Source: Lepidodermella squamata (taxonomy: Eukaryota > Animalia > Gastrotricha). From it: a stretch of 64,000 nucleotides of DNA. The stretch's first letter is position 1; every line of letters starts with the position of its first letter. The stretch lies in NCBI GenBank assembly GCA_047495785.1, contig JBLDXI010000003.1, positions 2,046,001-2,110,000 on the forward strand, given 5' to 3'. Both the position numbers and the translations under genes were made by a program. Positions 1-64,000 of the stretch are shown piece by piece. The notes below the pieces were generated by a model, which saw nothing but the letters and a program-made list of their open reading frames with translations, was not told the DNA's origin and did no database searches.

Positions 1-1
1 A

Positions 2-1960
2 ATTGGATGTAACACTCCTCAGTTAACTACGAATCGGAAAATTTACCCAAACATATTTCGTACGAGAGCTGGGGGCGAGCCTGTAGCTTACCCTCAGCTC
101 CGCTTCATTCGAGAAGTCGGTAAATGGAACAGATTTGGCATCCTTTCTCTTACTGCAAACGTACTAGACTATACCCTTGCGATTCTAACTGAGAAGGAAG
201 CAATGAAGAACGGTTTTGATGTATCCTTCTTCGATATAGTGCTCGATGTTGATAGCTACACAATCCAGCGCCTCAAGACATCTAATTCTCGAGTAACAAT
301 TTTCCAGGTCACTTTGCCGCCTCTAGTAATCAACTTCCTGTGTCAGACCCACAAATTCGGCATGACTGGGCCTAGATACGTATTCATCCTGCTTTACACC
401 GCCTATCTCGAACCAACAAGCTTGCCGTACAGAATAAGCGATGACTGCACGAGAGACATGGTTTACGAACAGCTTCGATATTCATTCTGGATATCATGGG
501 CTGCAGAGACTGATGAGCCAAATCTTAAAACGACCTTGGGTTATAATCTGGTCGAATTCAATCAGCGATTCGATGCTGCGTTGGGCAACAGAGACCGTCC
601 CGCAGATTACGATCGCAGGCTGTTGTGCCATGACTCCGTCCTTCAAGCTGTTGTAGCGCTTGACAATGCTGAGAAGTTGCTGAGGAAATCCGGGCAAACC
701 ATGATTGACTACAAAGCGAGACCCATGGAGCTGATGAAGATCGTGAACACATCAATGGCACAAGTTGAGTTTTCCGGTCTGCGAATCACAAAGTTCAAAT
801 TCTCGCCACGTGTTGAGTTGGATGATGATGTGTACGTTGTCGTGCAGTGGACATTCGAAACGTTGAGACAGGTTCTTTACACATTTCGCCGCACCCCGAA
901 TGGCGAGGTCTACAACTATTCAAGTTACTCCGATAGAAGACTCCTGATAAAGGCTCAATGGTTCACATCGAATAGCTTACCTCCAAGGGACAACTGGGAT
1001 ATCCTTTCCGTGAAAATATTGACGCCTCCCATCTTCACGTGGGTCATGCTAGCATTGTCAGTCATATCTGGCATTGGCCAAGCCGTAGCTTACGTCTTCT
1101 CCGCTATCCATGACTACGGCAGGTCGACGAATACTATGTACAATGGCGCTGGTCAGACGCCAGTAATATTGCGGATATACCCCGATAAAATTATCGTCTT
1201 TATATCCTGTTTAACATTCAATGTATCTGCAGTTCTTTTCGCCATTGGACACGAAACACTTCACATATGCTTAAGTAAGAGGTTTTTCTTGATAACAGCA
1301 CTGGGCTTGGCTCAAGGAGGCCTTTTCGCGCGTCTGATTTTTCATCGATTCTCAAGATCGAGGCCTGGGTTACAGCCGAATCAAATACTTGTTAGATTAC
1401 CTCGATTCATCCTAATTGGAATAATTCTAATATTGATCCTTTCTTGGAGTTATTTTATCCTATGGAGCCTCATCGACTATCCTCAGATTGTTTTGCGGAG
1501 ATCTGAAAATTACGACCCTATCATTGATTTGCTAACAATTAGCGAATACTCGAGCTGCTCTTCCGAAAGCGATTTGATATGGATTTGCGTCATAGTTGCA
1601 ATTCACGGGTCGGTTTTCGTCGTCGGAGCAGTAACAGTCTACGACTTAAGACGAAGTGTTCATCTGGTAGTGAACCCCGATCTCACTCGCGTGAGATTAG
1701 CCCTGGCAAATACGGTGATTTTATACTTTGCTGGCATTCTGCTTTGCGTTGTCCTGTCGTCCTGGCCTCTTGCTCAGTCGATGTGCATTTCTCTGATTTG
1801 TCTCCTCATTTCAATTGCTACTGGTGGAATAGTATTTTCTTTCCGCTTCGGCCTCATTAATTTAGATACTATGAGGAATTCTACGAGCGGGTGGAGAATG
1901 TCAAGCCAATACAATCGTCGCGAAAGCAATTTTGATTTAGCGGGAATGCCAAACAACTGA
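2..1960 (+). CDS. Class C GPCR, GABA-B-like, subfamily A copy A1 (5' end lies outside the window)
   Basis: The frame is open from base 2 (IGCNTPQLTTNRKIYPNIFRTRAGGEP...) into ORF 203..1960. It has VFT motifs, a WFT-x4-PPRD linker and 7 hydrophobic helices. Closely similar to A2. Confidence 0.9.
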   Translation: MGCNTPQLTTNRKIYPNIFRTRAGGEPVAYPQLRFIREVGKWNRFGILSLTANVLDYTLAILTEKEAMKNGFDVSFFDIVLDVDSYTIQRLKTSNSRVTIFQVTLPPLVINFLCQTHKFGMTGPRYVFILLYTAYLEPTSLPYRISDDCTRDMVYEQLRYSFWISWAAETDEPNLKTTLGYNLVEFNQRFDAALGNRDRPADYDRRLLCHDSVLQAVVALDNAEKLLRKSGQTMIDYKARPMELMKIVNTSMAQVEFSGLRITKFKFSPRVELDDDVYVVVQWTFETLRQVLYTFRRTPNGEVYNYSSYSDRRLLIKAQWFTSNSLPPRDNWDILSVKILTPPIFTWVMLALSVISGIGQAVAYVFSAIHDYGRSTNTMYNGAGQTPVILRIYPDKIIVFISCLTFNVSAVLFAIGHETLHICLSKRFFLITALGLAQGGLFARLIFHRFSRSRPGLQPNQILVRLPRFILIGIILILILSWSYFILWSLIDYPQIVLRRSENYDPIIDLLTISEYSSCSSESDLIWICVIVAIHGSVFVVGAVTVYDLRRSVHLVVNPDLTRVRLALANTVILYFAGILLCVVLSSWPLAQSMCISLICLLISIATGGIVFSFRFGLINLDTMRNSTSGWRMSSQYNRRESNFDLAGMPNN

Positions 1961-2856
1961 AATCGTGATTTTGTTTACCAAAAGACCATGCAATCAGTAA
2001 AAATTATGAAATCTTAGGCTCCTCTTTAATTGTCGGACTCTTTTCTTAAAATTAGGAATTTTCAGAGAACATAAGTTAAACTTGCTCCGAAACTTCAAAT
2101 ATTTTTTGATAATTCTTAATTCGATAGGTCTAGAGTACAGTACGTCTGCAATTCTCGTGATAATCAAAGCAAAAAAGTGGCAATGAAGTCGCCATTATTT
2201 TTCAGGAAAATGCTAGTTTGCGTCAAGTTCTGGCAATAGCTGGATTCATGGCAAAAATCATTCTTGGTAACTTGATCTAAGAGAGACCATTTAAAAATTG
2301 CCCCCGATGTTTGACAAGCTGAAACTTGAGAATTCATCGAGTTGGCACAGATCATTGAAAATGAATCTGAAAGTATGGGGTATTCTTCAGCTCGTGTCAT
2401 CTTTCAACTGGAGCATTTTTCATCGCGGTTTCGCTCTTTTGATCACATGCTTTGCAAAGAGCTAAGAATAGGGCGTCACTTTTGAATCACGCTAAACCAC
2501 AATCTGAACTAATTTCAGTAAAACACGCTAATTCCGCAAGCTTCTAGTATTTCCAGCCTTTCGCCCTCTGGAAATATCTTAACCGGTGCTCATTGGCTTC
2601 ATGAGACAGTGATGCTTGAGAAATGCGAATAAGACCTTTAGAGCTATGTCCACTGGGGTCGCGTTATACGGAGCCATTTCTTTGACCCCACAGCATAGAG
2701 CACAGAGCTAAGTCCAGACAAAAAATGAATGCTCACCTACAATAAAACCCAAGCAAGTTTTATTTGATCAAGCTCGGGGGAGTATTGCATTTCATCTGAT
2801 CTCATCCCATCGCGTCACTGAAGTGTCAACTTCCACATCGCTATTCGCCGGGATTA

Positions 2857-3302
2857 TCACCAGTCTTCATCGGTGGAAGGTGCAGCTGGAGGTCTATTAG
2901 GAACCTTGATAAAGTGATATCCATTGTTGTCTAGCTTCTTGATATTGGCACAAGATGACAGTAGGTAGCACCTCGATTGATATGTTGACAGCCACGAATG
3001 GATGAATGTGATGGCTTTACAGTTGGGATTCGCATCGCAGAGTTTCTGGCATCTCTCTGTACTCATCCAGTTCTGATCAGTGTAGAAAATTCGCTGGATC
3101 TGGTTCCCCACACTTTCGTACCTCCAGTCTGTTCCCCGAACTGCTCGACATTCGCCTGGAATAACCTGGTCGTAGTCTGTGCAGAGTCAAGAATAAAGAA
3201 ATAACTTTAATGTCGAATTACTTTCTGGTGAAAAAACCTACCCGCCACGCAAAAGCCAGCGAAAACCACCAGGGCAAAGATGCTTACAAGCTTGATAGAC
3301 AT
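2857..3302 (-). CDS. Small secreted PAN/Apple-domain protein (~126 aa, 2 exons: 3302-3242, 3176-2857)
   Basis: Signal peptide MSIKLVSIFALVVFAGFCVA; 65-bp GT-AG intron 3241-3177. Cys pattern C...CQKLC-x5-CKAITF...CYLL is typical of PAN. AATAAA on the minus strand at ~2758-2763. Confidence 0.75.
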
Positions 3303-5089
3303 GGCTCGAGTTTAATGAAAGTGAATGTCGGAAATGAAGAGAGAGGTGTTAAATTTGGTTCGAAAAATATGCAATTAGCGCGAAAATTTATAGGCATTTT
3401 TGCACGAAAATAGCAACGAAAATTGTCAAAGCTAACAAACACCTACGACGGCAAAAAAACCAGGCAGCTGAAACAATGCGGCATAAGCTATCCGCTCGCC
3501 CTTAATTCGATAGGCTTTGTTAAATAGCCAAAAGGAAATTTTTTGGCAAACTTAGTTACTATAATATTCTATTCTAAAAGTTGATAAGAGCTGACGGAGG
3601 TGAAGTGAAGCTGAGAACCTTGCAGCAGCTGGAACTACAAACGGAGAGGTTCTCTATAGGCTATTACGGCAGCGTTGTTTTAACGATGCGATCACCAACC
3701 ATTATTTTAACTATGTTTTAATCTATTTTTAGAATCATTGCGCAGATATTCATATATTCATATTTCAAATATGTTAACCTTTAACCTGACAGACGTTTGG
3801 ACAAACCAACATAGCAAAACCGAAAATTGATGTGAAACCGATCAAAACCATTCTGGATGGCTCAATGCTTTTCATGAAACAAATCGACAAGCTTCGAAAT
3901 ATGGCGAAGGGTGGTGACCTTTGGCACTGCGCCAAGCTGGTAAGATCAAACGCAATTCCCCGATAGGTATTACACCGTTGTAACGAGCAGTCATAACGGG
4001 ATACTTATATAATCATAGATCATAGGATAAGCTTTCGAATTCAAACCAAACTCCATCCTATCCCCGCCCATGATCAAAATCCAAGTTGTGTAAGATGGCT
4101 TTCATCGCCCAGACTCGACTGGTTCTCAATTTACTCAACCCTGGTTTATTCCGAACTCGATAGTGAGAAGGACCACTTGCAGCTAAGCAAGTCAATTCAT
4201 TCGAAATGGCTAGAATTCTACTGGAAGAATTTGATGCTTTTAAGTTTCAAACAGAAGTTACGCGAAGTGAATACCTTCGTAGAGTTGTCATATTCGCAAA
4301 TCAAAATCGTAATCTTGATATGCTGCAATCTTGGGTAGCCAAAGGTGCTTGTTTCGTTTTACGAAATGACGAAACTACCACAAAAACTCAAACAACTTCA
4401 AAGTTCAGTGTTTTTATCACACGCGTTGATCCCGTGGGCACGTGTGACCTTTGTCCTGCAAAACAGGAGTATAATGACTTAAGAAATATGAATTTTAAGA
4501 AATATACAGGCCGAATTAATGCGACAAACAGTGAAAACAGTGAAATGGAAACAAATGGCGTAAGGCCTAATCCATTTGATGTGCGAGAGAAACTGGCGTT
4601 CAGCTTTTTTCTAGCGATGAAGCACGCGATTGATATGCATATATATTATAGTATATATACAGGTAGTTAGTTTTACGTCATTTACTTCTATTTCCGGCGC
4701 AATCTTGTGGCGCCCAAGTCGAGATATACCTTGATACTGAGGTCTGCGGTACCTGAAAGTCGGTACTAATTATGTTAATGAGATCAAGGAACACCGTCAT
4801 CAATTCATCTACGTGTTTTGAGAGCTATTTGATGATTAGCGAGCGTCATTCAATTATCCACACCGGCTTGAATTTCGTTTAATCAAACCGTCCTGCAGCG
4901 TCGTCTTCGGATGTCTGGTATTTATCCTTTTAGTTTTTCGAGTACAATTTCAAAGATTGTAGTGTTCTCGTCAACTCCTAATGACGAAACCTCAATATTG
5001 ACAGATAATTAGCTGGAGTCTGGAGTGGCATTCTACATAAAGTATGCGATTGCTTATAGATTCCTCTAGCTGAGCAAGATAAATTTTGC

Positions 5090-7438
5090 ATGGATATTCA
5101 GATCGTCCTCGTCCTTATACTAACGTCAGCCTTTATTCCGCTGAGCGATGAAAAGAAGTCTAATGCCCTCTCAATGCTCGTTTTCATACCAATATCTGGA
5201 GATGAACCGAGGATTGGCGAAGCCTGCAAATTGGCCTCACAGCTCGCGATCGACGAAGTGAACAGTAGAGTCGATATCCTACCTGATTATGACATCGACC
5301 CTCTCTATCGCGACGAAGGTCCAGGCGGCTCTCTATCAGCTAGTGTAACGGTCCAGTTTCACCGAGGTTTGGAAAATGAGTCCTATTTCCAAAATACGTC
5401 CTTGCTTAAAAGCCCAGTGATGATAGGACCATTCTATTCTGGAGGCTGCAAGGCTACTTCTCCTATTGTATCGCATCTCTTCATGTCTCACATTGCAATA
5501 GGATGTAACACTCCGCAACTTACAGCGAACAGAGTCATCTATCCTAATATATTCAGGACCCGGGCCGGCGGAGAACCCGTTGTCTTCCCTCAGCTTCACT
5601 TCATTCGAGATGTGGGAAAGTGGAACAGATTTGGCATCCTTTCCCTGACGGCAAACGTTTTGGACTATACACTAGCAATACTCATGGAAAAAGAGGCCCA
5701 GAAAAATGGCTTCAATCTTTCTTTCTTCGACATAGTAATCGACGTCGACAGCCTAGTGGTGCAGGGACTAAAAGATTCTGGAACTCGTGTTACTGTTTTC
5801 CAAGCATCTATGCCACCTCTAGTAATCAAATTCCTGTGTCAGACCCACAAATTCGGCATGACTGGGCCCAGATATGTGTTCATTCTACTCTACACCGCTT
5901 ATCTCGAACCAACAAGCTTGCCGTACAGAATAAGCGATGACTGCACGAGAGACATGGTTTACGAACAGCTTCGATATTCATTCTGGATATCATGGGCTGC
6001 AGAGACCGATGAGCCGAATCTGAAAACGACCTTGGATTATAATCTGGTTGAATTCAATCAGCGATTCGATGCTGCGTTGGGCAACAGAGACCGCCCAGCA
6101 GATTACGATCGCAGGCTGTTGTGTCATGACTCCGTCCTTCAAGCTGTTGTAGCTCTTGACAACGCTGAGAAGTTGTTGAGGAAATCAGGACAAACCATGA
6201 TGGACTACAAAACGAGACCTATAGAGCTCATGAAGATCGTGAATACGTCAATGGCACAGGTTGAGTTTTCGGGTCTGCGAATCTCCAAGTTCAAATTTTC
6301 TCCACGCGTTGAGTTGGATGATGATGTGTACGTAGTCGTGCAGTGGACATTTGATACCTTGCGGCAGGTACTCAGCACTTACCGACGAACTGCAAATTCT
6401 CCTGTCTACAACTACTCAAGCTATTCTGATCGGAGACCTTTAAATGCGCCGCGTTGGTTCACTTCAAACAGATCGCCACCGAAGGATAACTGGAAGGTAT
6501 CGAGAGAAAACATCACTATAAATCGAATTTTCACTTGGCTGATTGTTGCTCTAAGTTTGATATCAAGCACTGTCCAGGTCTTTGCGTATGCTTTCGCAAC
6601 TATTCATGACTATAATCGTATCATGGCCGCCAATGGCGTGAATAAGCGTAGACTTCTCAGAATTCCTCTTGATAAGCTGTTTACTCTAATCGCTTGCATT
6701 TTTTTAAACATGTCTGCTGGACTTTTTGCTGGCGGTGATGAATCCTCGGAAAATTGTTCCGCGAAACGTTTCTTTCTTATAACGGCATTCGGAATCATTC
6801 AAAGTTCGTTATTTGGCCGCTTGCTTCTCCATCGCCGTTCGATGTCAAGAATAGGGGCGAAACCTGTTGATGATCTTCGAAGACAGAATAATTTGTTGAG
6901 CCGAGTCCTTATCTCATCATTAATGTTGTCGTGGACCTATTTCCTAATTTGGCTCCTCGCCAAACCGGTAGAATATTTGATAAGGACATCGGAAACGTAT
7001 GATCCAATGGCTGATGTGCTTACAATAAGCGAGCACAGTTACTGCTCATCACCCAGTGATTTAATACTTCTAGGCTTCATTTGCGTAATTCACGGCATTT
7101 TATTCATTTTCGGCGCTTTCAACATCTACGAACTGGGTAGGATACCGCACCTGGCCAGTAATCCGGAGATCAATAGAGTAAGGTTAGCTCTAGCTAACAC
7201 CACAATCTTATACTTTGCCTGTGTTATGATTTGCGTTGTACTCGGCGCTTGGCCTATAGCTCAATCAATTTGCATATCAGTCATTTGTCTGCTGATTTCC
7301 GCAGCAACTAGTGCGATAATTTTCTCTTTGCGATTATCGAATAGCATCCCAGCTGTATTTAGGTTACAACGGCAAGTTGGTCGCATTATTGGCAATATTG
7401 ATTTTACTATTGTGAACAAAGCAATAAGGCGATTTTAA
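5090..7438 (+). CDS. Class C GPCR, GABA-B-like, copy A2 (782 aa, intronless)
   Basis: Signal peptide. GEACKLASQLAIDEVNSRVDILPDY closely matches GABA-B1 [25 protein letters not shown]. Also YPNIFRT, FLC..HKFGMTG.RY and WFTSNRSPPKD motifs, 7 TM, no Cys-rich domain. Confidence 0.93.
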   Translation: MDIQIVLVLILTSAFIPLSDEKKSNALSMLVFIPISGDEPRIGEACKLASQLAIDEVNSRVDILPDYDIDPLYRDEGPGGSLSASVTVQFHRGLENESYFQNTSLLKSPVMIGPFYSGGCKATSPIVSHLFMSHIAIGCNTPQLTANRVIYPNIFRTRAGGEPVVFPQLHFIRDVGKWNRFGILSLTANVLDYTLAILMEKEAQKNGFNLSFFDIVIDVDSLVVQGLKDSGTRVTVFQASMPPLVIKFLCQTHKFGMTGPRYVFILLYTAYLEPTSLPYRISDDCTRDMVYEQLRYSFWISWAAETDEPNLKTTLDYNLVEFNQRFDAALGNRDRPADYDRRLLCHDSVLQAVVALDNAEKLLRKSGQTMMDYKTRPIELMKIVNTSMAQVEFSGLRISKFKFSPRVELDDDVYVVVQWTFDTLRQVLSTYRRTANSPVYNYSSYSDRRPLNAPRWFTSNRSPPKDNWKVSRENITINRIFTWLIVALSLISSTVQVFAYAFATIHDYNRIMAANGVNKRRLLRIPLDKLFTLIACIFLNMSAGLFAGGDESSENCSAKRFFLITAFGIIQSSLFGRLLLHRRSMSRIGAKPVDDLRRQNNLLSRVLISSLMLSWTYFLIWLLAKPVEYLIRTSETYDPMADVLTISEHSYCSSPSDLILLGFICVIHGILFIFGAFNIYELGRIPHLASNPEINRVRLALANTTILYFACVMICVVLGAWPIAQSICISVICLLISAATSAIIFSLRLSNSIPAVFRLQRQVGRIIGNIDFTIVNKAIRRF

Positions 7439-7637
7439 GCTGCTGAAATTAATCCTGATCGCGTTTCTAATTTGTGAACTCTGAATTAAAGGAGATTATT
7501 TATGAATCAGGCAGCTTTCAGTTCTAATTGATCCTCGGTCATAGTTGAATCTTTACTTTACTTCATTATTATTACTTCTCCGCCAAAGTTTTCATTAGTC
7601 TAAGCAATTCGTCCGTATGTCCGAAATGTTCCATATC

Positions 7638-10091
7638 TTAGATTGGTGCTTGCGATTTGTGAGGCAGAAAGGAGCCGTGGCGGTCAATCGGTGCAACTAC
7701 GGACGGACGTCTGAGATCAACAGCTGTAATCGTCGATGAATCCGCCGAAATCGATGACTCTCCACGACAGAAAAGACTGATCTGAATAACACCAGTGATC
7801 AAAATTAAGGTAGAAGAAATCGCAATAAGTTGGGAAATAGGGTTCGTAAGTATAGCAACCACGAAAATGCAAGTCAGAAACAGCATCGAGGTGTTGAAAT
7901 GTGCTAAGCTAACTGAAACTTGAAAAGAAGTTTTTTCCACACTTTTGAGTGATATGAGGACGATAAGCTCAGTAAAGATAATGAATCCATTGATACCAAC
8001 CGCAATCGAAATGAAAATGCTTTCGAACTCGGAATTGCAGGAAAAACTGTTGTAACTGTAAAACACATCAGAGGCTTCATCGTAAAACGAAATGGTGTGA
8101 TCCCACGAGAGATTTCTCTGGTGATACGGCTGAGAAATCGCAAGCCAGATAATCAGGAAAACAATTGCCAGACTGAAAGATGCTATTGATGAAGTGATAA
8201 GGATTGATTTAGGACTTCTTGCCGTCGTTGCAGCGCGAGACTGAGTTCTTGAATGATGAGAGTTTGCTCTTTTCCTCTGACCCGCATTCGATAGAGTTCG
8301 TCGTCTTTTGTTGTAAACAGACATAGGTTTCATCGTTAGATCATGTCTTGTTCTGCTGAATCTTTGTTTTGATAGAGCTATCAGATTCATTATGAATGGC
8401 CCTTGAAGCAAGGAGAAGCCCAAAATGATAAATATCCTCTGGCACATGCAAATTGCAGCATTACCCGAATTAACGATAGGATACGCGTAGATAACACTTG
8501 AAATGTTGAGAAGGATGGTTCCCGCCATTAGAATGCCACCACAAACACAATACATGAATCTTTCCTCATGTTCCAATGGGTCACTTTTCAAAAGGTTTCG
8601 CCATGTTCCTGCCACGCTGATAACTGTGATGAACGATGCTATTCCGAAAACCGACCAGAAGAAGCCAACAGGAATTGAGACGGACGCTACCTCAATTACA
8701 CGTGAATCCAACGGAGGCTTTTTGTCGCGGGTAAACCATAGCGGTTCATCGTTTTTTCGAGAAAAGTAGCTTGAAAAAGAGTAAGCCGAGTAGTTACCTC
8801 CCTTCAGGTTGTAAGAGTAAAGGGTCTTTCTACCTGTTGCTTGAGTCCATTGAATAGCAACTTGAAGGTCATCATCAAGCTCTAGTCTTTTCGAATATTT
8901 GAACCTGCCAACTCTCAGGCCAATGAAGTCACTTTCAGCGATAGAGTTGTTCACGACCTTCATTACGTCACCGGGTTTTGATTGATAGTCACTGAGAGTA
9001 AGGTTAAGGGACTTCAACTGTTTCTCAGCCCGATCAAGAGCTAACACAGCTTCAAGGACCGTATCATGACAAGGAGCTCTTCTATCGAAATCTGCGGGAA
9101 TTACATTACCAGACCCCTTCATGAATTCAGCATCGAACTCAGGCAGGTTATAGCCCAAAGACGTTATCGAAGCTACGTCTTCATTCGTTGCAGACATTGC
9201 GATCCAAAAAGATATCTTCAGTTGTTCGTAGACCATCTCCCGGGTACATCCAGGTAGAACGATAGAGCCAAGCCCAGATGGCTCGAAATACGACCCATAA
9301 TACAGAATGAAGCTGTATCTACCCCCAGTAATTCCGTATTTGTAAGTTAGACATAGAAATTTCAGAATTAGCTGGAGCATTGAGATATCGAGAGCGACTA
9401 CTCGGACGTCGGTTTGTTTCATAGCGATAATCACTGCATCTGTGACATCTGCTACAACGTCGAAGTAAACAACGTGGAAACCGTTGTTTTGAGCTTCATT
9501 GACTAAAGTCGTAGCCATTGTTGTATCGAAAACGTTGTTTGCATTGGTGAGAATGCCAAATTTGTTCCATTTACCGACTTCTCGCATGAAAAGGAGTTGC
9601 GGATAGGAGATGAGCTCTGCTGAAACTCGGGTGCGGTACAAATTGGGGTAACGCTTTCGATTTGCAGTTAGCAGTGGAGTTCCACATCCTATAGTAAGTT
9701 CAATCATGTTGAGATGGTGAACAAAACCACCCAAAGCCACGCATCCACCTGAAGAATAGGGTCCAATCATTATAGGAGACATCACGGAGTCAGTGCTCTT
9801 CTTCGCCTCGAAGGAATTGCGAAAATCAGTCGTTTTCTTTATTGCTTGGCTACTCTGAGGTCCTTCATCTTGAATGATCATTTTGACGCGGTAGTCTGGC
9901 AGGATTTCCGTTCGAGAGTTGATTTTATCTATAACCATCTGACAGGCGAGTCGGCAGCCGGTACCATTTCTCGGCTCGTCACCTGTTATTGGAAGTAGTA
10001 CAAGCATCGATATCTCTTTTAGCTTCGTCTCTTCAGCTGAAGCGAGCAATACGACAAGCGAGAATATTAAGTGCAAGGTTTGGATTGTCAT
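7638..10091 (-). CDS. Class C GPCR, GABA-B-like, copy A3 (intronless; likely start MTIQTL at 10091)
   Basis: ORF 7638..10184; the signal peptide begins at the ATG at 10091. PITGDEPR, DEGP, YPNLYRTR and CHD motifs, 7 TM, long basic ICL2. Confidence 0.92.
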   Translation of the reverse strand: MTIQTLHLIFSLVVLLASAEETKLKEISMLVLLPITGDEPRNGTGCRLACQMVIDKINSRTEILPDYRVKMIIQDEGPQSSQAIKKTTDFRNSFEAKKSTDSVMSPIMIGPYSSGGCVALGGFVHHLNMIELTIGCGTPLLTANRKRYPNLYRTRVSAELISYPQLLFMREVGKWNKFGILTNANNVFDTTMATTLVNEAQNNGFHVVYFDVVADVTDAVIIAMKQTDVRVVALDISMLQLILKFLCLTYKYGITGGRYSFILYYGSYFEPSGLGSIVLPGCTREMVYEQLKISFWIAMSATNEDVASITSLGYNLPEFDAEFMKGSGNVIPADFDRRAPCHDTVLEAVLALDRAEKQLKSLNLTLSDYQSKPGDVMKVVNNSIAESDFIGLRVGRFKYSKRLELDDDLQVAIQWTQATGRKTLYSYNLKGGNYSAYSFSSYFSRKNDEPLWFTRDKKPPLDSRVIEVASVSIPVGFFWSVFGIASFITVISVAGTWRNLLKSDPLEHEERFMYCVCGGILMAGTILLNISSVIYAYPIVNSGNAAICMCQRIFIILGFSLLQGPFIMNLIALSKQRFSRTRHDLTMKPMSVYNKRRRTLSNAGQRKRANSHHSRTQSRAATTARSPKSILITSSIASFSLAIVFLIIWLAISQPYHQRNLSWDHTISFYDEASDVFYSYNSFSCNSEFESIFISIAVGINGFIIFTELIVLISLKSVEKTSFQVSVSLAHFNTSMLFLTCIFVVAILTNPISQLIAISSTLILITGVIQISLFCRGESSISADSSTITAVDLRRPSVVAPIDRHGSFLPHKSQAPI

Positions 10092-11251
10092 CCTGATCCT
10101 ACTCGAAAATATTAATCTTGATCTTTTTGTCATCAGTCGACTGATTTTTAAAGTGCGGAAATATTTCCAAGAAACAGTAAACATTTTAACATGATCGAAT
10201 TACATCCTGAGGGCGTCCTCGTGGCGCAGACCACTCATCTCCCCACTTGCATTAATTAACTCTTGCCAAGGAAATGGTTCTTGCGATGATTGCTAACCAC
10301 GTGTTTACTAAGGGGCGATTGATGACGTCTGTGAAGTGGCTAATTGAACTTCTTCGCTTATTTACGCTAGCTGGATCTTGCAGACTTTGTCACATTTCAA
10401 AAATGCTTGCTCGGACTAAGTGCAAATGGACTGGAAAGGAAGTGAAATAAGAAAATACCCGGGGATTAGAATTACCAGTATTACTAAAGAAGCGCGATAT
10501 TATAATGCTAGATATAGCAAAAGTGCAGATTTTTTTAGAAAATCAGATTTTTGTGCTTCACCTTCGTCGCCATTTGTTTCCATTCGGTGATTTTGGACTA
10601 GTCCTTGAAAAGTATTTTTTCATTGTTCGCCAAATTTAGTTATAATTTGGGTACCTCCTCAGCCAATTATAATCTCACAGGAGTCGTTTCCAGCATTAAT
10701 TCATTTCGTCTATATTTGCACTAGATTTTCCATTATTCTCAAGGATTTTCACATCTTCATTATTCCTTCCCTTGATATTCTCAGGTTTTATCAGAAATCG
10801 GTGCGCACGGCTGAAGTAATTTGCTGAATTGAATCTTAAAATAGTTAACACGAGCTAACGGGCTTGGGCTATTTTTAGTTCGGGTTCCAAAAAACTCGAG
10901 CAGGCTAGGGAATTCCGTGAATTTAAAGTGGCAATGTCTGTTTCATCTTTCCAACATTTTGTCCTGGAAATTCAGGAAACTTGAATTTTCGCGCAATTCA
11001 GAATAAAAGAATATTCCAAGAGGCTTGAATGCGTTCCTTTAGAAGGACACATAAGCCCTTGATGAAGGTTTGAAGGTTTGAAGATGTCAACAACTCAAAT
11101 AGATGAATAAAGATCATACCGTTGTAGACATCCAGAGCTTCTTGAGCGAAGCATGAACAAGATTTACCTCTACGTACCGATAGGGAGTTGATTATTGTTT
11201 TTATTCTCAAATTGTTCCTTCTCTTAATCACCTGATGAGTCATTTTCAAAT

Positions 11252-13555
11252 TTACAGTTTTTTTACATCGAATAGACTCAGGGAAATAGAAATCAACAAC
11301 GCAGCAACAGAAATCGTCATAAGCTGTGCGATGGGGTTATTCAAAATAGAAATGACAGCAAATGCTGCCGTGAACAGCATAGCTGTGTTGAAGACTCGAA
11401 GCAGCATTCTCTTATATCGCCGAGTTTTAATAACGTGCTTTTGTGAGTAGAAGCAAATCAGCAAGAGCGCGAAAAGCAGAACTTGCAGGCAGCAGAAAAC
11501 GCCCACTACTAGTCCTTCAAATTTGCTTTTACACATGAAGCTGAGCTGCTCAGTATATACATCAGAATTGAAGTTATAGAAAGAATTAATAAGATCCCAG
11601 GAAACATTTTGTGAAAACGTGGGGGAAGATAAAATCAACCATGCAGCAAGAAGTGCTGCTGAAGAGACGCAAAAAATCAGAGTAGCTATCAAGGTTGACT
11701 GTTGAAGATGCACGAGGATTTCATCCTCAATTTCTCGAGCTAGATCTTTGTTCACTACTTCTTCCGTCCAGCTGCTGCTTCTAAAAGATTTTCGGCCAAG
11801 ACTGGTCCGAGCATTAGTCGTAAGCCGTGACCTGAACTTGGTGAGTGTGAATTTGGTTTTGCTCATCAAATACTCGCGAAGATTGCCGAAGAATACTCCT
11901 TGGATCATACTGATACCCACGACGAGCAAAACTCGTTGCAAGTAGCAGAAAACTACCCATGAATTTTCAAAAGCAGGTGTTGAGAAAATGACTGCTGAAA
12001 CGTTAAGCAACAAACATGCCGAGGTAATTACGACGCTATCGATTGGAAAAGCCGGCGTTCGATGTAAGAAAAACAGCCGAAGCTTCAGACCAAGAGCGAT
12101 GATGTTCAAAACAGTCGCGAAGACTGTTGTTACAAGGATGAAATAGTGAAATTCCTGAGACACTGTCGTAAGTCGCGAAACTGTTTGTTTACGATCCCGC
12201 GGGGGCTTGCCAGTTTCAGTAAACCAAATAGGCGTCTGCAACACTTTTGTCACGTAGCTGCTTGAGTTGTAAGCTGAATTTTCATCGTTGAGTGCAAACG
12301 TGACAAGAACATTGCGTCCAGTTTTCGGGGTCCACTGAACAGCAACTTGGACATCGCCGTCCACCTCTAAACGAGCAGAATAATGAAGAGGACCAATTCT
12401 CAAGCCAACGAAATCAGTTTTCGAAATCGATTGATTAATCTCCTTGATAACAGCATCAGGTTTTGTGGAGTAGCTAGACAACGAGAGATTTGAAAGCGCC
12501 AATATCTTTTCCGCAGAATCCAGGGCTAAAACAGCTTGCAGAGCAGTGTCAAAGCATGAGGCCCTCTTATCGAAGTCTGCAGGTATCTTCCCAGCCGAGT
12601 AATTCAGGAATTTTGCATCAAACTCTTTGAGATCAAACCCGAGTGAAGATTTCATAGTGACGTTCTCATTGGAGGAAGCCATTGCCAGCCAGAATGAGTA
12701 TTTGAGTTGTTCATGAACAATCTCTTTCGAACACCCTATTACTCCCGTTGGAGCAATGTTAGCCGGTTCAAAGTATGATCCGTATAGCAGGAGGAATGCA
12801 TACCTTCCCCCAGTCATTCCCAACTTATGCGTGAAGCATAAGAATTTCATGATTAGCGGTGGTCCAGACGCTTCGAGGGCTATAACCCGGCTGTCGGAGT
12901 CTTTCAAGGTTGAAATGACTTGTTCTGTTATATCTGGAACGCTGTCGAAGTACGAGACCTCAAAATTGTACAGCAACGCCTCCTGAAGTAGAATTGTTGC
13001 TAGAGTATAGTCGAAAACATTGTTGGCGTTCGTCAAGATTCCGAAACGCTTCCAACCCCCGATTTCCTCGAGAAAATGAAGTTGAGGAAATGCAACCAGC
13101 TCCGTAGAAATTCGAGTGCGGTAAAGATTCGGATATCTTGCCCGATTTGAAGTCAACTGAGGAGTTCCACATCCAATAACGATTTGAGCCATGTTCAAAT
13201 GGTGGATACCCCTCCCAAGGGTTAGGCATCCCGAAGAGAAGAATGGACCGATAATGACTGGAGATATCAAACTCTCTTGTTCAGTTCTTTTGATATCGAC
13301 TGCGTGGCGAGTACTTAGAACGCCCTGAGGTCCTTCGTCTTTGAACACAGGGGTGATTTGATAGTTTGGTAGGATGTCGCTCCTGGAATTGACCTCATCG
13401 AAGACAATTTGGCTAGCGATTCGGCATGCTTGACCGTTTCTCGGCTCATCGCCAGTTATCGGAATCAGAACAAGCATCGACATATTGAATGGCTTTTCCG
13501 CTTCCACCAAGTGAGCCAAGCCAATAAGGACAGAAATCGTAGTGAAAAAAGACAT
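11252..13555 (-). CDS. Class C GPCR, GABA-B-like, copy A4 (767 aa, intronless)
   Basis: Signal peptide, PITGDEPRNGQAC, VFT motifs, 7 TM. Most similar to A3. Confidence 0.93.
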   Translation of the reverse strand: MSFFTTISVLIGLAHLVEAEKPFNMSMLVLIPITGDEPRNGQACRIASQIVFDEVNSRSDILPNYQITPVFKDEGPQGVLSTRHAVDIKRTEQESLISPVIIGPFFSSGCLTLGRGIHHLNMAQIVIGCGTPQLTSNRARYPNLYRTRISTELVAFPQLHFLEEIGGWKRFGILTNANNVFDYTLATILLQEALLYNFEVSYFDSVPDITEQVISTLKDSDSRVIALEASGPPLIMKFLCFTHKLGMTGGRYAFLLLYGSYFEPANIAPTGVIGCSKEIVHEQLKYSFWLAMASSNENVTMKSSLGFDLKEFDAKFLNYSAGKIPADFDKRASCFDTALQAVLALDSAEKILALSNLSLSSYSTKPDAVIKEINQSISKTDFVGLRIGPLHYSARLEVDGDVQVAVQWTPKTGRNVLVTFALNDENSAYNSSSYVTKVLQTPIWFTETGKPPRDRKQTVSRLTTVSQEFHYFILVTTVFATVLNIIALGLKLRLFFLHRTPAFPIDSVVITSACLLLNVSAVIFSTPAFENSWVVFCYLQRVLLVVGISMIQGVFFGNLREYLMSKTKFTLTKFRSRLTTNARTSLGRKSFRSSSWTEEVVNKDLAREIEDEILVHLQQSTLIATLIFCVSSAALLAAWLILSSPTFSQNVSWDLINSFYNFNSDVYTEQLSFMCKSKFEGLVVGVFCCLQVLLFALLLICFYSQKHVIKTRRYKRMLLRVFNTAMLFTAAFAVISILNNPIAQLMTISVAALLISISLSLFDVKKL

Positions 13556-14851
13556 TTTTCAAATCAGACTCAGGGTATATGATTGACTTTTATTTATATG
13601 TGACTCCCGCCTACTCTACAAGCGAATCACTTATATCAGCCAAATTAGCCAAAATAATGAACGGGCGTCTGTTATGCGTAGCGAATAATTAGCAATATTC
13701 GCATATCTTTCCGTGATAGTCGTGGCTGCCCTTGGAAAAAATCTTAAAATAGCCGTCCTCCTTGGATTTATCTCGCTGACTTGAGAGACATTCGACTGCT
13801 ACTTACATCTATCATGCGGGTAATGCTGTCAATTATCGAAATTAAATTGAATGAACTACATGCCGTCACGACACTTGAGGTCGTGGGGCGAAGGTTTATG
13901 CGCTTCTCTGAGATGAGGAGTAGTTATGGTTTGACTTGACGTAATTATCAGCCTTACAGGTATCAACGTTGTTTTCAAAGACTGTTGTCCTTCAACCAGG
14001 ATAACTTCGAACTGAACATGTGTGTTCACAAAATTATCTATAACTCATTCAAAAGATGAAGAATTCATAAGGAAAAGCTCACGATTATATTAACCATACG
14101 TGGGGAGCCTCTCGCTTTCAGGTTGATTATAATTCACAGAGTGTTGGATCGATCCAGTCATCATTATAAAATTGCTTCATAGTGAAATGCAAAATGATAA
14201 GCTAATTCTTTTGCTAGGATGCTTGAATATTATTTTCTGCCCAAGGCATGGAACGTATTGAATTTGGATGATCTTCCTTTAGCACATCATTGGCATTTAT
14301 CAGTAAATCTATCCAAGAAGTTTCATCCAAGAAACTTCAAAGTCTCAGGTTCCTTCAAAAATAACCGTAGCCTACATTAATAGCATTATACGACACCCTA
14401 AAAATAGAATAGTCAGATTCATAATCAGAATCGAGGCTCATCTCCAATTTCAACAGGGCTTATTACTGAATATATTAATCTCGAGAATACAGAGGCAGAC
14501 ATCTTCTGATGCTGAGGATTCCTCGAAACCTCTATAATGGCGAGATAATCCTAACAGCTGAGAACTGAGAAAATAGTGAACAACAACACGAACAAAAGTA
14601 CATCGAAGCGTGATGTTTTGATGCCATGATTGAAACATGACTGATGAAACATGACTAACTACTGAAATAAAAACATTTATTCCAACTAACGCGACAGTGA
14701 ACAACAAACCAAGCGTCGAACGAATTTTGTAGAAGTAAAGGAATATTGTATATTCCCAGCCATTTCGACAGCCAAACGAGTCGAGTTTCAGAAATTGAAT
14801 TGAATCGAAAGATTTGATGTGTTTTACAATTTGATTGAATTTGCTGCAATT

Positions 14852-17314
14852 TCAAGCAATATGGACGCTTGAAGACCGAGCTGCATACAGAAGTGTATGA
14901 TTGTCGCGGGTGAATCTATTCGCAATAGCAGGCCATAGCATCACAATGCTTGAAACTCCAGATATTGCGAAACTGAACAAAGACATTACCATCAACTGGC
15001 CGGAAGGTGAGGATTGCAGAACTACTACAAGAAGCACAGCGCCACCAATCAGAGTCGTCAAATTGGTTGAAGCAAAGCGTATCGAACCAAGATCGGGGTA
15101 TACACTATGCTGAAAATTATTTCGCAAGCCATAAGCTAAAGCAGTGTTGAGACAAGCTATAATCGCATGAAACGCAATGAGGGCTCCGATCCACTCGAGA
15201 TCATGATCAGAGGAGCACAGAAATGCCTCGGAGATGAATATAACATCTGCATTTTCATCGTAATATCCCGGATGGACGAGTGTACCTTTATAAGTCGCTG
15301 GATCAGAGATAAGCCAGACCATCAAAACGATCAAATTTGAGAGTAAGATGCAGGCAACCCCAGTTGAGTTGTACCGAGCTCTTTCTGCAACATGATCATT
15401 AGGCTGGTGTAAAACTGATTGCCGCAGACTTTGTCTATTAGCAGGCGTTAGACTGCTGAGTCTGCTTGTGCGAGTCGGCTGTGGATTTTTTGAATTGACG
15501 TTCCCAGCATCTGCTCTCGAACATCTGTGACCAAGGTGTTTGTACTTGTTGTGAAACAGCAATCTTGATAATAAAGGACTTTGAATGAGAGCCAACGCCA
15601 ATGTAGGGAGTATCCGCTGTAGTAGACAGAGGCTGTCCGGTGTTTCTCCGACAGACCTTACGCCAAACACACATCCGGCAACATTCAATAGGACGCAGCC
15701 AGAAATAACTAAGATTCGGGTCGATGGGTAGACTCTATTTCTCATCAGTTCTGATCTCGTGGTAATCGCGAGACTTACAAACTGAGCGATCGATAGGCCC
15801 GTTGAAATGATAATAGATATCCAAAAGTACTCAAAAGAGACAGCTTCGACGGAAGCTTTCACTGTAACCCTATCTTTAGGTGCATTTCCATCGGCAGTGA
15901 ACCAAATGGGCGAGCTCACTGATCTAACATCGGAATAGCTCGACAAATTGTAAGCCGATGCATTTGCCATGGGTTTGAATAGGTACAAAACCTTCCTAGA
16001 TGAAGGCGGTGTCCATTGAACTACAGAATAAGTTTCGTCATCAAGCTCCATCCGCGACGAGTAGTAAAAACGCTTGATTCTGAGGCCGATGAAATCAGTC
16101 TCAGCCATTGACTCATTTACGGCTTTCACCACAAGTTTTGGATCAGTGTTATAGTCCATAAGTGACATATTCTTGTTAGAAAGCCTCCTCTCGGCCTTGT
16201 CGAGTGCTAGAATGGTCTGTAGGGCATTATCGTGGCAACCCGCTCTTCTATCGTGATCTGCATAAATCTGGTTACTGGTGGACTTGGCAAGAATATTTTC
16301 GAATTCTAGGAAGTTATAGCCTAATGGGTTCCTCGAATTCACATCCTCCGTAATAGAAGACCAGCCAACCCAGAAGGACAGCTTAAGTTGAGCTTTCACA
16401 TTATCACGACTGCAGCCCTCCGAAATGTATTGCGGTAAAGCATTTGGGTCGAAATAAGCCGGTAAGAGGAGCACAAATGCATATTTCTCCCCAGCCAATC
16501 CGAACTTGTAAGCTTGGCACAAGAATAATATGATCAAAGGGTTAGCAGTTACATCAAGGACTATTATTCTGGTATCACTAATTTTAAGAGAAGCCATCAA
16601 CCTTTCGTCGAAATCCATGGCAATTTCGAAAAACGAAACGTCAAAATTGTTTTTGACGGCCTCTTTAAGGAGAAAAATTGCTAGGGTCAGATCGAAAGCA
16701 TTCACAGGCATTGTAACAATGCCGAATCTATCGCCGAATGTTCTCCGAATGAACTGGAGCTGGGAGTAACTGATCAGCTCTCCAGTTCCTCGATTTCGAT
16801 AGTGGTTCGGATAGCGACTTCTCTTAGCCGTTGTTTGAGGAGTTCCGCAAGCTGTAGCTGTATGGATCATGTCTATATGATGAATCATCCCAGCTAGGGG
16901 TATGCAGCCAGGTGCGAACCACGGCCCAATCATGATTGGTGACTGATAAGTTCCCTTCATAGCCAAGTTTTCTTTGTGGGTTTCGAAGGTATTTCGAAAT
17001 TCAACGGCTCTTCTTACGGTGAAAAAGGCTTGAGGGCCTTCATCGACATACGTCCCCTCAATTCGATACTTTGGCAAGATGTCCAGTCGATTGTTGACGT
17101 TTTCAAAAGCAACCTCAGCGCCAGCCTTTTATAGATGTGGCGAAAAAATGCAAGCTATTAATATTGAAATTATATCTATTACTTTGCAAGCCTGGCCAGT
17201 TCTTGGTTCATCCCCTGTAATTGGAATCTGGAATAACACGGTGATAGTGTTGGGTTTTTGAATGGCACACGCAGCCCAAAACATGAGCATTAGGCATAGC
17301 AACTTGAGCTGCAT
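14852..17314 (-). CDS. Class C GPCR, GABA-B-like, copy A5 (2 exons: 17314-17183, 17125-14852)
   Basis: MQLKLL signal peptide. A 57-bp GT-AG intron (17182-17126) lies between GQACK and AGAEV and joins ORFs 17129..17599 and 14852..17077 in frame. Confidence 0.9.
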
Positions 17315-18192
17315 GTTGCGACAAGAATTAAAAAATGGCACAATGTGATTTTCACGGGAACCTAACTGTATTATTGGTGCATGCGCTGAGACTAAATTTA
17401 GAATTCTGCTCTTAATAGCTTCCTCCATCTCAACGAAAGGAATTTGTTCGGATGAGTTGAGTTTGAACGAAATGGACATTTCATTTCCGCGTTTGAAGAT
17501 ATTGCGCACTCTATTATCCGGAGAATTAGTGAGTCCTCGTGTCTCATCCTGGGAGATTGGTGAACTAAAAGCATGCTTATATACATACACATATTTCATC
17601 GCGCACTTCTACTCTTTGTTGTCCCACAAAGAGTTAGCTCGGGCGCGATGTTAAAAATCCTAGCCAAAGAAATCTGAGGTAACGCGTGGGAAACACGCTT
17701 TCAAGCTTTCGAATCTTAACTGATGTGTGTCGGCTGTCGGCTTTTACTTCGAAAAGTGTTTTCAATATTACCTGAATAGTTCTGCTTTATTGACGTTTCA
17801 ATGACCTAATAAATAGAAAGATGGATCGCGTTTCGAAATGTCAGGGTGAAAATGTCTATACAATACATGAAATATCGCGCCTGGTATGAACGTTTATTTT
17901 AAAGGATTGGGTTTTGAAAAGCCCTGTCACAGCTAGATCTCGCGTTCGTGCAATCACACTTTCAGTCAATGCGTTTTGTAATAGTCGGCGATCGCGTGTT
18001 CTAACTATGACTAGGTAGGCTGTTGTCTTCAAGGGCGCATGGTAATACGATGAAACGTTGGCTTTGCATGAGAACGCCATATTAAAAAACGACGAAATGT
18101 GTATGGCAAGTTACGGTTCATGTTGAGCACCGATACTTCATTCACAAAAAGACCATAAGTTTGAATCGACAGGAACTAAACCTGCAACCAGC

Positions 18193-20637
18193 TCATGAGA
18201 TCACGCTTGGATCAGGAGCGTATTTGCTTCCCACCGCGGGCCAAAGCACTATGGAGCTGGTTGCTGCTGATATTGTTAAGCTGAATAAAGATATAACCAT
18301 CAATTGACCTGTTGGCGAAGACGGCAGAACTACAACGAGAAGCACAACGCCTCCAAACAGAGTCGTAAAATTGGTTGAAGCAAAGCGTATCGAACCAAGA
18401 TCGGGGTATACACTATGCTGAAAATTATTTCGCAAGCCATAAGCTAAAGCAGTGTTGAGACAAGCTATAATCGCATGAAACGCAATGAGGGCTCCGATCC
18501 ACTCGAGATCATGATCAGACGAGCAGAGATATGCCTCGGAGTTGAATATCACATCTGCCTTTTCATCATAATATCCGGAATCAATGAGGGTCCGCTTGTA
18601 AGTCGGTTCTTTGATGAATAGCCAGCAGGACAAAGTAATTACCGTGCATATTGTTAACCCACCCACGCCAATGATGGGATAGCGATTTTTTTCCTTAACG
18701 TGATCTGTGGGTTTGAAGATCGGACTGTTTCCCGGGAAATCCTTTTCTACTTGAAATTTGACTTGCTTCCGACCATACGCGCTTTTTGTGTTTAGTGTGC
18801 GAAAACCTTGTGCGGTGAAGGTACCACTCTCCACGTTCCGCAGAATGGATCGAGATCCTTTGTATCTATTATGAAAAAGGAGCCTTGAAAGTAAGGATCC
18901 CTGAATGAAGGCTAACGCCAGTGCAGGAAGTACTCGCTGTAAGAAGCATACGTCATTCGGTGATTTTCCGATTGATCTAACGCCAAACACAATGCCGCAG
19001 CAGTTGAGGAAGAAGCAACCGGATAAGACTAGAATTTGTGTGATAGGATATCCCTCAGACGAACTTCTCTTAAGCTTGTCTCTAATGGAAAATGTCAAAA
19101 AAATGAACTGGGCGAGTGACATTCCAATTGCAATCACTACTGTTAGCCAGAAAAACTCGGACGATACTGCCATTACGGAAACTTTTAACGAAGCTTTGTC
19201 TTTAGGCGCATTTCCGTCCGGGCTGAACCAGGTGGGAAAGTTTACCGGTTTGAAGTCTGCGTAGCCAGAAAGATCATAGGTCGAAGAATTCGGAAGTGTT
19301 TTAATGTAGTACAACACCCTCCTAGTTGAAGGTGGGGTCCATTGAACAGCAGAATATGTCTCGTCATCAAGTTCGGCCCGTGATGAGTAATGAAACCTTT
19401 TGAGTCTCAGGCCAATGAAATCAGTATTGGCCATCGACTCGTTCACCACCTTCATGACAAAATGAGGGTTTGATTTGAAATCTTTGAGAGTCATATTCAT
19501 TTTAGACAACTGTTTTTCAGCTGAATCAAGAGCTAGAACCGTTTGAAGGGCGTTGTCATGGCAGCCGGCTCTTCGATCGTGGTCGGAAAAAATTGTATTG
19601 TTAGTCATATTAGCAAGGATTTTGTCAAATTCTAAGAAGGAATAGCCTAATGGGTTAGTGGAGTTGACGTCGTCAGTTGCAGCTGACCAACCAATCCAAA
19701 ATGATAGCTTCAACTGATCTTTCAGATTTTCCCGGCTGCAACCGTCGGAGATATTAGCTGGCAGAACATTTGGGTCGAAATACGCTGGTAGAAGGAGCAA
19801 AAACGCATATTTCGGGCCAGTTATTCCAGACTTGTAAGCTTGGCATAGAAACTGGATGATCATTGGAGGAGCTGTCACATCAAGAACGGTTATTCGCGTA
19901 TCACTAGCCTTGAGAGCCCCTAGTAACCGCTCATCGAAATCGATTGCTATCTCAAAAAATGAAACATCAAAATGATTTTTCATCGCTTCCTTCAGGAGAA
20001 AAGTGGCTATGGTGTAGTCGAAAGGATTGCCTGGGGCTGTTACTATACCGAATCGATTTCCAAAGCTACGCCTGATGAACTGGAGTTGGGAGTAACCGAT
20101 CAGCTCTCCAGTTCCTCGATTTCGATAGTGGTTCGGATAGCGACTTCTCTTTGCCGTTGTTTGAGGGGTTCCACAAGCTGTAGCTGTATGAATCATGTCT
20201 ATGTGATGAATCATCCCAGCAAGGGGTATGCAACCAGGTGCGAACCACGGCCCAATCATGATTGGGGACTGAAAAGTGTTGTTACTCTCCCAGTTTATTC
20301 CTGCTTCTTCGAAAGACTTCCGAAATTCCACCAATTTTCGGATGGCGAAGAACCCTTGAGGCCCTTCATCGACGTACGTTGCTTCGATTTGGTAGTCGCG
20401 CAAGATATCAGCCCTGCGGTTAACCTGCTGAAAAACAACTTCAGCACCCGCCTGGTGTAAAAAGTCATAGAGAGTTTGCAACAAAAACTGCTTTATTGAT
20501 ACCTTGCAAGCCAGGCCAGTCCTTGGATCGTCTCCAGTAATCGGTATCTGTACCAATACAGATAGGGTATTTCGCTTTTGAATCGAATTGGCTGCATAGA
20601 TGAGAAGAAGAAGTGTAACACTAGTTTTTGGCATCAT
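18193..20637 (-). CDS. Class C GPCR, GABA-B-like, copy A6 (2 exons; 51-bp in-frame intron 20502-20452)
   Basis: The 814-aa ORF contains a 17-aa insert bounded by GT...CAG at exactly the A5 intron position. Close paralogue of A5. Confidence 0.9.
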   Translation of the reverse strand: MMPKTSVTLLLLIYAANSIQKRNTLSVLVQIPITGDDPRTGLACKVSIKQFLLQTLYDFLHQAGAEVVFQQVNRRADILRDYQIEATYVDEGPQGFFAIRKLVEFRKSFEEAGINWESNNTFQSPIMIGPWFAPGCIPLAGMIHHIDMIHTATACGTPQTTAKRSRYPNHYRNRGTGELIGYSQLQFIRRSFGNRFGIVTAPGNPFDYTIATFLLKEAMKNHFDVSFFEIAIDFDERLLGALKASDTRITVLDVTAPPMIIQFLCQAYKSGITGPKYAFLLLLPAYFDPNVLPANISDGCSRENLKDQLKLSFWIGWSAATDDVNSTNPLGYSFLEFDKILANMTNNTIFSDHDRRAGCHDNALQTVLALDSAEKQLSKMNMTLKDFKSNPHFVMKVVNESMANTDFIGLRLKRFHYSSRAELDDETYSAVQWTPPSTRRVLYYIKTLPNSSTYDLSGYADFKPVNFPTWFSPDGNAPKDKASLKVSVMAVSSEFFWLTVVIAIGMSLAQFIFLTFSIRDKLKRSSSEGYPITQILVLSGCFFLNCCGIVFGVRSIGKSPNDVCFLQRVLPALALAFIQGSLLSRLLFHNRYKGSRSILRNVESGTFTAQGFRTLNTKSAYGRKQVKFQVEKDFPGNSPIFKPTDHVKEKNRYPIIGVGGLTICTVITLSCWLFIKEPTYKRTLIDSGYYDEKADVIFNSEAYLCSSDHDLEWIGALIAFHAIIACLNTALAYGLRNNFQHSVYPDLGSIRFASTNFTTLFGGVVLLVVVLPSSPTGQLMVISLFSLTISAATSSIVLWPAVGSKYAPDPSVIS

Positions 20638-21088
20638 TTCGCGTTAAGAAAGGACAAATGCACTACTAATAACGCTTTGCTGTTTTTGACTATGAGGTGT
20701 GTGTTATCCGGTCCGTTGGCTTTTAGACACGAAACACGACACCATTAGGAAAAATCTAGAGTGTGCAATCTAAAAACCACGGGATTCCTAAACTTGACAC
20801 CATTCATCCCTGTCCTGAATTCGGCTGAGATATCAAGTGCTTTCCAGAGGGACGTGGGCGAGAGCAGAACATGTGAATAACAATGAACAGTATTGAACAA
20901 GTTAAAGAGGTGAGAAATTTCGTGGTTAGATAACGTTGTGTGTCTCTGTTATGACGAAAGAATGTTGGCAAATATTTGTTGTTTTGTTGCGTGGAGGTGA
21001 GAATTCCACGAAAAAGATTTAAGACGCATGAAGGGTACGTTTTATTTCATTCAGCTGACAACATTTTGTATTTTGTGCTCGGTGCAGC

Positions 21089-21744
21089 ATGCATAACTAT
21101 CATTACGTCATCCTTTACGTAACAACCATCCTGGTTCTTCTTATTTCCGGAATTCAGTCCTTCGTTCTATCGCTGAAGTTTGATTTTTCGTCACAACCTG
21201 GTACGTTTTCAATCTCATCAGTGGAACGTGTCTTTTTGAAGTGTTTGCAACAGATGCAACCCGATGCAATATTCAAACGATAAAGCGGAAATCAATTTGC
21301 AACAATCCCGGAAATTCATCAAATATTTTGGCGTGCGATTCCAGTTCGCAAATCCTGAAAATTTGTTCGGCGTTCTACGGAAGATGGGACGATAGACCGT
21401 GTTTATCGCTCAATTCAACGGAAGCTGAGGTGAATCATCAACTTCTGAAAAATGTCTATTATGGGGCTGCCAGAGGCCGAGACGATATAACTAGCCTGGT
21501 ATCGAGATTTTGTGATGACAAACATGATTGCACGATTCCATTTCAAAACTTCAACTGCTCAAACTGTACAACACCAAGCCGACCCTACGTAGAAATCGCA
21601 TACGTCTGCACACCAGGTAGGAATATTCATTAATGCCATTATTTCATGATCATTCAAATATTACCTTTTACAGCCACCAGAATCGCAAGTCTTGGAAGAG
21701 TCATGGGAAGAGTGAGAGACCAATCACAATCACAAGCTCGGTGA
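21089..21744 (+). CDS. Secreted SUEL/rhamnose-binding (Gal_lectin)-type lectin domain protein (3 exons: 21089-21200, 21254-21616, 21674-21744)
   Basis: Signal peptide; LAC..ILKICSAFYGRWDDRPC...VSRFCDDKHDCTI...YVEIAYVC pattern; two phase-1 GT-AG introns; AATAAA at ~21767 and 21781. Confidence 0.8.
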
Positions 21745-21857
21745 TCGTCATCTTATTATTTTTCTTAATAAATTATTACAAATAAATTCGAAAAAGTCGA
21801 TATTTACATGTAAGAGTTGTTTACTTATTCGGTCACATAATTTTTGTAACATGAAAT

Positions 21858-24800
21858 CTAAGAGTGTCCCTCGCCTCCACCACCGCCACCTTCGCCGCCT
21901 TCTCCTTCTCCTTTGCCTTCGCCGTCTTTGTCGCCTGAAGAACCCAAGCTACCAGTCTTTGTTTGCATGTATCGCTTTACAACTTGGCTCCAGTCCAAAA
22001 CACTTTCCATAGGCTCAGGGCCTCTGTTCGTCCGCTGGGCTGTTTCAGCTATAATTACAGCATTGAATTAGTTTCAAGGATTTAACAAAAGACGTAACAA
22101 AAATGTAATAATGTGTTAAGGGTGAAGGGGTCAACCAAAGCTGTGATGGCATGTTGAGAATCTGCGTTGCAAATAAAGTCTCAAACCAAAATTTTTGAAT
22201 TTTTTTCATGTGTGATTTCTGCGAGATTCTTACTGTCGTCGATATCTTTGGGCACAGGGGCCAGGATCAATGCGCTAACGGTTGAGTCGCCACGCCGGCG
22301 ACACAGAAAATATCTCTGAAACCACCAACCAGCTGTTTTCAGCTTAGCGGCTGACGATTCACTTTTCGCACCGCCAGCAGCTGCTCCAGGAGCCGCCCCT
22401 CCTTGTGCGACCCCGTGTGGATCCAAGTGACCACCACCTTGTTCACTCGCCCCAGCTGACTCGAGAACCTTTTCGGCGCCAAGACTTTCGATCTCGGTTA
22501 CGTAGTAGTTAGCATAAATCGTGAACATTTGCCCTGAAAAAGCATTAATCAAATAAAAATCCAGAAAATTGGAGCAAAACTCACTTCCATACTTGAGTAG
22601 GGCCCTAATGTAGAGATAAGGCCTTACAAGCAAATTCAAAGGCGCAGGAGTTGGAGAGATCTAGGGGGAGAGGAATTAGAATGATCAATTAAACTGGGAC
22701 CGTTTCCGAACCTTGATCATGTTTCGAATAAGCTTGGCTCTTCCGAACTTCCACTCTGAATCAGATCTTCTATGAATACGTTGATAAGCTAGAATTGAGA
22801 AGCAAGATTATTTCCTCCACAAGAGACTATTTCAACCAATTACTTTCTGTCATCATAGCGATAAGAAGATTGACCATGACGACCATTACAACCATCATGT
22901 AGAGGCCAAAGAAGAGTTTGTGAAGGGTTCCGCTGAAATCCGGTCCATTCTTGACCTTATACGGGCCTTTCCAAGGCTCTGCCATTGAATAGATGGCAAA
23001 ATGCAGCAAATTAAAAAGACGGAGGGCTGTCCATGGGTCTAAATTGTTGAATTCCTCCTCATCTGCGTCGGGTGTGTCGTCTTCCTCAACCCAGACGTGG
23101 ACAACCCTTGTAGGGTCGCAATCGGGCAAATCAGCCTCAGAATTGTAAGAAGATGTGCTAGTTGCAAGGGCCCTGCTTTGCTGAATCGTACTCGTGAAAT
23201 TTGCAAATTTCTCAGTGAAATTCGCTATCACGCTCGCAAAGACGTCAGAAGTTATATTATCCTGAATCAACGTCGTCTGATATAACGGCGTTGTTGTGTT
23301 GAAAAAACTGTAATTCCCGCTGGTTAGGTTAGCGAACATACTGGAATTCTCCGCCTGACGGCGACTTCTCTGAAAATTCTCCACCAACGCTGCTAAGACG
23401 GCCGATGCATTTGCAACAGTATTGTTGATAGCTTCTTCGTGGCCTTCGCCAGGTCCTAAAATGCTTGTCAAAGGGGTAGTTATGTTTTGATACTGCGAAG
23501 TATCAGTTGCATTGGTTGCGTTTGTCGTGTTTGTCGAATTATCCCCGCTGTTGTCATCGTCGACTGAAATCGGCGTGAATATGCAGACCATTTGCATTGT
23601 AAATCCCGCCATGAAGAGAAGTAGCTAAATTAGGTCAGTCAGTTCATATGAAAAGAATTAGATTGGTGTTTATAAACTTACCACGACAAGAAAAACTGAC
23701 AAATCAATTGAGAGATCTCGAACGATGACAGCGAATGGTCCGAACTTGTGATGGAAAGTGAAGAAGTCCAGGATCAAAGCGAAACCGAATAACAGGACAT
23801 AGGATAGAATTTGGTTCCGAAAATACAGCAGTAGAACTGCATTTCTTTGATCTCCATAAACCATGCTAAATTGACAGGAATAAGCGTCAATGTCTCTTGG
23901 ATAATATCTAGCAAATTACTCGGCAATAAGAGCTCCAACATGCAAGATCACTGCTAGGAGTGATGTCCCAACATTCATTGGGTAAAGGTAACTCAAACCA
24001 GTTCGATCAGTCTGAAGAGTAAGTTCGGCTACCAGAAGACCCGAAAACCAAACCAGTAGGGTCAGTTCAAGCCTGGAATAGAAAAACTCCGTAACAAGCG
24101 CTTTCACCAAATGAGAACTCACCATGTCGGATAAAAGTTTGTTCTATAAGCTATAGCTCCATCGACAGGAATAGCGGCGATAATTGTAATCAGGAACAAA
24201 AACACGATATGGGATGACAAATACGCCATTACTTTGATAATAGGGATTTGGTGATAGTTGTGGGAGAAAGGTAAGCAAAAGTAAGCCCACAACGGTGGGC
24301 AGAGAAGGAAACCAAGAAATAGACCAAACATCTTTCCGATACCCCAATTCAAATTTCCCTGCCAGATGTCAGAGAGGTAACGCTGGACAGCACTATTCGC
24401 CACAACTTCCTTCAACTCGTCTTCGAGTAAGGAATCCAAGAATTGATTCCCCCTCGAGTCAATCGATCGTAAAATGATAGAAGGCGGAGTGTTAGCTGCA
24501 GCCATACCCAACAGATCAGTCGCCATGTAAGCGCAATAACGGCCGATGTCATTGAGATCTTTAGCTCGCTCCTTCTCTTTCAAGGCCAAATTACGATACA
24601 GCTTGGCCAATTTCGCAGCTGTATCCAGAGGAGCTTTAGAGTGAAGGACGAACTCTTCGACCGATGCGTTCTTATTCGTTTTCGAACAGATCATAAGATC
24701 GACGACAAACTTTTTGTCTTCCATTAGCTGTAGGGTGTCATGTTCCTTGGTTAGAAGGTAGCTCAGAATCGGGATATGATTCGCTCCGGCTGCTAGGGAG

Positions 24801-27800
24801 ATTGCCGTCTTGCCTTCTGAGGTCTTCATAGTAGGAGAGGCTCCCGAATCGACGAGAAGTTTCACGACCTCAGTGAACCCGGCTTTAGAAGCATGGCATA
24901 ACGGAGTCCAGTTGTTCTTGTCCACATCGTTGATCTCAGAGCCCTGACCCAGGAGTAAGGAAACCATGTCTGAATGTCCATGCTCGGCAGCTAAGTGAAG
25001 CTAGGGAGACAAAATTTATTGAAAAAATGCCTCAAATCCAAAAATCTCGACTCACCGGGGTGCGACCTCTTTTATCCTTTATATTGAGATGCTCCGTCGA
25101 CTTTGACAGCAGAAGACTTACAACGGTCAAATGTCCATTCTGGCTGGCATAATGCATGGGGGCACTAGAGAGAAAAATCGCGAAATTGAAAGGTTTCGAT
25201 ATCAATTTTAACATACCATGCCATCATGTTGGTCTGCTCATCAGTCTGAATACCTGGGATATTGAGGAGGAGGCGTACAACGCCCTCATGACCGCTGAAC
25301 GAGGCAAAATGCAGCGGTGAGAGCCCGAACTAAAACAAATGTATTGTAAAACTTGGAAATTCTCGAATTTGTTACTCACATCATGCATTATAAGATCTTT
25401 CAGAATTTTATCCCCGATACCACCTGCATGATGGGGAGCTTCGGACTTCACATTAGGTTGAACTCGCATGAGCAGCTCTCGCACGATTTCAGCTTTCCCG
25501 TAGAATGCAGCGACGTGGATAGGGGACAAGCCGTTTTTGACACTGACTGTGGTTAGCATGGTCTTAGAAGGGATGCATTCAAGCACCTCGAAATGGCCTT
25601 CTTTCGCAGCGAGATGGATAGGGGAGTACCCTTCGTTATTCTCATCGGTGAGAGAAGCTCCGGCATCGATCAGGACCCTTACGACATCTTGATGCCCGCC
25701 ACCGGCGGCAAGACTGGATGAAGAAATTCCTCTTATAAGATATCAAAATCTAGAAAGAAACTCACTGGATGGGCAAAGCTTCGTTAGTTTTGTTCCGAAC
25801 AGCTGTTACAATTGCTTTGTTGAATCTCATAAGTTCACGAATCACAGCAACACTCCCCTTGTTGGCAGCAATGTGAGCACATGTCATACCATTCTAAAAT
25901 GAACCAATCATAGGACCTGGCATTGATTAAAGACGAAACCTCACCTTATTAGCTGTAGTCATTAACTCAGGCTTGTATTTCATGAACAGTTTAACTACAT
26001 CCGGATGATCAGATTCTGCTGCTAGATGGAGAGGTGTTTGACCAAGCTGAAAAATGTAACAAATTTTCTTAATATTTCTGAAGAGAGTGATGGGCAATCT
26101 AAAGGTTCAATTCGAAGTGATTATGTAGGGCTCCGCATTAGGGGATATCAGCTTTAAGGGGCTGAAACCTTTCGCAAGAAGCGCTTCCTTCGATCATTTG
26201 TAATGATTGGCTTCGACTGTGATTATAACCAAATATTGTAGAAAATAAAAATTGAATCATAACAGAAATTTAAATCAAACAAAAAGTTCTAAGCGAGGAA
26301 AGATGTAACCAAAACTAAAAATGAATTTTACCGAATCTGCTGCATTCGCATCAGCTCGAAGGTTAAGCAATAGCTGACAGACGTCCTTTCTACCAGCCTC
26401 GGCGGCAAGATGCAAAGGAGTTCGTTCTTCCAACGATAGAGAGTCTGGTGAAGCTCCGTAACGCTCAATCAACAGTTTCACTAGATCAGCGTATCCATTT
26501 CTTGCAGCCTAGAATAAGTCCAATAAATCCATTCCGAAAAGATTGAAACTAAGAATAATTACCAAATGTAGTGGGGTGATTCCGAGCTTCGACTTGGCGT
26601 TAACAAAGGCCTTATACTTCAGCAAAACCTCGCAACACTGAGTGTTCCCGTTTTCAGCTGCCAAATGAATAGCCGCCTTGCCATCCTCGTCAAACACATC
26701 AACACGAGCGTTGTTCTGCAGTAAGACCTCGACGATTTTCGCATGTCCCTTCTCAGAAGCCGTGATAAGGGGCGACCAGCCATTCTTCGCCTGTCGATTC
26801 GCCGCAGCTTGGAAATTATGCCCTAATTGCCTCGCAAATTCTTGAAGAATATCCGCATCTCCAGCCCTGGCGCAGTAATGAAGAGGAGTTTCTTGGGTCA
26901 ACCTCGTCGTTGCTAAGGGCTCAGCGCCGTTGTCAAGTAGGAGTTTCACGATATCGACATGTTCGAAATCTCGATGGATCTGCTCGCTGGTCAACTCAGC
27001 TGCAAAGTGAAGAGCACTTTCTGACTCGTTGTTAGTCATATTGATAAGATTTGTAGCCTCGCGGATTGAGGAGTTGTGAATCATGAAGGCGATGATGGCC
27101 TTGGCAATGTCGTAGTGGCAATAACGGCAGGCGAGGTGGAGGCAGGTTTCGTTTTGCTTCGAAAGTCTTGTTGGATCACCACCATCAGCCAGTAAAATGT
27201 TCATCAAATCGATAAAGCCGTATCGAGCCGCAATGTGCAGAGGTGTCTCAGCCGTCTAAACAGGACAGTTTCTACTATAATATTTTTCCAGAATTGTGCT
27301 GATCTTTTTGTAATGTTCGAACTTCAATTTTTTCAAATTTTTTGGAATTAGGAATTCTTGTTTTTCAAAATAACTTTTAAATTCACAAATTTCCTTCTAA
27401 AATTCCAGGATTTCTTCATTGAACTAAATAAAGGATTGGTACAGAGAATATTCCGTACCTCTTCTGTGGCGTTGTTCACATTCGCTCCAGATTTGAGTAA
27501 CATTTCAGCGCATCGAATTCCATCCGGAAGCCTCGCAGCAATATGAAGCGGGGTCTCCATCGACGAACCGCCCTTGATATCTACCTCCGCACCATAGCCC
27601 AGCAACGTCTGAATGACATCAGGCTGGTTATGCAAAACAGCCAAATGAAGTGCGGTATAGCCGTCTTTTGTCCTCGCATCAACAGGTGAGCCTTTCTGAA
27701 TGAGGGTCTTGACAACATGGGCGTGGCCATTTTCTGCAGCGGCGTGGAGACACAGTGTCCCAGTTCGGTTAGGCATGAAAAGTGGGACACCGCGTTTAAT

Positions 27801-29873
27801 AAAGGTCAACACGGTATCAGCATGACCTCGCTGGAGAGAAAATGAGAAAACATTCAATTTGAAATTTATTAATTAAAATTTTAAAATTTCAAAAAAATCA
27901 AAATTTCAAAAATACTTCACAATTTTAAAAATTATGGAATTATTGAATTTTTAATTTGATTCAAATTCAAAAAGGAAAGGAGAGAGATCAACTTACCTCG
28001 CTAGCCAAATGCATTAAGGTGGACCCGTCTTTTGTCCTCATTTGAACGTTGGCTTTGAATTTTTCAGCCAACAGCTCGACAATGCCCGTATTTCCACTCT
28101 CCGCCGCAACGTGGACTGGCGTTCTCTCGCGTTTGTCCAACAAATGCGCACTCGCATTGAGCACATGAAGCGTTTTTACCATAGACTCGTGACCTAATTT
28201 CGACGCTAGATGCAGCGGAGTTTGGCCGTCAACATTCGGCGCGTCGACATCCGCGTGCGCCTCAAGTACGAGCGCCTTCAAAATTTCAACATCCGCCTTA
28301 ATAACCGCTAGATGCACAACAGTGTTGCCGTTATCTGGGTCGCGCCACGTTGTTTGCTCCTCGACACAGGCGCAAAGTAGGTCACGCACTAGCGCGAAAT
28401 TAGCTGATTCGATTGCGTAACAAATCGGTAGGTAACCGCGGCCGTCTCGCGCGAGGCGAGATTCTTTCTTCATAGCTCGAAGCAGCGCTTGAGCTGAGCT
28501 GTAGCCGCCCGAGGCGCGGGCTGAGGCGATGTGAAGGGGCAATTGGCGCTTTTCGCCGCCGAAAATGTGAGGATCAGCGCCTTTTGCGAGTAATTGACGA
28601 ATTAGGTCATCGTTGCCATTTTGAGCGCAAATGTGAAGGCAAGTGCGCCCTTCCTAAAAATGAAAAAATATTTAATAAATTTAAATTTTAAATTTTAAAT
28701 ATTCAAAAATTTTAAATTTTAAATATTCAAAAAATTTGATTAGATTTTTTAAAATTTTATTGAATTTCGAATTCATCAAAATTATGACTGCATTTTATTC
28801 TAAAAAAATCTTCCTCTTCCTTTCCTTTTTTGAAGCTGAATTAAAGCATTAATGAGAGTCTTACGTCATCTTTGGCATTGACATCCGCGCCCAAATCGAC
28901 GAGTAGGTTGACAATGTGAGTTTTGCTCTCCTCGCAGGCGTAATGCAACGGCGTTTTGCCGCTGTTTTCCGAATGTTCGTTCAACTCCGGGTCATTTTTA
29001 GCCGTCAGTTTCGTCAGTTGAACCTCGAGTGACTCCCAATCTTTCGCCATGGCCATGCCCAAAATCGTCAGCTTGATTTCAGCCATACCTAGACAAAATA
29101 TTCGGTTTATCATAGCAAATCAAATTCCAAGACAAAGCGATACTAATAAGCGATTAAATTTAATCTAAAAAGCTCTGTGATTCTCTTTCTAATTCCGGTC
29201 ATACCATGCTTTTTCTTTTTCTTCGAGCTCGAAATTTTTACACCATCTATTTAATCAATTTATGGAAGTAAATATTGTCTTCCCATGAAAAATTTCGAAA
29301 AATGCTTTTTTCTCAATTTTTTAATATATTTTTATTCTCTCATACCTCTCCTGCGACTTCCAGCGTTTGACGATCGGCGCCTCTGTTGCATGAGCTGCAT
29401 CATTTTTCGCGATTCTTCCTCAGTCTCCTCGTCCGAACTACTGCTCGAGGTTGAATCGCCGCTTTTCTCACCCTTCGCACCGCCATACAACCGGCTCGTA
29501 ACTCGCTGAATGATCTTGCGCTTCGCCTTTGCCCCGCTGGACGCGCGTCCAGGCTCTGATTTCGCCCGTTTTTTCTTCTGCCGCTTGGTTGGAGATCGAC
29601 TCCGCGTAGATTCGGCGTCTGATGTCGATTTGTCATCATCAGTCGTTCCAGGATCGCCGCTTACCACTGTATCCTCCTCGTCATAGTTAATAGGGGCTGG
29701 TTTTCGAGCCTTGCGACGAGTTGATCTTCGCTTCCGACGCTTCGGAGGCATATTTCTCACAAAATTCCTAAAATTATTCTGAAGAAATGGGACATGATTT
29801 AAAATTCAATAAATAAAAGGATGATTGATGATTTTAAGATATTCTTGACATTTGCTGCAGAACTTCACCACAT
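21858..29873 (-). CDS. nompC: NompC/TRPN1 mechanosensitive TRP channel (~20 exons; alternative start ATG 29751)
   Basis: After manual splicing I counted 29 TPLH-type ankyrin repeats. These are followed by a linker (LDTAAKLAKLY..KEKERAKDL), S1-S6, NLLIAMM, TRP box EWKFGR and C-terminal ESVLDWSQVVKRY. Consecutive exons join in frame at GT-AG sites; stop TAG at 21860-21858. Confidence 0.93.
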
Positions 29874-30930
29874 TTTTTCAAGAATTTCGGTGATGAATCA
29901 TCTTTATTATCGCAGTTAAATCGTAAAAATAGCTTGTATATGTTTTTCGCGGAAAATTGCCGAATATTTTCTAGAAGAAAGAGCGAAAGTTTTGTTTGTC
30001 GCTGATCGATCCGCGCGCTGATGTATGGCCAGTGCCGGATACGTGCACGTGGTCGCCTTGGCAACGCGTTTTCGACTCGCGGCTTTTCAGGCAATAAACA
30101 GCAAAGCAGCAGGGCTGAAGGTGATTCATCGTGATTTCGTAATGCCGCGGCTTCAGCCTACATTTGCCGGGGTAAAATAATAAAAACAAACAACAAAAGA
30201 CCTTGAAAAATGACCGGAAATGATTGAAGGCGATATAGCAGCCAAGTTTTGAAATTCACCAATTTATTAAGTCAAATAAATCAACAATTAATATAATTAT
30301 TAACATCATTATTCAAATTTATCAATTTATTAATTATCTCAGTTTTATTTTATTTTTTATTTATATAATTTATAAAATTACTCAAAATTAAACAAATTAA
30401 CAGTTAATTTACGAAATTTTGCGCTAATTTTTGGCAAATTTGTTTTTTTTCGATTTCAAGTTTTAATCATTTATTTACAGGCGTAAACCCTAGCTACTAT
30501 CACTCAATAAAAACGACACAGCGGTGCTTTGACAAGATGGTCGCTATGAAACGGGCGCGATGAAGGTGTCTGAAAGCGCAAAAAACAGGGATCAATGCGC
30601 ACTTGTATTGATCATATACATATTGGCGCGTGTGATGCTTCAGTTTCATGCCAGCAAATACATATACGCCCCCTTATTATCATAATTTTAGCAAGAAATT
30701 TTTTAGTTTATCACTCGGTGTGACCTTGCAAATTCACTTTTGAAAGACGGCATCTCAAAAGAGTGTTAGGACACGAGTGGTACATTAAAACATGGTTTTT
30801 CACTGCTGAATTTATTCGGCTATTAGAATTTTATTCATTACCTATCAAAAATGAGGTACGAAACAAGCCGAAAAACATCAAGACGCGGTGCGCTGTGAGT
30901 TTATTAATTATTTTAATTTATTTAATAAAA

Positions 30931-33900
30931 ATGCACAAATTACGTCGCAGATTTAAGGCAGCTAATTTGCCTGTACTGACAAAATATTTTCGAAATAAAC
31001 GAGAAGAAAACAGAATTTTGGCTGAAATCAAGGCAACATGTCAAAATCCGAGCGAAGGTAAAGATTTTATTCATTCATTTTTACGATTTTCAATTATTTT
31101 TATCAGGGATTCTGGCCTTTCGTGGAATTACTGGGTCCGGCAAAACAGCCCTCCTATCCCATTTGTTTTCAGATGAAGCCTATCACCAGTTCTTTTTACA
31201 AGAATGCCAAATAGATCGAGTAATTTGGCTGAATTGTTCACGACTCGAATCAGCTTTCATCAAACAGCTGCTACAAATCGGAAAATCATTCTGCAAGAAT
31301 GATCCGTATGCCCTATTCTACAGCGTCGATCAAATGTTGAATTACATGGCATCGAAGTACAAAAACCGGTTCCTAATTGTATTAGACGATGTCCCAAACG
31401 TGGAAATGCTTCAAATTCTACGAAACGACACCCCAAAAGCGGTTTGCATCGCGATTTTTAATGATAGCGATCAAACTTTGATCAAACCCCAACCTGGGTT
31501 GATTCGAAAGTTCGTGGCCATTGATCCGTTGAGTGAAGAACTGAGTGCTGAACTGATGACGCAGACCTACGATCTGAAAAACAAGCTGAAAGATCAACAC
31601 GCGAAGGAATTAGGCAAGCACTGCTTCGGCCATCATTTATTTATCAGTCAAATTGCATCCCGGTTGAATGACTGCCAGAACTGCCAAAAGGAGATGAATG
31701 ACCTGTTAGAGTTCATCAAATCGAACAGTGAATTGACGCCGCTCGATTTGACCAGTCAGTTGTTCGAGTTTAATCTACGGAAAATGGACCCGATTTTGCA
31801 TCGCAACTACCACGCTTTCCTGTTATTCCCAGCCGGTGAACCAGTTAGTTTGGAAGATTTGGAAATTTTGTGGGGCTTCTGCGGTGATCAAGACGCGAAA
31901 GAACGAGCCCTTCAATTCTGCAGTTACTTCGAGAAAAAGTGCCTCATTCGGCGAGTATCAGTTGCAGGGGACATCAAACCGCTGTCAAAGCCCGATAGTG
32001 GGGTCTACTTCATGCTCCACCCGTTTTTATACGAAATCACCTTGGAGTTTTCGAAGAGATTTTACCCGTTCGGGGCTGGCGAAGATGCGCGGAACAATAA
32101 TTGGTACCTCTCCCAACTCCGCCTCAAAGTCGCAAGTGGTTCTTCATGCACCGATGGAGCTAACGTGAAGGCAAATGTCGATATCCTATGTCAAAGCGTG
32201 ATTTATCAAAGACGTCATCTGATCGAACGAATCGTTGAAACTTTGAACCCGGCCGATCTTGCTCCTATTCTTCGAGCTAAGTCCCAATGGTCATCTGGAA
32301 AGGCCTTCCTTCATTTCCTTTATGATTCGACTTGGCATGATAATGTGACTTATTACGACGCGACTAATGCTCCGAGAGGGATTAACCAGGCCTATCGAAT
32401 CATCTACAAAATTTTCCAGAAGCTTCGAGGTTTTGACATAGAGCTGGGGCGAATCTTAGCTGAGAGGTCTGACAATACCAACGGCTCGTTGCTGATATCT
32501 ATTTTCAACGATTTCGAAGAGAAAAGCCAGCATCAACTGGATAGACTACCCCTTAGACGTGCGATAACCAAATTTAAGGCGGATTACGATGAGCAAGTTT
32601 GGTTCGACCAACTTCAGGCGAAGAAAGACCCGGCAGTCACTGCGATTCTACGGAACGATCTCAAAGCTCTGAAAGATATTGTCTTGAAAAGGGAGCAAGA
32701 CCACTCTGTCTATGCATTGATATCTGCAAGATTGGGGAAAATCGATGCTTTGAAGGTTGTTGCTGAGAAAATCGGGCTCGAGAAGCTGATGTCAACAGCA
32801 GATAGCGACGGCAACACGGTTTTCAGCCTAGCAGCTAAAAATGGTCACATCGACATATTGAACTATGCAGTCCATCTTAAATTCGACTGCATAAAATGGC
32901 GGCATCCTAACACGAGTAAAACACTACTTATGATCGCGGCAACTTCAGGACATCTCAAGACTGTCAAGTTCCTAGCTGAGCTGGATGAAGAAAATGTTGG
33001 TAGTGAGATGGACCAATCCTCTGGCGGATACACTGCACTAGCTCTTGCGGCTTCAAACGGCCATCTCGATGTCGTAAAGCACCTCGTTGAACTATGCCCA
33101 GCATCTGTGAGATTTAACTCACAGACTGATAGACAATCAAATGCTTTAGTTGTAGCTGCAGAGGGGGGTCATAAGGATGTGGTCACCTTTTTGTCGGACC
33201 GATTCCCAGAGCTTGTCGATAAGATCAGCCTTAACGTTGCATTGTCAAGCGGCCATGGTGAGGTTGCGAGGATTCTGATCTCAAAACAGCCTGATCTTAT
33301 GAAACCACCTTTCGACCAATCCATTTGGTCACCACTCATGCTAGCTGCTGGGAATTGTGAGCTTGACGATGTCATTTTCATCTACAATCTCTACCCAGAT
33401 GCAGTGGGGATGAGAGATCCTTACTCTGGATGGACTCCATTAGCTGTTGCTGTCAACCGAGCGAGACTTGACGAAACAGTCTTTTTACACGATAAGTACC
33501 CGGAGGCAATGCAATTTCAGGATGAAAACGGCTATACCCCTCTAGCCGAGGCTGCGCAGACTGGTTCGCTGGAAATGTTGACCTATGTATATGAGAAGTA
33601 CCCCGATGCGATATCTCTACTGGATAACAATGGTGAAACGGCTTTGATGCGAGCTGTTCTAGCAGAGCATGGCGACGTGAGGGTTGTGAAGTATCTTTTC
33701 GACAAGAACCCGAATGCTCTCGCTCTACGTAATCGCTACGGTGTTACGCCTTTGATGAACGCTGCATTCAAGTGTCATCTCGAGATTTGTCAGTTCATTT
33801 GTGAAGCTTTCCCGATGTGCGTTGACTGGCGCGATGAGAATGGTAAAACTGCTTTGACTTATGTAAGAAGTGCTGCTTGTTTTGATATCGAACGCCGAAA

Positions 33901-33964
33901 ACGCGTCTGCGATTTCTTGTCCACAAAAATTCAGGATGATAGCGAATTCTTCAATATACTATAG
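30931..33964 (+). CDS. STAND NB-ARC-type NTPase with ~11-12 C-terminal ankyrin repeats (intron 31058-31106; alternative start ATG 30851 via a further intron)
   Basis: Splicing restores Walker A GITGSGKT. Walker B is FLIVLDDV; the GxP-position motif reads CFGHHLFISQIASRL and the MHD-position motif FMLHPFL. Ankyrin repeats follow (DGNTVFSLAAKNGH...NGKTALTY). Confidence 0.85.
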
Positions 33965-34357
33965 CTTATGACTTCATTTCATCATCAACTGCTGGAATTT
34001 GTTTGATGGCAAGGGTGACAATCGGTTAAAATAAATGAAAAGTTTATTTCTGTTCAACATTCAGTCTGTTGTTGGTTGATTTGAGCACTGAACAGGATTG
34101 GCCTATATTGGAAGCTGCTGCTATCCGAAAATTTCCGCATTGTTAAAATAGCGAAGATAGTAAGTGATCAAAAGGAAAATTACAGCCCGCTATTCGTATT
34201 ATTCATATTATTTTTCCGAATGGCACGGTTTTTTACTTTGGATAGCAGGCATAATAGGTTTAACCAGCGAAAACATTAATGAAGCAAAATAATTATACTC
34301 AATCACAAATTTAAACGGGGAGTGTCACTGGCTCAAGACGCAGGTGCAGCGTTAAGA

Positions 34358-36625
34358 TTATTGGCCTTTCTTTGGTCGGAACAGGATGCAAGTAGTGGTG
34401 CAGGATACCAAAACGCAGAATACCGAGAAGGACATAGATCGCATTAGAGGAGATGGCTGCACTAAAATGATGAGAAGACAAGCAATAGAGAGCGTGCCTA
34501 TATTTGAGACCATCAAACGGATCACATTAAGATCGGCATACGCCTTTAACTGCACGCTATTCCTTAACCCGTATCCCATTATGGCTAAGAACACGTGTGA
34601 TATGGAGTGAAGAGCAAGAATAAGCTTTTGGTAAAACGTCCTATTCTGATAGCAAATTTCCACCATACTGAAAAGTTCAGTATCTGTCATCGAATGGTAT
34701 TCCCTCGATACCAGGATATTTTTCACTATTGGGGTATCGACAATCAGCCAAACTCCAACGTAAAAAGCCGTAAATACCGAAACTGACAAAAACGATGCTT
34801 TCAGGAAACGGGTCGAAAGCTTTTCGTAGGTTGCTGGCCTGAATTTTGTAGTACTTCTTTTACGAGGTTCAAAGATTCCATTTCTACGTTGGTTGCATTC
34901 TTTCAGCCTCATTTTATGCTCAATCGAGTATTTCAGGTAATAATGGAAGCCAAGTCGCGATAATGGTTGGATCAAGACCATAGATAGCGATATAGCAGTG
35001 AGAATCTGACCAGCAACGCAAGTTCCAGATCCTGGCTGCAACAAGTTGAGAATCGCAACTATGTCAAGGAGCGTGAGACCTGTGAATGTAACAAAGTACC
35101 CCAACTTGCTGTCTCGAACACCAAAACCTTTACGACCCATTCGAATGACTAAAAATATCACGCGGGTAGCAAATGACACGACACTAATTGTAAAGACAGA
35201 CCATAAGAAAGCATCCGGAACTGTCAGGACTTCAGTCCTAACCCGCCTCCTATCAAGCGGAGGCTGCCTGTCTGCAGTATACCAAATGAGTTTGCTGACA
35301 AACTTTGTTATCACATAACTCTCCAGATTGGTCACCGAAGCATTTTCCTTCGGCTTGATGTAGTATCTGATTTGCCGCTTCGCCTCAGGGGTCCACTGGA
35401 CGACAACATACGTTTCGTCATCATGCTCCCCTCGCTCTGAGTATCTGAACAATCCAGCGAATCGGAAACCCTGAAATTCTGTCCTAGCTACAGACGCATT
35501 AACTGCACGAGAGACAGCTGCCGGCTCGCGACTGTAGTCACTTAGTGTCATATTTTGTTTGTTGAGCATGTTTTCAGCTGCGTCAAGTGACATTACCGCT
35601 TGAAGAGCTGCGTCATGGCAGATGGCTAGTTTATCCACATCCTGCATTTGCGATGCATTAACGACGTTTTCGTAGAAATCACTGGAAAAAGACGAAAAAT
35701 CCATGTCCAGAGACGATGTCAAACTCTGATCCTCTGTAGCGGAAGCCCAAGCAATCCAATAAACATGTCTCATTTGGTCTGAAATCGAAGACTTGCTGCA
35801 GCCAGGGTAAACGCCGTCAGAAATTTTTTCCGCGTCAACGTAAGACGATAAACTGAAGATGAAAGCGTATTTAGGTCCTGTTAGGCCGAATTTGATAGCC
35901 TGGCATAGGAGACGGATAAGTAATGTTGGGCCCGACACGACTATAAGTACTCTAGTATCAGATGCGACTAGATCCAGCATGGTTTTGTCATCGAAATCAG
36001 GAACACATGCGAAGAAAGAAACTTCAAATGAAAATTTAATAGCTTCAGTGGCGATATAGCTGCCAATGGTGTAGTCGTAAATCGAATTAGCAGTGGTTAA
36101 AACTCCAAATCTGGCCCATTTCCCAACCGATGAAATGAAGCGCAGGTAAGCATAGGTCACTAACTCACCGGTTCCTCGTAATCGATAGAAATTAGGGAAC
36201 CGATCTCGCTTAGCCGTAAGTTGGGGTGCACTACATCCTATGGCAGTTTGAACCATATTCAAGTGGTGTAACTGGGGCGCCATGGCAAGACACCCCGTAG
36301 CGAACCATCCGCCGACTATAAGCGGTGAGAGATGAGACTCATTGAAATTTCGATGAAAGCTGACAGCTGATTTCGGCATGTACACACCATTGGGCCCTTC
36401 ATCTTTGAAAACAGGCTGTAAATGATAATGAGGTAAGATGTCTGGCCTTGAGTTGATTTTGTTCAGAACTAGTTCAATGCTAGCTCTGCAAGCTTCCCCT
36501 CGCTTGGGCTCATCACCGGTTACCGGGATGAATGATAAAATCCGGAGAGTTTCTGGTTTCCCTTCAACTTCGAGTGGAAGTTGGAGCGAAAAAGCGATGG
36601 TTAAAATCCAAATTGTCTTATACAT
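34358..36625 (-). CDS. Class C GPCR, GABA-B-like, copy A7 (intronless; likely start MYKTIW at 36625)
   Basis: ORF 34358..36739; PVTGDEPKRGEAC, FPNFYRLRGTGEL and GEHDDETYVVVQWTP motifs; 7 TM. Confidence 0.92.
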   Translation of the reverse strand: MYKTIWILTIAFSLQLPLEVEGKPETLRILSFIPVTGDEPKRGEACRASIELVLNKINSRPDILPHYHLQPVFKDEGPNGVYMPKSAVSFHRNFNESHLSPLIVGGWFATGCLAMAPQLHHLNMVQTAIGCSAPQLTAKRDRFPNFYRLRGTGELVTYAYLRFISSVGKWARFGVLTTANSIYDYTIGSYIATEAIKFSFEVSFFACVPDFDDKTMLDLVASDTRVLIVVSGPTLLIRLLCQAIKFGLTGPKYAFIFSLSSYVDAEKISDGVYPGCSKSSISDQMRHVYWIAWASATEDQSLTSSLDMDFSSFSSDFYENVVNASQMQDVDKLAICHDAALQAVMSLDAAENMLNKQNMTLSDYSREPAAVSRAVNASVARTEFQGFRFAGLFRYSERGEHDDETYVVVQWTPEAKRQIRYYIKPKENASVTNLESYVITKFVSKLIWYTADRQPPLDRRRVRTEVLTVPDAFLWSVFTISVVSFATRVIFLVIRMGRKGFGVRDSKLGYFVTFTGLTLLDIVAILNLLQPGSGTCVAGQILTAISLSMVLIQPLSRLGFHYYLKYSIEHKMRLKECNQRRNGIFEPRKRSTTKFRPATYEKLSTRFLKASFLSVSVFTAFYVGVWLIVDTPIVKNILVSREYHSMTDTELFSMVEICYQNRTFYQKLILALHSISHVFLAIMGYGLRNSVQLKAYADLNVIRLMVSNIGTLSIACLLIILVQPSPLMRSMSFSVFCVLVSCTTTCILFRPKKGQ

Positions 36626-37032
36626 TTCAGGTGAAAAAATTGAAAAATAGTGCGAAAGGTCGTCTATCCCCATATGAGCGATAGGTATATGTAAATAGTC
36701 AGATTTCAGGAAATAATAAACAGACCTGATAAAGACCATGCTGCTCCAAACCTAGATGTCTCCAATCGGCACAAAGGATAGCTTATAGTGTCCATAGTCT
36801 GAGCGCAATCATCCTTCATATGTTTATTACTGTATTACCCAGGCTTTTTTGACTGCCATTACTGATGTGGCTTCATTTTACTATCTGGGTTGTGATCGAA
36901 AGAAAAGTGCAAACTTTGATTCATTAACAATTGAATGGATGAACCTGGCGAGCCAATTTTCTTACCACAGCTAGTTCTCAGGTTTGGCTAACGCCAGGTA
37001 AAATTTGACTCTCATTGGGTCGTTCAATGTGG

Positions 37033-37134
37033 CATTACATACATTACATACATACATACATTACATACATACATACATACATACATTACATAAATTACAT
37101 ACATTACACACATTACACACATTACAATTACATT
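37033..37134 (+). repeat. Compound (CATA)n/(CATTA)n microsatellite
   Basis: cattacatacattacatacatacatacattac... directly visible. Confidence 0.95.
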
Positions 37135-37382
37135 TTCCCTTCGATCACAACCCTGTATATCAATTTATCCTCCTGAAAGTGTTCACTAGTGCACTATTTT
37201 TCTGGTAATCCGCATCCTTGTTAGATGTTCCTTGTGGTAATATTAAAGATTTTTGGCAACAGCAACATCATTAAATTAATCCTGGTTTATTCTTGCAAAC
37301 ATCCATAGTGAATGTCGAATCATGAATCAACGCATCATTTTTATACAGTTATTATGGAATAGCTAGTACGTAAATTCAAAAC

Positions 37383-39782
37383 CTACGATTGCTCCACATT
37401 CTTTCGGTGAGTGAATAGGATAACGCTAGCGCATATCGATGTAACTGAAGTGAAGCAAGACAGCGCAATGGATTGACTAGCGGGCGAATTTCTGAGTAAA
37501 GCTACGACAAGCACGCAAGCCAGGAGAAGGGTCGTCAAATTGATAGTGGCAAGTCTGATTCTCACGAGATCCTTGTAGACTCTAACCTGCTGGCTGTTAC
37601 GAAGTGAGTAGCTGATAATTGAACTGAGCACCAGGAGAAGTGCATGGATGAGCGAAGGAACAATTACCCACGCTGTTTCAAAGCTGGAGCGGCACACAAA
37701 AGTATATACGATATGCAGGGTGTCTGTTTCTAGGTCATAATCCCCGCCAGGGTTTGTCAGCTCAGTTCGCTGCAGAAAGGGAGAATCAACCGTAAACCAG
37801 ATTGCAAGGTAGACTATGGTTAATATAGTGATTACGAAGAACCCTGCGAGAAACACAAGTTTCCGCTTTCGAATATAACGCTTAGGGTCGAGATTTTTCT
37901 TCCTTTCCGAAATTTGACTGTTCGCCGGTGATGCCGAAGTGGGCACGTTTTTACGACCTCTAGTTCCGAATCGCTTTCTTGACATCTTGATAGTCCCAGT
38001 AGTTTTGAAACTTGAACTGCTTTCATCAGGTACAATGCTGAAAGTTCCGATTGAGTAGTGGAATAAAAGCCTGATAAAGGTCTGGTTTTGAAGGAGTGTG
38101 ATGCCTAGTATAGGAAGGATTCTCTCGGCGAAGCAGTAAAGCTTTGACGTAAAATTGTCTGCCGGCAAAGCGAAGATGATCGCGGCAGAGTCAAGGGAGA
38201 TGCAACCCATCAACGACGTGATGGTGTCCCATGGGTAACCAAAGTTCCTAGTTCTGTCACCGGCAAAAACCTCGTTGAAAATACCTCGAAATGACGCAAT
38301 TTTGAAAACGAAAGTCGAACAAGACAACGCGACAATGAACCAAAGGAATGCTATGGGAACAGACTTGTTTTCAATGCTGAGAGACCATTTATCTTTCGGA
38401 GGTAGTCCATTCGAAGTGAACCATGTGGGCTCGGCAATAAATTTTCTAATTCTATAGCTGTCCATGTTGAAAACGGAATCGCCCTCTTTTGGTTTGATGA
38501 ACATCAGAAATTGGCGTTTCTTTTCAGGAGTCCATTAAGCCACAACATAAGTTTCGTCATCATGCTCACCTCTTGCTGAATACTGAAAATTTCCAGCAGT
38601 TCTGAGGCCTTTGTAGACTGTCTTGAAAACAGTTTCATTCAACACCCTCATAATCAACCTCGGCGTTATTTTGTAGTTTCTCAGCGATGTGTTGTGTTCT
38701 TCTTTTAGAATAGCTTCAGTGGCATTAAGAACTAACGCAGCTTGAAGGGCGGAATCGTGGCATATCGCTCGCTTCTCATAGTCGAGAAGGACAGTAGCAT
38801 TAGTCCCGACGTATTCGTTGAAAATGTCCGTGAACTTGGTGTAGTTATAGTTAAGCGTCGAAATCTCGCTAGGTTCGTCCGTCTCAGAAGTAGCGGCCAC
38901 CCAAAATGTGTACTTCATCTGTTCTCTAACGACCGCTTTCGAGCAGTTGGGCATCGGCATGTCGGCTAGATTGTCCGGGTTGAAGTACGAGCCGTAATTC
39001 ATCATGAATGCGTATTTGGGACCGGTCATTCCTGCTTTATAGGCGACGCACAAAAATCTGATCAATTGGGTCGACGAGCTAACAAAAACCACCCGGGTGT
39101 CTGTCTTAATCAAGTCAGAAATCGCATTATCGTCAAAATCGGTAACAAATCCGAGGTAAGAAACTTCGAAGCCATTGCGATTTGCTTCTGTTGACATGTA
39201 TAACGCCATATCGTAATCGAATGCGCTTGTTGCATCGGCTAGAATTCCAAAACGCTGCCATTTCCCATAGTCTCGCATGAATCTGAGCTGAGCATACGAC
39301 AAAAGTCTGCCAATTCCTCTTAATTTGTACAAGTTTGGGTATCGATCTCTTTTTGCCTCTAGGAGAGGACTGATACAACCAGTGGCAGTGTGCACCATAT
39401 TGAGATGATGAAGTTGAGTTCCCCCAGAAACACAGCCAGGAGTATACCATCCCCCTATCATGAATGGGGATTGATACACCCGACTGTTTGGTGGTTGTTC
39501 TTCGAATTTTCGCACGAAATCAACCGTTGCTTTTGGCACGTTGCGCCCGAGTATCCCTTCATCGACGAAATAGGCTTCGATACTGAATTCCGGCAGAATG
39601 TCCATCCTTCGATTAACCTCTCTGAAGACCAACTCAGTTGCAGCCATGCAGGACAGCCCTTTCCGCGGTTCGTCCCCGGTCATTGGTATTATAACCATAA
39701 CTTGCAATGAATTACTTTGTCCCATGTCTCCTTGGCCCATGGTAGATATAACCAGAGCGAGAATTAAAAATGCTGAAAGCAT
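37383..39782 (-). pseudogene. Class C GPCR copy A8 with a single in-frame premature TAA (38537-38535)
   Basis: ORFs 38535..39782 and 37383..38504 are in the same frame. It reads YVVA*WTPE where paralogues have YVVVQWTPE. No other lesion seen. Confidence 0.8.
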
Positions 39783-40374
39783 GACTGAAACTTCCTGCTC
39801 AATTTTAGCAACGCTAATAGTTGTTAAAGCTTCTTGATAATTCGAAAACTGTATACTGTTTCTATCGAAACTAATTAATGGAAAGCAGTTATAAGTTTCG
39901 ATTCAACGCAGAGTGCTTCCGCCTCGACGCGGAACAAGGAATTAGGAAATTGCGGAGTCACATTTTCAGACGCATTACAGCGACTTGGAATTTTTTGTTG
40001 GAACAGAAGACAGAATGCGTTGGAGGCATTTTTTCTCCTGTCCAGTGAACTGCCTGCGCAAAGCTGAATGTCCTTCAAGAGCTGAAAGCTAGCATTTACG
40101 GTCTATCCGGAATTCACTCTGCCTGAGGGATACGGTCTTGAGTGCATCCGTTCCCAGACGTAGCCTTTCGAATCGTAATTGTTCCGTCTTGATTCTTTCC
40201 TATTCATGGGCGTCTGTCTCGGTTCAAATTATGCTCACCAATCTACACCCCGTGTTTATGCCTGAATTTCAACGTCAGTGCATCAGTGCTTCTGTCTTCT
40301 TCCGCTTGGCTATAAAATCCAGTTATTGAAAAATCTGGCGTATGACGCTAGCTTTGAAGTCTTCAATTTATTCC

Positions 40375-41124
40375 TCAGAATAATCCTTGCTTGAAATTTA
40401 AACATGAATTCAAGCAAACAGCTTTTGAAGCAAAGACATTGTTAGCAGCCCCTCGAATCTGAGACTGCCAACATACGTTAGTCTCAACACAATCATTCAA
40501 AACAGTGTTGTACCTATAAACTAGAATAGTCTCATCACAAAGCGATGAAGATAATCCATCCATATTCGTACAGTCATTGATTGGCCGGTGTTGAAGATTA
40601 GATGGAAAATTGATAGTCTGGGTCAAGTCAATTACGCATTTTGGGGGCTTAGTCCAATAATTGTCGGGTTTACAAAAGATAATTCCATCACCATCAATCA
40701 TTCGCCGTAAGTTGACACATTCATAAATCGCAAATTCGACCCCTCTACGTGACATTTGAGCGTTGTACAATGTTGCAGATGCTCCTTCTACATAGGGAGG
40801 CTCGCCGCATGATCCACCTTAAAACATATAATATTTCAATCAATTTATCAAATAGAGAATAATACTCTTACCTGGGTATGGAGCTCTCACTAATCTCGCA
40901 TCTCTATCGATCGCCGATGTCGGGAAAACTGTTGGCCAAGTGAAGTAAACTGGGGTGCTTGTGGTAGGATGGGTCAGCAACAATCTCCCGAATGGGCCGA
41001 TAGTTTTATCGAGATCAACATTGTTATTACCGTATCGGTTGATGACTGGGTCATAAATTTGAGGCTGAAGTAAGGCTAACTGACAAAAGAGCGAGGACGA
41101 AAGAATTTCTAGAATGAAACGCAT
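40375..41124 (-). CDS. Secreted Sushi/CCP + Kunitz-like domain protein (231 aa; exons 41124-40872, 40817-40375)
   Basis: Signal peptide and Thr/Pro-rich linker. CCP-like segment CGEPPYVEG..YEC..IFCKPDNYWTKPPKC; Kunitz-like segment C..C..YRYN..C..C..NNVFASKAVCLNSC. 54-bp phase-1 intron. Confidence 0.78.
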
Positions 41125-41489
41125 TTTTTGAAAAAGAGGTTTGGGGTAGCCGTTCTGGGTATTTTATTGTGTACTGCGAGGTAAACAGACCCCAATAGGT
41201 TTTGTTGTTATTTTGTGGTGTGACACGATGTAAGCAAGAAAAAACTGCTTATCCTCGCGCGGCCGCAATGAGAATAAACAGCAGTAAGTGCGTGACAACA
41301 AAAATGCACTGCAAGCTTTAGTTGAACTAGTTACTTTGTTAAATTTTCTCATGAGGCCATTTTCGAGGCGTAAATAATAGAATCGCACCTGTCAAGACTG
41401 AGGAAAAGAATGCAAATAGGCAGACAAAGCAGTGGATTTAACCGAAATTCCGTGTGAATTACCGGATAAGGGGAGGGGGAGGTGGGGGC

Positions 41490-41590
41490 TAAGAAACTAC
41501 AGGGGGAACCTTTGGTCAGATAAATTCTGGGCTGAAAATACCCATGAGTACCTCGAGGATCCTGGGTACTTCGTACGACTGGGTGGCAAA
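41490..41590 (-). repeat. Degenerate interspersed repeat; related copies at ~49236-49275 and ~50214-50295 (the latter in opposite orientation)
   Basis: ggtcagataaattc..g.tgaaaatacc is shared with ~49244. The reverse complement acccagtcgtacgaagta..ggatcctcga..ggtatttt..tgaccaaaggttccccctgt matches 50214-50288. Confidence 0.6.
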
Positions 41591-41797
41591 GTATCCACAA
41601 TGACCTGGGCAGAGGCGGGGCCGACTCAGGGTACGGCTTAGGAAATTCAGCATTCAGCACCTAGTTTTTTCACTCGCATTTCATCTTGCTTCGAATTCAT
41701 TTATTTTCTGTCATAGCTGCATTGAAAAGCATGCAAAAAATCTATGTATAGCGCTGTCACCAAATTGTCTTTTCGATCAACGAAAGACTGTAGTTAT

Positions 41798-42668
41798 TTA
41801 AGGATTTGCGGCGATATTCTTGATAATCCAGTCGTAGAAGTAGCTTGTCTTGCCGAAGACAGGCGGGCGGGGTCCGGCGCAAGAGCTTTCGCCGAAGGAA
41901 ACGAGACCGACAAGGGATGCGGCTCCGTCAGCACCGGTGAGGGTCAACGGACCACCAGAGTCGCCAACACAAGGGGCCGAGTCAGTGTTCTCAGCGCAGA
42001 CCATCGAGTCGTGCCAGAGGGATCCCTGAAAATTCAAAAAATTGCGACACGCCACACTTATATTGGGTAGAACTTACCCAGAAGCCCTTGCAGTAGCTAG
42101 CAGATCGGCCGTAGATGGTGGTCCACTGGGCGATTTGAGGGTAGACCCTCGGGACGTTGAGTCCAGGGTTGGTGTTGCCCCAACCAGCAACAACAACAGG
42201 CTTCTGATCGACCTCAGTCTCAGCGGTCGGGATGCAGACGCGGTTGACGTAGTTGCTGTTGAAGTTGATCTTGCTGCTGAGCTTCATCAATCCAACATCG
42301 TAGCCACGGCCGACCTTGCCATACATCTCGTGCTTGATGACCTTGGAGACCTTGATAACCTGAGCATCAGGATCGACAGCCTTCGCCGAGTTGTTCACGG
42401 CGCCCAAGCGGATCTGGTACGTTGAAGCCGAGCTGGTCAGGCAGTGAGCAGCAGTTATGATCCACTGGTCGTCGATGATCGAGCCGCCGCAAGAATGGCT
42501 ACCGCTAAGCGATTGCATGGAGATGAGCCATGGGAACTGGCCTTTCTGCGCATTTATGCCGCCGATGATGCGGGAAATCGGCACTTTAGTCTTACCGCAG
42601 CCTGGCTCGTTAATAGCAGCCGAAGCGCATGCGACCAAACAGGCCGCGATTACAATAGTGACCTTCAT
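41798..42668 (-). CDS. Secreted S1A serine protease (chymotrypsin/elastase-like pocket; intron 42077-42026)
   Basis: Signal peptide, R|IIGG activation site and TAAHC, YDVGL, GDSGGP triad motifs. Residue 189 is Ala rather than Asp. Confidence 0.95.
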
Positions 42669-43132
42669 TCAGCTAACAGGAAATTCGAGTTAATAACTTC
42701 CCCGTGGCTTTATCGATGGCTTAAATAGCAACAGTTTTTTTGCAGGGCGTGAACCCGGCCTTATCTCACGCCGGTGTGGAGTGGATTCAAGTGCGTTTCC
42801 TTTTTTTATAACACCTTAACTGATCTTGCCGTAGTTTATCTCACGCCGCTTGGCTCGAGGCCAAACTGTTAATTGCACGGCGGTCGATTTTTTATCGCTC
42901 GAACCACGTCTGAATCGTGAGGAAATGGCCCCTTTTTGGTAAAAAAAAAAGCCGGCAGATAAGGTTTGATTTCATTAAATACCCAATTTACGTCACCCGC
43001 GTAGTTCGTGGCTTGGTTTTTGAGGACCTAATTGGACATGACACGAATCGTACTTTGAAATGCTTTCCCACGAAAGCTTAGTCGTGTGATATGGTTCTTT
43101 ATTCATGAGAAGAGTTTTAACATAATAGTTTA

Positions 43133-45448
43133 CTATTGATCTGCAGACTGAACTTTGTTTCCTTCCCAGAAAAGAATCACACCAGTCATGCAAGAAATTA
43201 GGAGGGAAAACGATCCGAGCGCTATTCGTTGTTGCAAAAATTGCGAATTCAGTAGAACCGCAATTAAAACGCAGCCGAAAAGCAGAGTCGTAACGTTAAC
43301 CACGGCTAATCTGATATTTCGCAAGTCAGAATACGATTGGTGTTCGTCACTGTTTCTCAGGCTGAATGATAGGCAAGTAGAAATACCGAATAGAGCCAAA
43401 TGAATTGCAGTTATAACGAAAATCCATATCGTGTCGAAGTTGGATTTGCATACGTTAATTGTCACTATATTATAGCTATCAGTTTCATTGTTGTAGTTAC
43501 CCGTCTTAGCAGTTACGAACTCTATTGCTGAATGTGGTTGGTCATACAAGAACCAAATCAAAAGATATGCAATGGTAAGAACCGATGTAGCGATCAAGCT
43601 AATGATGAAATGAAGTTTGAGCTTCTTTCTTGGGAGTAATGAAGCAATCAATGTATTCTGCGGTCCTACTGAGTTCACACTTGAGATTGAAAACCCTTTA
43701 GCCATTTCGGACCTCATAACCGTGGCTCTTGTGCTTCTGTAATACCGATGTACCTCACGAGGCTGCCGATAGTGGAATAAGAGACGGGTGAAAAACTGAT
43801 TGTGATAGAGCCCGAGGCCAACAGCTGGAATTAACCGCTCGAAAATGCAGAGAAAGTTCGATTCTTCAGTCATCATCATGAGAATACCGCTGACATTCAA
43901 AAAACAGCTTCCAAGAACGAAGGCAAGTCTATCTATTGCAACGCCAACCTTTCCAACCTTTCCTATGAAACTGACAAGCTGGAAAATCGAGTTCGCCACT
44001 GCTATCGCGATTGCTGAGTAGAAGCCCGCATTTCCCACCCCAGCTTGCTCTGTAATTGTAAGCCATTTGTCACGAGGCGAAGTTTTTTCCGGTGTGAACC
44101 ACGCAGGCGAATTTTCTCGAATCGTAATGCGATAGCTTGAGAGGTTGTAAAAAGAAGAGCCATCCAGCGGTTTTATGTAGACGAGGGTGCGGCGTTTCAA
44201 CTCAGGTGTCCATTGCACGACTACGTAAGTTTCATCGTCATGCTCAGCTCGCGAAGAAAATTCAAATTTCCCACCGGTTCGAAGCCCGACAAACTCAGCT
44301 TTTGCCACAGACATATTTACTACGGAAGAGATAAGGTCTGGACTATTCTGGTAATCCATTAGGCTCATGTTGCGCATCTGTTTAATAGTTTCCTCGGCGC
44401 CGTGTAGGGCAAACGCTGTAATAAGAGCTGAGTCATGGCACAAGGGTCGTTTGTCGAGGTCGGACAACGATGCACTCATATTTCCGACAAATCCCTCGAA
44501 AATAGCATTAAATTGATTCAAATTATACCCTAGGGATGAATTGGCTGAAGGATTCTCAGTGGCAGTCGCAAGACCAACCCAATAGGTAATCCTTACTTGC
44601 TCCCGCACCATATCTCTCGTGCATTCAGGCATAACGATTTCAGCCAATCTATCAGAGTCTGTGAATGAACTTGTGTTGATGATGAAAACATAACGCGACC
44701 CTCTGATTCCGAATTTGAAGGCCTGACAGAAGAATTTGAGCATAAGTGGTCCCACGCTAACCACAAAAACTCGCGTGTCTCGCTCCAACAATTCAGCCAT
44801 AACCTGATCGTCAACATCTACAACACTGTTGAAGTAGGAAATTTCGAAATTTAGTTTAACAGCTTCGTTGTAGAGAAATATAGCCAGGGTGTAGTCGAAC
44901 AAGTTACTTGCTCCGGTCAGAATCCCGAATCGCCTCCATCTGCCGATGCTTTCGATAAAACTGAGTTGAGCGTAGCCTGCCAACTCGCCAGTTCCTCTTA
45001 GACGATACAAGTTCGGGTACAAATCACGCCTAGCCGTTAATTGAGGAGCAGTGCCTCCCATAGCTACTTGGACAAAGTTCAATTGGTGTATGAAGGTCGC
45101 CATAGCTTTGACTCCAGGTGTGAACCAGCCTCCGATGAGAATAGGGGATACAAGTGTCGATGAGTTCTGGAAGCTTCGATAGAAAGTCACAGTCGACCTA
45201 GTCATCAGTTGGCCATTAGCTCCTTCATCCATGAAAACTGGTTCAAGTTTAAAGCTTGGCAAAATATCGCTGCGGCGGTTGACAAGGTCGAAAACCACCT
45301 CGACAGCAGCTCGACATGCCAGGCCTCGTCTTGGCTCATCACCGGTGAAGGGGATGAAAACACCAACCTGTAAACTCGTCTTTTTCTCAAATGCACTCAA
45401 AAGTCGAAGTTGAAGAAGAGCAAAAATTGCTGTATTTATTGACTTCAT
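43133..45448 (-). CDS. Class C GPCR, GABA-B-like, copy A9 (771 aa, intronless)
   Basis: Signal peptide, PFTGDEPRRGLAC, YPNLYRLRGTGEL and AEHDDETYVVVQWTP motifs, 7 TM. Confidence 0.93.
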   Translation of the reverse strand: MKSINTAIFALLQLRLLSAFEKKTSLQVGVFIPFTGDEPRRGLACRAAVEVVFDLVNRRSDILPSFKLEPVFMDEGANGQLMTRSTVTFYRSFQNSSTLVSPILIGGWFTPGVKAMATFIHQLNFVQVAMGGTAPQLTARRDLYPNLYRLRGTGELAGYAQLSFIESIGRWRRFGILTGASNLFDYTLAIFLYNEAVKLNFEISYFNSVVDVDDQVMAELLERDTRVFVVSVGPLMLKFFCQAFKFGIRGSRYVFIINTSSFTDSDRLAEIVMPECTRDMVREQVRITYWVGLATATENPSANSSLGYNLNQFNAIFEGFVGNMSASLSDLDKRPLCHDSALITAFALHGAEETIKQMRNMSLMDYQNSPDLISSVVNMSVAKAEFVGLRTGGKFEFSSRAEHDDETYVVVQWTPELKRRTLVYIKPLDGSSFYNLSSYRITIRENSPAWFTPEKTSPRDKWLTITEQAGVGNAGFYSAIAIAVANSIFQLVSFIGKVGKVGVAIDRLAFVLGSCFLNVSGILMMMTEESNFLCIFERLIPAVGLGLYHNQFFTRLLFHYRQPREVHRYYRSTRATVMRSEMAKGFSISSVNSVGPQNTLIASLLPRKKLKLHFIISLIATSVLTIAYLLIWFLYDQPHSAIEFVTAKTGNYNNETDSYNIVTINVCKSNFDTIWIFVITAIHLALFGISTCLSFSLRNSDEHQSYSDLRNIRLAVVNVTTLLFGCVLIAVLLNSQFLQQRIALGSFSLLISCMTGVILFWEGNKVQSADQ

Positions 45449-45863
45449 TTCTCGTGGCCAATTATATTGGATTATGAGAAATCGTGGGGAGTTTTATAGC
45501 ATAGAATTCTGCATGACATCGCACAACAGACACACATCCTCTGTAGACGTTTCAATCGGAAGTCACGTTCAGAAATACGCGTGGTCGTGATCATAATATG
45601 GACTGAATAATATACTCATCTCGAAGTTTCTAAAATGACTTTCAGCATGATACTGCTTTCAACATGCTTGCAATATTTGAAAGTTTTAAAGTTATTAATA
45701 AAATTGTTGACCTGAAGTGGTGCAACCTGAATATCTCAGTTGTTAAATTTTTACGACTGAACGGTGAATTGACGTCAATAATCGATTTACTATCAAGATT
45801 TTTATTGTTCGATTTCGCTTTGAGCGGTGTTGGTAATTAGCTGGCAATATTTTCTCCGATCTC

Positions 45864-48697
45864 CTAATGCGGAAACGCGGCATATGACAATCTCGCAGCG
45901 CTGAGTCTCGGCATACTCATTCGACTCATTCGACTCATTCTGAACGCCTCTTCCTGAGGCGACATCGCGTTATTTCGTTGAATTAGCTACGAAATGAAAC
46001 AACGTACATAATCATCCAAGTTTTGTAAAAAAATAAAACTAACCTTATTTACGTAGTAGGAAATCGGTTGAACAAGACTGATGAACAGCGAGATAAAAGC
46101 ATAAACCATGGTCGATTTTTCGATATCCGAAGCATATATCACGCCTCCAACGAGTATCGCAAAAAATAATAGTGACATGGCTAATCCAAAGATAAGCGCG
46201 ATTTCGCCAACTTGGCTGTTATACTTAGCAACACGGTCCTGATGGGATATCAGATAATTATGAATAAATTCAAGGTAAAATAATGAAAAATTACAGATTT
46301 CAGCTTGAGACAACTCATAAGACTTCTTAGCATTAGACATCCATCAAAAATTGCGATGATTGCGATAACGGACAGTGTCACCTCGCTATCGGATTTTACT
46401 AAGCATTCTGTGGCGACAGTGCGGAATTCGATGCTGATATCATGAGCCGCAACTTCAGCTGTTCGAAGTATATCAACGGCTTGTAATGGGTCAACAGTCA
46501 TCCAAACAACTAGCAAGGTCGATTGAAGACAAAGCCAAGTCAAAATAAAACTGAACCGAATTTTCGGATTTTTCCCCCGTTTCAAGAGATTACATCGAAG
46601 TGTTTCAAGTTGGAAAGCGATGCCAACGACAATCAAAGTGAGTCCAGTTGCCAACAGTGCATACGCCATAGAGCAAGATACAACTACTTGATGAGAGATT
46701 GTTCCAGGGATAGCAAAAATATGACAGGCCAAGACCACTTGACCAACAGAGATTATATAAAATGGCTTGGAGTGTATGTCAACTTCGATGTCATCATCTT
46801 TCAAATGAACAGCAACGTGAAATATGTTAAGAATGATGACAAGTGTTGCCATTCCGATTAGGACCCAGTAGACAACTTGGTTGACCATTGGTACTTGTTG
46901 AATGACTATTTTTAGGGAATCTAAAGGGGGCCTTCCATCATGCGTTCTCCAATTGACATCGCCCGTTTCTGCCAGAAAAAATGACGTGTTGGCCTTCCGA
47001 ATAACCAATATGTTCACTGCCTTTATACCATAGGCAATGGGAGATCCGTCTACCCCAATCGTTTCATTTGTTCTCTGTAGCTGGTGGAAAGTGAAAGGGA
47101 GTAGGCCGAACCTATTCCCTCCATTCTGGGGGTCCAACTCGAAATCTCCGCCAAGGCTGCGAAATTTGAGTTTTGGCATCGTCCGAACCATCAGATCGTG
47201 AAGAACCCTGCCACTCAATCGATTTTTCTCCCCGCCCACCAGCCAATTAGCTATGGTGTCATTTGCCATGTTAAGCTCGAATTCTGTTTGATTTAACCAG
47301 AAGACTGCAGCCGTGACCATGTCATAGCAATGAAGACGCCAACCGCGCCAAACCGCGCTTCTCTCCGGGTTGTTGATTGCCTCGCCGATAAACTTACTGA
47401 ACTGAGCACCGCTGATTCCTAATGAATCTGTATAGGACGCCCCATATGCTGATAAGGCTGACGAAGATCCGTAGAATAGGCAGCTTTCTAGAACCTGGGC
47501 AAGCATCTCCTCTGTGCACCATGGGAATCTAGACGGATCTGATGGAGTGATATCATTGATTGGTTGAAGAAAGAACACATATCCAGGTCCATAGATGCCG
47601 TAGCTGTAAAGGAGGCAAGCCAGCTTAGCGAAGTAGTTGCTATTGATGAAAATGATCCGTGCGTTCATCCGCTTGATTTCCCCCACTGCTATTGCCATCT
47701 CCGAACCGTCAACCGGAACTCCGGGAATGAAAATTACCTTGGCGATGCCAATAATTGTCATGTTGTTCTGGGCTACAACCTGTTGCAAGGTGTTTTCGGG
47801 CTGAGGAAAGAAGGTTATTTATACATTTTCTGCAAATTCGAAGTAATACCTGATCCCACGTTGAGGTTGCTTCAGAAAGAATTGCTATCTTCTTCCAGCC
47901 AAACATTTTGCAAGCTTCAACTATGCGAATTGCACTGGTTGCGTAAGGGGATAGAACGAAGTAGTCATAGAAGTTTTTCCTTGCCAAGTACAACGGCTGG
48001 TATGCTGTGCTTTTCGTAAGCTTGATAAATGATCAAATGGGATACAGTTAAATACCCATGTGTCGTCCTTATTTTGCTCATGAATCTTTTACTTAATTCT
48101 TTAAGGATCTTTACTTTCTAGTCTGATTGCGAATTCATGTTAGGGCAAACAAGTCACTTGGTAATAAAGTTAAAACTACGCCTCTTTCAATCAAGAAATG
48201 GCCATAAGTAATAAGGAAGCTTCGGATAACATACCCCTGTGTAGTTATACTGCTTGAGCATCGATGCTGTATACATGTGCCCAGCGCATGGACTGCCCAA
48301 AATGAGCGGGACTCGATTCGACCCAGGAATTTCCATTGCGGTGATGAATTTTTTTACATGAACTGGCCTTGAACACTAAATTTTGGTATGTTTTAAATTG
48401 CTAATTTGTCACAAATGTAACCTCATCGTCGATTACTTCGATCTGAATGTTGTATTGCGGTAACAGATTTGTGTTTGAACGGATGCCATTCAATGCAAGA
48501 CGCATGGATTCGGTGCATATCGGGCCGATTGGATACAGAAATCCACCGTAATTTACAATAACAGGAATGCTGATATTTTTTCGGTTTCCGTCTGCTTTGT
48601 AATCCGCCTCTACTTTCAGAGGTGGTGGGTTCGTCATGTTGAGCTTGGAAAGCGCTGTTCTTATAACGCTAAGCAGTAGCAAGATCGGAATAAGCAT
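45864..48697 (-). CDS. Class C GPCR, GABA-B-like, subfamily B copy B1 (803 aa; exons 48697-48422, 48375-48235, 48020-47850, 47800-46295, 46238-46044, 45986-45864)
   Basis: Five phase-0 GT-AG introns give one continuous frame. NLLPQYNI, DDECS, FGWKKIA, ARIIF, HCYD and WRTHDGRPPLD motifs; 7 TM. Confidence 0.88.
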
Positions 48698-48780
48698 TTT
48701 TTATGGACAATTTGATTTTTATCAATACTCGTGCATCAGTTGTAGATTTCGAAACTTGAAATGTAATTGGATAGTCTTGA

Positions 48781-48916
48781 TAGCAAAACGCGAGAATGTG
48801 GTAAGATGCGTAATTCCACTAATTAAATTGGCTTTTTTCCACGCCAAACGCCCACATTACAGCGAACGCTATGCCATCAGCAATGTTTGACATTTTAGGC
48901 GTGCCTTGCATCCAAA
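48781..48916 (-). promoter_or_regulatory. Conserved upstream motif blocks shared by B1 and B2 (B2 copy at ~53337-53459)
   Basis: Collinear blocks tagcaaaaYgcg, gatgcg, ctaattaaatt, agcgaacgcta and tgcatccaaa sit in otherwise diverged 5' flanks. Confidence 0.55.
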
Positions 48917-50614
48917 ATTGTCTAATCAATCTGCTAGCCAAAATCCTCAAAAATTAGCCAGATAAATTCCATTTTTAGTCGGTCCCAAATAGCGGTGTAG
49001 AATCTGCATTTATGAAAGGAAGGGTGATCATTGTTTGTCATTACCAGAACTATAAGTTAAAAACATCAGCTAAAGCTCGCGATTGGATGAATGAGCTTAA
49101 TGGAATAATATTACATATATAAGCATGCAGGAAACTTCAGCTTTACAAGGCTCGAGATTTGTCGCTATTGGTCCACGTTCAGCCTTCTGGGCCGTAACCC
49201 CAACTCGAGAGTTCCAGGCATGAAAAAACAAGATAACCACAGGGGTCAGATAAATTCGAGGTTGAAAATACCAAAACTTACCCCCTAGTGTTGTAGTAGG
49301 TTTTCGTTTTTCCTCCTCCGTTCACCACGTTCACCGTCAACACTACCTACCTTGTCGTATGCGGAGTCAAAATCGGTCGGATTACCGCCGCCTGGGCTTG
49401 TCTCTCGCGGCAATCAAGCCACCAAGTTGTTTAATGCCACCAAGGCTAAGTTATTGCTTTCTCCCCTCAACCACAGTGCGCCCAGCCTCGCGCTTAGCTC
49501 AGTCTCAGTGGGTCTAGGATTCCGCAAGTTCGTGTTTCGCGCCTCCACGACATCATCTTCGACAAGGAGCTGACCAGGAAACCCCCCATGGATATTGTGC
49601 TCGAGCCTTTTTCAAGGATAATAAAAAAAATTCGTTTCGTTTTGGAAATCATGAAGTAGAACAATGAACTTGCGAAGAGATGGGGATACAAAAATCAGCA
49701 AGAACCAAGCCACGGCGGCATCTATTCTTGAAATTCAGGAGTGTCTCGCAAGCCTGCTTAGCGTTCACGAAATCGCACCGAGATTTGTATGCCGTTGCAC
49801 ACGATGGAAAATTTGACAGAGTGAAAGATGGCAAATACCAGGTTAGTCTGAGCAGGCGATAGCGCTGCTCTAGCACACAAACGAAATCATCGAGACCGAC
49901 ATTCATAGCAATTATTATGGAGAACATAATCGCGACGGAACTGTGTCTTCGCAGCAGACGTGAAGGACACAAACACTTTTAATTAGCGACGGAACAGATT
50001 GGGATCACAAAATGCCGACAATTCCGAATCAGAACGACATCACCTAGCCGGTGATTTTCCCCTTAAAGAAGCTGCAAATTGCTATAATTAGCGTGCAGCA
50101 TGTTATCAGGTTGCTTTATAGTTAAGCTGCTAAAAGTTGTTATAATAATAGCAAGCTTTTCGGTGCTATTATAATTTTGAGCTCAATTGTGAAATGCGAC
50201 TGGTATGTACCTAACCCAGCGCACCAAGTAGGATCTTCGACTAGTGGTATTTTATGACCAAATTGTTTGACTAAAGGGTCCCCCTGTTGTTTTTGGGGGT
50301 TTCCACCTTGGCCTTGCGAACTGAAGTACCCCCCATTCCCCCGGTACTTCGCGCACTGCTCCTAGACTTGTCCTTCTCCGACAAGCGGTTTGCTTGGCAG
50401 ATTGCCTCAGTGACTTGCCCGGTAGGGTGTGTACACCATAGTGATTTTTACTCTTCATTCTTCATCAAGCCTGTCTTTTTATTTTACTGTCTCTTCCTTT
50501 AAATGCAAAAGTGCGAACGAATAAAAAAATGTCATGTTATGTTAATTAGTTACAAATCGAAGTTCAGCTAAATTTTGTTCCTAATGAGCAAGCGCGACGC
50601 TACGCTGAAGTCGA

Positions 50615-53251
50615 TTAACGCCTCTTATTACTGCGGGGTTGCTTATTTCGTTGAATTAGCTATGGGAAAAAGATAATTAGAACATCATCCATAGTCTTGT
50701 CAAAAATATCGAACCTTAGTGACGAAGTGGGAGATCGGCTGAACAAGGCTGATGAACAACGAGATGAAACCTATAACTGTCGTCGATTTTTCGATATCCG
50801 AAGCAAATATTACGACCCCAACGAGGGTCGCAAAAAATATGAGTGAAACGGTTAATCCAAAGGTAAGCACAATTTCACCAACTTGGCTTTTGTGCTTAGC
50901 AACGCGGTCCTGTTTAGAAAAAGTTAAACATAAAGTAGTTCAAGGTTAAATAATAATTTGTAAAATTACAGATTTCAGCTTGATGCAACTCATTAGACTT
51001 CTAAGCATTAGAAACCCATCAAGAATTGCGATGATTGCTATAACGGACAGCGTCAGCTTGCTATCGGATTTCACTGAGCATTCTGTCGCGACTGTGCGGA
51101 TTTCGATGCTGATAGCCGCAACTTCAGCTGTTTGAAGATTATCAACCGCTTGTAGAGGGTCAGTAGTCAGCCATATAATCAGTAAAATTGACTGCAGGAA
51201 AAGCCACGTCACAATGAATCTAGACCTAATTTTCGGCTGTTTGACTCTTTTCAAGAGATTACTGCGAAGTATTTCAAGTTGGAAAGTGATCCCGACGACA
51301 AGCAGGGTAAGGCCGGTTGCCAGCAGCGCATACGAGATCGAGCAAGATATAACAACTGAATGGGAAATCGTTCCGGGGATTGCAAATATATGGCAGGCTG
51401 AAACCACTTGGCCAACAGTGATCAGATAAAATGGAGTGAAGTTAATGGCTCTCTTTTTCAAAACACTTTGGGAATGTACGCCCACGACGATATTATTCTC
51501 CTTGAGATTAGCAGTCGCGTGCAAAATGTTCAGAATGATTACAACGATTGCTAACCCGATTAAGACCCAGTAGACAACTTGGTTGACCATTGGGACTTTT
51601 TGAATGATAATTATGATGGAATCCAAAGGAGGTTTCCCATTGTGCGTTCTCCAATTGGCATCGCCCGTTTCCGCCAAAATAAATGACGTTTCCCTTGTAC
51701 TCTTTTGAACGACTAGGACGTTGACTGGCTTTATACCGTAGGCAATGGGAGCCCCGTCTGCCCCAATTGTTTCATTTGTTCTCTGAAGTTGGTAGAAGGT
51801 GAAAGGCATGAGGCCAAACTTGTTTCCTCCATTCTGAGGATCCAACTCAAAATCCCCGCCGAGGGTGCGAAATTTAACTTTCGGCATTGTCCGAACCATT
51901 AGATCGTGAAGAACCCTACCGCTCAATCGATTTTTCTCCCCGCCCACCAGCCAATTAGCTATGGTGTCATTCGCCATGTTGAGTTCAAACTCAGTTTGAT
52001 TAAGCCAAAATACAGCGGCGGTGAGCATATCATAGCAATGAAGACGCCAACCCCGCCAAACTGCGCTTTTCTCAGGACTATCGATTGTCTCGCCGAGAAA
52101 CGTACTGAACTGAGAACCGGTGATTCCTAAAGAATCAGTGTAAGACGCTCCATATGCAGATAAAGCTGATGAAGTTCCGTAGAATAGGCAACTCTCCAGA
52201 ACCTGGGCAAGCATTTCTTCTGAGCACCAGGAAAATCGAGACGGATCTGTTGGAGTTATGTCGTTGACAGGTGGTGAAAAGAACACAAAGCCAGGCCCGT
52301 AGATACCATATCTGTGAAGGAGGCAAGCCAGCTTAGCGAAATAGTTGCTGCTGATGTAAATGATTCGTGCGTTCATGCGTTTGATTTCTCCCACTGCTAC
52401 TGCCATTTCCGAACCATCAACTGGAACTCCAGGGATGAAGATTACCTTGGCTGTGCCGATAATTGTCATATTGTTCTGGGCTGCAACTTGCTGAAAGGTT
52501 TTTTCCGGCTGGGGCAAAAAAACAATTAAACCTATTTTCCGGACATTCGAAGCAATGTACCTGATCCCACGTTGAGGTTGCTTCAGAAAGAATTGCCACC
52601 TTCTTCCAACCAAACATTTTGCAAGCTTCAACTATGCGAGATGCGGTGGTTGTGTAAGGGGATAGAATAAAGTAGTCGTAGTAGTTTTTCCTTGTCAAGT
52701 ACAAGGGCAAGTATCCCGTACTTTTTGTGAGCTTGAAAAGACGCATTTGTGTGACGTTGTGTAAAATAAATTATAGGAAGGCTTACCCCAGTGTAGTTAT
52801 ATTGCTTCAGCATTGATGCTGTATACATGTGACCAGCGCATGGACTGCCCATAATGAGCGGGACTCGATTCGACCCGGGAATTTCCATTGCATCGATGAA
52901 TTTTTTAACATGAACTGGCCTTGAGCACTATATTTCTATCTTAAGTAATGAAAACTGTAATGAACCTATGATTACCTCATCGTCGATTACTTCGATCTGA
53001 ATGTTGTATTGCGGTAACAGATTCTTGTTGGACCGAATGCCATTCAAAGCAAGACGCATGGATTCGGTACATATCGGTCCGATAGGATACAGAAATCCGC
53101 CGTAATTCACAAAAGCAGGAATGCTGATATTTCTACGGTTCTCGCCTGCTTTGTAATCAGCCTCTACTTTCAAAGGTGGTGGGTCCGTCATGCTGAGCTT
53201 GGGATATGATGTTTGTACAACACCAAGCAGCATTAAGAACGATTTAAGCAT
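50615..53251 (-). CDS. Class C GPCR, GABA-B-like, copy B2 (exons 53251-52976, 52927-52787, 52731-52561, 52508-50970, 50909-50715, 50659-50615)
   Basis: Same exon/intron structure as B1 and high similarity; shorter C-tail LIQRNKQPRSNKRR*. Confidence 0.88.
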
Positions 53252-55334
53252 TTTTATTAAAAATGTGATTCTGTCCATAATCGAGGATGACTTACAGACT
53301 TTGAAACTCGATGTAATATGATAGTCCCGAAGAAACTAGCAAAATGCGGTACCGTGTACGATGCGAATTTCTGCTAATTAAATTCTTACAAAAGCCTACG
53401 TTGCCTGCGTCAAAGCGAACGCTACACTATCGGCAGGTCCGGAAAAATGTGCATCCAAAGCTATCTCTGTCTCGATCTTGTAATTGGAATGAGTAGTTCT
53501 ACATCACACGGTACGCTCTCCGTCGGTCGGGTTCAATTATTTTCACCGCGCAATCGTCGCAGCTAAAATTTCGTTAAGGATTACTTTTTTGCTGAAGCCA
53601 TGCAATCCCGTGAGTGTGTATAAAACGCAGGATTCTCAGGATAGGAAAGCGGAACATCACACTGATCAGAACTCTACATTCTATACATTCACTTCGTCAA
53701 CATCTGCTCAAATGAGGATTTCTCCCTAAAACGTGGCTCCCACTGACCCCTCCGGAGTGATATCAAGTGAAGTAGTTTTACCCATAACTCGCCTATAACT
53801 ATGATTGTAAACGGAGGTTGATGTAAGAATCAAGTAAGGCGATTTCAGATATGAAGGTTCAGATATGAAGGAACCATCGAAGCTTGGTGGGTCATTAGGG
53901 CTGTAATGGAAGGACTTGATTGACCGATCGACCTAACAGTCACCTCTGCAATCTTACCAGCGAAAGCAAGCCTCCGAAATAGATTCGTGCGATAAATTGG
54001 CAGTAGACGGAGTGACAGAACGCCGCACGTCCACAGCAAAAATAACTTTTGCTGATGCGCAGACAATAAATTAAGTTACGAATGAATGCAAAATTAATTA
54101 CCACATTAAATGATCAGCAAAAATGAGAATCTTTGCTATCTGATTTCATCAATCAGCGGATGAAACTTGGAAAAAAAGGAAATTGATCGCGTTTAACAAT
54201 TATATTTTTTGTAAGATATCGTATTATTGCACGATAGAATATATGAGCTGCGTATAAGACATCATGAGAATTTGAATATTTGATGACAACTGTGGTTCAA
54301 TCATTATTCAATCATGAATTGCAATTTCAACTTTCAGCCGATTAAGCACCGCCAAATAGCTTAATATCTTGCCAATTGCCAATATCAAATAAATCCCTCT
54401 TTTTAACAGGTTTTTTAACTAGGTATCGCTCAATACCTGAAGAATGCGGGAAGATCGTCGTCGTCGGTGCCGCCAAAATTATTCTCTCCAAGCTGTTTAA
54501 TTTTGAGATGAATCCAAAAACAGCTTTATTTTCGAAATTGTCAGTAAAAAACTTGGGGTAGTTGATCATGGCGGATCGAATGGCGCCGGCCATTATCACC
54601 CGTGATGCACCGTTTTCGCGCCATCGAGACATGGTTTGGACGTTGGGCATAATACTGTTTTGTACTTCTTTTTGTGTTATGGTTTTTTTTACAGAGGGTG
54701 GTTCGTTTCCTCATGCACACACCCATTTTTTAAGCTATTTTATTTTTAAGCGTGAAAAAGAGGCATCAACATCGCCCTGCTGTGGTTCGATTCCTTATGC
54801 ATATGCATCTATTTTTTCGGCGATTTTTACATCACCATTTTGCTCGCGATTGAGTGATTCTTTGCTAGACATAATACTTTTGGTGCCCTTTCGAACTCAT
54901 GCCATGGACATAATACTATTGATTCTGCCGACAAAGTGACCTAGCAAAGGCACAAAAGTGGACATAATATTTTTTATCCCTGGCGAATTTTGAGATGCGG
55001 TTTTCAGAATAATGACCGGCGTTAAATTCTGAGCCCGAAACTGTAGAAAACTCATTTTCGATTTTTCATGGAGATGATACGACGATATGGAAACAATCAA
55101 GTATTTCACTGCGGCTTGCTCAACATCGTATTAATAGTAACGGCAAATTCGGCCAAAAAATTTGGTGTGAATGCCCTGCGGTTTTAGTTGCGACGGAGGA
55201 AGCTAGACCGAAAAAATTAGAATACCGTAAATGCTGTAATAGTAGCTCATTGGCTAATTGTAGCCCACTCCGATTAGAAGATCATGCAAACAGCGATACA
55301 TTTCGTCGTCGGCTCGGAAAAAGTTCAACGTCCA

Positions 55335-56053
55335 TACTAAAGAAAAAAAATGGTCCGGATTCGGGGGATGCATAATTGATTATTACAAGCAATTCTGTCC
55401 GAATTCATACCCCTGGGGCCTGCTAATTCGGGGGGTTACCTCCGTAAGGTCCAAATGTAGGGGTTCAAAATTAATTATTCTCATAGGCATTCGGACCTTG
55501 GCAATTAATTAATGCAATTTTTGAAAAAATTGTCAATATTCAACGAATATTTTTATAGTTTTAAAATGTTATTTATATTTCAAAATTCAAGTACCTGGTA
55601 GTACCTGGTTGTACCAGGCAAAAGGTAACTGATGGCTCCGAGACACAATAAAAGTAACCGGGGACCGGGGTCGGAGATTCTCCACCCAGGACTACTCGGC
55701 AACCAGTGATACTATTACCCAGTTCGTTCCACGAAGTCTTACGAGTCCTATGTTAATCCAAGTGATTGTCTCGTGTGCCAATTTTTCAGCGAGTCGACCT
55801 TCGGTCATGAATACGACTCTGACTCGATGCCTAATTAGCATATGCACACGTGAAATATATGACTACAATTCTGGAGTTTTTAATTCAATTACTCATCCCC
55901 TAATAGCATACCGCCTAATTCGGGGGATGCTCGATTAATATGGTATGAATACATAGCTCTGAAAAAACAGCACTTTGCAACCCCCTAATTTTAGGGCCTA
56001 CCCCTGAATTCAGATGGAGCATCCCTTGATTTCAGACCATATTTTTTCCAGTG
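55335..56053. mobile_element. Non-autonomous CACTA/EnSpm-like DNA transposon remnant
   Basis: Imperfect ~36-bp TIRs (tactaaagaaaaaaaatggtccggattcgggggatgc / gcatcccttgatttcagaccatattttttccagtg), flanking 2-bp CA duplication, subterminal ttcggggg repeats. Confidence 0.6.
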
Positions 56054-56645
56054 CACTTGGCTGTAAATGACGCCTTGACGGATTCGTGATCTTCTCATCG
56101 CGCTCTACAATAATTTAAAAATCCGGTTTATGGTTCCGAATAGTTAAAATCACGGTGAACGTAGCTGTTATTTTTTGTATTTTTCACAGCTAGGTAACGT
56201 AATAAAATCGTGAAAAAATTATTTGGGGTTTTAAATAAGAAGCAATCAATTCCATATATTAGGTCGAAATTGAAGCAGTTAATGCATGGTCCAAGTCGGT
56301 TCAATTAGGATCTTCATTCTGATACTTGGGGCGACCTTGGATGACTGTTTTGTGATTTTCTGGAAATTTTAAAGAATTCCGCCCACAAAAACAATGCAAA
56401 AGTAACTGATGAGGATTCAATCCTGAACCTTTGTGTAAGCACGAGGCGCAGTTGAAAAAAAAATCCAGCGAGGAGTCAGTGTTCAAAATCAATGCAAAAC
56501 CACTATCAAAGATTTGCGAAATTTCCACAAAAATCAGGAAAACAATCATCCAAGGTCGCTCATAGTATCAAAAGGTAGGTCTTGGCCTGAAGAATCTAAT
56601 TTCCCCAAAACCTCGTTCAATTGTACGGTGAAAATCAAAAGTTAC

Positions 56646-56739
56646 GCACGGTCAGGAATTTGCTAAGTTGAAACAAAAAATATCTCACACGCGCCCGAAC
56701 TATTTTTAGCTCCAAGCTTGGGTTAAACTCAGCTAAAAA
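56646..56739 (+). repeat. Interspersed repeat with a direct copy at ~59128-59210
   Basis: gcacgg(tg)tcaggaat..gct.agttgaaacaaaaa...ctatttttagc..caag.ttgggtt.aa.tcagctaaaaa occurs at both sites. Confidence 0.75.
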
Positions 56740-56910
56740 TTTATACTTTGTACCTTTGTGCCTTTGGGGTCGAATTTCGGAAAAAAAACGTGAACACAGA
56801 AAACAGCTTCTCAAAAAAAGTTAATAAATTATATATTTTTTATTCGAAGTGCACTATCATACATATTTTTTCATAAAATCGTGTTTTTCAGCCAAATGTG
56901 ATTAGGAATT

Positions 56911-56991
56911 GGGGTTAGGGGTTAGGGTTAGGTGCCAGGGTTAGGTTTAAAGTTTGGTTAGGGTTCAGGATTAAGGTTAGGGTTAGGGTAG
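56911..56991 (+). repeat. Degenerate interstitial telomere-like (TTAGGG)n tract
   Basis: ggggttaggggttagggttagg...ggttagggttagggtag. Confidence 0.8.
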
Positions 56992-58324
56992 TTCGAGTTT
57001 CGGGTTTCTACGAAGCTCGATTTTTGGGCCCTTGCGCTGCCCCAATAACCATTTTCATGCGGAAAAAATTGACTACGCTTCCGGAACCCCGTTTTTCTTA
57101 TACATAAACCGAAAACAAGTCATCTGGCATTCCCCTAATGTTTTCAACTTGAATTTTTCAGCTTGAATTTAATGAAAAAATACGTATGAAAGTTAATTTT
57201 GTGCACCCTTTTTTATTACTGAGAGAGCACAGTCAAGGTAAAACCCATGCGGAATTTCGTCCCAAAATCATCTTTTGTTTGGTAGTTGGTAGATACGAAG
57301 GGGGGTCACAAATCGACATTTGGGTTGCATGCTTATAATATTTCTAAAAATATATTATTACCCCCCAATCACTTTGGGGCTTGTGCCAAAAAGACGGGCA
57401 ATTTTAAACAACAAAAAAGATCGACAAATAGCGACAAATTTTCTCGTAAACAAAATATATGCACTCAAGCCTTTACTATATTTATTTATCTATGCCCGGT
57501 ATAGTTACTGTTGAGATGCCATACATCACAATTCTTGTGTTCACGTGAATATTTTATTAGGGGCCTCTTTTTCATCGCTTTCCTTTTTCCACGGCGATAC
57601 ATCGGCGGACTTCATAGCAGAATGGCTGGTAAATAATTAGGCACGCGCCACATTTTCTGAGGTTCAAAATAATCTATTACTGCTTTTTATGATATTATTT
57701 CCCGTGGTATTGCACCGCCACGTTTTAACCGAGGCCGAAGATCTATCACAATAGAGCTCTCAATTCGATAGCTTAAGTGCGACCGGATTTTTCGTCAATA
57801 AAAAATAATAATAATAATTGTCGCAAAGACGTTTTCCTTTTATGACGATCATTTTACTGCTGTGATTAAATTGGCTGTGCTTTGAATTAGCGAAAAACAA
57901 ATGACAATAAATTTGACCGACAAAAATTGTGGCACGCGTCTGATTATTTGCTGGTCCTTCATGTCAATAGCTTTCATATCACTGATTAGGTATCATTATT
58001 ATTACCATCATCATTGCCATTTACGACGACGAAGAGGCCGTTATAAAAGGAAAAAAATATATTCACGTGGACTCATGAACGCTGAAAAATATAGATTGGC
58101 ACAGGAAAAAGAAAAGCCAACCCAAAGCGAGGGTTATTTTCGAAGTTGTCATTATGGTGATGTCGACTCTAATCAACAAGGCTGGCTTTATTTGGCAAAC
58201 AAACCAGGAGCCAATAGCTCGGCATTAGCCGTGACCTACTTTTTGCCAGCCTCTTTTATTGCCATGATTATTTATAGAAATAGGTCAAAAAGCTCCATTT
58301 CGGACAAATATTGCCCAACTTTAA

Positions 58325-58555
58325 CCCTTTCACGGCGGAATTTTTTTCAGCCAAGCAAAAAAAAATTCGGTTTAAAATTTTAAAATGGATCGTACTCTGA
58401 GATGGGAAGTGATAATAAAATTTGAGTTTCAGATTCTTGTAGGCAACATCCGAAAGTAGTATTTTGCCAATGGGGATAGAAAAATTCGTAAAATTGATGG
58501 AATCGTGAATTATCAAAGTCGAAATTCCGACTTCGTCCTTCCCGCCGTGAAAGGG
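58325..58555. mobile_element. piggyBac-type MITE (231 bp)
   Basis: Perfect 14-bp TIRs CCCTTTCACGGCGG / CCGCCGTGAAAGGG, each flanked by TTAA (58321-58324, 58556-58559). Confidence 0.88.
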
Positions 58556-59441
58556 TTAAGGCGATAAAGACGAGGGAAGGTCTTCTTTATCGCCTGTAGT
58601 AAATTTATGTGTGTGAGATAGAGCTGAATTCGGTGAAATAAAATTGACTTAAAATTCAGAAAAATCTCAATTTTTTTGATTGAAAATTTGATCGAAGATG
58701 AAACTACAATCTTCAATAATTCAGCTGATAATGAGTTACGATTTTGGCAATTTAGTTTATATTCTTGGGAAACGAAGACGCCGAAGCTAGAGCAGTCGGT
58801 CGCATTAGAGCCTTGGCCAGCTTCAGTTATAAGAAAGCGGGTTGGACCATTAGGGTCGAAAAATAAGCCGACATTGCCTCCGATATACCAGTGGACCCGC
58901 AGCTATCCTGGTACCGGACTCGGCTGAAGGTTGGATTTTCTGGGTTTGAGCGATTTTTATTTTCGGCACTGATCGCTTAATCTTGATTGAATGGTTCAAA
59001 GCCGTCACTACTATGAGACATTCAAAGTTGCTCCTGAAATTTTCTTTCCTATTATATAACGTCCGTTCAGTCATTTGCGAGACAACTATTCCGTTATTGA
59101 TAATCAGATATACGTAATCAGAGGTCGCGCACGGTGTCAGGAATCCGCTGAGTTGAAACAAAAACCCGAGCTATTTTTAGCCTCAAGTTTGGGTTCAAAT
59201 CAGCTAAAAACCAGGACAGCCTCAGATATTTTATAGGTGTAGAAATATTAATGAGGTGCTAATTAACAAATTTGTTTATTTTTTTTAATATGTTTTTGAT
59301 TTATCTCAAATTGACTGCTCGAAATTTCCCGGATTTTTTTGCGAGTAACTAAGAATGTCATAATTTTAACAGGTCTCGTGAATATATTCATATTCTTAAA
59401 ACCATGGCGTTACACCCGTTTCCGTGAGTAGACAGTCTATA

Positions 59442-60188
59442 CCGTAACGCTGGGTAATTTTGGACAAGCTAAATTTGGACACTACGCCTTATCAGCTGAA
59501 TTCTGCTCGACCAGGAAGGTGAATAAAAATATCGGTAAAAATCCTCAGATTCCTTGAGAGTTGGGCTTTCCAATGGTACCAAATTCGAGGCATAATGGAA
59601 GGTACCTGTTTTCAACAAAAATTAAAAAGGTAGGATGTCTCTAAACGTTGATTTGGGACCCCCCTATTTCCCAGTCAATCTGAATATATCTCGACTTGAA
59701 ATTTATACCAGGAGCAACTGACGCCATGAACTCTCGACTGGCAAAAAAAGTTGACCTTTGTCGACGGGAATTCGGTACAGGTGACCCTAAAGTTTAGGCC
59801 TCACGTGGGGCAATTTTGGACATAATAAATGCGTTGAGCTAAAAATAGCGGAAAAAATTTTTAATCGAGTTTGGATGACGTCATCAGTTTCTTGGCACCA
59901 TGTGCGCATTTTTTTTCGGAATTTCAATACAAGTTTCAAGTTCTGCACGCATCCCGAAATTATGAATATGCTAATGAGGTGTCCAAATTTACCCCATAAG
60001 TGTCCAAATTTAGCCTAACCACGAACCATTTTTATAAAATCAAGGTAACATGGGAAAATTACCAAATTTTGCACAGAAATGTGAAGTGGCCCCCCCCTCA
60101 TGCCCTGAAATTTTCACGTGTGTATAATTTTTTCCTGATTTTCTAGACCTGAAAACCATGTTTTTGTCCAAAATAACCACCATTATGG
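59442..60188. mobile_element. Non-autonomous Tc1/mariner/pogo-like element (~750 bp)
   Basis: TA|CCGTAACGCTGGGTAATTTTGGACA versus TGTCCAAAATAACCACCATTATGG|TA; internal copies of the (aa)tttggaca/tgtccaaa motif at ~59470, 59813, 59980 and 60001. Confidence 0.72.
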
Positions 60189-60232
60189 TACTGATATAAT
60201 GTCTATGAAAGGGCATCATTATTGTACGCTTT

Positions 60233-60419
60233 GGGTGTGTTTTTTATTCTACCCGGAATTTCGGGAAGCTCAGGTGTAGGCGCCGGATGACAAATTTTTC
60301 GATGTAAACACCAGAGGTTTTCGGGCAATGAAGTCTTCTGCACAGCTCCAAAGTTTCATTTCAAGGTGAGCTTCAGAAGTGGACGACCCGAAAATTCGGG
60401 GCGAAAAAAAAACACACCC
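60233..60419. mobile_element. MITE (187 bp) with ~33-bp TIRs and a 3-bp TTT flank, PIF/Harbinger-like
   Basis: gggtgtgttttttattctacccggaatttcggg / cccgaaaattcggggcgaaaaaaaaacacaccc; ttt on both sides. Confidence 0.72.
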
Positions 60420-63400
60420 TTTCCAGCGAAGCAACAGCTTCATCTCGCACGTGCCCGAAATTAAAAAAAAACCTCAAACCTATTCCGCCGAGCGTTTCTT
60501 TTGCTTGTCACTGTGCTGTTGTTTACCTAACAAAAAAGAAGACGCATAATACCTAATCGCAGATGTAGACACCGGCGGCGAAATGCTGAGGTTGTTTATT
60601 TCACTCCGCCCAGGCGCTGTCTAGGACGCGGTTATAATTATCGGTAAAAATGCCCCATCTTCCAAGTTTTTTTCAAGAATCAGATTACCGCGGTTCACGT
60701 TTCATATTACTATACCTCGCTTTTGTCTGATATAATTATTCCCGAAAACGGCGAATTGGAGGTAGGAAGAAACAGACTACTGCGGTATACAATTTGGTCA
60801 GATTTTTCAGCAGTGACATGCCAGCGGAAATCAGAATAGCCATTCGAATTTTAAAAAAAATCACCAATTTTAAAAAAAAATTCAGATAAATTGTCACTTG
60901 CTCATATGCCACAGATAAAGTGCCTCGAGACGTAATTAAAAATGTAGGTGATAGAAAAAATATTTAAAATAATATAAATAATAATAGAATAACTCGAGAC
61001 TGAGCTTAAATATCATGCAATGCTCCTAAATGTCTCCGAAAACTTGTGCAGCCTAAATTTTACTGACCACGAAGTCGGAAAAAATTAGCTATTTTGAATG
61101 TAAATAAATGATCGAAAATCACGGCTGAATCGAAACATTGTCTTATTGGTTCATATTTCACTGCTCACTGCTCAATGATTACTTGTCATTGCTGAATTTG
61201 CCAGCAATTTCGGCTGAAAACACAATTCTAAGCGCCTCCTTTTTGTTTGCACTACAACAACATTTTCTCCATTTCCAGCCGCAAAATCGCACTGAACAAG
61301 TGAGGCAGCATCGGGTCGAGCGTGCTGAATAAGTGAAGCCGTACACGCGTAATAAGGGCGAAATAGATAAATCGATTTTTAAGGCTGAGGTATCGAGCGG
61401 CATTGTTGTTGTTTACTGCAAATGTACTTGGGCGTGCAATGCGAGCTCTGCTATGTTGGCTATTCATGAGAAAATAAATCGATAACTATTTTACGTCGTA
61501 CACGCATATTCTTAGTGGATTTTCTCATATTAACATGTGGAGCTCAGCACTATTTTGCGGGAAATTCGAAATTTTCGAGCGAATTTTTTCCCGACTAAGC
61601 CGATTTTTAGTACTGGAAAACTGAGTGTCCTGCGTTTTTTTTCATTTTTTTAAAGGTCATTCTGTAGCCACTGAAGTTATTTTGATCTCGTTCGCACCTT
61701 GGGCGAATCAGCGTTGCACAATTATTTTTTTAATTTGGCAACATTTTTTTTTAGGAATTTCAACTGATTTTTTAAATTAAACCTACTGAGAGGATATTAC
61801 TTCATCTTTTATCTGCGATTTAACAGAAGAAATAACAAACCGGAGGAAACCCGTAAAACCCGTAAAATCTGGTTCGATAATTTTACCCGCGGCTAGACAA
61901 AATTACTAAAATTAAATAATTAATAATTTTTATTTATTTAATTTTCAGGTAACTCATCCACAGTCAACTCATCCGAAATTTGAAATATAACCTGAGAGAT
62001 AGCGATGATAGGCACAAATATATTGCTGCTTTGTGTTGTCATTTCGAATAATGAGCCGCGTGAAAACAATCGATATTTAACTTTCGATTTTATTATATCA
62101 GCCGGCACTTGTGCACCCGATACAGAATACTACGAGAGCGTGCTACTTATGCTCGTAAACAAAGCTGGCATAATATATACGGATAAGTGAGGCGGAGATG
62201 GAGCTTGAAATGCTGGTCCTTGCGTTATTAATTACTCTTGTTGATCTAGTAGAAGTTCAGCGATACAAAAGCAAGTTTTTTGTTGAAGCAGTCGATTCGT
62301 CTACTTTCTACGGCACGAGTTTCATTTTCCAATGTTACAACATCACGCTTAGCTCGTTTCAGCCACGCGCCAATTTCGTTTAGCTTTTTCATTATTCATT
62401 CACTGCGCAGATCTTAGATCGCTTTTAGTTCTAAAATTCTGTTGAGTTCGAGCTGTAATTCTTCTCAAACCGCGATTTTGCGGCCACTTATAGCCAGCGA
62501 GTCTCAATTAGGCGTCCCATCTCTTGTTGCATTGCGTGCGGCAGGACGACTCTTTCGAAGCAAAATTAGCCTTAACCCTAAACCAAATAATAAATTAAAA
62601 AAAATCTAAAAAATGTCTCGCTTCACTCGCTGATTTCAGTTTTAAATTTTCCAATACTTTCGATTTGACAAAAAAAATCACGACGAAAATCATGATATTG
62701 AAATTAGGAATTCGATATGAGACCTGGGCGATTTCATTGTTCATAAATTTTTCATTCTAAAGTTGGTTTTGTCGCCAAGGTCAGAGGCCAGTCTCATGTT
62801 TTTACTCCCGAGCATGGTAACCCTCAAAATAACCCAGCAATCCAACAAACAAATAACGCACCAATCTTCCGCTTAAAAGCTTGTAAGTGCGGCCGGAAAG
62901 GTCGCCAGTTGGCCTCCATTTTGGCGCAATTTTGCGGCCGCAATTTTCAGCCACTATTTGGGGTTTTCCTACTTAGCCTCCCAGCTTATTAAAAAATTGG
63001 CAACAACAAAATTATAGAAGAATTCTCTCTCTATCGTATGCAAGTCCGGACTGCTTCCTCGTGATTTATGGCTAGGTAGTTTAATTGAAACCCACAGCAT
63101 CCAGTTCCTTAATTTCGGCCACGTTGACGTAGTAAAGCGTGAACCTGTGGTGTTTAAGTTAACGGAGCTTAAAATCTTCATTTTTGCGATCGCGGGATCG
63201 AAGCATCTTAAACAAGATTTGAAGCAGACAATGCACATTTCTTGAATTTCCTTGCCTTGAAACCTTTAGTGTCCAACTTTCGTCAGGCCGCTGAATTAGG
63301 AAATTAGCTGAAATTAGGGATTCCTTACTCTATTATACTTTGTGTTTACTTTATATTTCCAGGAGTTTATTGACTGCATTTCTTCGATATGGGAAATATT

Positions 63401-64000
63401 TTTTCCACCTGCCGCCGATCGAATGACGAAGAGTAAGTTTATTGCCGCAATAGAAATGCATCAAAATTACTTGTCTTAAATTAAGACACTGATGTTGTTA
63501 AATAAAAATCGCACGCAAACAGCATTTTTGTCACCAATTTCTTCACTCGAATCCCATTATAACAAAACAAAATGAAACTTTACCGAAGAACGCAGGGGCT
63601 ATGCTGGGATATAACTTGAACTTTCCGTATTTTTTCCCAAGTTGGGCTAAAACCGAGATTTTTCTGAAAACCCAATTACTCTAGGGCACTTTTCTAGAGT
63701 TTTCCTATATAATGTCTAATACCAATTGTAAAAAGTCCTTTTCGAATTTCAATGTGTCATCTGAATTGCGTTTTTATTCAAAAAAAACCCGCTTTTACAC
63801 TACGCCATTCGAATGGTAAAGGTTCGTTTTTCAACATGCCCTAACCTCGATTGTTCTCGATACTAACCATATTCAGGGAAACAGAGAATGAATTTTCGCA
63901 TGAAGTTAAAATTGTAAAATTAAGGTGGATATTTTACCCTCCTTTTCTCGTCTAGTTGAGTCTAATTGGGTCGAAAAATTGGAAGTTAACCTGAGATTTT

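Follow-up and report, generated by a model that had tools for sequence, protein, structure and literature searches.

Organization of the receptor cluster

The window analysed here (64,000 nucleotides of the Lepidodermella squamata genome) contains 11 genes for receptors composed of a Venus flytrap (VFT) and a seven-transmembrane (7TM) domain, all within 53 kb (positions 2-53251). Nine of them are of A-type and two of B-type. The original prediction had placed 11 receptor genes at these locations, and our gene models, Pfam searches and alignments agree with it. The genes, and one tract discussed below, are as follows.

2-1960, + strand: g01 (A1), A-type; N-terminal ~136 residues outside the window
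5090-7438, + strand: g02 (A2), 782 aa, intact, no introns; signal peptide, flytrap and 7TM
5768-6290, + strand: approximate g01/g02 gene-conversion tract; g02 residues ~227-400, flytrap lobe 2
7638-10091, - strand: g03 (A3), intact, no introns; ANF_receptor 4.7e-22
11252-13555, - strand: g04 (A4), 767 aa, intact, no introns; ANF_receptor 2.2e-19
14852-17314, - strand: g05 (A5), two exons; 801 aa once spliced, stop-free
18193-20637, - strand: g06 (A6), two exons
34358-36625, - strand: g07 (A7), intact, no introns; ANF_receptor 7.6e-21
37383-39782, - strand: g08 (A8), one nonsense codon, otherwise intact
43133-45448, - strand: g09 (A9), 771 aa, intact, no introns; ANF_receptor 2.4e-18
45864-48697, - strand: B1, B-type, 803 aa, six exons (48697-48422, 48375-48235, 48020-47850, 47800-46295, 46238-46044, 45986-45864)
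50615-53251, - strand: B2, B-type, 788 aa, six exons (53251-52976, 52927-52787, 52731-52561, 52508-50970, 50909-50715, 50659-50615)

The truncated g01 matches residues 137-772 of g02 at 68% identity (tblastn) and shows seven hydrophobic segments. It had been claimed that the array continues past base 1; g01 itself crosses this edge, and it is the only gene shown to do so. Start of g03 is likely the Met at 10091, which precedes the signal peptide. An HMM of the A genes run over the window reveals no additional copies or relics beyond the known genes. Interspersed among the receptors are three genes of unrelated type, as well as one weak lectin-like ORF.

All of the receptor genes have few or no introns, but the claim that most are intronless needs qualification, as g05 and g06 carry one tiny intron each and B1 and B2 consist of six exons. 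The g05 intron is a 57 nt, phase 0, GT-AG intron (17182-17126) which encloses the apparent in-frame stop of this gene, and g05 is therefore intact. Its homologue in g06 is 51 nt long (20502-20452) and can be read through in frame. Introns of B1 and B2, five in each gene, are GT-AG and 46-60 nt in length, with one of 214 nt; splicing of B1 as reconstructed gives an open frame, and in both genes TM6-TM7 are encoded by exon 5, located 3' of the long ORF. Only g08 is disabled, as had been predicted for one gene of the array. A single TAA at 38535-38537 occupies a position where all paralogues have Gln, and the two halves that it separates still match ANF_receptor (flytrap ORF) and 7tm_3 (7TM ORF) in Pfam.

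Domain architecture

The flytrap domain ANF_receptor (PF01094) is detected by Pfam in all A genes having an N-terminal part, with E-values of 1e-15 to 1e-22 in g02, g03, g04, g07, g08 and g09 and weaker values in g06 (2.6e-07) and g05 (7.3e-05, under the Pfam cut-off). The flytrap of B1 and B2 is matched only via the A-family HMM (E 1e-21 to 1e-27; 7e-27 for B1) and via metagenome relatives that bear PF01094. Matches to 7tm_3 are weak (28.7-43.5 bits, cut-off 33.5) in g02, g05, g06 and g08, and the other receptor genes have no Pfam match to this domain. The corresponding scores of g02 are 3.4e-18 for ANF_receptor and 7.7e-08 for 7tm_3. A profile of the A genes aligns in TM4-TM7 with GABBR1 and GPR156. 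The receptors share with the GABA-B subunits the lobe-2 disulfide pair and the TM3-ECL2 cysteines, which correspond to Cys556 and Cys652 of g02 and hardly vary between the genes.

Absence of a Cys-rich domain, part of the original prediction, is borne out by the lack of a Pfam match to NCD3G and by the ~28-residue linker of g02, which is free of cysteine. The arrangement of flytrap, short stalk and 7TM without a Cys-rich domain is that of GABBR1/GABBR2 (7CA3, 7C7S, 6W2Y; Drosophila 9JR0) and GPR156. However, identity between the GABA-B structures and a cluster receptor is only 16-18% in structural alignments, and there are several differences. Canonical GABA-B receptors are encoded by one or two conserved genes, whereas the cluster genes are tandem and intronless or nearly so. 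The coiled-coil tail of GABA-B is missing from the cluster receptors (no Pfam match to GBR2_CC), as is the retention signal, and tails past TM7 are about 5-45 residues long. A basic insert of 45-65 residues is present in ICL2 of g03-g09. The TM7 Pro-Lys (FxPKxY-type) motif is typical of class C receptors. At the position of this motif (Phe-Val-Pro-Lys in GABBR1), Pro-Lys is found in only one of the nine A genes, g07, the confidence of the alignment being moderate here, so that G-protein coupling of the A-type receptors is not assured.

Relationship to GABA-B and other class C receptors

The best PDB sequence match of g02 is GABBR1 (E 2.9e-20), and the A-profile searched against the PDB at E<1e-3 finds solely GABBR1 (6e-43), fly GABA-B R1, GABBR2 and GPR156. 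An AF2 model of g02 (pLDDT 70.6) matches over its full length in Foldseek, where the top 27 PDB entries are all GABA-B chains and mGlu and CaSR rank lower.

Within the cluster, nearest relatives are neighbours, as had been noted earlier and as is reproduced by pairwise identities (g01/g02 65%, g05/g06 65%, g03/g04 42%, g07-g09 38-47%; B1/B2 79% across large-exon ORFs and 81% across exons 1-4) and by two trees, in which the neighbour groups have support of 97-100. In these trees g01 and g02 are sisters (support 100), g03 is the sister of g04, and g09 joins g07 and g08. The nine A genes and one metagenome protein form a deep, separate clade (support 99) nested in a superclade consisting exclusively of metagenome proteins (support 99), with all named GABBR-like proteins outside. 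The proteins nearest to the A genes (25-33% identical) are metagenomic and come from another animal with a compact genome, whose proteins of this family form over 40 clusters at an identity level of 50%. The B-type genes sit closer to the canonical receptors. Our trees are unrooted and contain no mGluR or CaSR outgroup, so 'GABA-B branch' denotes nearest known relatives.

Expansions of this kind have been described before. More than 120 GABA-B-type receptor genes, organized in tandem clusters, are present in Ephydatia muelleri (PMC7385117), and expansions of GABA-B-type receptors occur across three sponge classes (bioRxiv 10.1101/120998). The mGABA-type expansions of E. muelleri and Tethya wilhelma and the 'sponge-specific' Glutamate-family receptors of Amphimedon are the sponge cases that we compare with the cluster; named sponge proteins are absent among those database matches whose names were checked. 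The cluster is a real lineage-specific expansion with GABA-B architecture, of a kind already published for sponges. The earlier proposal of a GABA-B-branch expansion stands as to its tandem, lineage-specific nature, its architecture and its separation from GABBR1/2 and from the CaSR/mGluR-derived chemoreceptors, but its novelty was overstated. The Grl receptors of Dictyostelium, which appear in the reference list of PMC4302439, make up a further GABA-B-like multigene family that does not belong to the canonical receptor pair; unlike the cluster they are non-animal, and we liken the two by description only.

Selection and gene conversion

The values of dN/dS are 0.127 for g01/g02, 0.155 for g05/g06 and 0.129 for B1/B2, and this range in the young pairs indicates that the genes are functional. 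Synonymous divergence of B1/B2 is even (dS about 0.74). In contrast to the rest of the g01/g02 pair, where dS is saturated or undefined in sliding windows, the tract listed above has a dS of 0.2-0.5, and local tracts with a dS of 0.1-0.5 lie inside otherwise saturated pairs. Adjacent copies have exchanged sequence through gene conversion.

Of the two domains the flytrap is by far the more conserved, with a mean identity of 46% compared to 26% for the 7TM domain (89% versus 51% in g01/g02).

Residues at the GABA-binding site

Eight GABA contacts were tested (GB1b numbering), namely Trp65, Ser130, Gly151, Ser153, His170, Tyr250, Trp278 and Glu349 (PMC6429233, bioRxiv 10.1101/621060), the reference numbering being confirmed with the Xenopus GABBR1 sequence. 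Members of the canonical GABBR1 clade, from flatworm to frog, keep all eight (W-S-G-S-H-Y-W-E), which neither the A nor the B genes do. In all nine A genes Arg is present at the position of His170 and Lys or Arg at that of Glu349. The Tyr250 position is variable and mostly small (Leu, Met, Gly, Ala, Ser or Val), the Trp278 position is a gap or a small residue, and the Trp65 position falls within a conserved TGDEPR (Thr-Gly-Asp-Glu-Pro-Arg) motif; alignment at Ser130 shifts between methods. As every side-chain contact is substituted, these are probably not GABA receptors, and judging from the residues canonical GABA/baclofen pharmacology is unlikely. The Arg and the Lys/Arg, together with the conserved motif at Trp65, point to a possible common anchor for a class of acidic or anionic ligands.

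Measured over the nine A genes, column entropy is high at Tyr250 (94th percentile) and Ser153 (77th percentile). Of seven pocket positions, two vary strongly and three hardly or not at all, a pattern which, with only seven positions and nine sequences, is no more than suggestive.

Possible function of the cluster

Taken together, the cluster probably represents part of an old and large class C family of orphan receptors which is lineage-specific and built like GABA-B, and whose ligand is probably not GABA. This architecture comprises a signal peptide, a Venus flytrap, a short Cys-free stalk, a 7TM domain and a nearly tailless C-terminus. The genes originated by ancient tandem duplication, the copies are retained under purifying selection while adjacent ones are partly homogenised through gene conversion, and g08 has only recently been lost to its nonsense codon. 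The receptors are most likely dimeric, like other class C members. The flytrap would close on a small extracellular ligand and act on the 7TM domain by way of the stalk and ECL2 hairpin, and specificity would be adjusted at the variable positions that match Ser153 and Tyr250. A sensory role of the cluster is plausible. Being related flytraps with a rewired basic pocket, the receptors form a natural series that might be useful in ligand discovery.

It is also possible, if rather doubtful, that the genes form an environmental chemoreceptor repertoire, with one cue per gene and sparse expression in sensory cells as in V2R/OlfC or T1R. V2R/OlfC and T1R belong by descent to the CaSR/mGluR branch and possess a Cys-rich domain. 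Like the cluster receptors, they are class C flytrap receptors with tandem birth-and-death, and 11 tandem, lineage-specific genes with one nonsense allele are a V2R/OlfC-like trait. The size of the family in the window and in metagenomes, the fresh pseudogene, loss of the GABA contacts and variability at the Tyr250 and Ser153 positions all favour such a repertoire. However, the cluster differs from V2R/OlfC and T1R in having no Cys-rich domain and in conserving the flytrap more than the 7TM domain, the reverse of what is expected and a poor fit to a simple ligand-diversifying chemoreceptor model. The three constant or nearly constant pocket positions and the low dN/dS argue in the same direction. 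Expression is represented by low-depth contigs from one probable RNA run of the whole organism, which cover the coding region of g06 as well as the 3' end of g05. If external or metabolic chemicals are indeed sensed, class C chemoreception would here have come from the GABA-B and not the CaSR/mGluR branch.

Alternatively, the A-type proteins could be non-signalling, GB1-like ligand-binding subunits which need a 7TM-competent partner, either B-type or canonical GB2-like, following the shared-partner model of GB1/GB2 and of T1R1,2/T1R3. We consider this unlikely. A conserved flytrap with a loose 7TM domain does resemble the canonical GABBR1 clade (50% versus 36%) and not the other named GABBR-like proteins (34% versus 39%), but this baseline is based on few sequences. 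Loss of Pro-Lys from eight of nine A genes, and the presence of two B-type genes nearer to the canonical receptors in the unrooted trees, would also fit a division of labour; against it, human GB1 retains the TM7 motif, and the short tails of the cluster receptors carry neither coiled coil nor retention signal.

A further possibility, which we would likewise regard as improbable, is that the A-type proteins are interchangeable subunits of combinatorial chemoreceptors from the GABA-B branch, with a basic pocket for acidic ligands and a shared, perhaps B-type, partner. Candidate ligands would then be organic acids or acidic amino acids, with a few variable pocket residues giving specificity. If true, class C chemosensation would have been invented independently of T1R/V2R in a little-studied animal lineage.

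That these are true metabotropic GABA receptors, simply multiplied as the sponge name 'mGABA receptor' implies, is very improbable. GABBR1 and GABBR2 are the top matches in both sequence and fold, but none of the five equivalents of Trp65, His170, Tyr250, Trp278 and Glu349 is kept, the amine-binding Glu being replaced by a basic residue, whereas the canonical clade retains its contacts. Automatic annotation would label such proteins 'GABA-B receptor subunit-like' in spite of the loss of every residue required for GABA binding, and the number of 'GABA receptors' counted in genomes of this kind is a poor guide to GABA signalling.

Finally, the nonsense codon of g08 and the strongly divergent 7TM domains might suggest a decaying collection of functionless duplicates, dead or under relaxed constraint, but this is scarcely credible, as open frames of 750-800 codons are present in 10 of the 11 genes, all 12 mapped introns (g05, g06, B1 and B2) are GT-AG and preserve the frame, and the low dN/dS of the young pairs contradicts decay.

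Gene content of the cluster

The window, with a GC content of about 0.42, contains 17 ORFs of at least 200 aa and 11 gene models of a single superfamily, namely nine A-type GABA-B-like receptor genes (g01 to g09, or A1 to A9) and two B-type receptor genes (B1 and B2). This confirms the original prediction of 11 receptor genes, although with corrected gene models. A search of all six-frame fragments of the window with an HMM built from the A genes returned the same 11 genes, and no additional copies or relics of the receptor family. Pfam detects ANF_receptor in every A-type ORF that spans the N-terminal half, and the 7tm_3 match is weak in g02, g05, g06 and the 3' ORF of g08. A hydrophobic signal peptide and seven hydrophobic segments are present in each complete A gene. 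g01 is truncated by the window edge, its alignment to g02 beginning at residue 137. The grouping of neighbouring receptors proposed earlier is recovered by all-against-all BLASTP, with identities of 65% for g01/g02, 65% for g05/g06, 42% for g03/g04, 38–47% among g07, g08 and g09, and 79% for B1/B2, whereas A and B genes are only about 20% identical.

The stop codon that truncates the g05 ORF sits within a 57-nt GT-AG phase-0 intron (17182–17126). The corresponding intron of g06 (51 nt, 20502–20452) is by chance in frame. B1 and B2 are multi-exon rather than single-ORF genes, each with six exons; their introns measure 46–60 nt, apart from one of 214 nt. Exon 5 holds TM6 and TM7, and the predicted products are 803 aa (B1) and 788 aa (B2) long. 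Mapping of these introns ruled out g05 as a second pseudogene, and likewise B1 and B2 as five-TM truncations. Altogether, 11 of the 12 mapped introns (those of g05 and g06 and ten of B1 and B2) are 46–60 nt long with GT-AG ends. The tiny introns of this genome can read through in frame, as in g06, or imitate a premature stop, as in g05. In the read contigs over 14800–20700 neither the g05 nor the g06 intron gave a splice joint, the joins seen there being assembler artefacts ('opposite strands'), and so these two introns rest on sequence and homology. The prediction of one disabled gene holds: g08 carries a single TAA (38535–38537) at a Gln kept in all paralogues, with both halves otherwise open, and appears to be the only disabled gene in the cluster.

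The following other features are located among the receptor genes:

21241–21633, forward strand: weak SUEL-type lectin domain ORF (E 6.6e-5, under Pfam's cut-off)
22181–28542, reverse strand: multi-exon TRP-type channel gene with many ankyrin repeats, between receptors
22827–23612, reverse strand: Ion_trans ORF of the TRP-type gene, weak match
24119–24967, 25224–25586, 26509–27207, 27348–27857 and 27988–28542, reverse strand: five ankyrin-filled ORFs of the TRP-type gene
31163–33964, forward strand: NB-ARC-ankyrin gene, a single 933-aa ORF (weak NB-ARC match, E 1.7e-4)
41991–42668, reverse strand: trypsin-like serine protease ORF, between g08 and g09 (Pfam Trypsin, 8.7e-34)

The NB-ARC-ankyrin gene and g07 are arranged tail to tail. 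After its NB-ARC part, the NB-ARC-ankyrin gene has seven or more stretches of ankyrin repeats, and a word-index search found no homologue of it. Beyond the dense cluster, GC falls to 0.37–0.39 in a gene-poor flank (53300–64000), which contains no gene-like ORF of at least 70 aa; the one ORF scanned there (57901–58383) has no Pfam match. Rfam gave no matches in the window.

Placement of the family among class C receptors

Compared with GABBR1, g02 alone gives a full-length match (E 2.9e-20). At E<1e-3 in the PDB, the A profile matches only GABBR1 (6e-43), Drosophila GABA-B R1, GABBR2 and GPR156, with no match to mGluR, CaSR or T1R. In the AlphaFold model of g02 (mean pLDDT 70.6), the first 27 Foldseek matches are GABA-B chains (E 4e-29 to 1e-17), after which mGlu and CaSR rank with TM of about 0.31. 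There is no NCD3G match in Pfam, and the stalk linking the flytrap (the N-terminal Venus-flytrap ligand-binding domain) to the 7TM is devoid of cysteine, so a Cys-rich domain was not found. Taken together, the profile matches, the Foldseek ranking and the missing Cys-rich domain bear out the predicted GABA-B-like architecture and identify GABA-B receptors as the nearest known relatives.

Word-index searches returned essentially no homologue with g02 alone and one weak match with the A alignment, and an exhaustive profile search was therefore needed. At E<1e-3 this search gave 1015 representatives, among which a set of about 45 is far stronger (1e-141 to 1e-44) than the others. All the strong matches that were looked up are unnamed proteins of ENA metagenome assemblies, only 25–33% identical to the window genes, and the contigs of these relatives bear compact genes of an animal (activin receptor, TAF1, collagen IV, astacin, MST kinase). 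The second tier comprises named GABBR1/2-like proteins of Haliotis, Xenopus, Macrostomum, Montipora, Lineus and Glandiceps.

Trees were calculated with FastTree (126 rows) and with an IQ-TREE mixture model (44 rows), both unrooted because mGluR/CaSR outgroup sequence was absent. In these unrooted trees the nine A genes form a clade with one metagenome protein (support 99), which is nested in a metagenome-only superclade (support 99). The two B genes join a different trio of metagenome proteins with support 98, and this group falls on the canonical-receptor side of the trees. The metagenome scaffolds (loci L001–L007; ERZ23486764, ERZ23486787, ERZ27332993) include a compact animal genome in which this receptor superclade makes up more than 40 clusters at 50% identity; two such receptor genes adjoin on one scaffold (L004:10001–16166).

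Replacement of the GABA contacts

GABA is contacted by Trp65, Ser130, Gly151, Ser153, His170, Tyr250, Trp278 and Glu349 (GB1b numbering, from the literature). These residues were located on Xenopus GABBR1, where their spacing matches the GB1b numbering exactly, and all eight are kept in every canonical-clade row from flatworm to frog. In the nine A genes, the His170 position is an invariant Arg, the Glu349 position is Lys or Arg, the Trp278 position is a gap or a small residue, and the Trp65 position falls in a conserved TGDEPR motif. At the Tyr250 position the residue varies between Leu, Met, Gly, Ala, Ser and Val, and is mostly small. Column entropy among these genes reaches the 94th percentile at the Tyr250 position and the 77th at the Ser153 position, the equivalents of Trp65 and His170 being invariant. 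B1 and B2 are likewise without the GABA contacts. Because the contacts are replaced in both types, GABA binding by these receptors is unlikely, and the possibility that they are true GABA receptors was set aside. The basic character of the pocket suggests that the ligand may be acidic.

Selection and gene conversion

Pairwise Nei-Gojobori dN/dS is 0.127 for g01/g02, 0.155 for g05/g06 and 0.129 for B1/B2. Such low values point to purifying selection and speak against a pseudogene graveyard, a reading that was rejected. Across most of g01/g02 and g05/g06 dS is saturated. It falls to 0.2–0.5 at g02 residues ~227–400 in the first pair, and to 0.1–0.5 at g06 residues ~92–150 and ~643–733 in the second; in B1/B2 it is even, at about 0.74. 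The local drops are the mark of gene conversion between neighbouring copies that duplicated long ago.

Unequal divergence of the flytrap and the 7TM

Mean pairwise identity among the A genes is 46% in the flytrap as against 26% in the 7TM (89% against 51% for g01/g02), and with conversion tracts excluded dN in the 7TM is still two to three times that of the flytrap. The corresponding identities are 50% and 36% in the canonical GABBR1 clade, 25% and 17% in the metagenome superclade, and 34% and 39% in the other named GABBR-like proteins. Seven A genes (g03 to g09) have a variable ICL2 insert of 45–65 residues, rich in basic residues and Ser, between TM3 and TM4 (columns ~610–670 of the A-gene alignment), which is absent in g01 and g02. 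The TM7 Pro-Lys motif is retained in g07 only.

Comparable expansions are known from sponges. Ephydatia muelleri has more than 120 genes of such receptor type, with one cluster of more than 50 (PMC7385117), three classes of sponge show expansions in which the pocket residues are poorly conserved (bioRxiv 10.1101/120998), and Amphimedon has 'sponge-specific' Glutamate-family receptors (PMC4302439). The family in the window is the same kind of thing, but a new, unannotated clade. As originally interpreted, the cluster was a birth-and-death expansion of the GABA-B branch into chemoreceptors; expansion from a GABA-B-like ancestor stands, together with loss of GABA binding, while the sensory role is a more tentative matter. 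Diversification towards many ligands predicts that the flytrap should be the most variable part, and the opposite is observed in this receptor family. With the flytrap conserved, a chemoreceptor repertoire in its simple form becomes somewhat less likely, and we regard a chemoreceptor role as possible but rather doubtful. A shared ligand class combined with a fast-evolving 7TM would account better for the pattern, as would a 7TM dependent on a partner subunit.

Read evidence

An older, probable RNA run gives low-depth cover, at identities of at least 99%, of the g06 coding region and the g05 3' end, the g05–g06 spacer being hardly covered, which weakly supports transcription of g06. In a DNA run from the same organism, coverage is even across genes and spacers, and two haplotype contigs differ by up to about 9%. 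At 15497–15892 one of two DNA-run contigs is identical and the other has 37 differences in 396 bases, which indicates a collapsed paralogue or else haplotypes that have diverged strongly.

What the first reader, a model, noticed from the sequence alone, without database searches (positions are those of the whole stretch)
23034..23576. NompC has a ~180-aa extracellular S5-pore turret with 14 N-glycan sequons and a furin site
Seen: within one open exon between S5 and the pore helix lies a Thr/Ser/Asn-rich insert. It has 14 N-x-S/T sequons, RSRR at 23369-23358, a weak internal duplication (NITTPL/NTTTPL) and an acidic stretch (EEDDTPDADEEE) next to the pore. Known: characterised NompC channels have a much shorter loop here and are gated through the intracellular ankyrin spring. 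Inference: an extracellular tether or glycan antenna, or proteolytic maturation/gating as in ENaC.
Basis: partly seen in the sequence, partly recalled or inferred. Interest (0 to 1): 0.75.

Follow-up and report, generated by a model that had tools for sequence, protein, structure and literature searches.

The report
TRPN channel with giant glycosylated pore turret
A touch/hearing-type (NompC/TRPN) ion channel gene of an unidentified small invertebrate has a 177-residue, sugar-site-rich outer loop beside its pore where 135 other TRPN channels have roughly 20-30 residues; a distant relative keeps the loop with its protease-cutting motif and single cysteine, so it is real and probably functional, but its role is untested.

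Summary
On the minus strand, one exon (23624-22844) encodes the end of S5, a 177-aa loop (23570-23040), the pore helix and S6. The loop has 14 N-x-S/T sequons (4.7±1.8 expected from its composition), RSRR at 23369-23358, one Cys and an acidic tract next to the pore helix. The proposed internal duplication is not above chance.

The gene is a full-length TRPN. Its linker/S1 exon matches Drosophila NOMPC (5VKQ) at E 2.5e-107, and the exons are colinear with a hemichordate TRPN.

In 135 TRPNs from many phyla the S4-S5-linker-to-S6 distance is 106-161 residues (median 114). Here it is 274.

A metagenomic ortholog is 92% identical in the linker exon, with saturated synonymous sites. It keeps a 161-aa turret with 10 sequons, an aligned RFRR-Q, the same Cys block and the acidic tract. 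Three tandem paralogs in related metagenome contigs have turrets of 84 and 116 aa (the third is incompletely read).

RNA support is thin: one spliced joint elsewhere in the gene, and short records inside the turret.

Glycosylation, cleavage and function are inferred, not shown. Earlier notes of this scan report the same feature in neighbouring TRPN paralogs of this genome.

Verdict: a new variant of a known channel family, of moderate to high interest.

The parts
22844..23624 (-). Exon encoding the end of S5, the turret, the pore helix, the filter region and S6
   Evidence: Open frame. GT..AG introns on both sides, read from the sequence. The junction gives MMTE-T-YQRIH, which matches the canonical MMSDTYQRIQ.
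23571..23624 (-). C-terminal part of S5 (LLLFMAGFTMQMVCIFTP)
   Evidence: Aligns with S5 of 18 canonical TRPNs. Identical in the ortholog L001.
23040..23570 (-). 177-aa S5-pore turret insert (exon residues 19-195)
   Evidence: The homologous Saccoglossus TRPN has no counterpart for 23543-23091. Canonical turrets are roughly 20-30 aa. The anchor distance is 274 against a median of 114.
23193..23540 (-). Cluster of 14 N-x-S/T sequons
   Evidence: Enrichment over shuffles. Density is 7.9 against 0.9 per 100 aa in the cytosolic domain.
23358..23369 (-). RSRR, a proprotein-convertase (furin-type) R-x-R-R motif followed by Gln
   Evidence: Aligned with RFRR-Q in L001. Composition-based chance is 0.0026 here and 0.0054 in L001.
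23346..23441 (-). First predicted amphipathic helix (exon residues 62-93); RSRR lies near its C-terminal end
   Evidence: AlphaFold2 model, pLDDT about 73-75 in this stretch. L001 also shows helices around its RFRR. Low to moderate confidence.
23160..23249 (-). Second predicted amphipathic helix (exon residues 126-155), with two N-F-T sequons seven residues apart
   Evidence: L001 has NVT...NVT at the same 7-residue spacing in a predicted helix.
23088..23132 (-). Conserved block DLPDCDPTRVVHVWV holding the turret's only Cys (codon 23120-23118)
   Evidence: Aligned with DLPECPPAEVVHIWI in L001. Each L002 paralog turret as read has one Cys followed two residues later by Pro.
23052..23087 (-). 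Acidic tract EEDDTPDADEEE just before the pore helix
   Evidence: L001 has EEDEAVIQTEEA at the aligned place. Net charge of the turret is -20 here and -21 in L001.
22974..23045 (-). Pore helix and filter region (NLDPWTALRLFNLLHFAI-YSMAEP); the canonical filter Gly is replaced by Ser
   Evidence: Alignment A1: the canonical sequence is FFSLFGLVEP, and the window and L001 have HFAIYSMAEP. PDB match to NOMPC residues 1495-1560.
22851..22925 (-). S6 (LHKLFFGLYMMVVMVVMVNLLIAMM)
22712..22788 (-). Exon with the TRP box (YQRIHRRSDSEWKFGRAKLIRNMIK)
22534..22584 (-). 51-nt in-frame, stop-free GT..AG intron in the C-terminal region, spliced out in run X1
   Evidence: Joint 22532->22584 in X1, with CT..AC on the + strand. 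The 17 codons are absent from L001 and L002 homologs. Sequence.
23682..23864 (-). Exon with S4, the S4-S5 linker (HHKFGPFAVIV) and the start of S5
24122..25000 (-). Exon with the last ankyrin repeats, the linker-helix domain, pre-S1 and S1
   Evidence: phmmer against the PDB: NOMPC 5vkq_A residues 1059-1329, E 2.5e-107. 54% identity to Saccoglossus TRPN. 92% identity to L001.
25059..29119 (-). Ankyrin-repeat exons of the same gene
   Evidence: Open segments with ankyrin motifs. Colinear tblastn hits to Saccoglossus TRPN residues 201-1071.

Best explanation
This is a genuine coding expansion of the extracellular S5-pore loop ('turret') of an otherwise intact, strongly constrained TRPN (NompC-type) channel. 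It belongs to a lineage-specific group of TRPN paralogs with enlarged turrets.

Shown here:
- The insert is in frame and is kept open in two species whose synonymous sites are saturated.
- It is unique in length among 135 TRPNs surveyed.
- Its sequence evolves fast, yet five things persist: its length, a roughly 3-fold excess of N-glycosylation sequons, one R-x-R-R-Q motif, one Cys in a conserved block, and an acidic tract at the pore mouth.

Inferred mechanism:
- The loop enters the ER lumen and is heavily N-glycosylated.
- It is partly structured, with two amphipathic helices per subunit carrying glycans on one face. In the tetramer it forms a glycan-covered canopy above the pore.
- The acidic base of the canopy concentrates cations at the outer mouth.
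- The single Cys can link neighbouring subunits or a partner protein.
- The R-x-R-R site is probably cut by a furin-type convertase in the secretory pathway. That would leave a two-chain subunit, and the cut could serve maturation or regulation.

Whether the canopy also anchors the channel to extracellular matrix is open.
For: - Family: NOMPC 5VKQ match at E 2.5e-107 for the linker/S1 exon and a match to its pore/S6. TRP box present. Exons colinear with Saccoglossus TRPN, leaving 23543-23091 unmatched.
- Coding status: only one frame is open, P(no stop) 5e-5; third-position composition resembles the ankyrin exons; no strong donor-like site inside.
- Ortholog L001/P0001 keeps an uninterrupted 161-aa turret with pS 0.7-0.87. 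Flank dN is 0.066 and turret dN 0.85.
- Sequons: 14 against 4.7±1.8 expected, and 10 against 2.9±1.5 in the ortholog. Density is 7.9 against 0.9 per 100 aa in the cytosolic part.
- R-x-[KR]-R is aligned in both orthologs, with chance 0.0026 and 0.0054. RTKR and RKTR occur in two of three L002 paralogs.
- One Cys in each turret read, in a C-x-P context.
- Rarity: anchor distance is 106-161 (median 114) and sequons 0-3 in 135 TRPNs, against 274 and 14 here. See also the alignment.
- Helices: AlphaFold2 predicts helices 62-93 and 126-155 at pLDDT about 72-76, and comparable helices in the ortholog.
- Transcription: a GT..AG joint in run X1 within this gene and X1 records inside the turret, with no skip joint there.
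- Analogy: TRPV1 S5-P loops form a cap with acidic portals and a cross-linkable Cys, and the cap affects conductance, open probability and selectivity (PMC8041747).
Against: - Nothing here demonstrates glycan occupancy, cleavage, disulfides or channel function.
- RNA evidence is sparse. X1 is only guessed to be RNA. The splice joint has 25 nt on its shorter side and comes from one contig. X1 could contain genomic DNA.
- RSRR sits in a predicted helix and has a sequon 4-6 residues downstream (3-5 in the ortholog). Both could hinder a convertase.
- One L002 paralog lacks a clean R-x-[KR]-R.
- The structure models are of low overall confidence (mean pLDDT 63-65, pTM 0.31-0.39) and rest on very few sequences over the insert.
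- Turret dN is close to saturation, which a merely tolerated loop would also show.
- The filter Gly is lost, so conduction properties cannot be assumed to be NompC-like.
- The survey lists only the best 120 of 442 word-search hits plus HMMER representatives. Long-turret TRPNs in unsampled lineages are not excluded.
Confidence: 0.6

Rival explanations
1. Tolerated low-complexity loop expansion. The turret is a fast-drifting spacer with no function of its own. The sequons are kept only to keep an exposed loop soluble and protease-resistant, and the R-x-R-R and Cys serve local structure without cleavage or cross-linking.
For: Turret dN is 0.85 with about 29% identity between orthologs, while the flanks are nearly identical. 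Most of the N-terminal 40 aa and the inter-helix stretch are predicted disordered. Turret length varies widely among paralogs: 84 and 116 aa in L002 and 161-177 aa here. About 440 aa is reported in another paralog (not tested here).
Against: Length, sequon excess, the aligned R-x-R-R-Q, the Cys block and the acidic tract all persist across saturated synonymous divergence. None of 135 other TRPNs has drifted to a comparable length, so expansion is not a general tendency of this loop.
Confidence: 0.25
2. Part of the segment is an unrecognised in-frame intron or an alternatively spliced cassette, so the mature channel has a shorter turret.
For: This gene has at least one in-frame, stop-free 51-nt intron (22534-22584) that an ORF reader would miss. 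The RNA evidence over the turret is sparse.
Against: Introns here are 51-57 nt, while the insert is 531 nt. No GT[AG]AG donor lies inside it and third-position composition is exon-like. The ortholog keeps the whole stretch open in the same frame despite saturated dS. Sequon enrichment spans 23540-23193. X1 records lie inside the turret and no skip joint is reported there.
Confidence: 0.07
3. The gene is a decaying or non-conducting paralog. Loss of the selectivity-filter Gly and the bloated loop reflect relaxed constraint after duplication.
For: The filter FG is replaced by YS. Many TRPN paralogs exist in this lineage.
Against: The linker/S1 exon is 92% identical to the ortholog and S5/pore/S6 dN is 0.066, with synonymous sites saturated. 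All exons are open and colinear with a canonical TRPN. The same filter sequence is conserved in the ortholog. The gene is spliced in run X1.
Confidence: 0.05

Closest known systems
Drosophila NOMPC / TRPN1 (PDB 5VKQ) and canonical TRPNs of arthropods, molluscs, annelids, echinoderms, hemichordates and vertebrates
   Same: A long N-terminal ankyrin array, the linker-helix domain, six transmembrane helices, the S6 motif NLLIAMM and the TRP box EWKFGRAKLIRNM. The linker/S1 exon is about 45-54% identical.
   Different: Canonical turrets are roughly 20-30 aa and often carry a single sequon (seen in 11 of the 18 printed). The anchor distance is 106-161 against 274 here. The canonical filter FG(L/Q/M) is YSM here. 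No convertase motif or turret Cys was seen in the canonical sequences inspected.
TRPV1 extracellular cap formed by the S5-P loops (Nadezhdin et al. 2021, PMC8041747)
   Same: [quoted passage not shown] Deleting it changes conductance, open probability and selectivity.
   Different: The TRPV1 loop is about 23 residues, against 177 here. It belongs to a different subfamily. It has no dense sequon cluster and no convertase motif.
Polycystin/mucolipin (TOP) domain of TRPP and TRPML channels (own knowledge)
   Same: An extracellular or luminal N-glycosylated domain of about 200 aa sits over the pore as a tetrameric lid. TRPML1 is reported to be proteolytically cleaved within that loop.
   Different: That domain lies between S1 and S2, not between S5 and the pore helix. 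It is a conserved alpha/beta fold and shows no sequence relationship to this turret.
Furin activation of ENaC
   Same: Convertase motifs in an extracellular part of a channel linked to mechanosensation, with cleavage during secretory transit.
   Different: An unrelated fold. Activation of ENaC requires two cuts that release an inhibitory tract, whereas only one motif is conserved here. Cleavage is not shown.
Extracellular helical cap of K2P potassium channels (own knowledge)
   Same: Two helices per subunit in the loop before a pore helix, joined at the apex by an inter-subunit disulfide, which force ions to enter through side portals.
   Different: A different channel superfamily branch, with about 60 aa and a dimer. 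Helices in the turret here are only predicted, at modest confidence.

Membership tests
TRPN (NompC) channels | Very long N-terminal ankyrin-repeat array (about 28-29 repeats) | tested here: met
   Ankyrin Pfam hits. Ankyrin-motif exons from 29119 to 24735. Colinear with residues 201-1071 of Saccoglossus TRPN. The exact repeat number was not counted.
TRPN (NompC) channels | Linker-helix / pre-S1 domain homologous to NOMPC | tested here: met
   phmmer against the PDB: 5vkq_A residues 1059-1329, E 2.5e-107. The next hits match the ankyrin part only.
TRPN (NompC) channels | S1-S6 with pore helix, the S6 motif NLLIAMM and the TRP box EWKFGRAKLIRNM | tested here: met
TRPN (NompC) channels | Canonical selectivity-filter sequence FFxLFG(L/Q/M) | tested here: not met
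   The window and its ortholog have HFAIYSMAEP, with Gly replaced by Ser. This marks a divergent pore. It does not outweigh the features that are met.
TRPN (NompC) channels | Groups with TRPNs in a phylogeny | tested here: inconclusive
   In a tree of 42 linker/S1 regions it forms a 100/100 pair with L001. That pair sits in a 96/91 clade with the metagenomic paralogs and Gordionus TRPN. No non-TRPN outgroup was included.
TRPN (NompC) channels | Mechanical gating through the ankyrin spring tethered to microtubules | not testable with these tools
   Needs electrophysiology.
Proprotein-convertase (furin-type) substrates | R-x-[K/R]-R motif | tested here: met
   RSRR-Q at 23369-23358, aligned with RFRR-Q in the ortholog.
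Proprotein-convertase (furin-type) substrates | Motif exposed to the secretory-pathway lumen or cell exterior | tested here: inconclusive
   Follows from TRP topology, since the motif lies between S5 and the pore helix, and fits the sequon excess. The motif lies in a predicted helix.
Proprotein-convertase (furin-type) substrates | Actual cleavage after the motif | not testable with these tools
   Needs protein work.
N-glycosylated pore-loop TRP channels | Sequons in an extracellular loop beyond chance | tested here: met
   14 against 4.7±1.8 expected, and 10 against 2.9±1.5 in the ortholog. Density is 7.9 against 0.9 per 100 aa in the cytosolic part.
N-glycosylated pore-loop TRP channels | Glycan occupancy | not testable with these tools
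   Needs PNGase F treatment or glycoproteomics.

The most novel reading that the evidence does not exclude
The enlarged turrets form a convertase-processed, disulfide-linked, glycan-clad extracellular cap that ties the pore domain to extracellular matrix or a cap-cell protein. These TRPN channels would then be held from both sides of the membrane, with an outer tether on the pore loop in addition to the inner ankyrin spring. Force or proteolysis from outside would act directly on the pore.
Probability: 0.12. Interest if true: 0.85.

Novelty: new variant of a known kind. Interest (0 to 1): 0.6.

Why it matters
TRPN/NompC is the best-understood tethered mechanotransduction channel, and all current models place the force-bearing element (the ankyrin spring) inside the cell. 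A TRPN lineage that has built a large, conserved extracellular structure directly onto the pore loop offers a natural experiment. That structure is glycosylated, probably cleavable and carries a Cys. It can show whether the outer pore of a TRPN can take part in tethering, maturation or control of permeation. It would also extend the idea of an 'S5-P loop cap', so far documented for TRPV1, to another subfamily at about seven times the size. If the loop proves to be only a tolerated spacer, it still shows how much insertion this site can accept, which is useful for tagging TRPN channels.

Tried and rejected
- Internal duplication (NITTPL/NTTTPL): tested by local alignment against shuffles and not significant. 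A repeat finder failed on a strand argument and was not repeated.
- The HMMER search of representatives with the linker exon was swamped by giant ankyrin proteins. Only about 19 of 150 hits were TRPNs. I added a word search with Tachypleus NompC restricted to its TM region.
- Word search with the turret exon found a single relative, P0001. There is therefore no broader family by turret sequence.
- Organism identity was not resolved. The tree, cluster names and the scan's notes leave it as an unidentified small invertebrate with 51-57-nt introns in this gene and 42% GC. The run names are coded.
- Jin et al. 2017 (the NOMPC structure paper) is not held. Two earlier paper-reading runs failed on term length.
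- P0022/L006, another metagenomic TRPN paralog: its S5-pore part was not found in an ORF and I did not pursue it.
- No fold search was run, because both models are of low confidence (pTM 0.31 and 0.39) and matches would be meaningless.
- Exons were searched one by one by reference. In one search a script printed a 56-aa string joining the two S5 exon ends, but that string was not used in any search.
- dN/dS between the two X2 haplotypes could not be computed, because read laying returns no contig sequences and is capped at one call.
Full report
**What is there**

The finding lies on the minus strand, inside a multi-exon gene that runs from about 29.1 kb to 22.2 kb. ORF listing and direct reading show one exon, 23624-22844. 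A 57-nt GT..AG intron (23681-23625) precedes it and a 55-nt intron (22843-22789) follows it.

The exon encodes, in order:
- the end of S5 (LLLFMAGFTMQMVCIFTP);
- 177 residues (23570-23040);
- the pore helix (NLDPWTALRLFNLLHFAI);
- the filter region (YSMAEP);
- the P-S6 loop and S6 (…VNLLIAMM).

The next exon (22788-22712) continues with T-YQRIHRRSDSEWKFGRAKLIRNMIK, the TRP box.

**Check of the observation**

- The 14 N-x-S/T sequons are present, between 23540 and 23193.
- RSRR is at 23369-23358, and EEDDTPDADEEE at 23087-23052.
- Shuffling the loop's residues gives 4.7±1.8 sequons, and none of 20,000 shuffles reached 14.
- The same protein's cytosolic part has 9 sequons in 995 aa, or 0.9 per 100, against 7.9 per 100 in the loop.
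- Only the coding frame is open. The other five frames carry 4-12 stops, and base shuffles stay open 5e-5 of the time. Third-codon-position composition matches the ankyrin exons.
- R-x-[KR]-R is expected from composition in 0.26% of shuffles.
- The claimed weak duplication is not above chance: score 41 against 30.8±5.3, with a shuffle maximum of 55.

**Family**

- The exon at 25000-24122 (last ankyrin repeats, linker helices, S1) matches Drosophila NOMPC (5vkq_A, residues 1059-1329) at E 2.5e-107. All lower PDB hits match only its ankyrin part.
- The pore/S6 part matches NOMPC residues 1495-1560.
- tblastn with a Saccoglossus TRPN (P0277) gives a colinear chain from its residue 201 to 1633. 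It leaves window 23543-23091 without a counterpart.
- The gene is therefore a complete TRPN. It is the only one in this window.
- One departure from the family: the canonical filter FFxLFG(L/Q/M)VEP reads HFAIYSMAEP, with Gly replaced by Ser.

**How unusual the loop is**

I collected TRPNs from two searches: the HMMER representative search and a word search with Tachypleus NompC restricted to its TM region. Cluster names show the range of taxa: Hydra, Xenia, nematodes, a nematomorph, Seison, chelicerates, crustaceans, a myriapod, beetles, molluscs, annelids, a nemertean, a brachiopod, a bryozoan, echinoderms, a hemichordate, amphioxus, fishes and frogs.

In the 135 proteins that carry both anchors, the distance from FGP[W/F] in the S4-S5 linker to LIAMM in S6 is 106-161 residues. 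The median is 114 and the 90th percentile 118. That stretch holds 0-3 sequons. The window gene measures 274, with 14 sequons.

Printed segments and alignment A1 show canonical turrets of roughly 20-30 aa. Eleven of the 18 printed carry a single sequon, so one glycosite beside the pore may be ancestral. This lineage has multiplied it.

**Relatives that share the loop**

The turret exon found only one relative in the 5.8-billion-protein collection: P0001, on a 6.1-kb metagenome scaffold, L001. L001 carries the ortholog.

- Its linker/S1 region is 92% identical, and S5, the pore helix and S6 are nearly identical.
- Synonymous sites are saturated (pS 0.7-0.87; flank dN 0.066).
- Its turret is 161 aa and only about 29% identical (dN 0.85).
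- It nevertheless keeps 10 sequons (2.9±1.5 expected) and RFRR-Q aligned with RSRR-Q.
- It keeps a block DLPECPPAEVVHIWI, against DLPDCDPTRVVHVWV here, with the only turret Cys.
- It keeps an acidic tract, and its net charge is -21 against -20 here.

Metagenome contigs L002-L004 come partly from the same project as L001. They carry three tandem TRPN paralogs. Two have complete turrets of 84 and 116 aa, and the third is cut by an intron. As far as read, each turret has 2-4 sequons and one Cys in a C-x-P context. Two of the three have RTKR or RKTR.

In the tree, the window gene and L001 pair at 100/100. The nearest rows are these paralogs.

Earlier notes of this scan report further TRPN paralogs of this same genome, just outside my window, with large turrets and furin-type sites. 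I could not read that DNA. The metagenomic paralogs show the same pattern independently.

**Is it in the mRNA?**

Run X1 has one record that joins 22532 to 22584. It skips 51 nt with GT..AG on the gene's strand. The 17 codons skipped are exactly those missing from the L001 and L002 homologs. That record also carries a loose end that I recognise, from my own knowledge, as a SMART cDNA primer sequence. X1 therefore holds spliced RNA of this gene.

X1 records also lie inside the turret (joints at 23149/23255, 23345/23453 and 23396/23502), and no skip joint is reported there.

This is thin evidence: short records, low depth, and 25 nt on one side of the joint. The spliced 51-nt intron is itself in frame and stop-free, so an open frame alone does not prove that a short piece is exonic. 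The stronger argument is evolutionary. Two species with saturated synonymous divergence both keep about 500 nt open in the same frame with the same feature set.

**Structure**

AlphaFold2 on alignment A1, which is very shallow over the insert, gives mean pLDDT 63 and pTM 0.31. Two long helices stand out, at residues 62-93 and 126-155, with pLDDT about 72-76. The stretches before and between them score low.

The ortholog model also has long helices in its turret, and RFRR lies in the first of them.

In the second helix the hydrophobic residues recur every three to four positions. Two N-F-T sequons lie exactly seven residues apart. The ortholog has NVT…NVT at the same spacing. The loop is therefore not mucin-like: Pro is 3.4% and N+T+S is 36%. 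It looks more like a partly helical, N-glycan-bearing module. These models are leads only.

**Most likely mechanism**

All of the following is inferred. By TRP topology the loop faces the ER lumen and later the outside of the cell. The sequon excess argues that it is glycosylated at many sites.

In a tetramer, four such loops would sit directly above the pore. The closest documented case is the TRPV1 cap, which is built from S5-P loops. That cap has acidic side portals and a central Cys that can cross-link, and deleting it changes conductance, open probability and selectivity (PMC8041747).

Three features here suggest roles:
- The conserved acidic tract adjoining the pore helix would attract cations.
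- No Cys is visible in the other outward-facing loops that I read (S1-S2, S3-S4, P-S6). The single turret Cys therefore has no evident intra-subunit partner. It would be free, linked to a neighbouring subunit, or linked to another protein.
- The conserved R-x-R-R-Q fits a furin-type convertase site. Cutting there would leave a two-chain subunit: ankyrin array to S5 plus about 70 aa of turret, and about 105 aa of turret plus pore helix, S6 and the C-terminus.

A sequon 4-6 residues after the site (3-5 in the ortholog) could modulate cleavage. The helical context could also hinder it.

I put about 0.8 on a real, translated, glycosylated extracellular insert. I put about 0.35-0.4 on actual cleavage and about 0.1-0.15 on a tether role.

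**Rivals**

1. A tolerated, drifting spacer. The near-saturated dN favours this. The persistence of five features, and the absence of such expansions in 135 other TRPNs, argue against it.
2. A hidden intron or cassette. This is unlikely for the reasons given above.
3. A decaying paralog. This is contradicted by very strong constraint on the rest of the protein and by the conserved altered filter.

**Literature**

Full-text searches for TRPN/NompC with pore loop, turret, glycosylation or furin, and a reading of the TRP-N evolution paper (PMC4494053), found no description of a TRPN with an enlarged or processed turret.

**Verdict**

- This is a new variant of a known channel family, already noticed by this scan in neighbouring paralogs of the same genome.
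- Interest is 0.6.

Noticed in passing
window 203-20637, 34358-39782, 43133-47788, 50946-52631 (both strands): The window is dominated by at least eleven mostly single-exon paralogs of a class-C GPCR type. Two copies were scanned with Pfam: both hit ANF_receptor and one also 7tm_3, just under that model's cut-off. One copy (37383-39782) is split into two ORFs. This is a large tandem receptor array flanking the TRPN gene.
   Followed up: partly
window 31163-33964 (+): A single-exon 933-aa ORF with a weak NB-ARC match (E 1.7e-4, below the cut-off) followed by a long ankyrin array. It is an NLR-like architecture, next to the TRPN gene's 5' end.
   Followed up: partly
window 21241-21633 (+): A 130-aa ORF with a sub-threshold match to the SUEL (galactose/rhamnose-binding) lectin domain. 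It lies just beyond the 3' end of the TRPN gene on the opposite strand. A sugar-binding neighbour of a sugar-rich channel may be coincidence.
   Followed up: no
window 22974-22991 (-): The canonical TRPN filter Gly (FFxLFG) is Ser here (HFAIYSM), and also in the ortholog L001. The L002 paralogs have FA or FG at this place. The S6 Asn (VNLLIAMM) is retained in this gene.
   Followed up: partly
window 22534-22584 (-): A 51-nt GT..AG intron that is in frame and free of stops, so it reads as coding in an ORF scan. It is spliced out in run X1 and absent from the homologs.
   Followed up: yes
window 22959-23297: Run X2 holds two contigs over the C-terminal half of the turret. One is identical to the window and the other has 28 differences in 339 bases, each at about half the depth of neighbouring single contigs. 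Flanking coding contigs differ from the window by only 1.7-1.9%. This suggests unusually high allelic divergence in the turret.
   Followed up: no
L001 29-1993 against window 28653-26278: The ortholog encodes in one 654-aa ORF what the window splits into four ankyrin exons. Several short introns have therefore been gained or lost between the two species.
   Followed up: no
L002 1-19000 (also L003, L004): A metagenome contig carries three TRPN genes in tandem, with turrets of 84 and 116 aa (the third is cut by an intron). In one of them S6 reads LLPLLIAIL, with Pro in place of the conserved Asn.
   Followed up: partly
window 23193-23222 (-); L001 turret: Sequons sit exactly seven residues apart (N-F-T…N-F-T here, N-V-T…N-V-T in the ortholog) within a predicted amphipathic helix. 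The middle hydrophobic residue falls on the hydrophobic stripe, so the glycans would line one face of the helix.
   Followed up: partly
P0161, P0235, P0277, P0220, P0208, P0279, P0250, P0228, P0259, P0027, P0262 (turret segments): Eleven of the 18 canonical TRPN turret segments printed contain exactly one N-x-S/T sequon. A single glycosite beside the pore may be an ancestral TRPN feature that I did not find discussed.
   Followed up: no
window 41798-42668 (-): A trypsin-family serine protease gene (Pfam Trypsin, E 8.7e-34) lies among the receptor genes.
   Followed up: no
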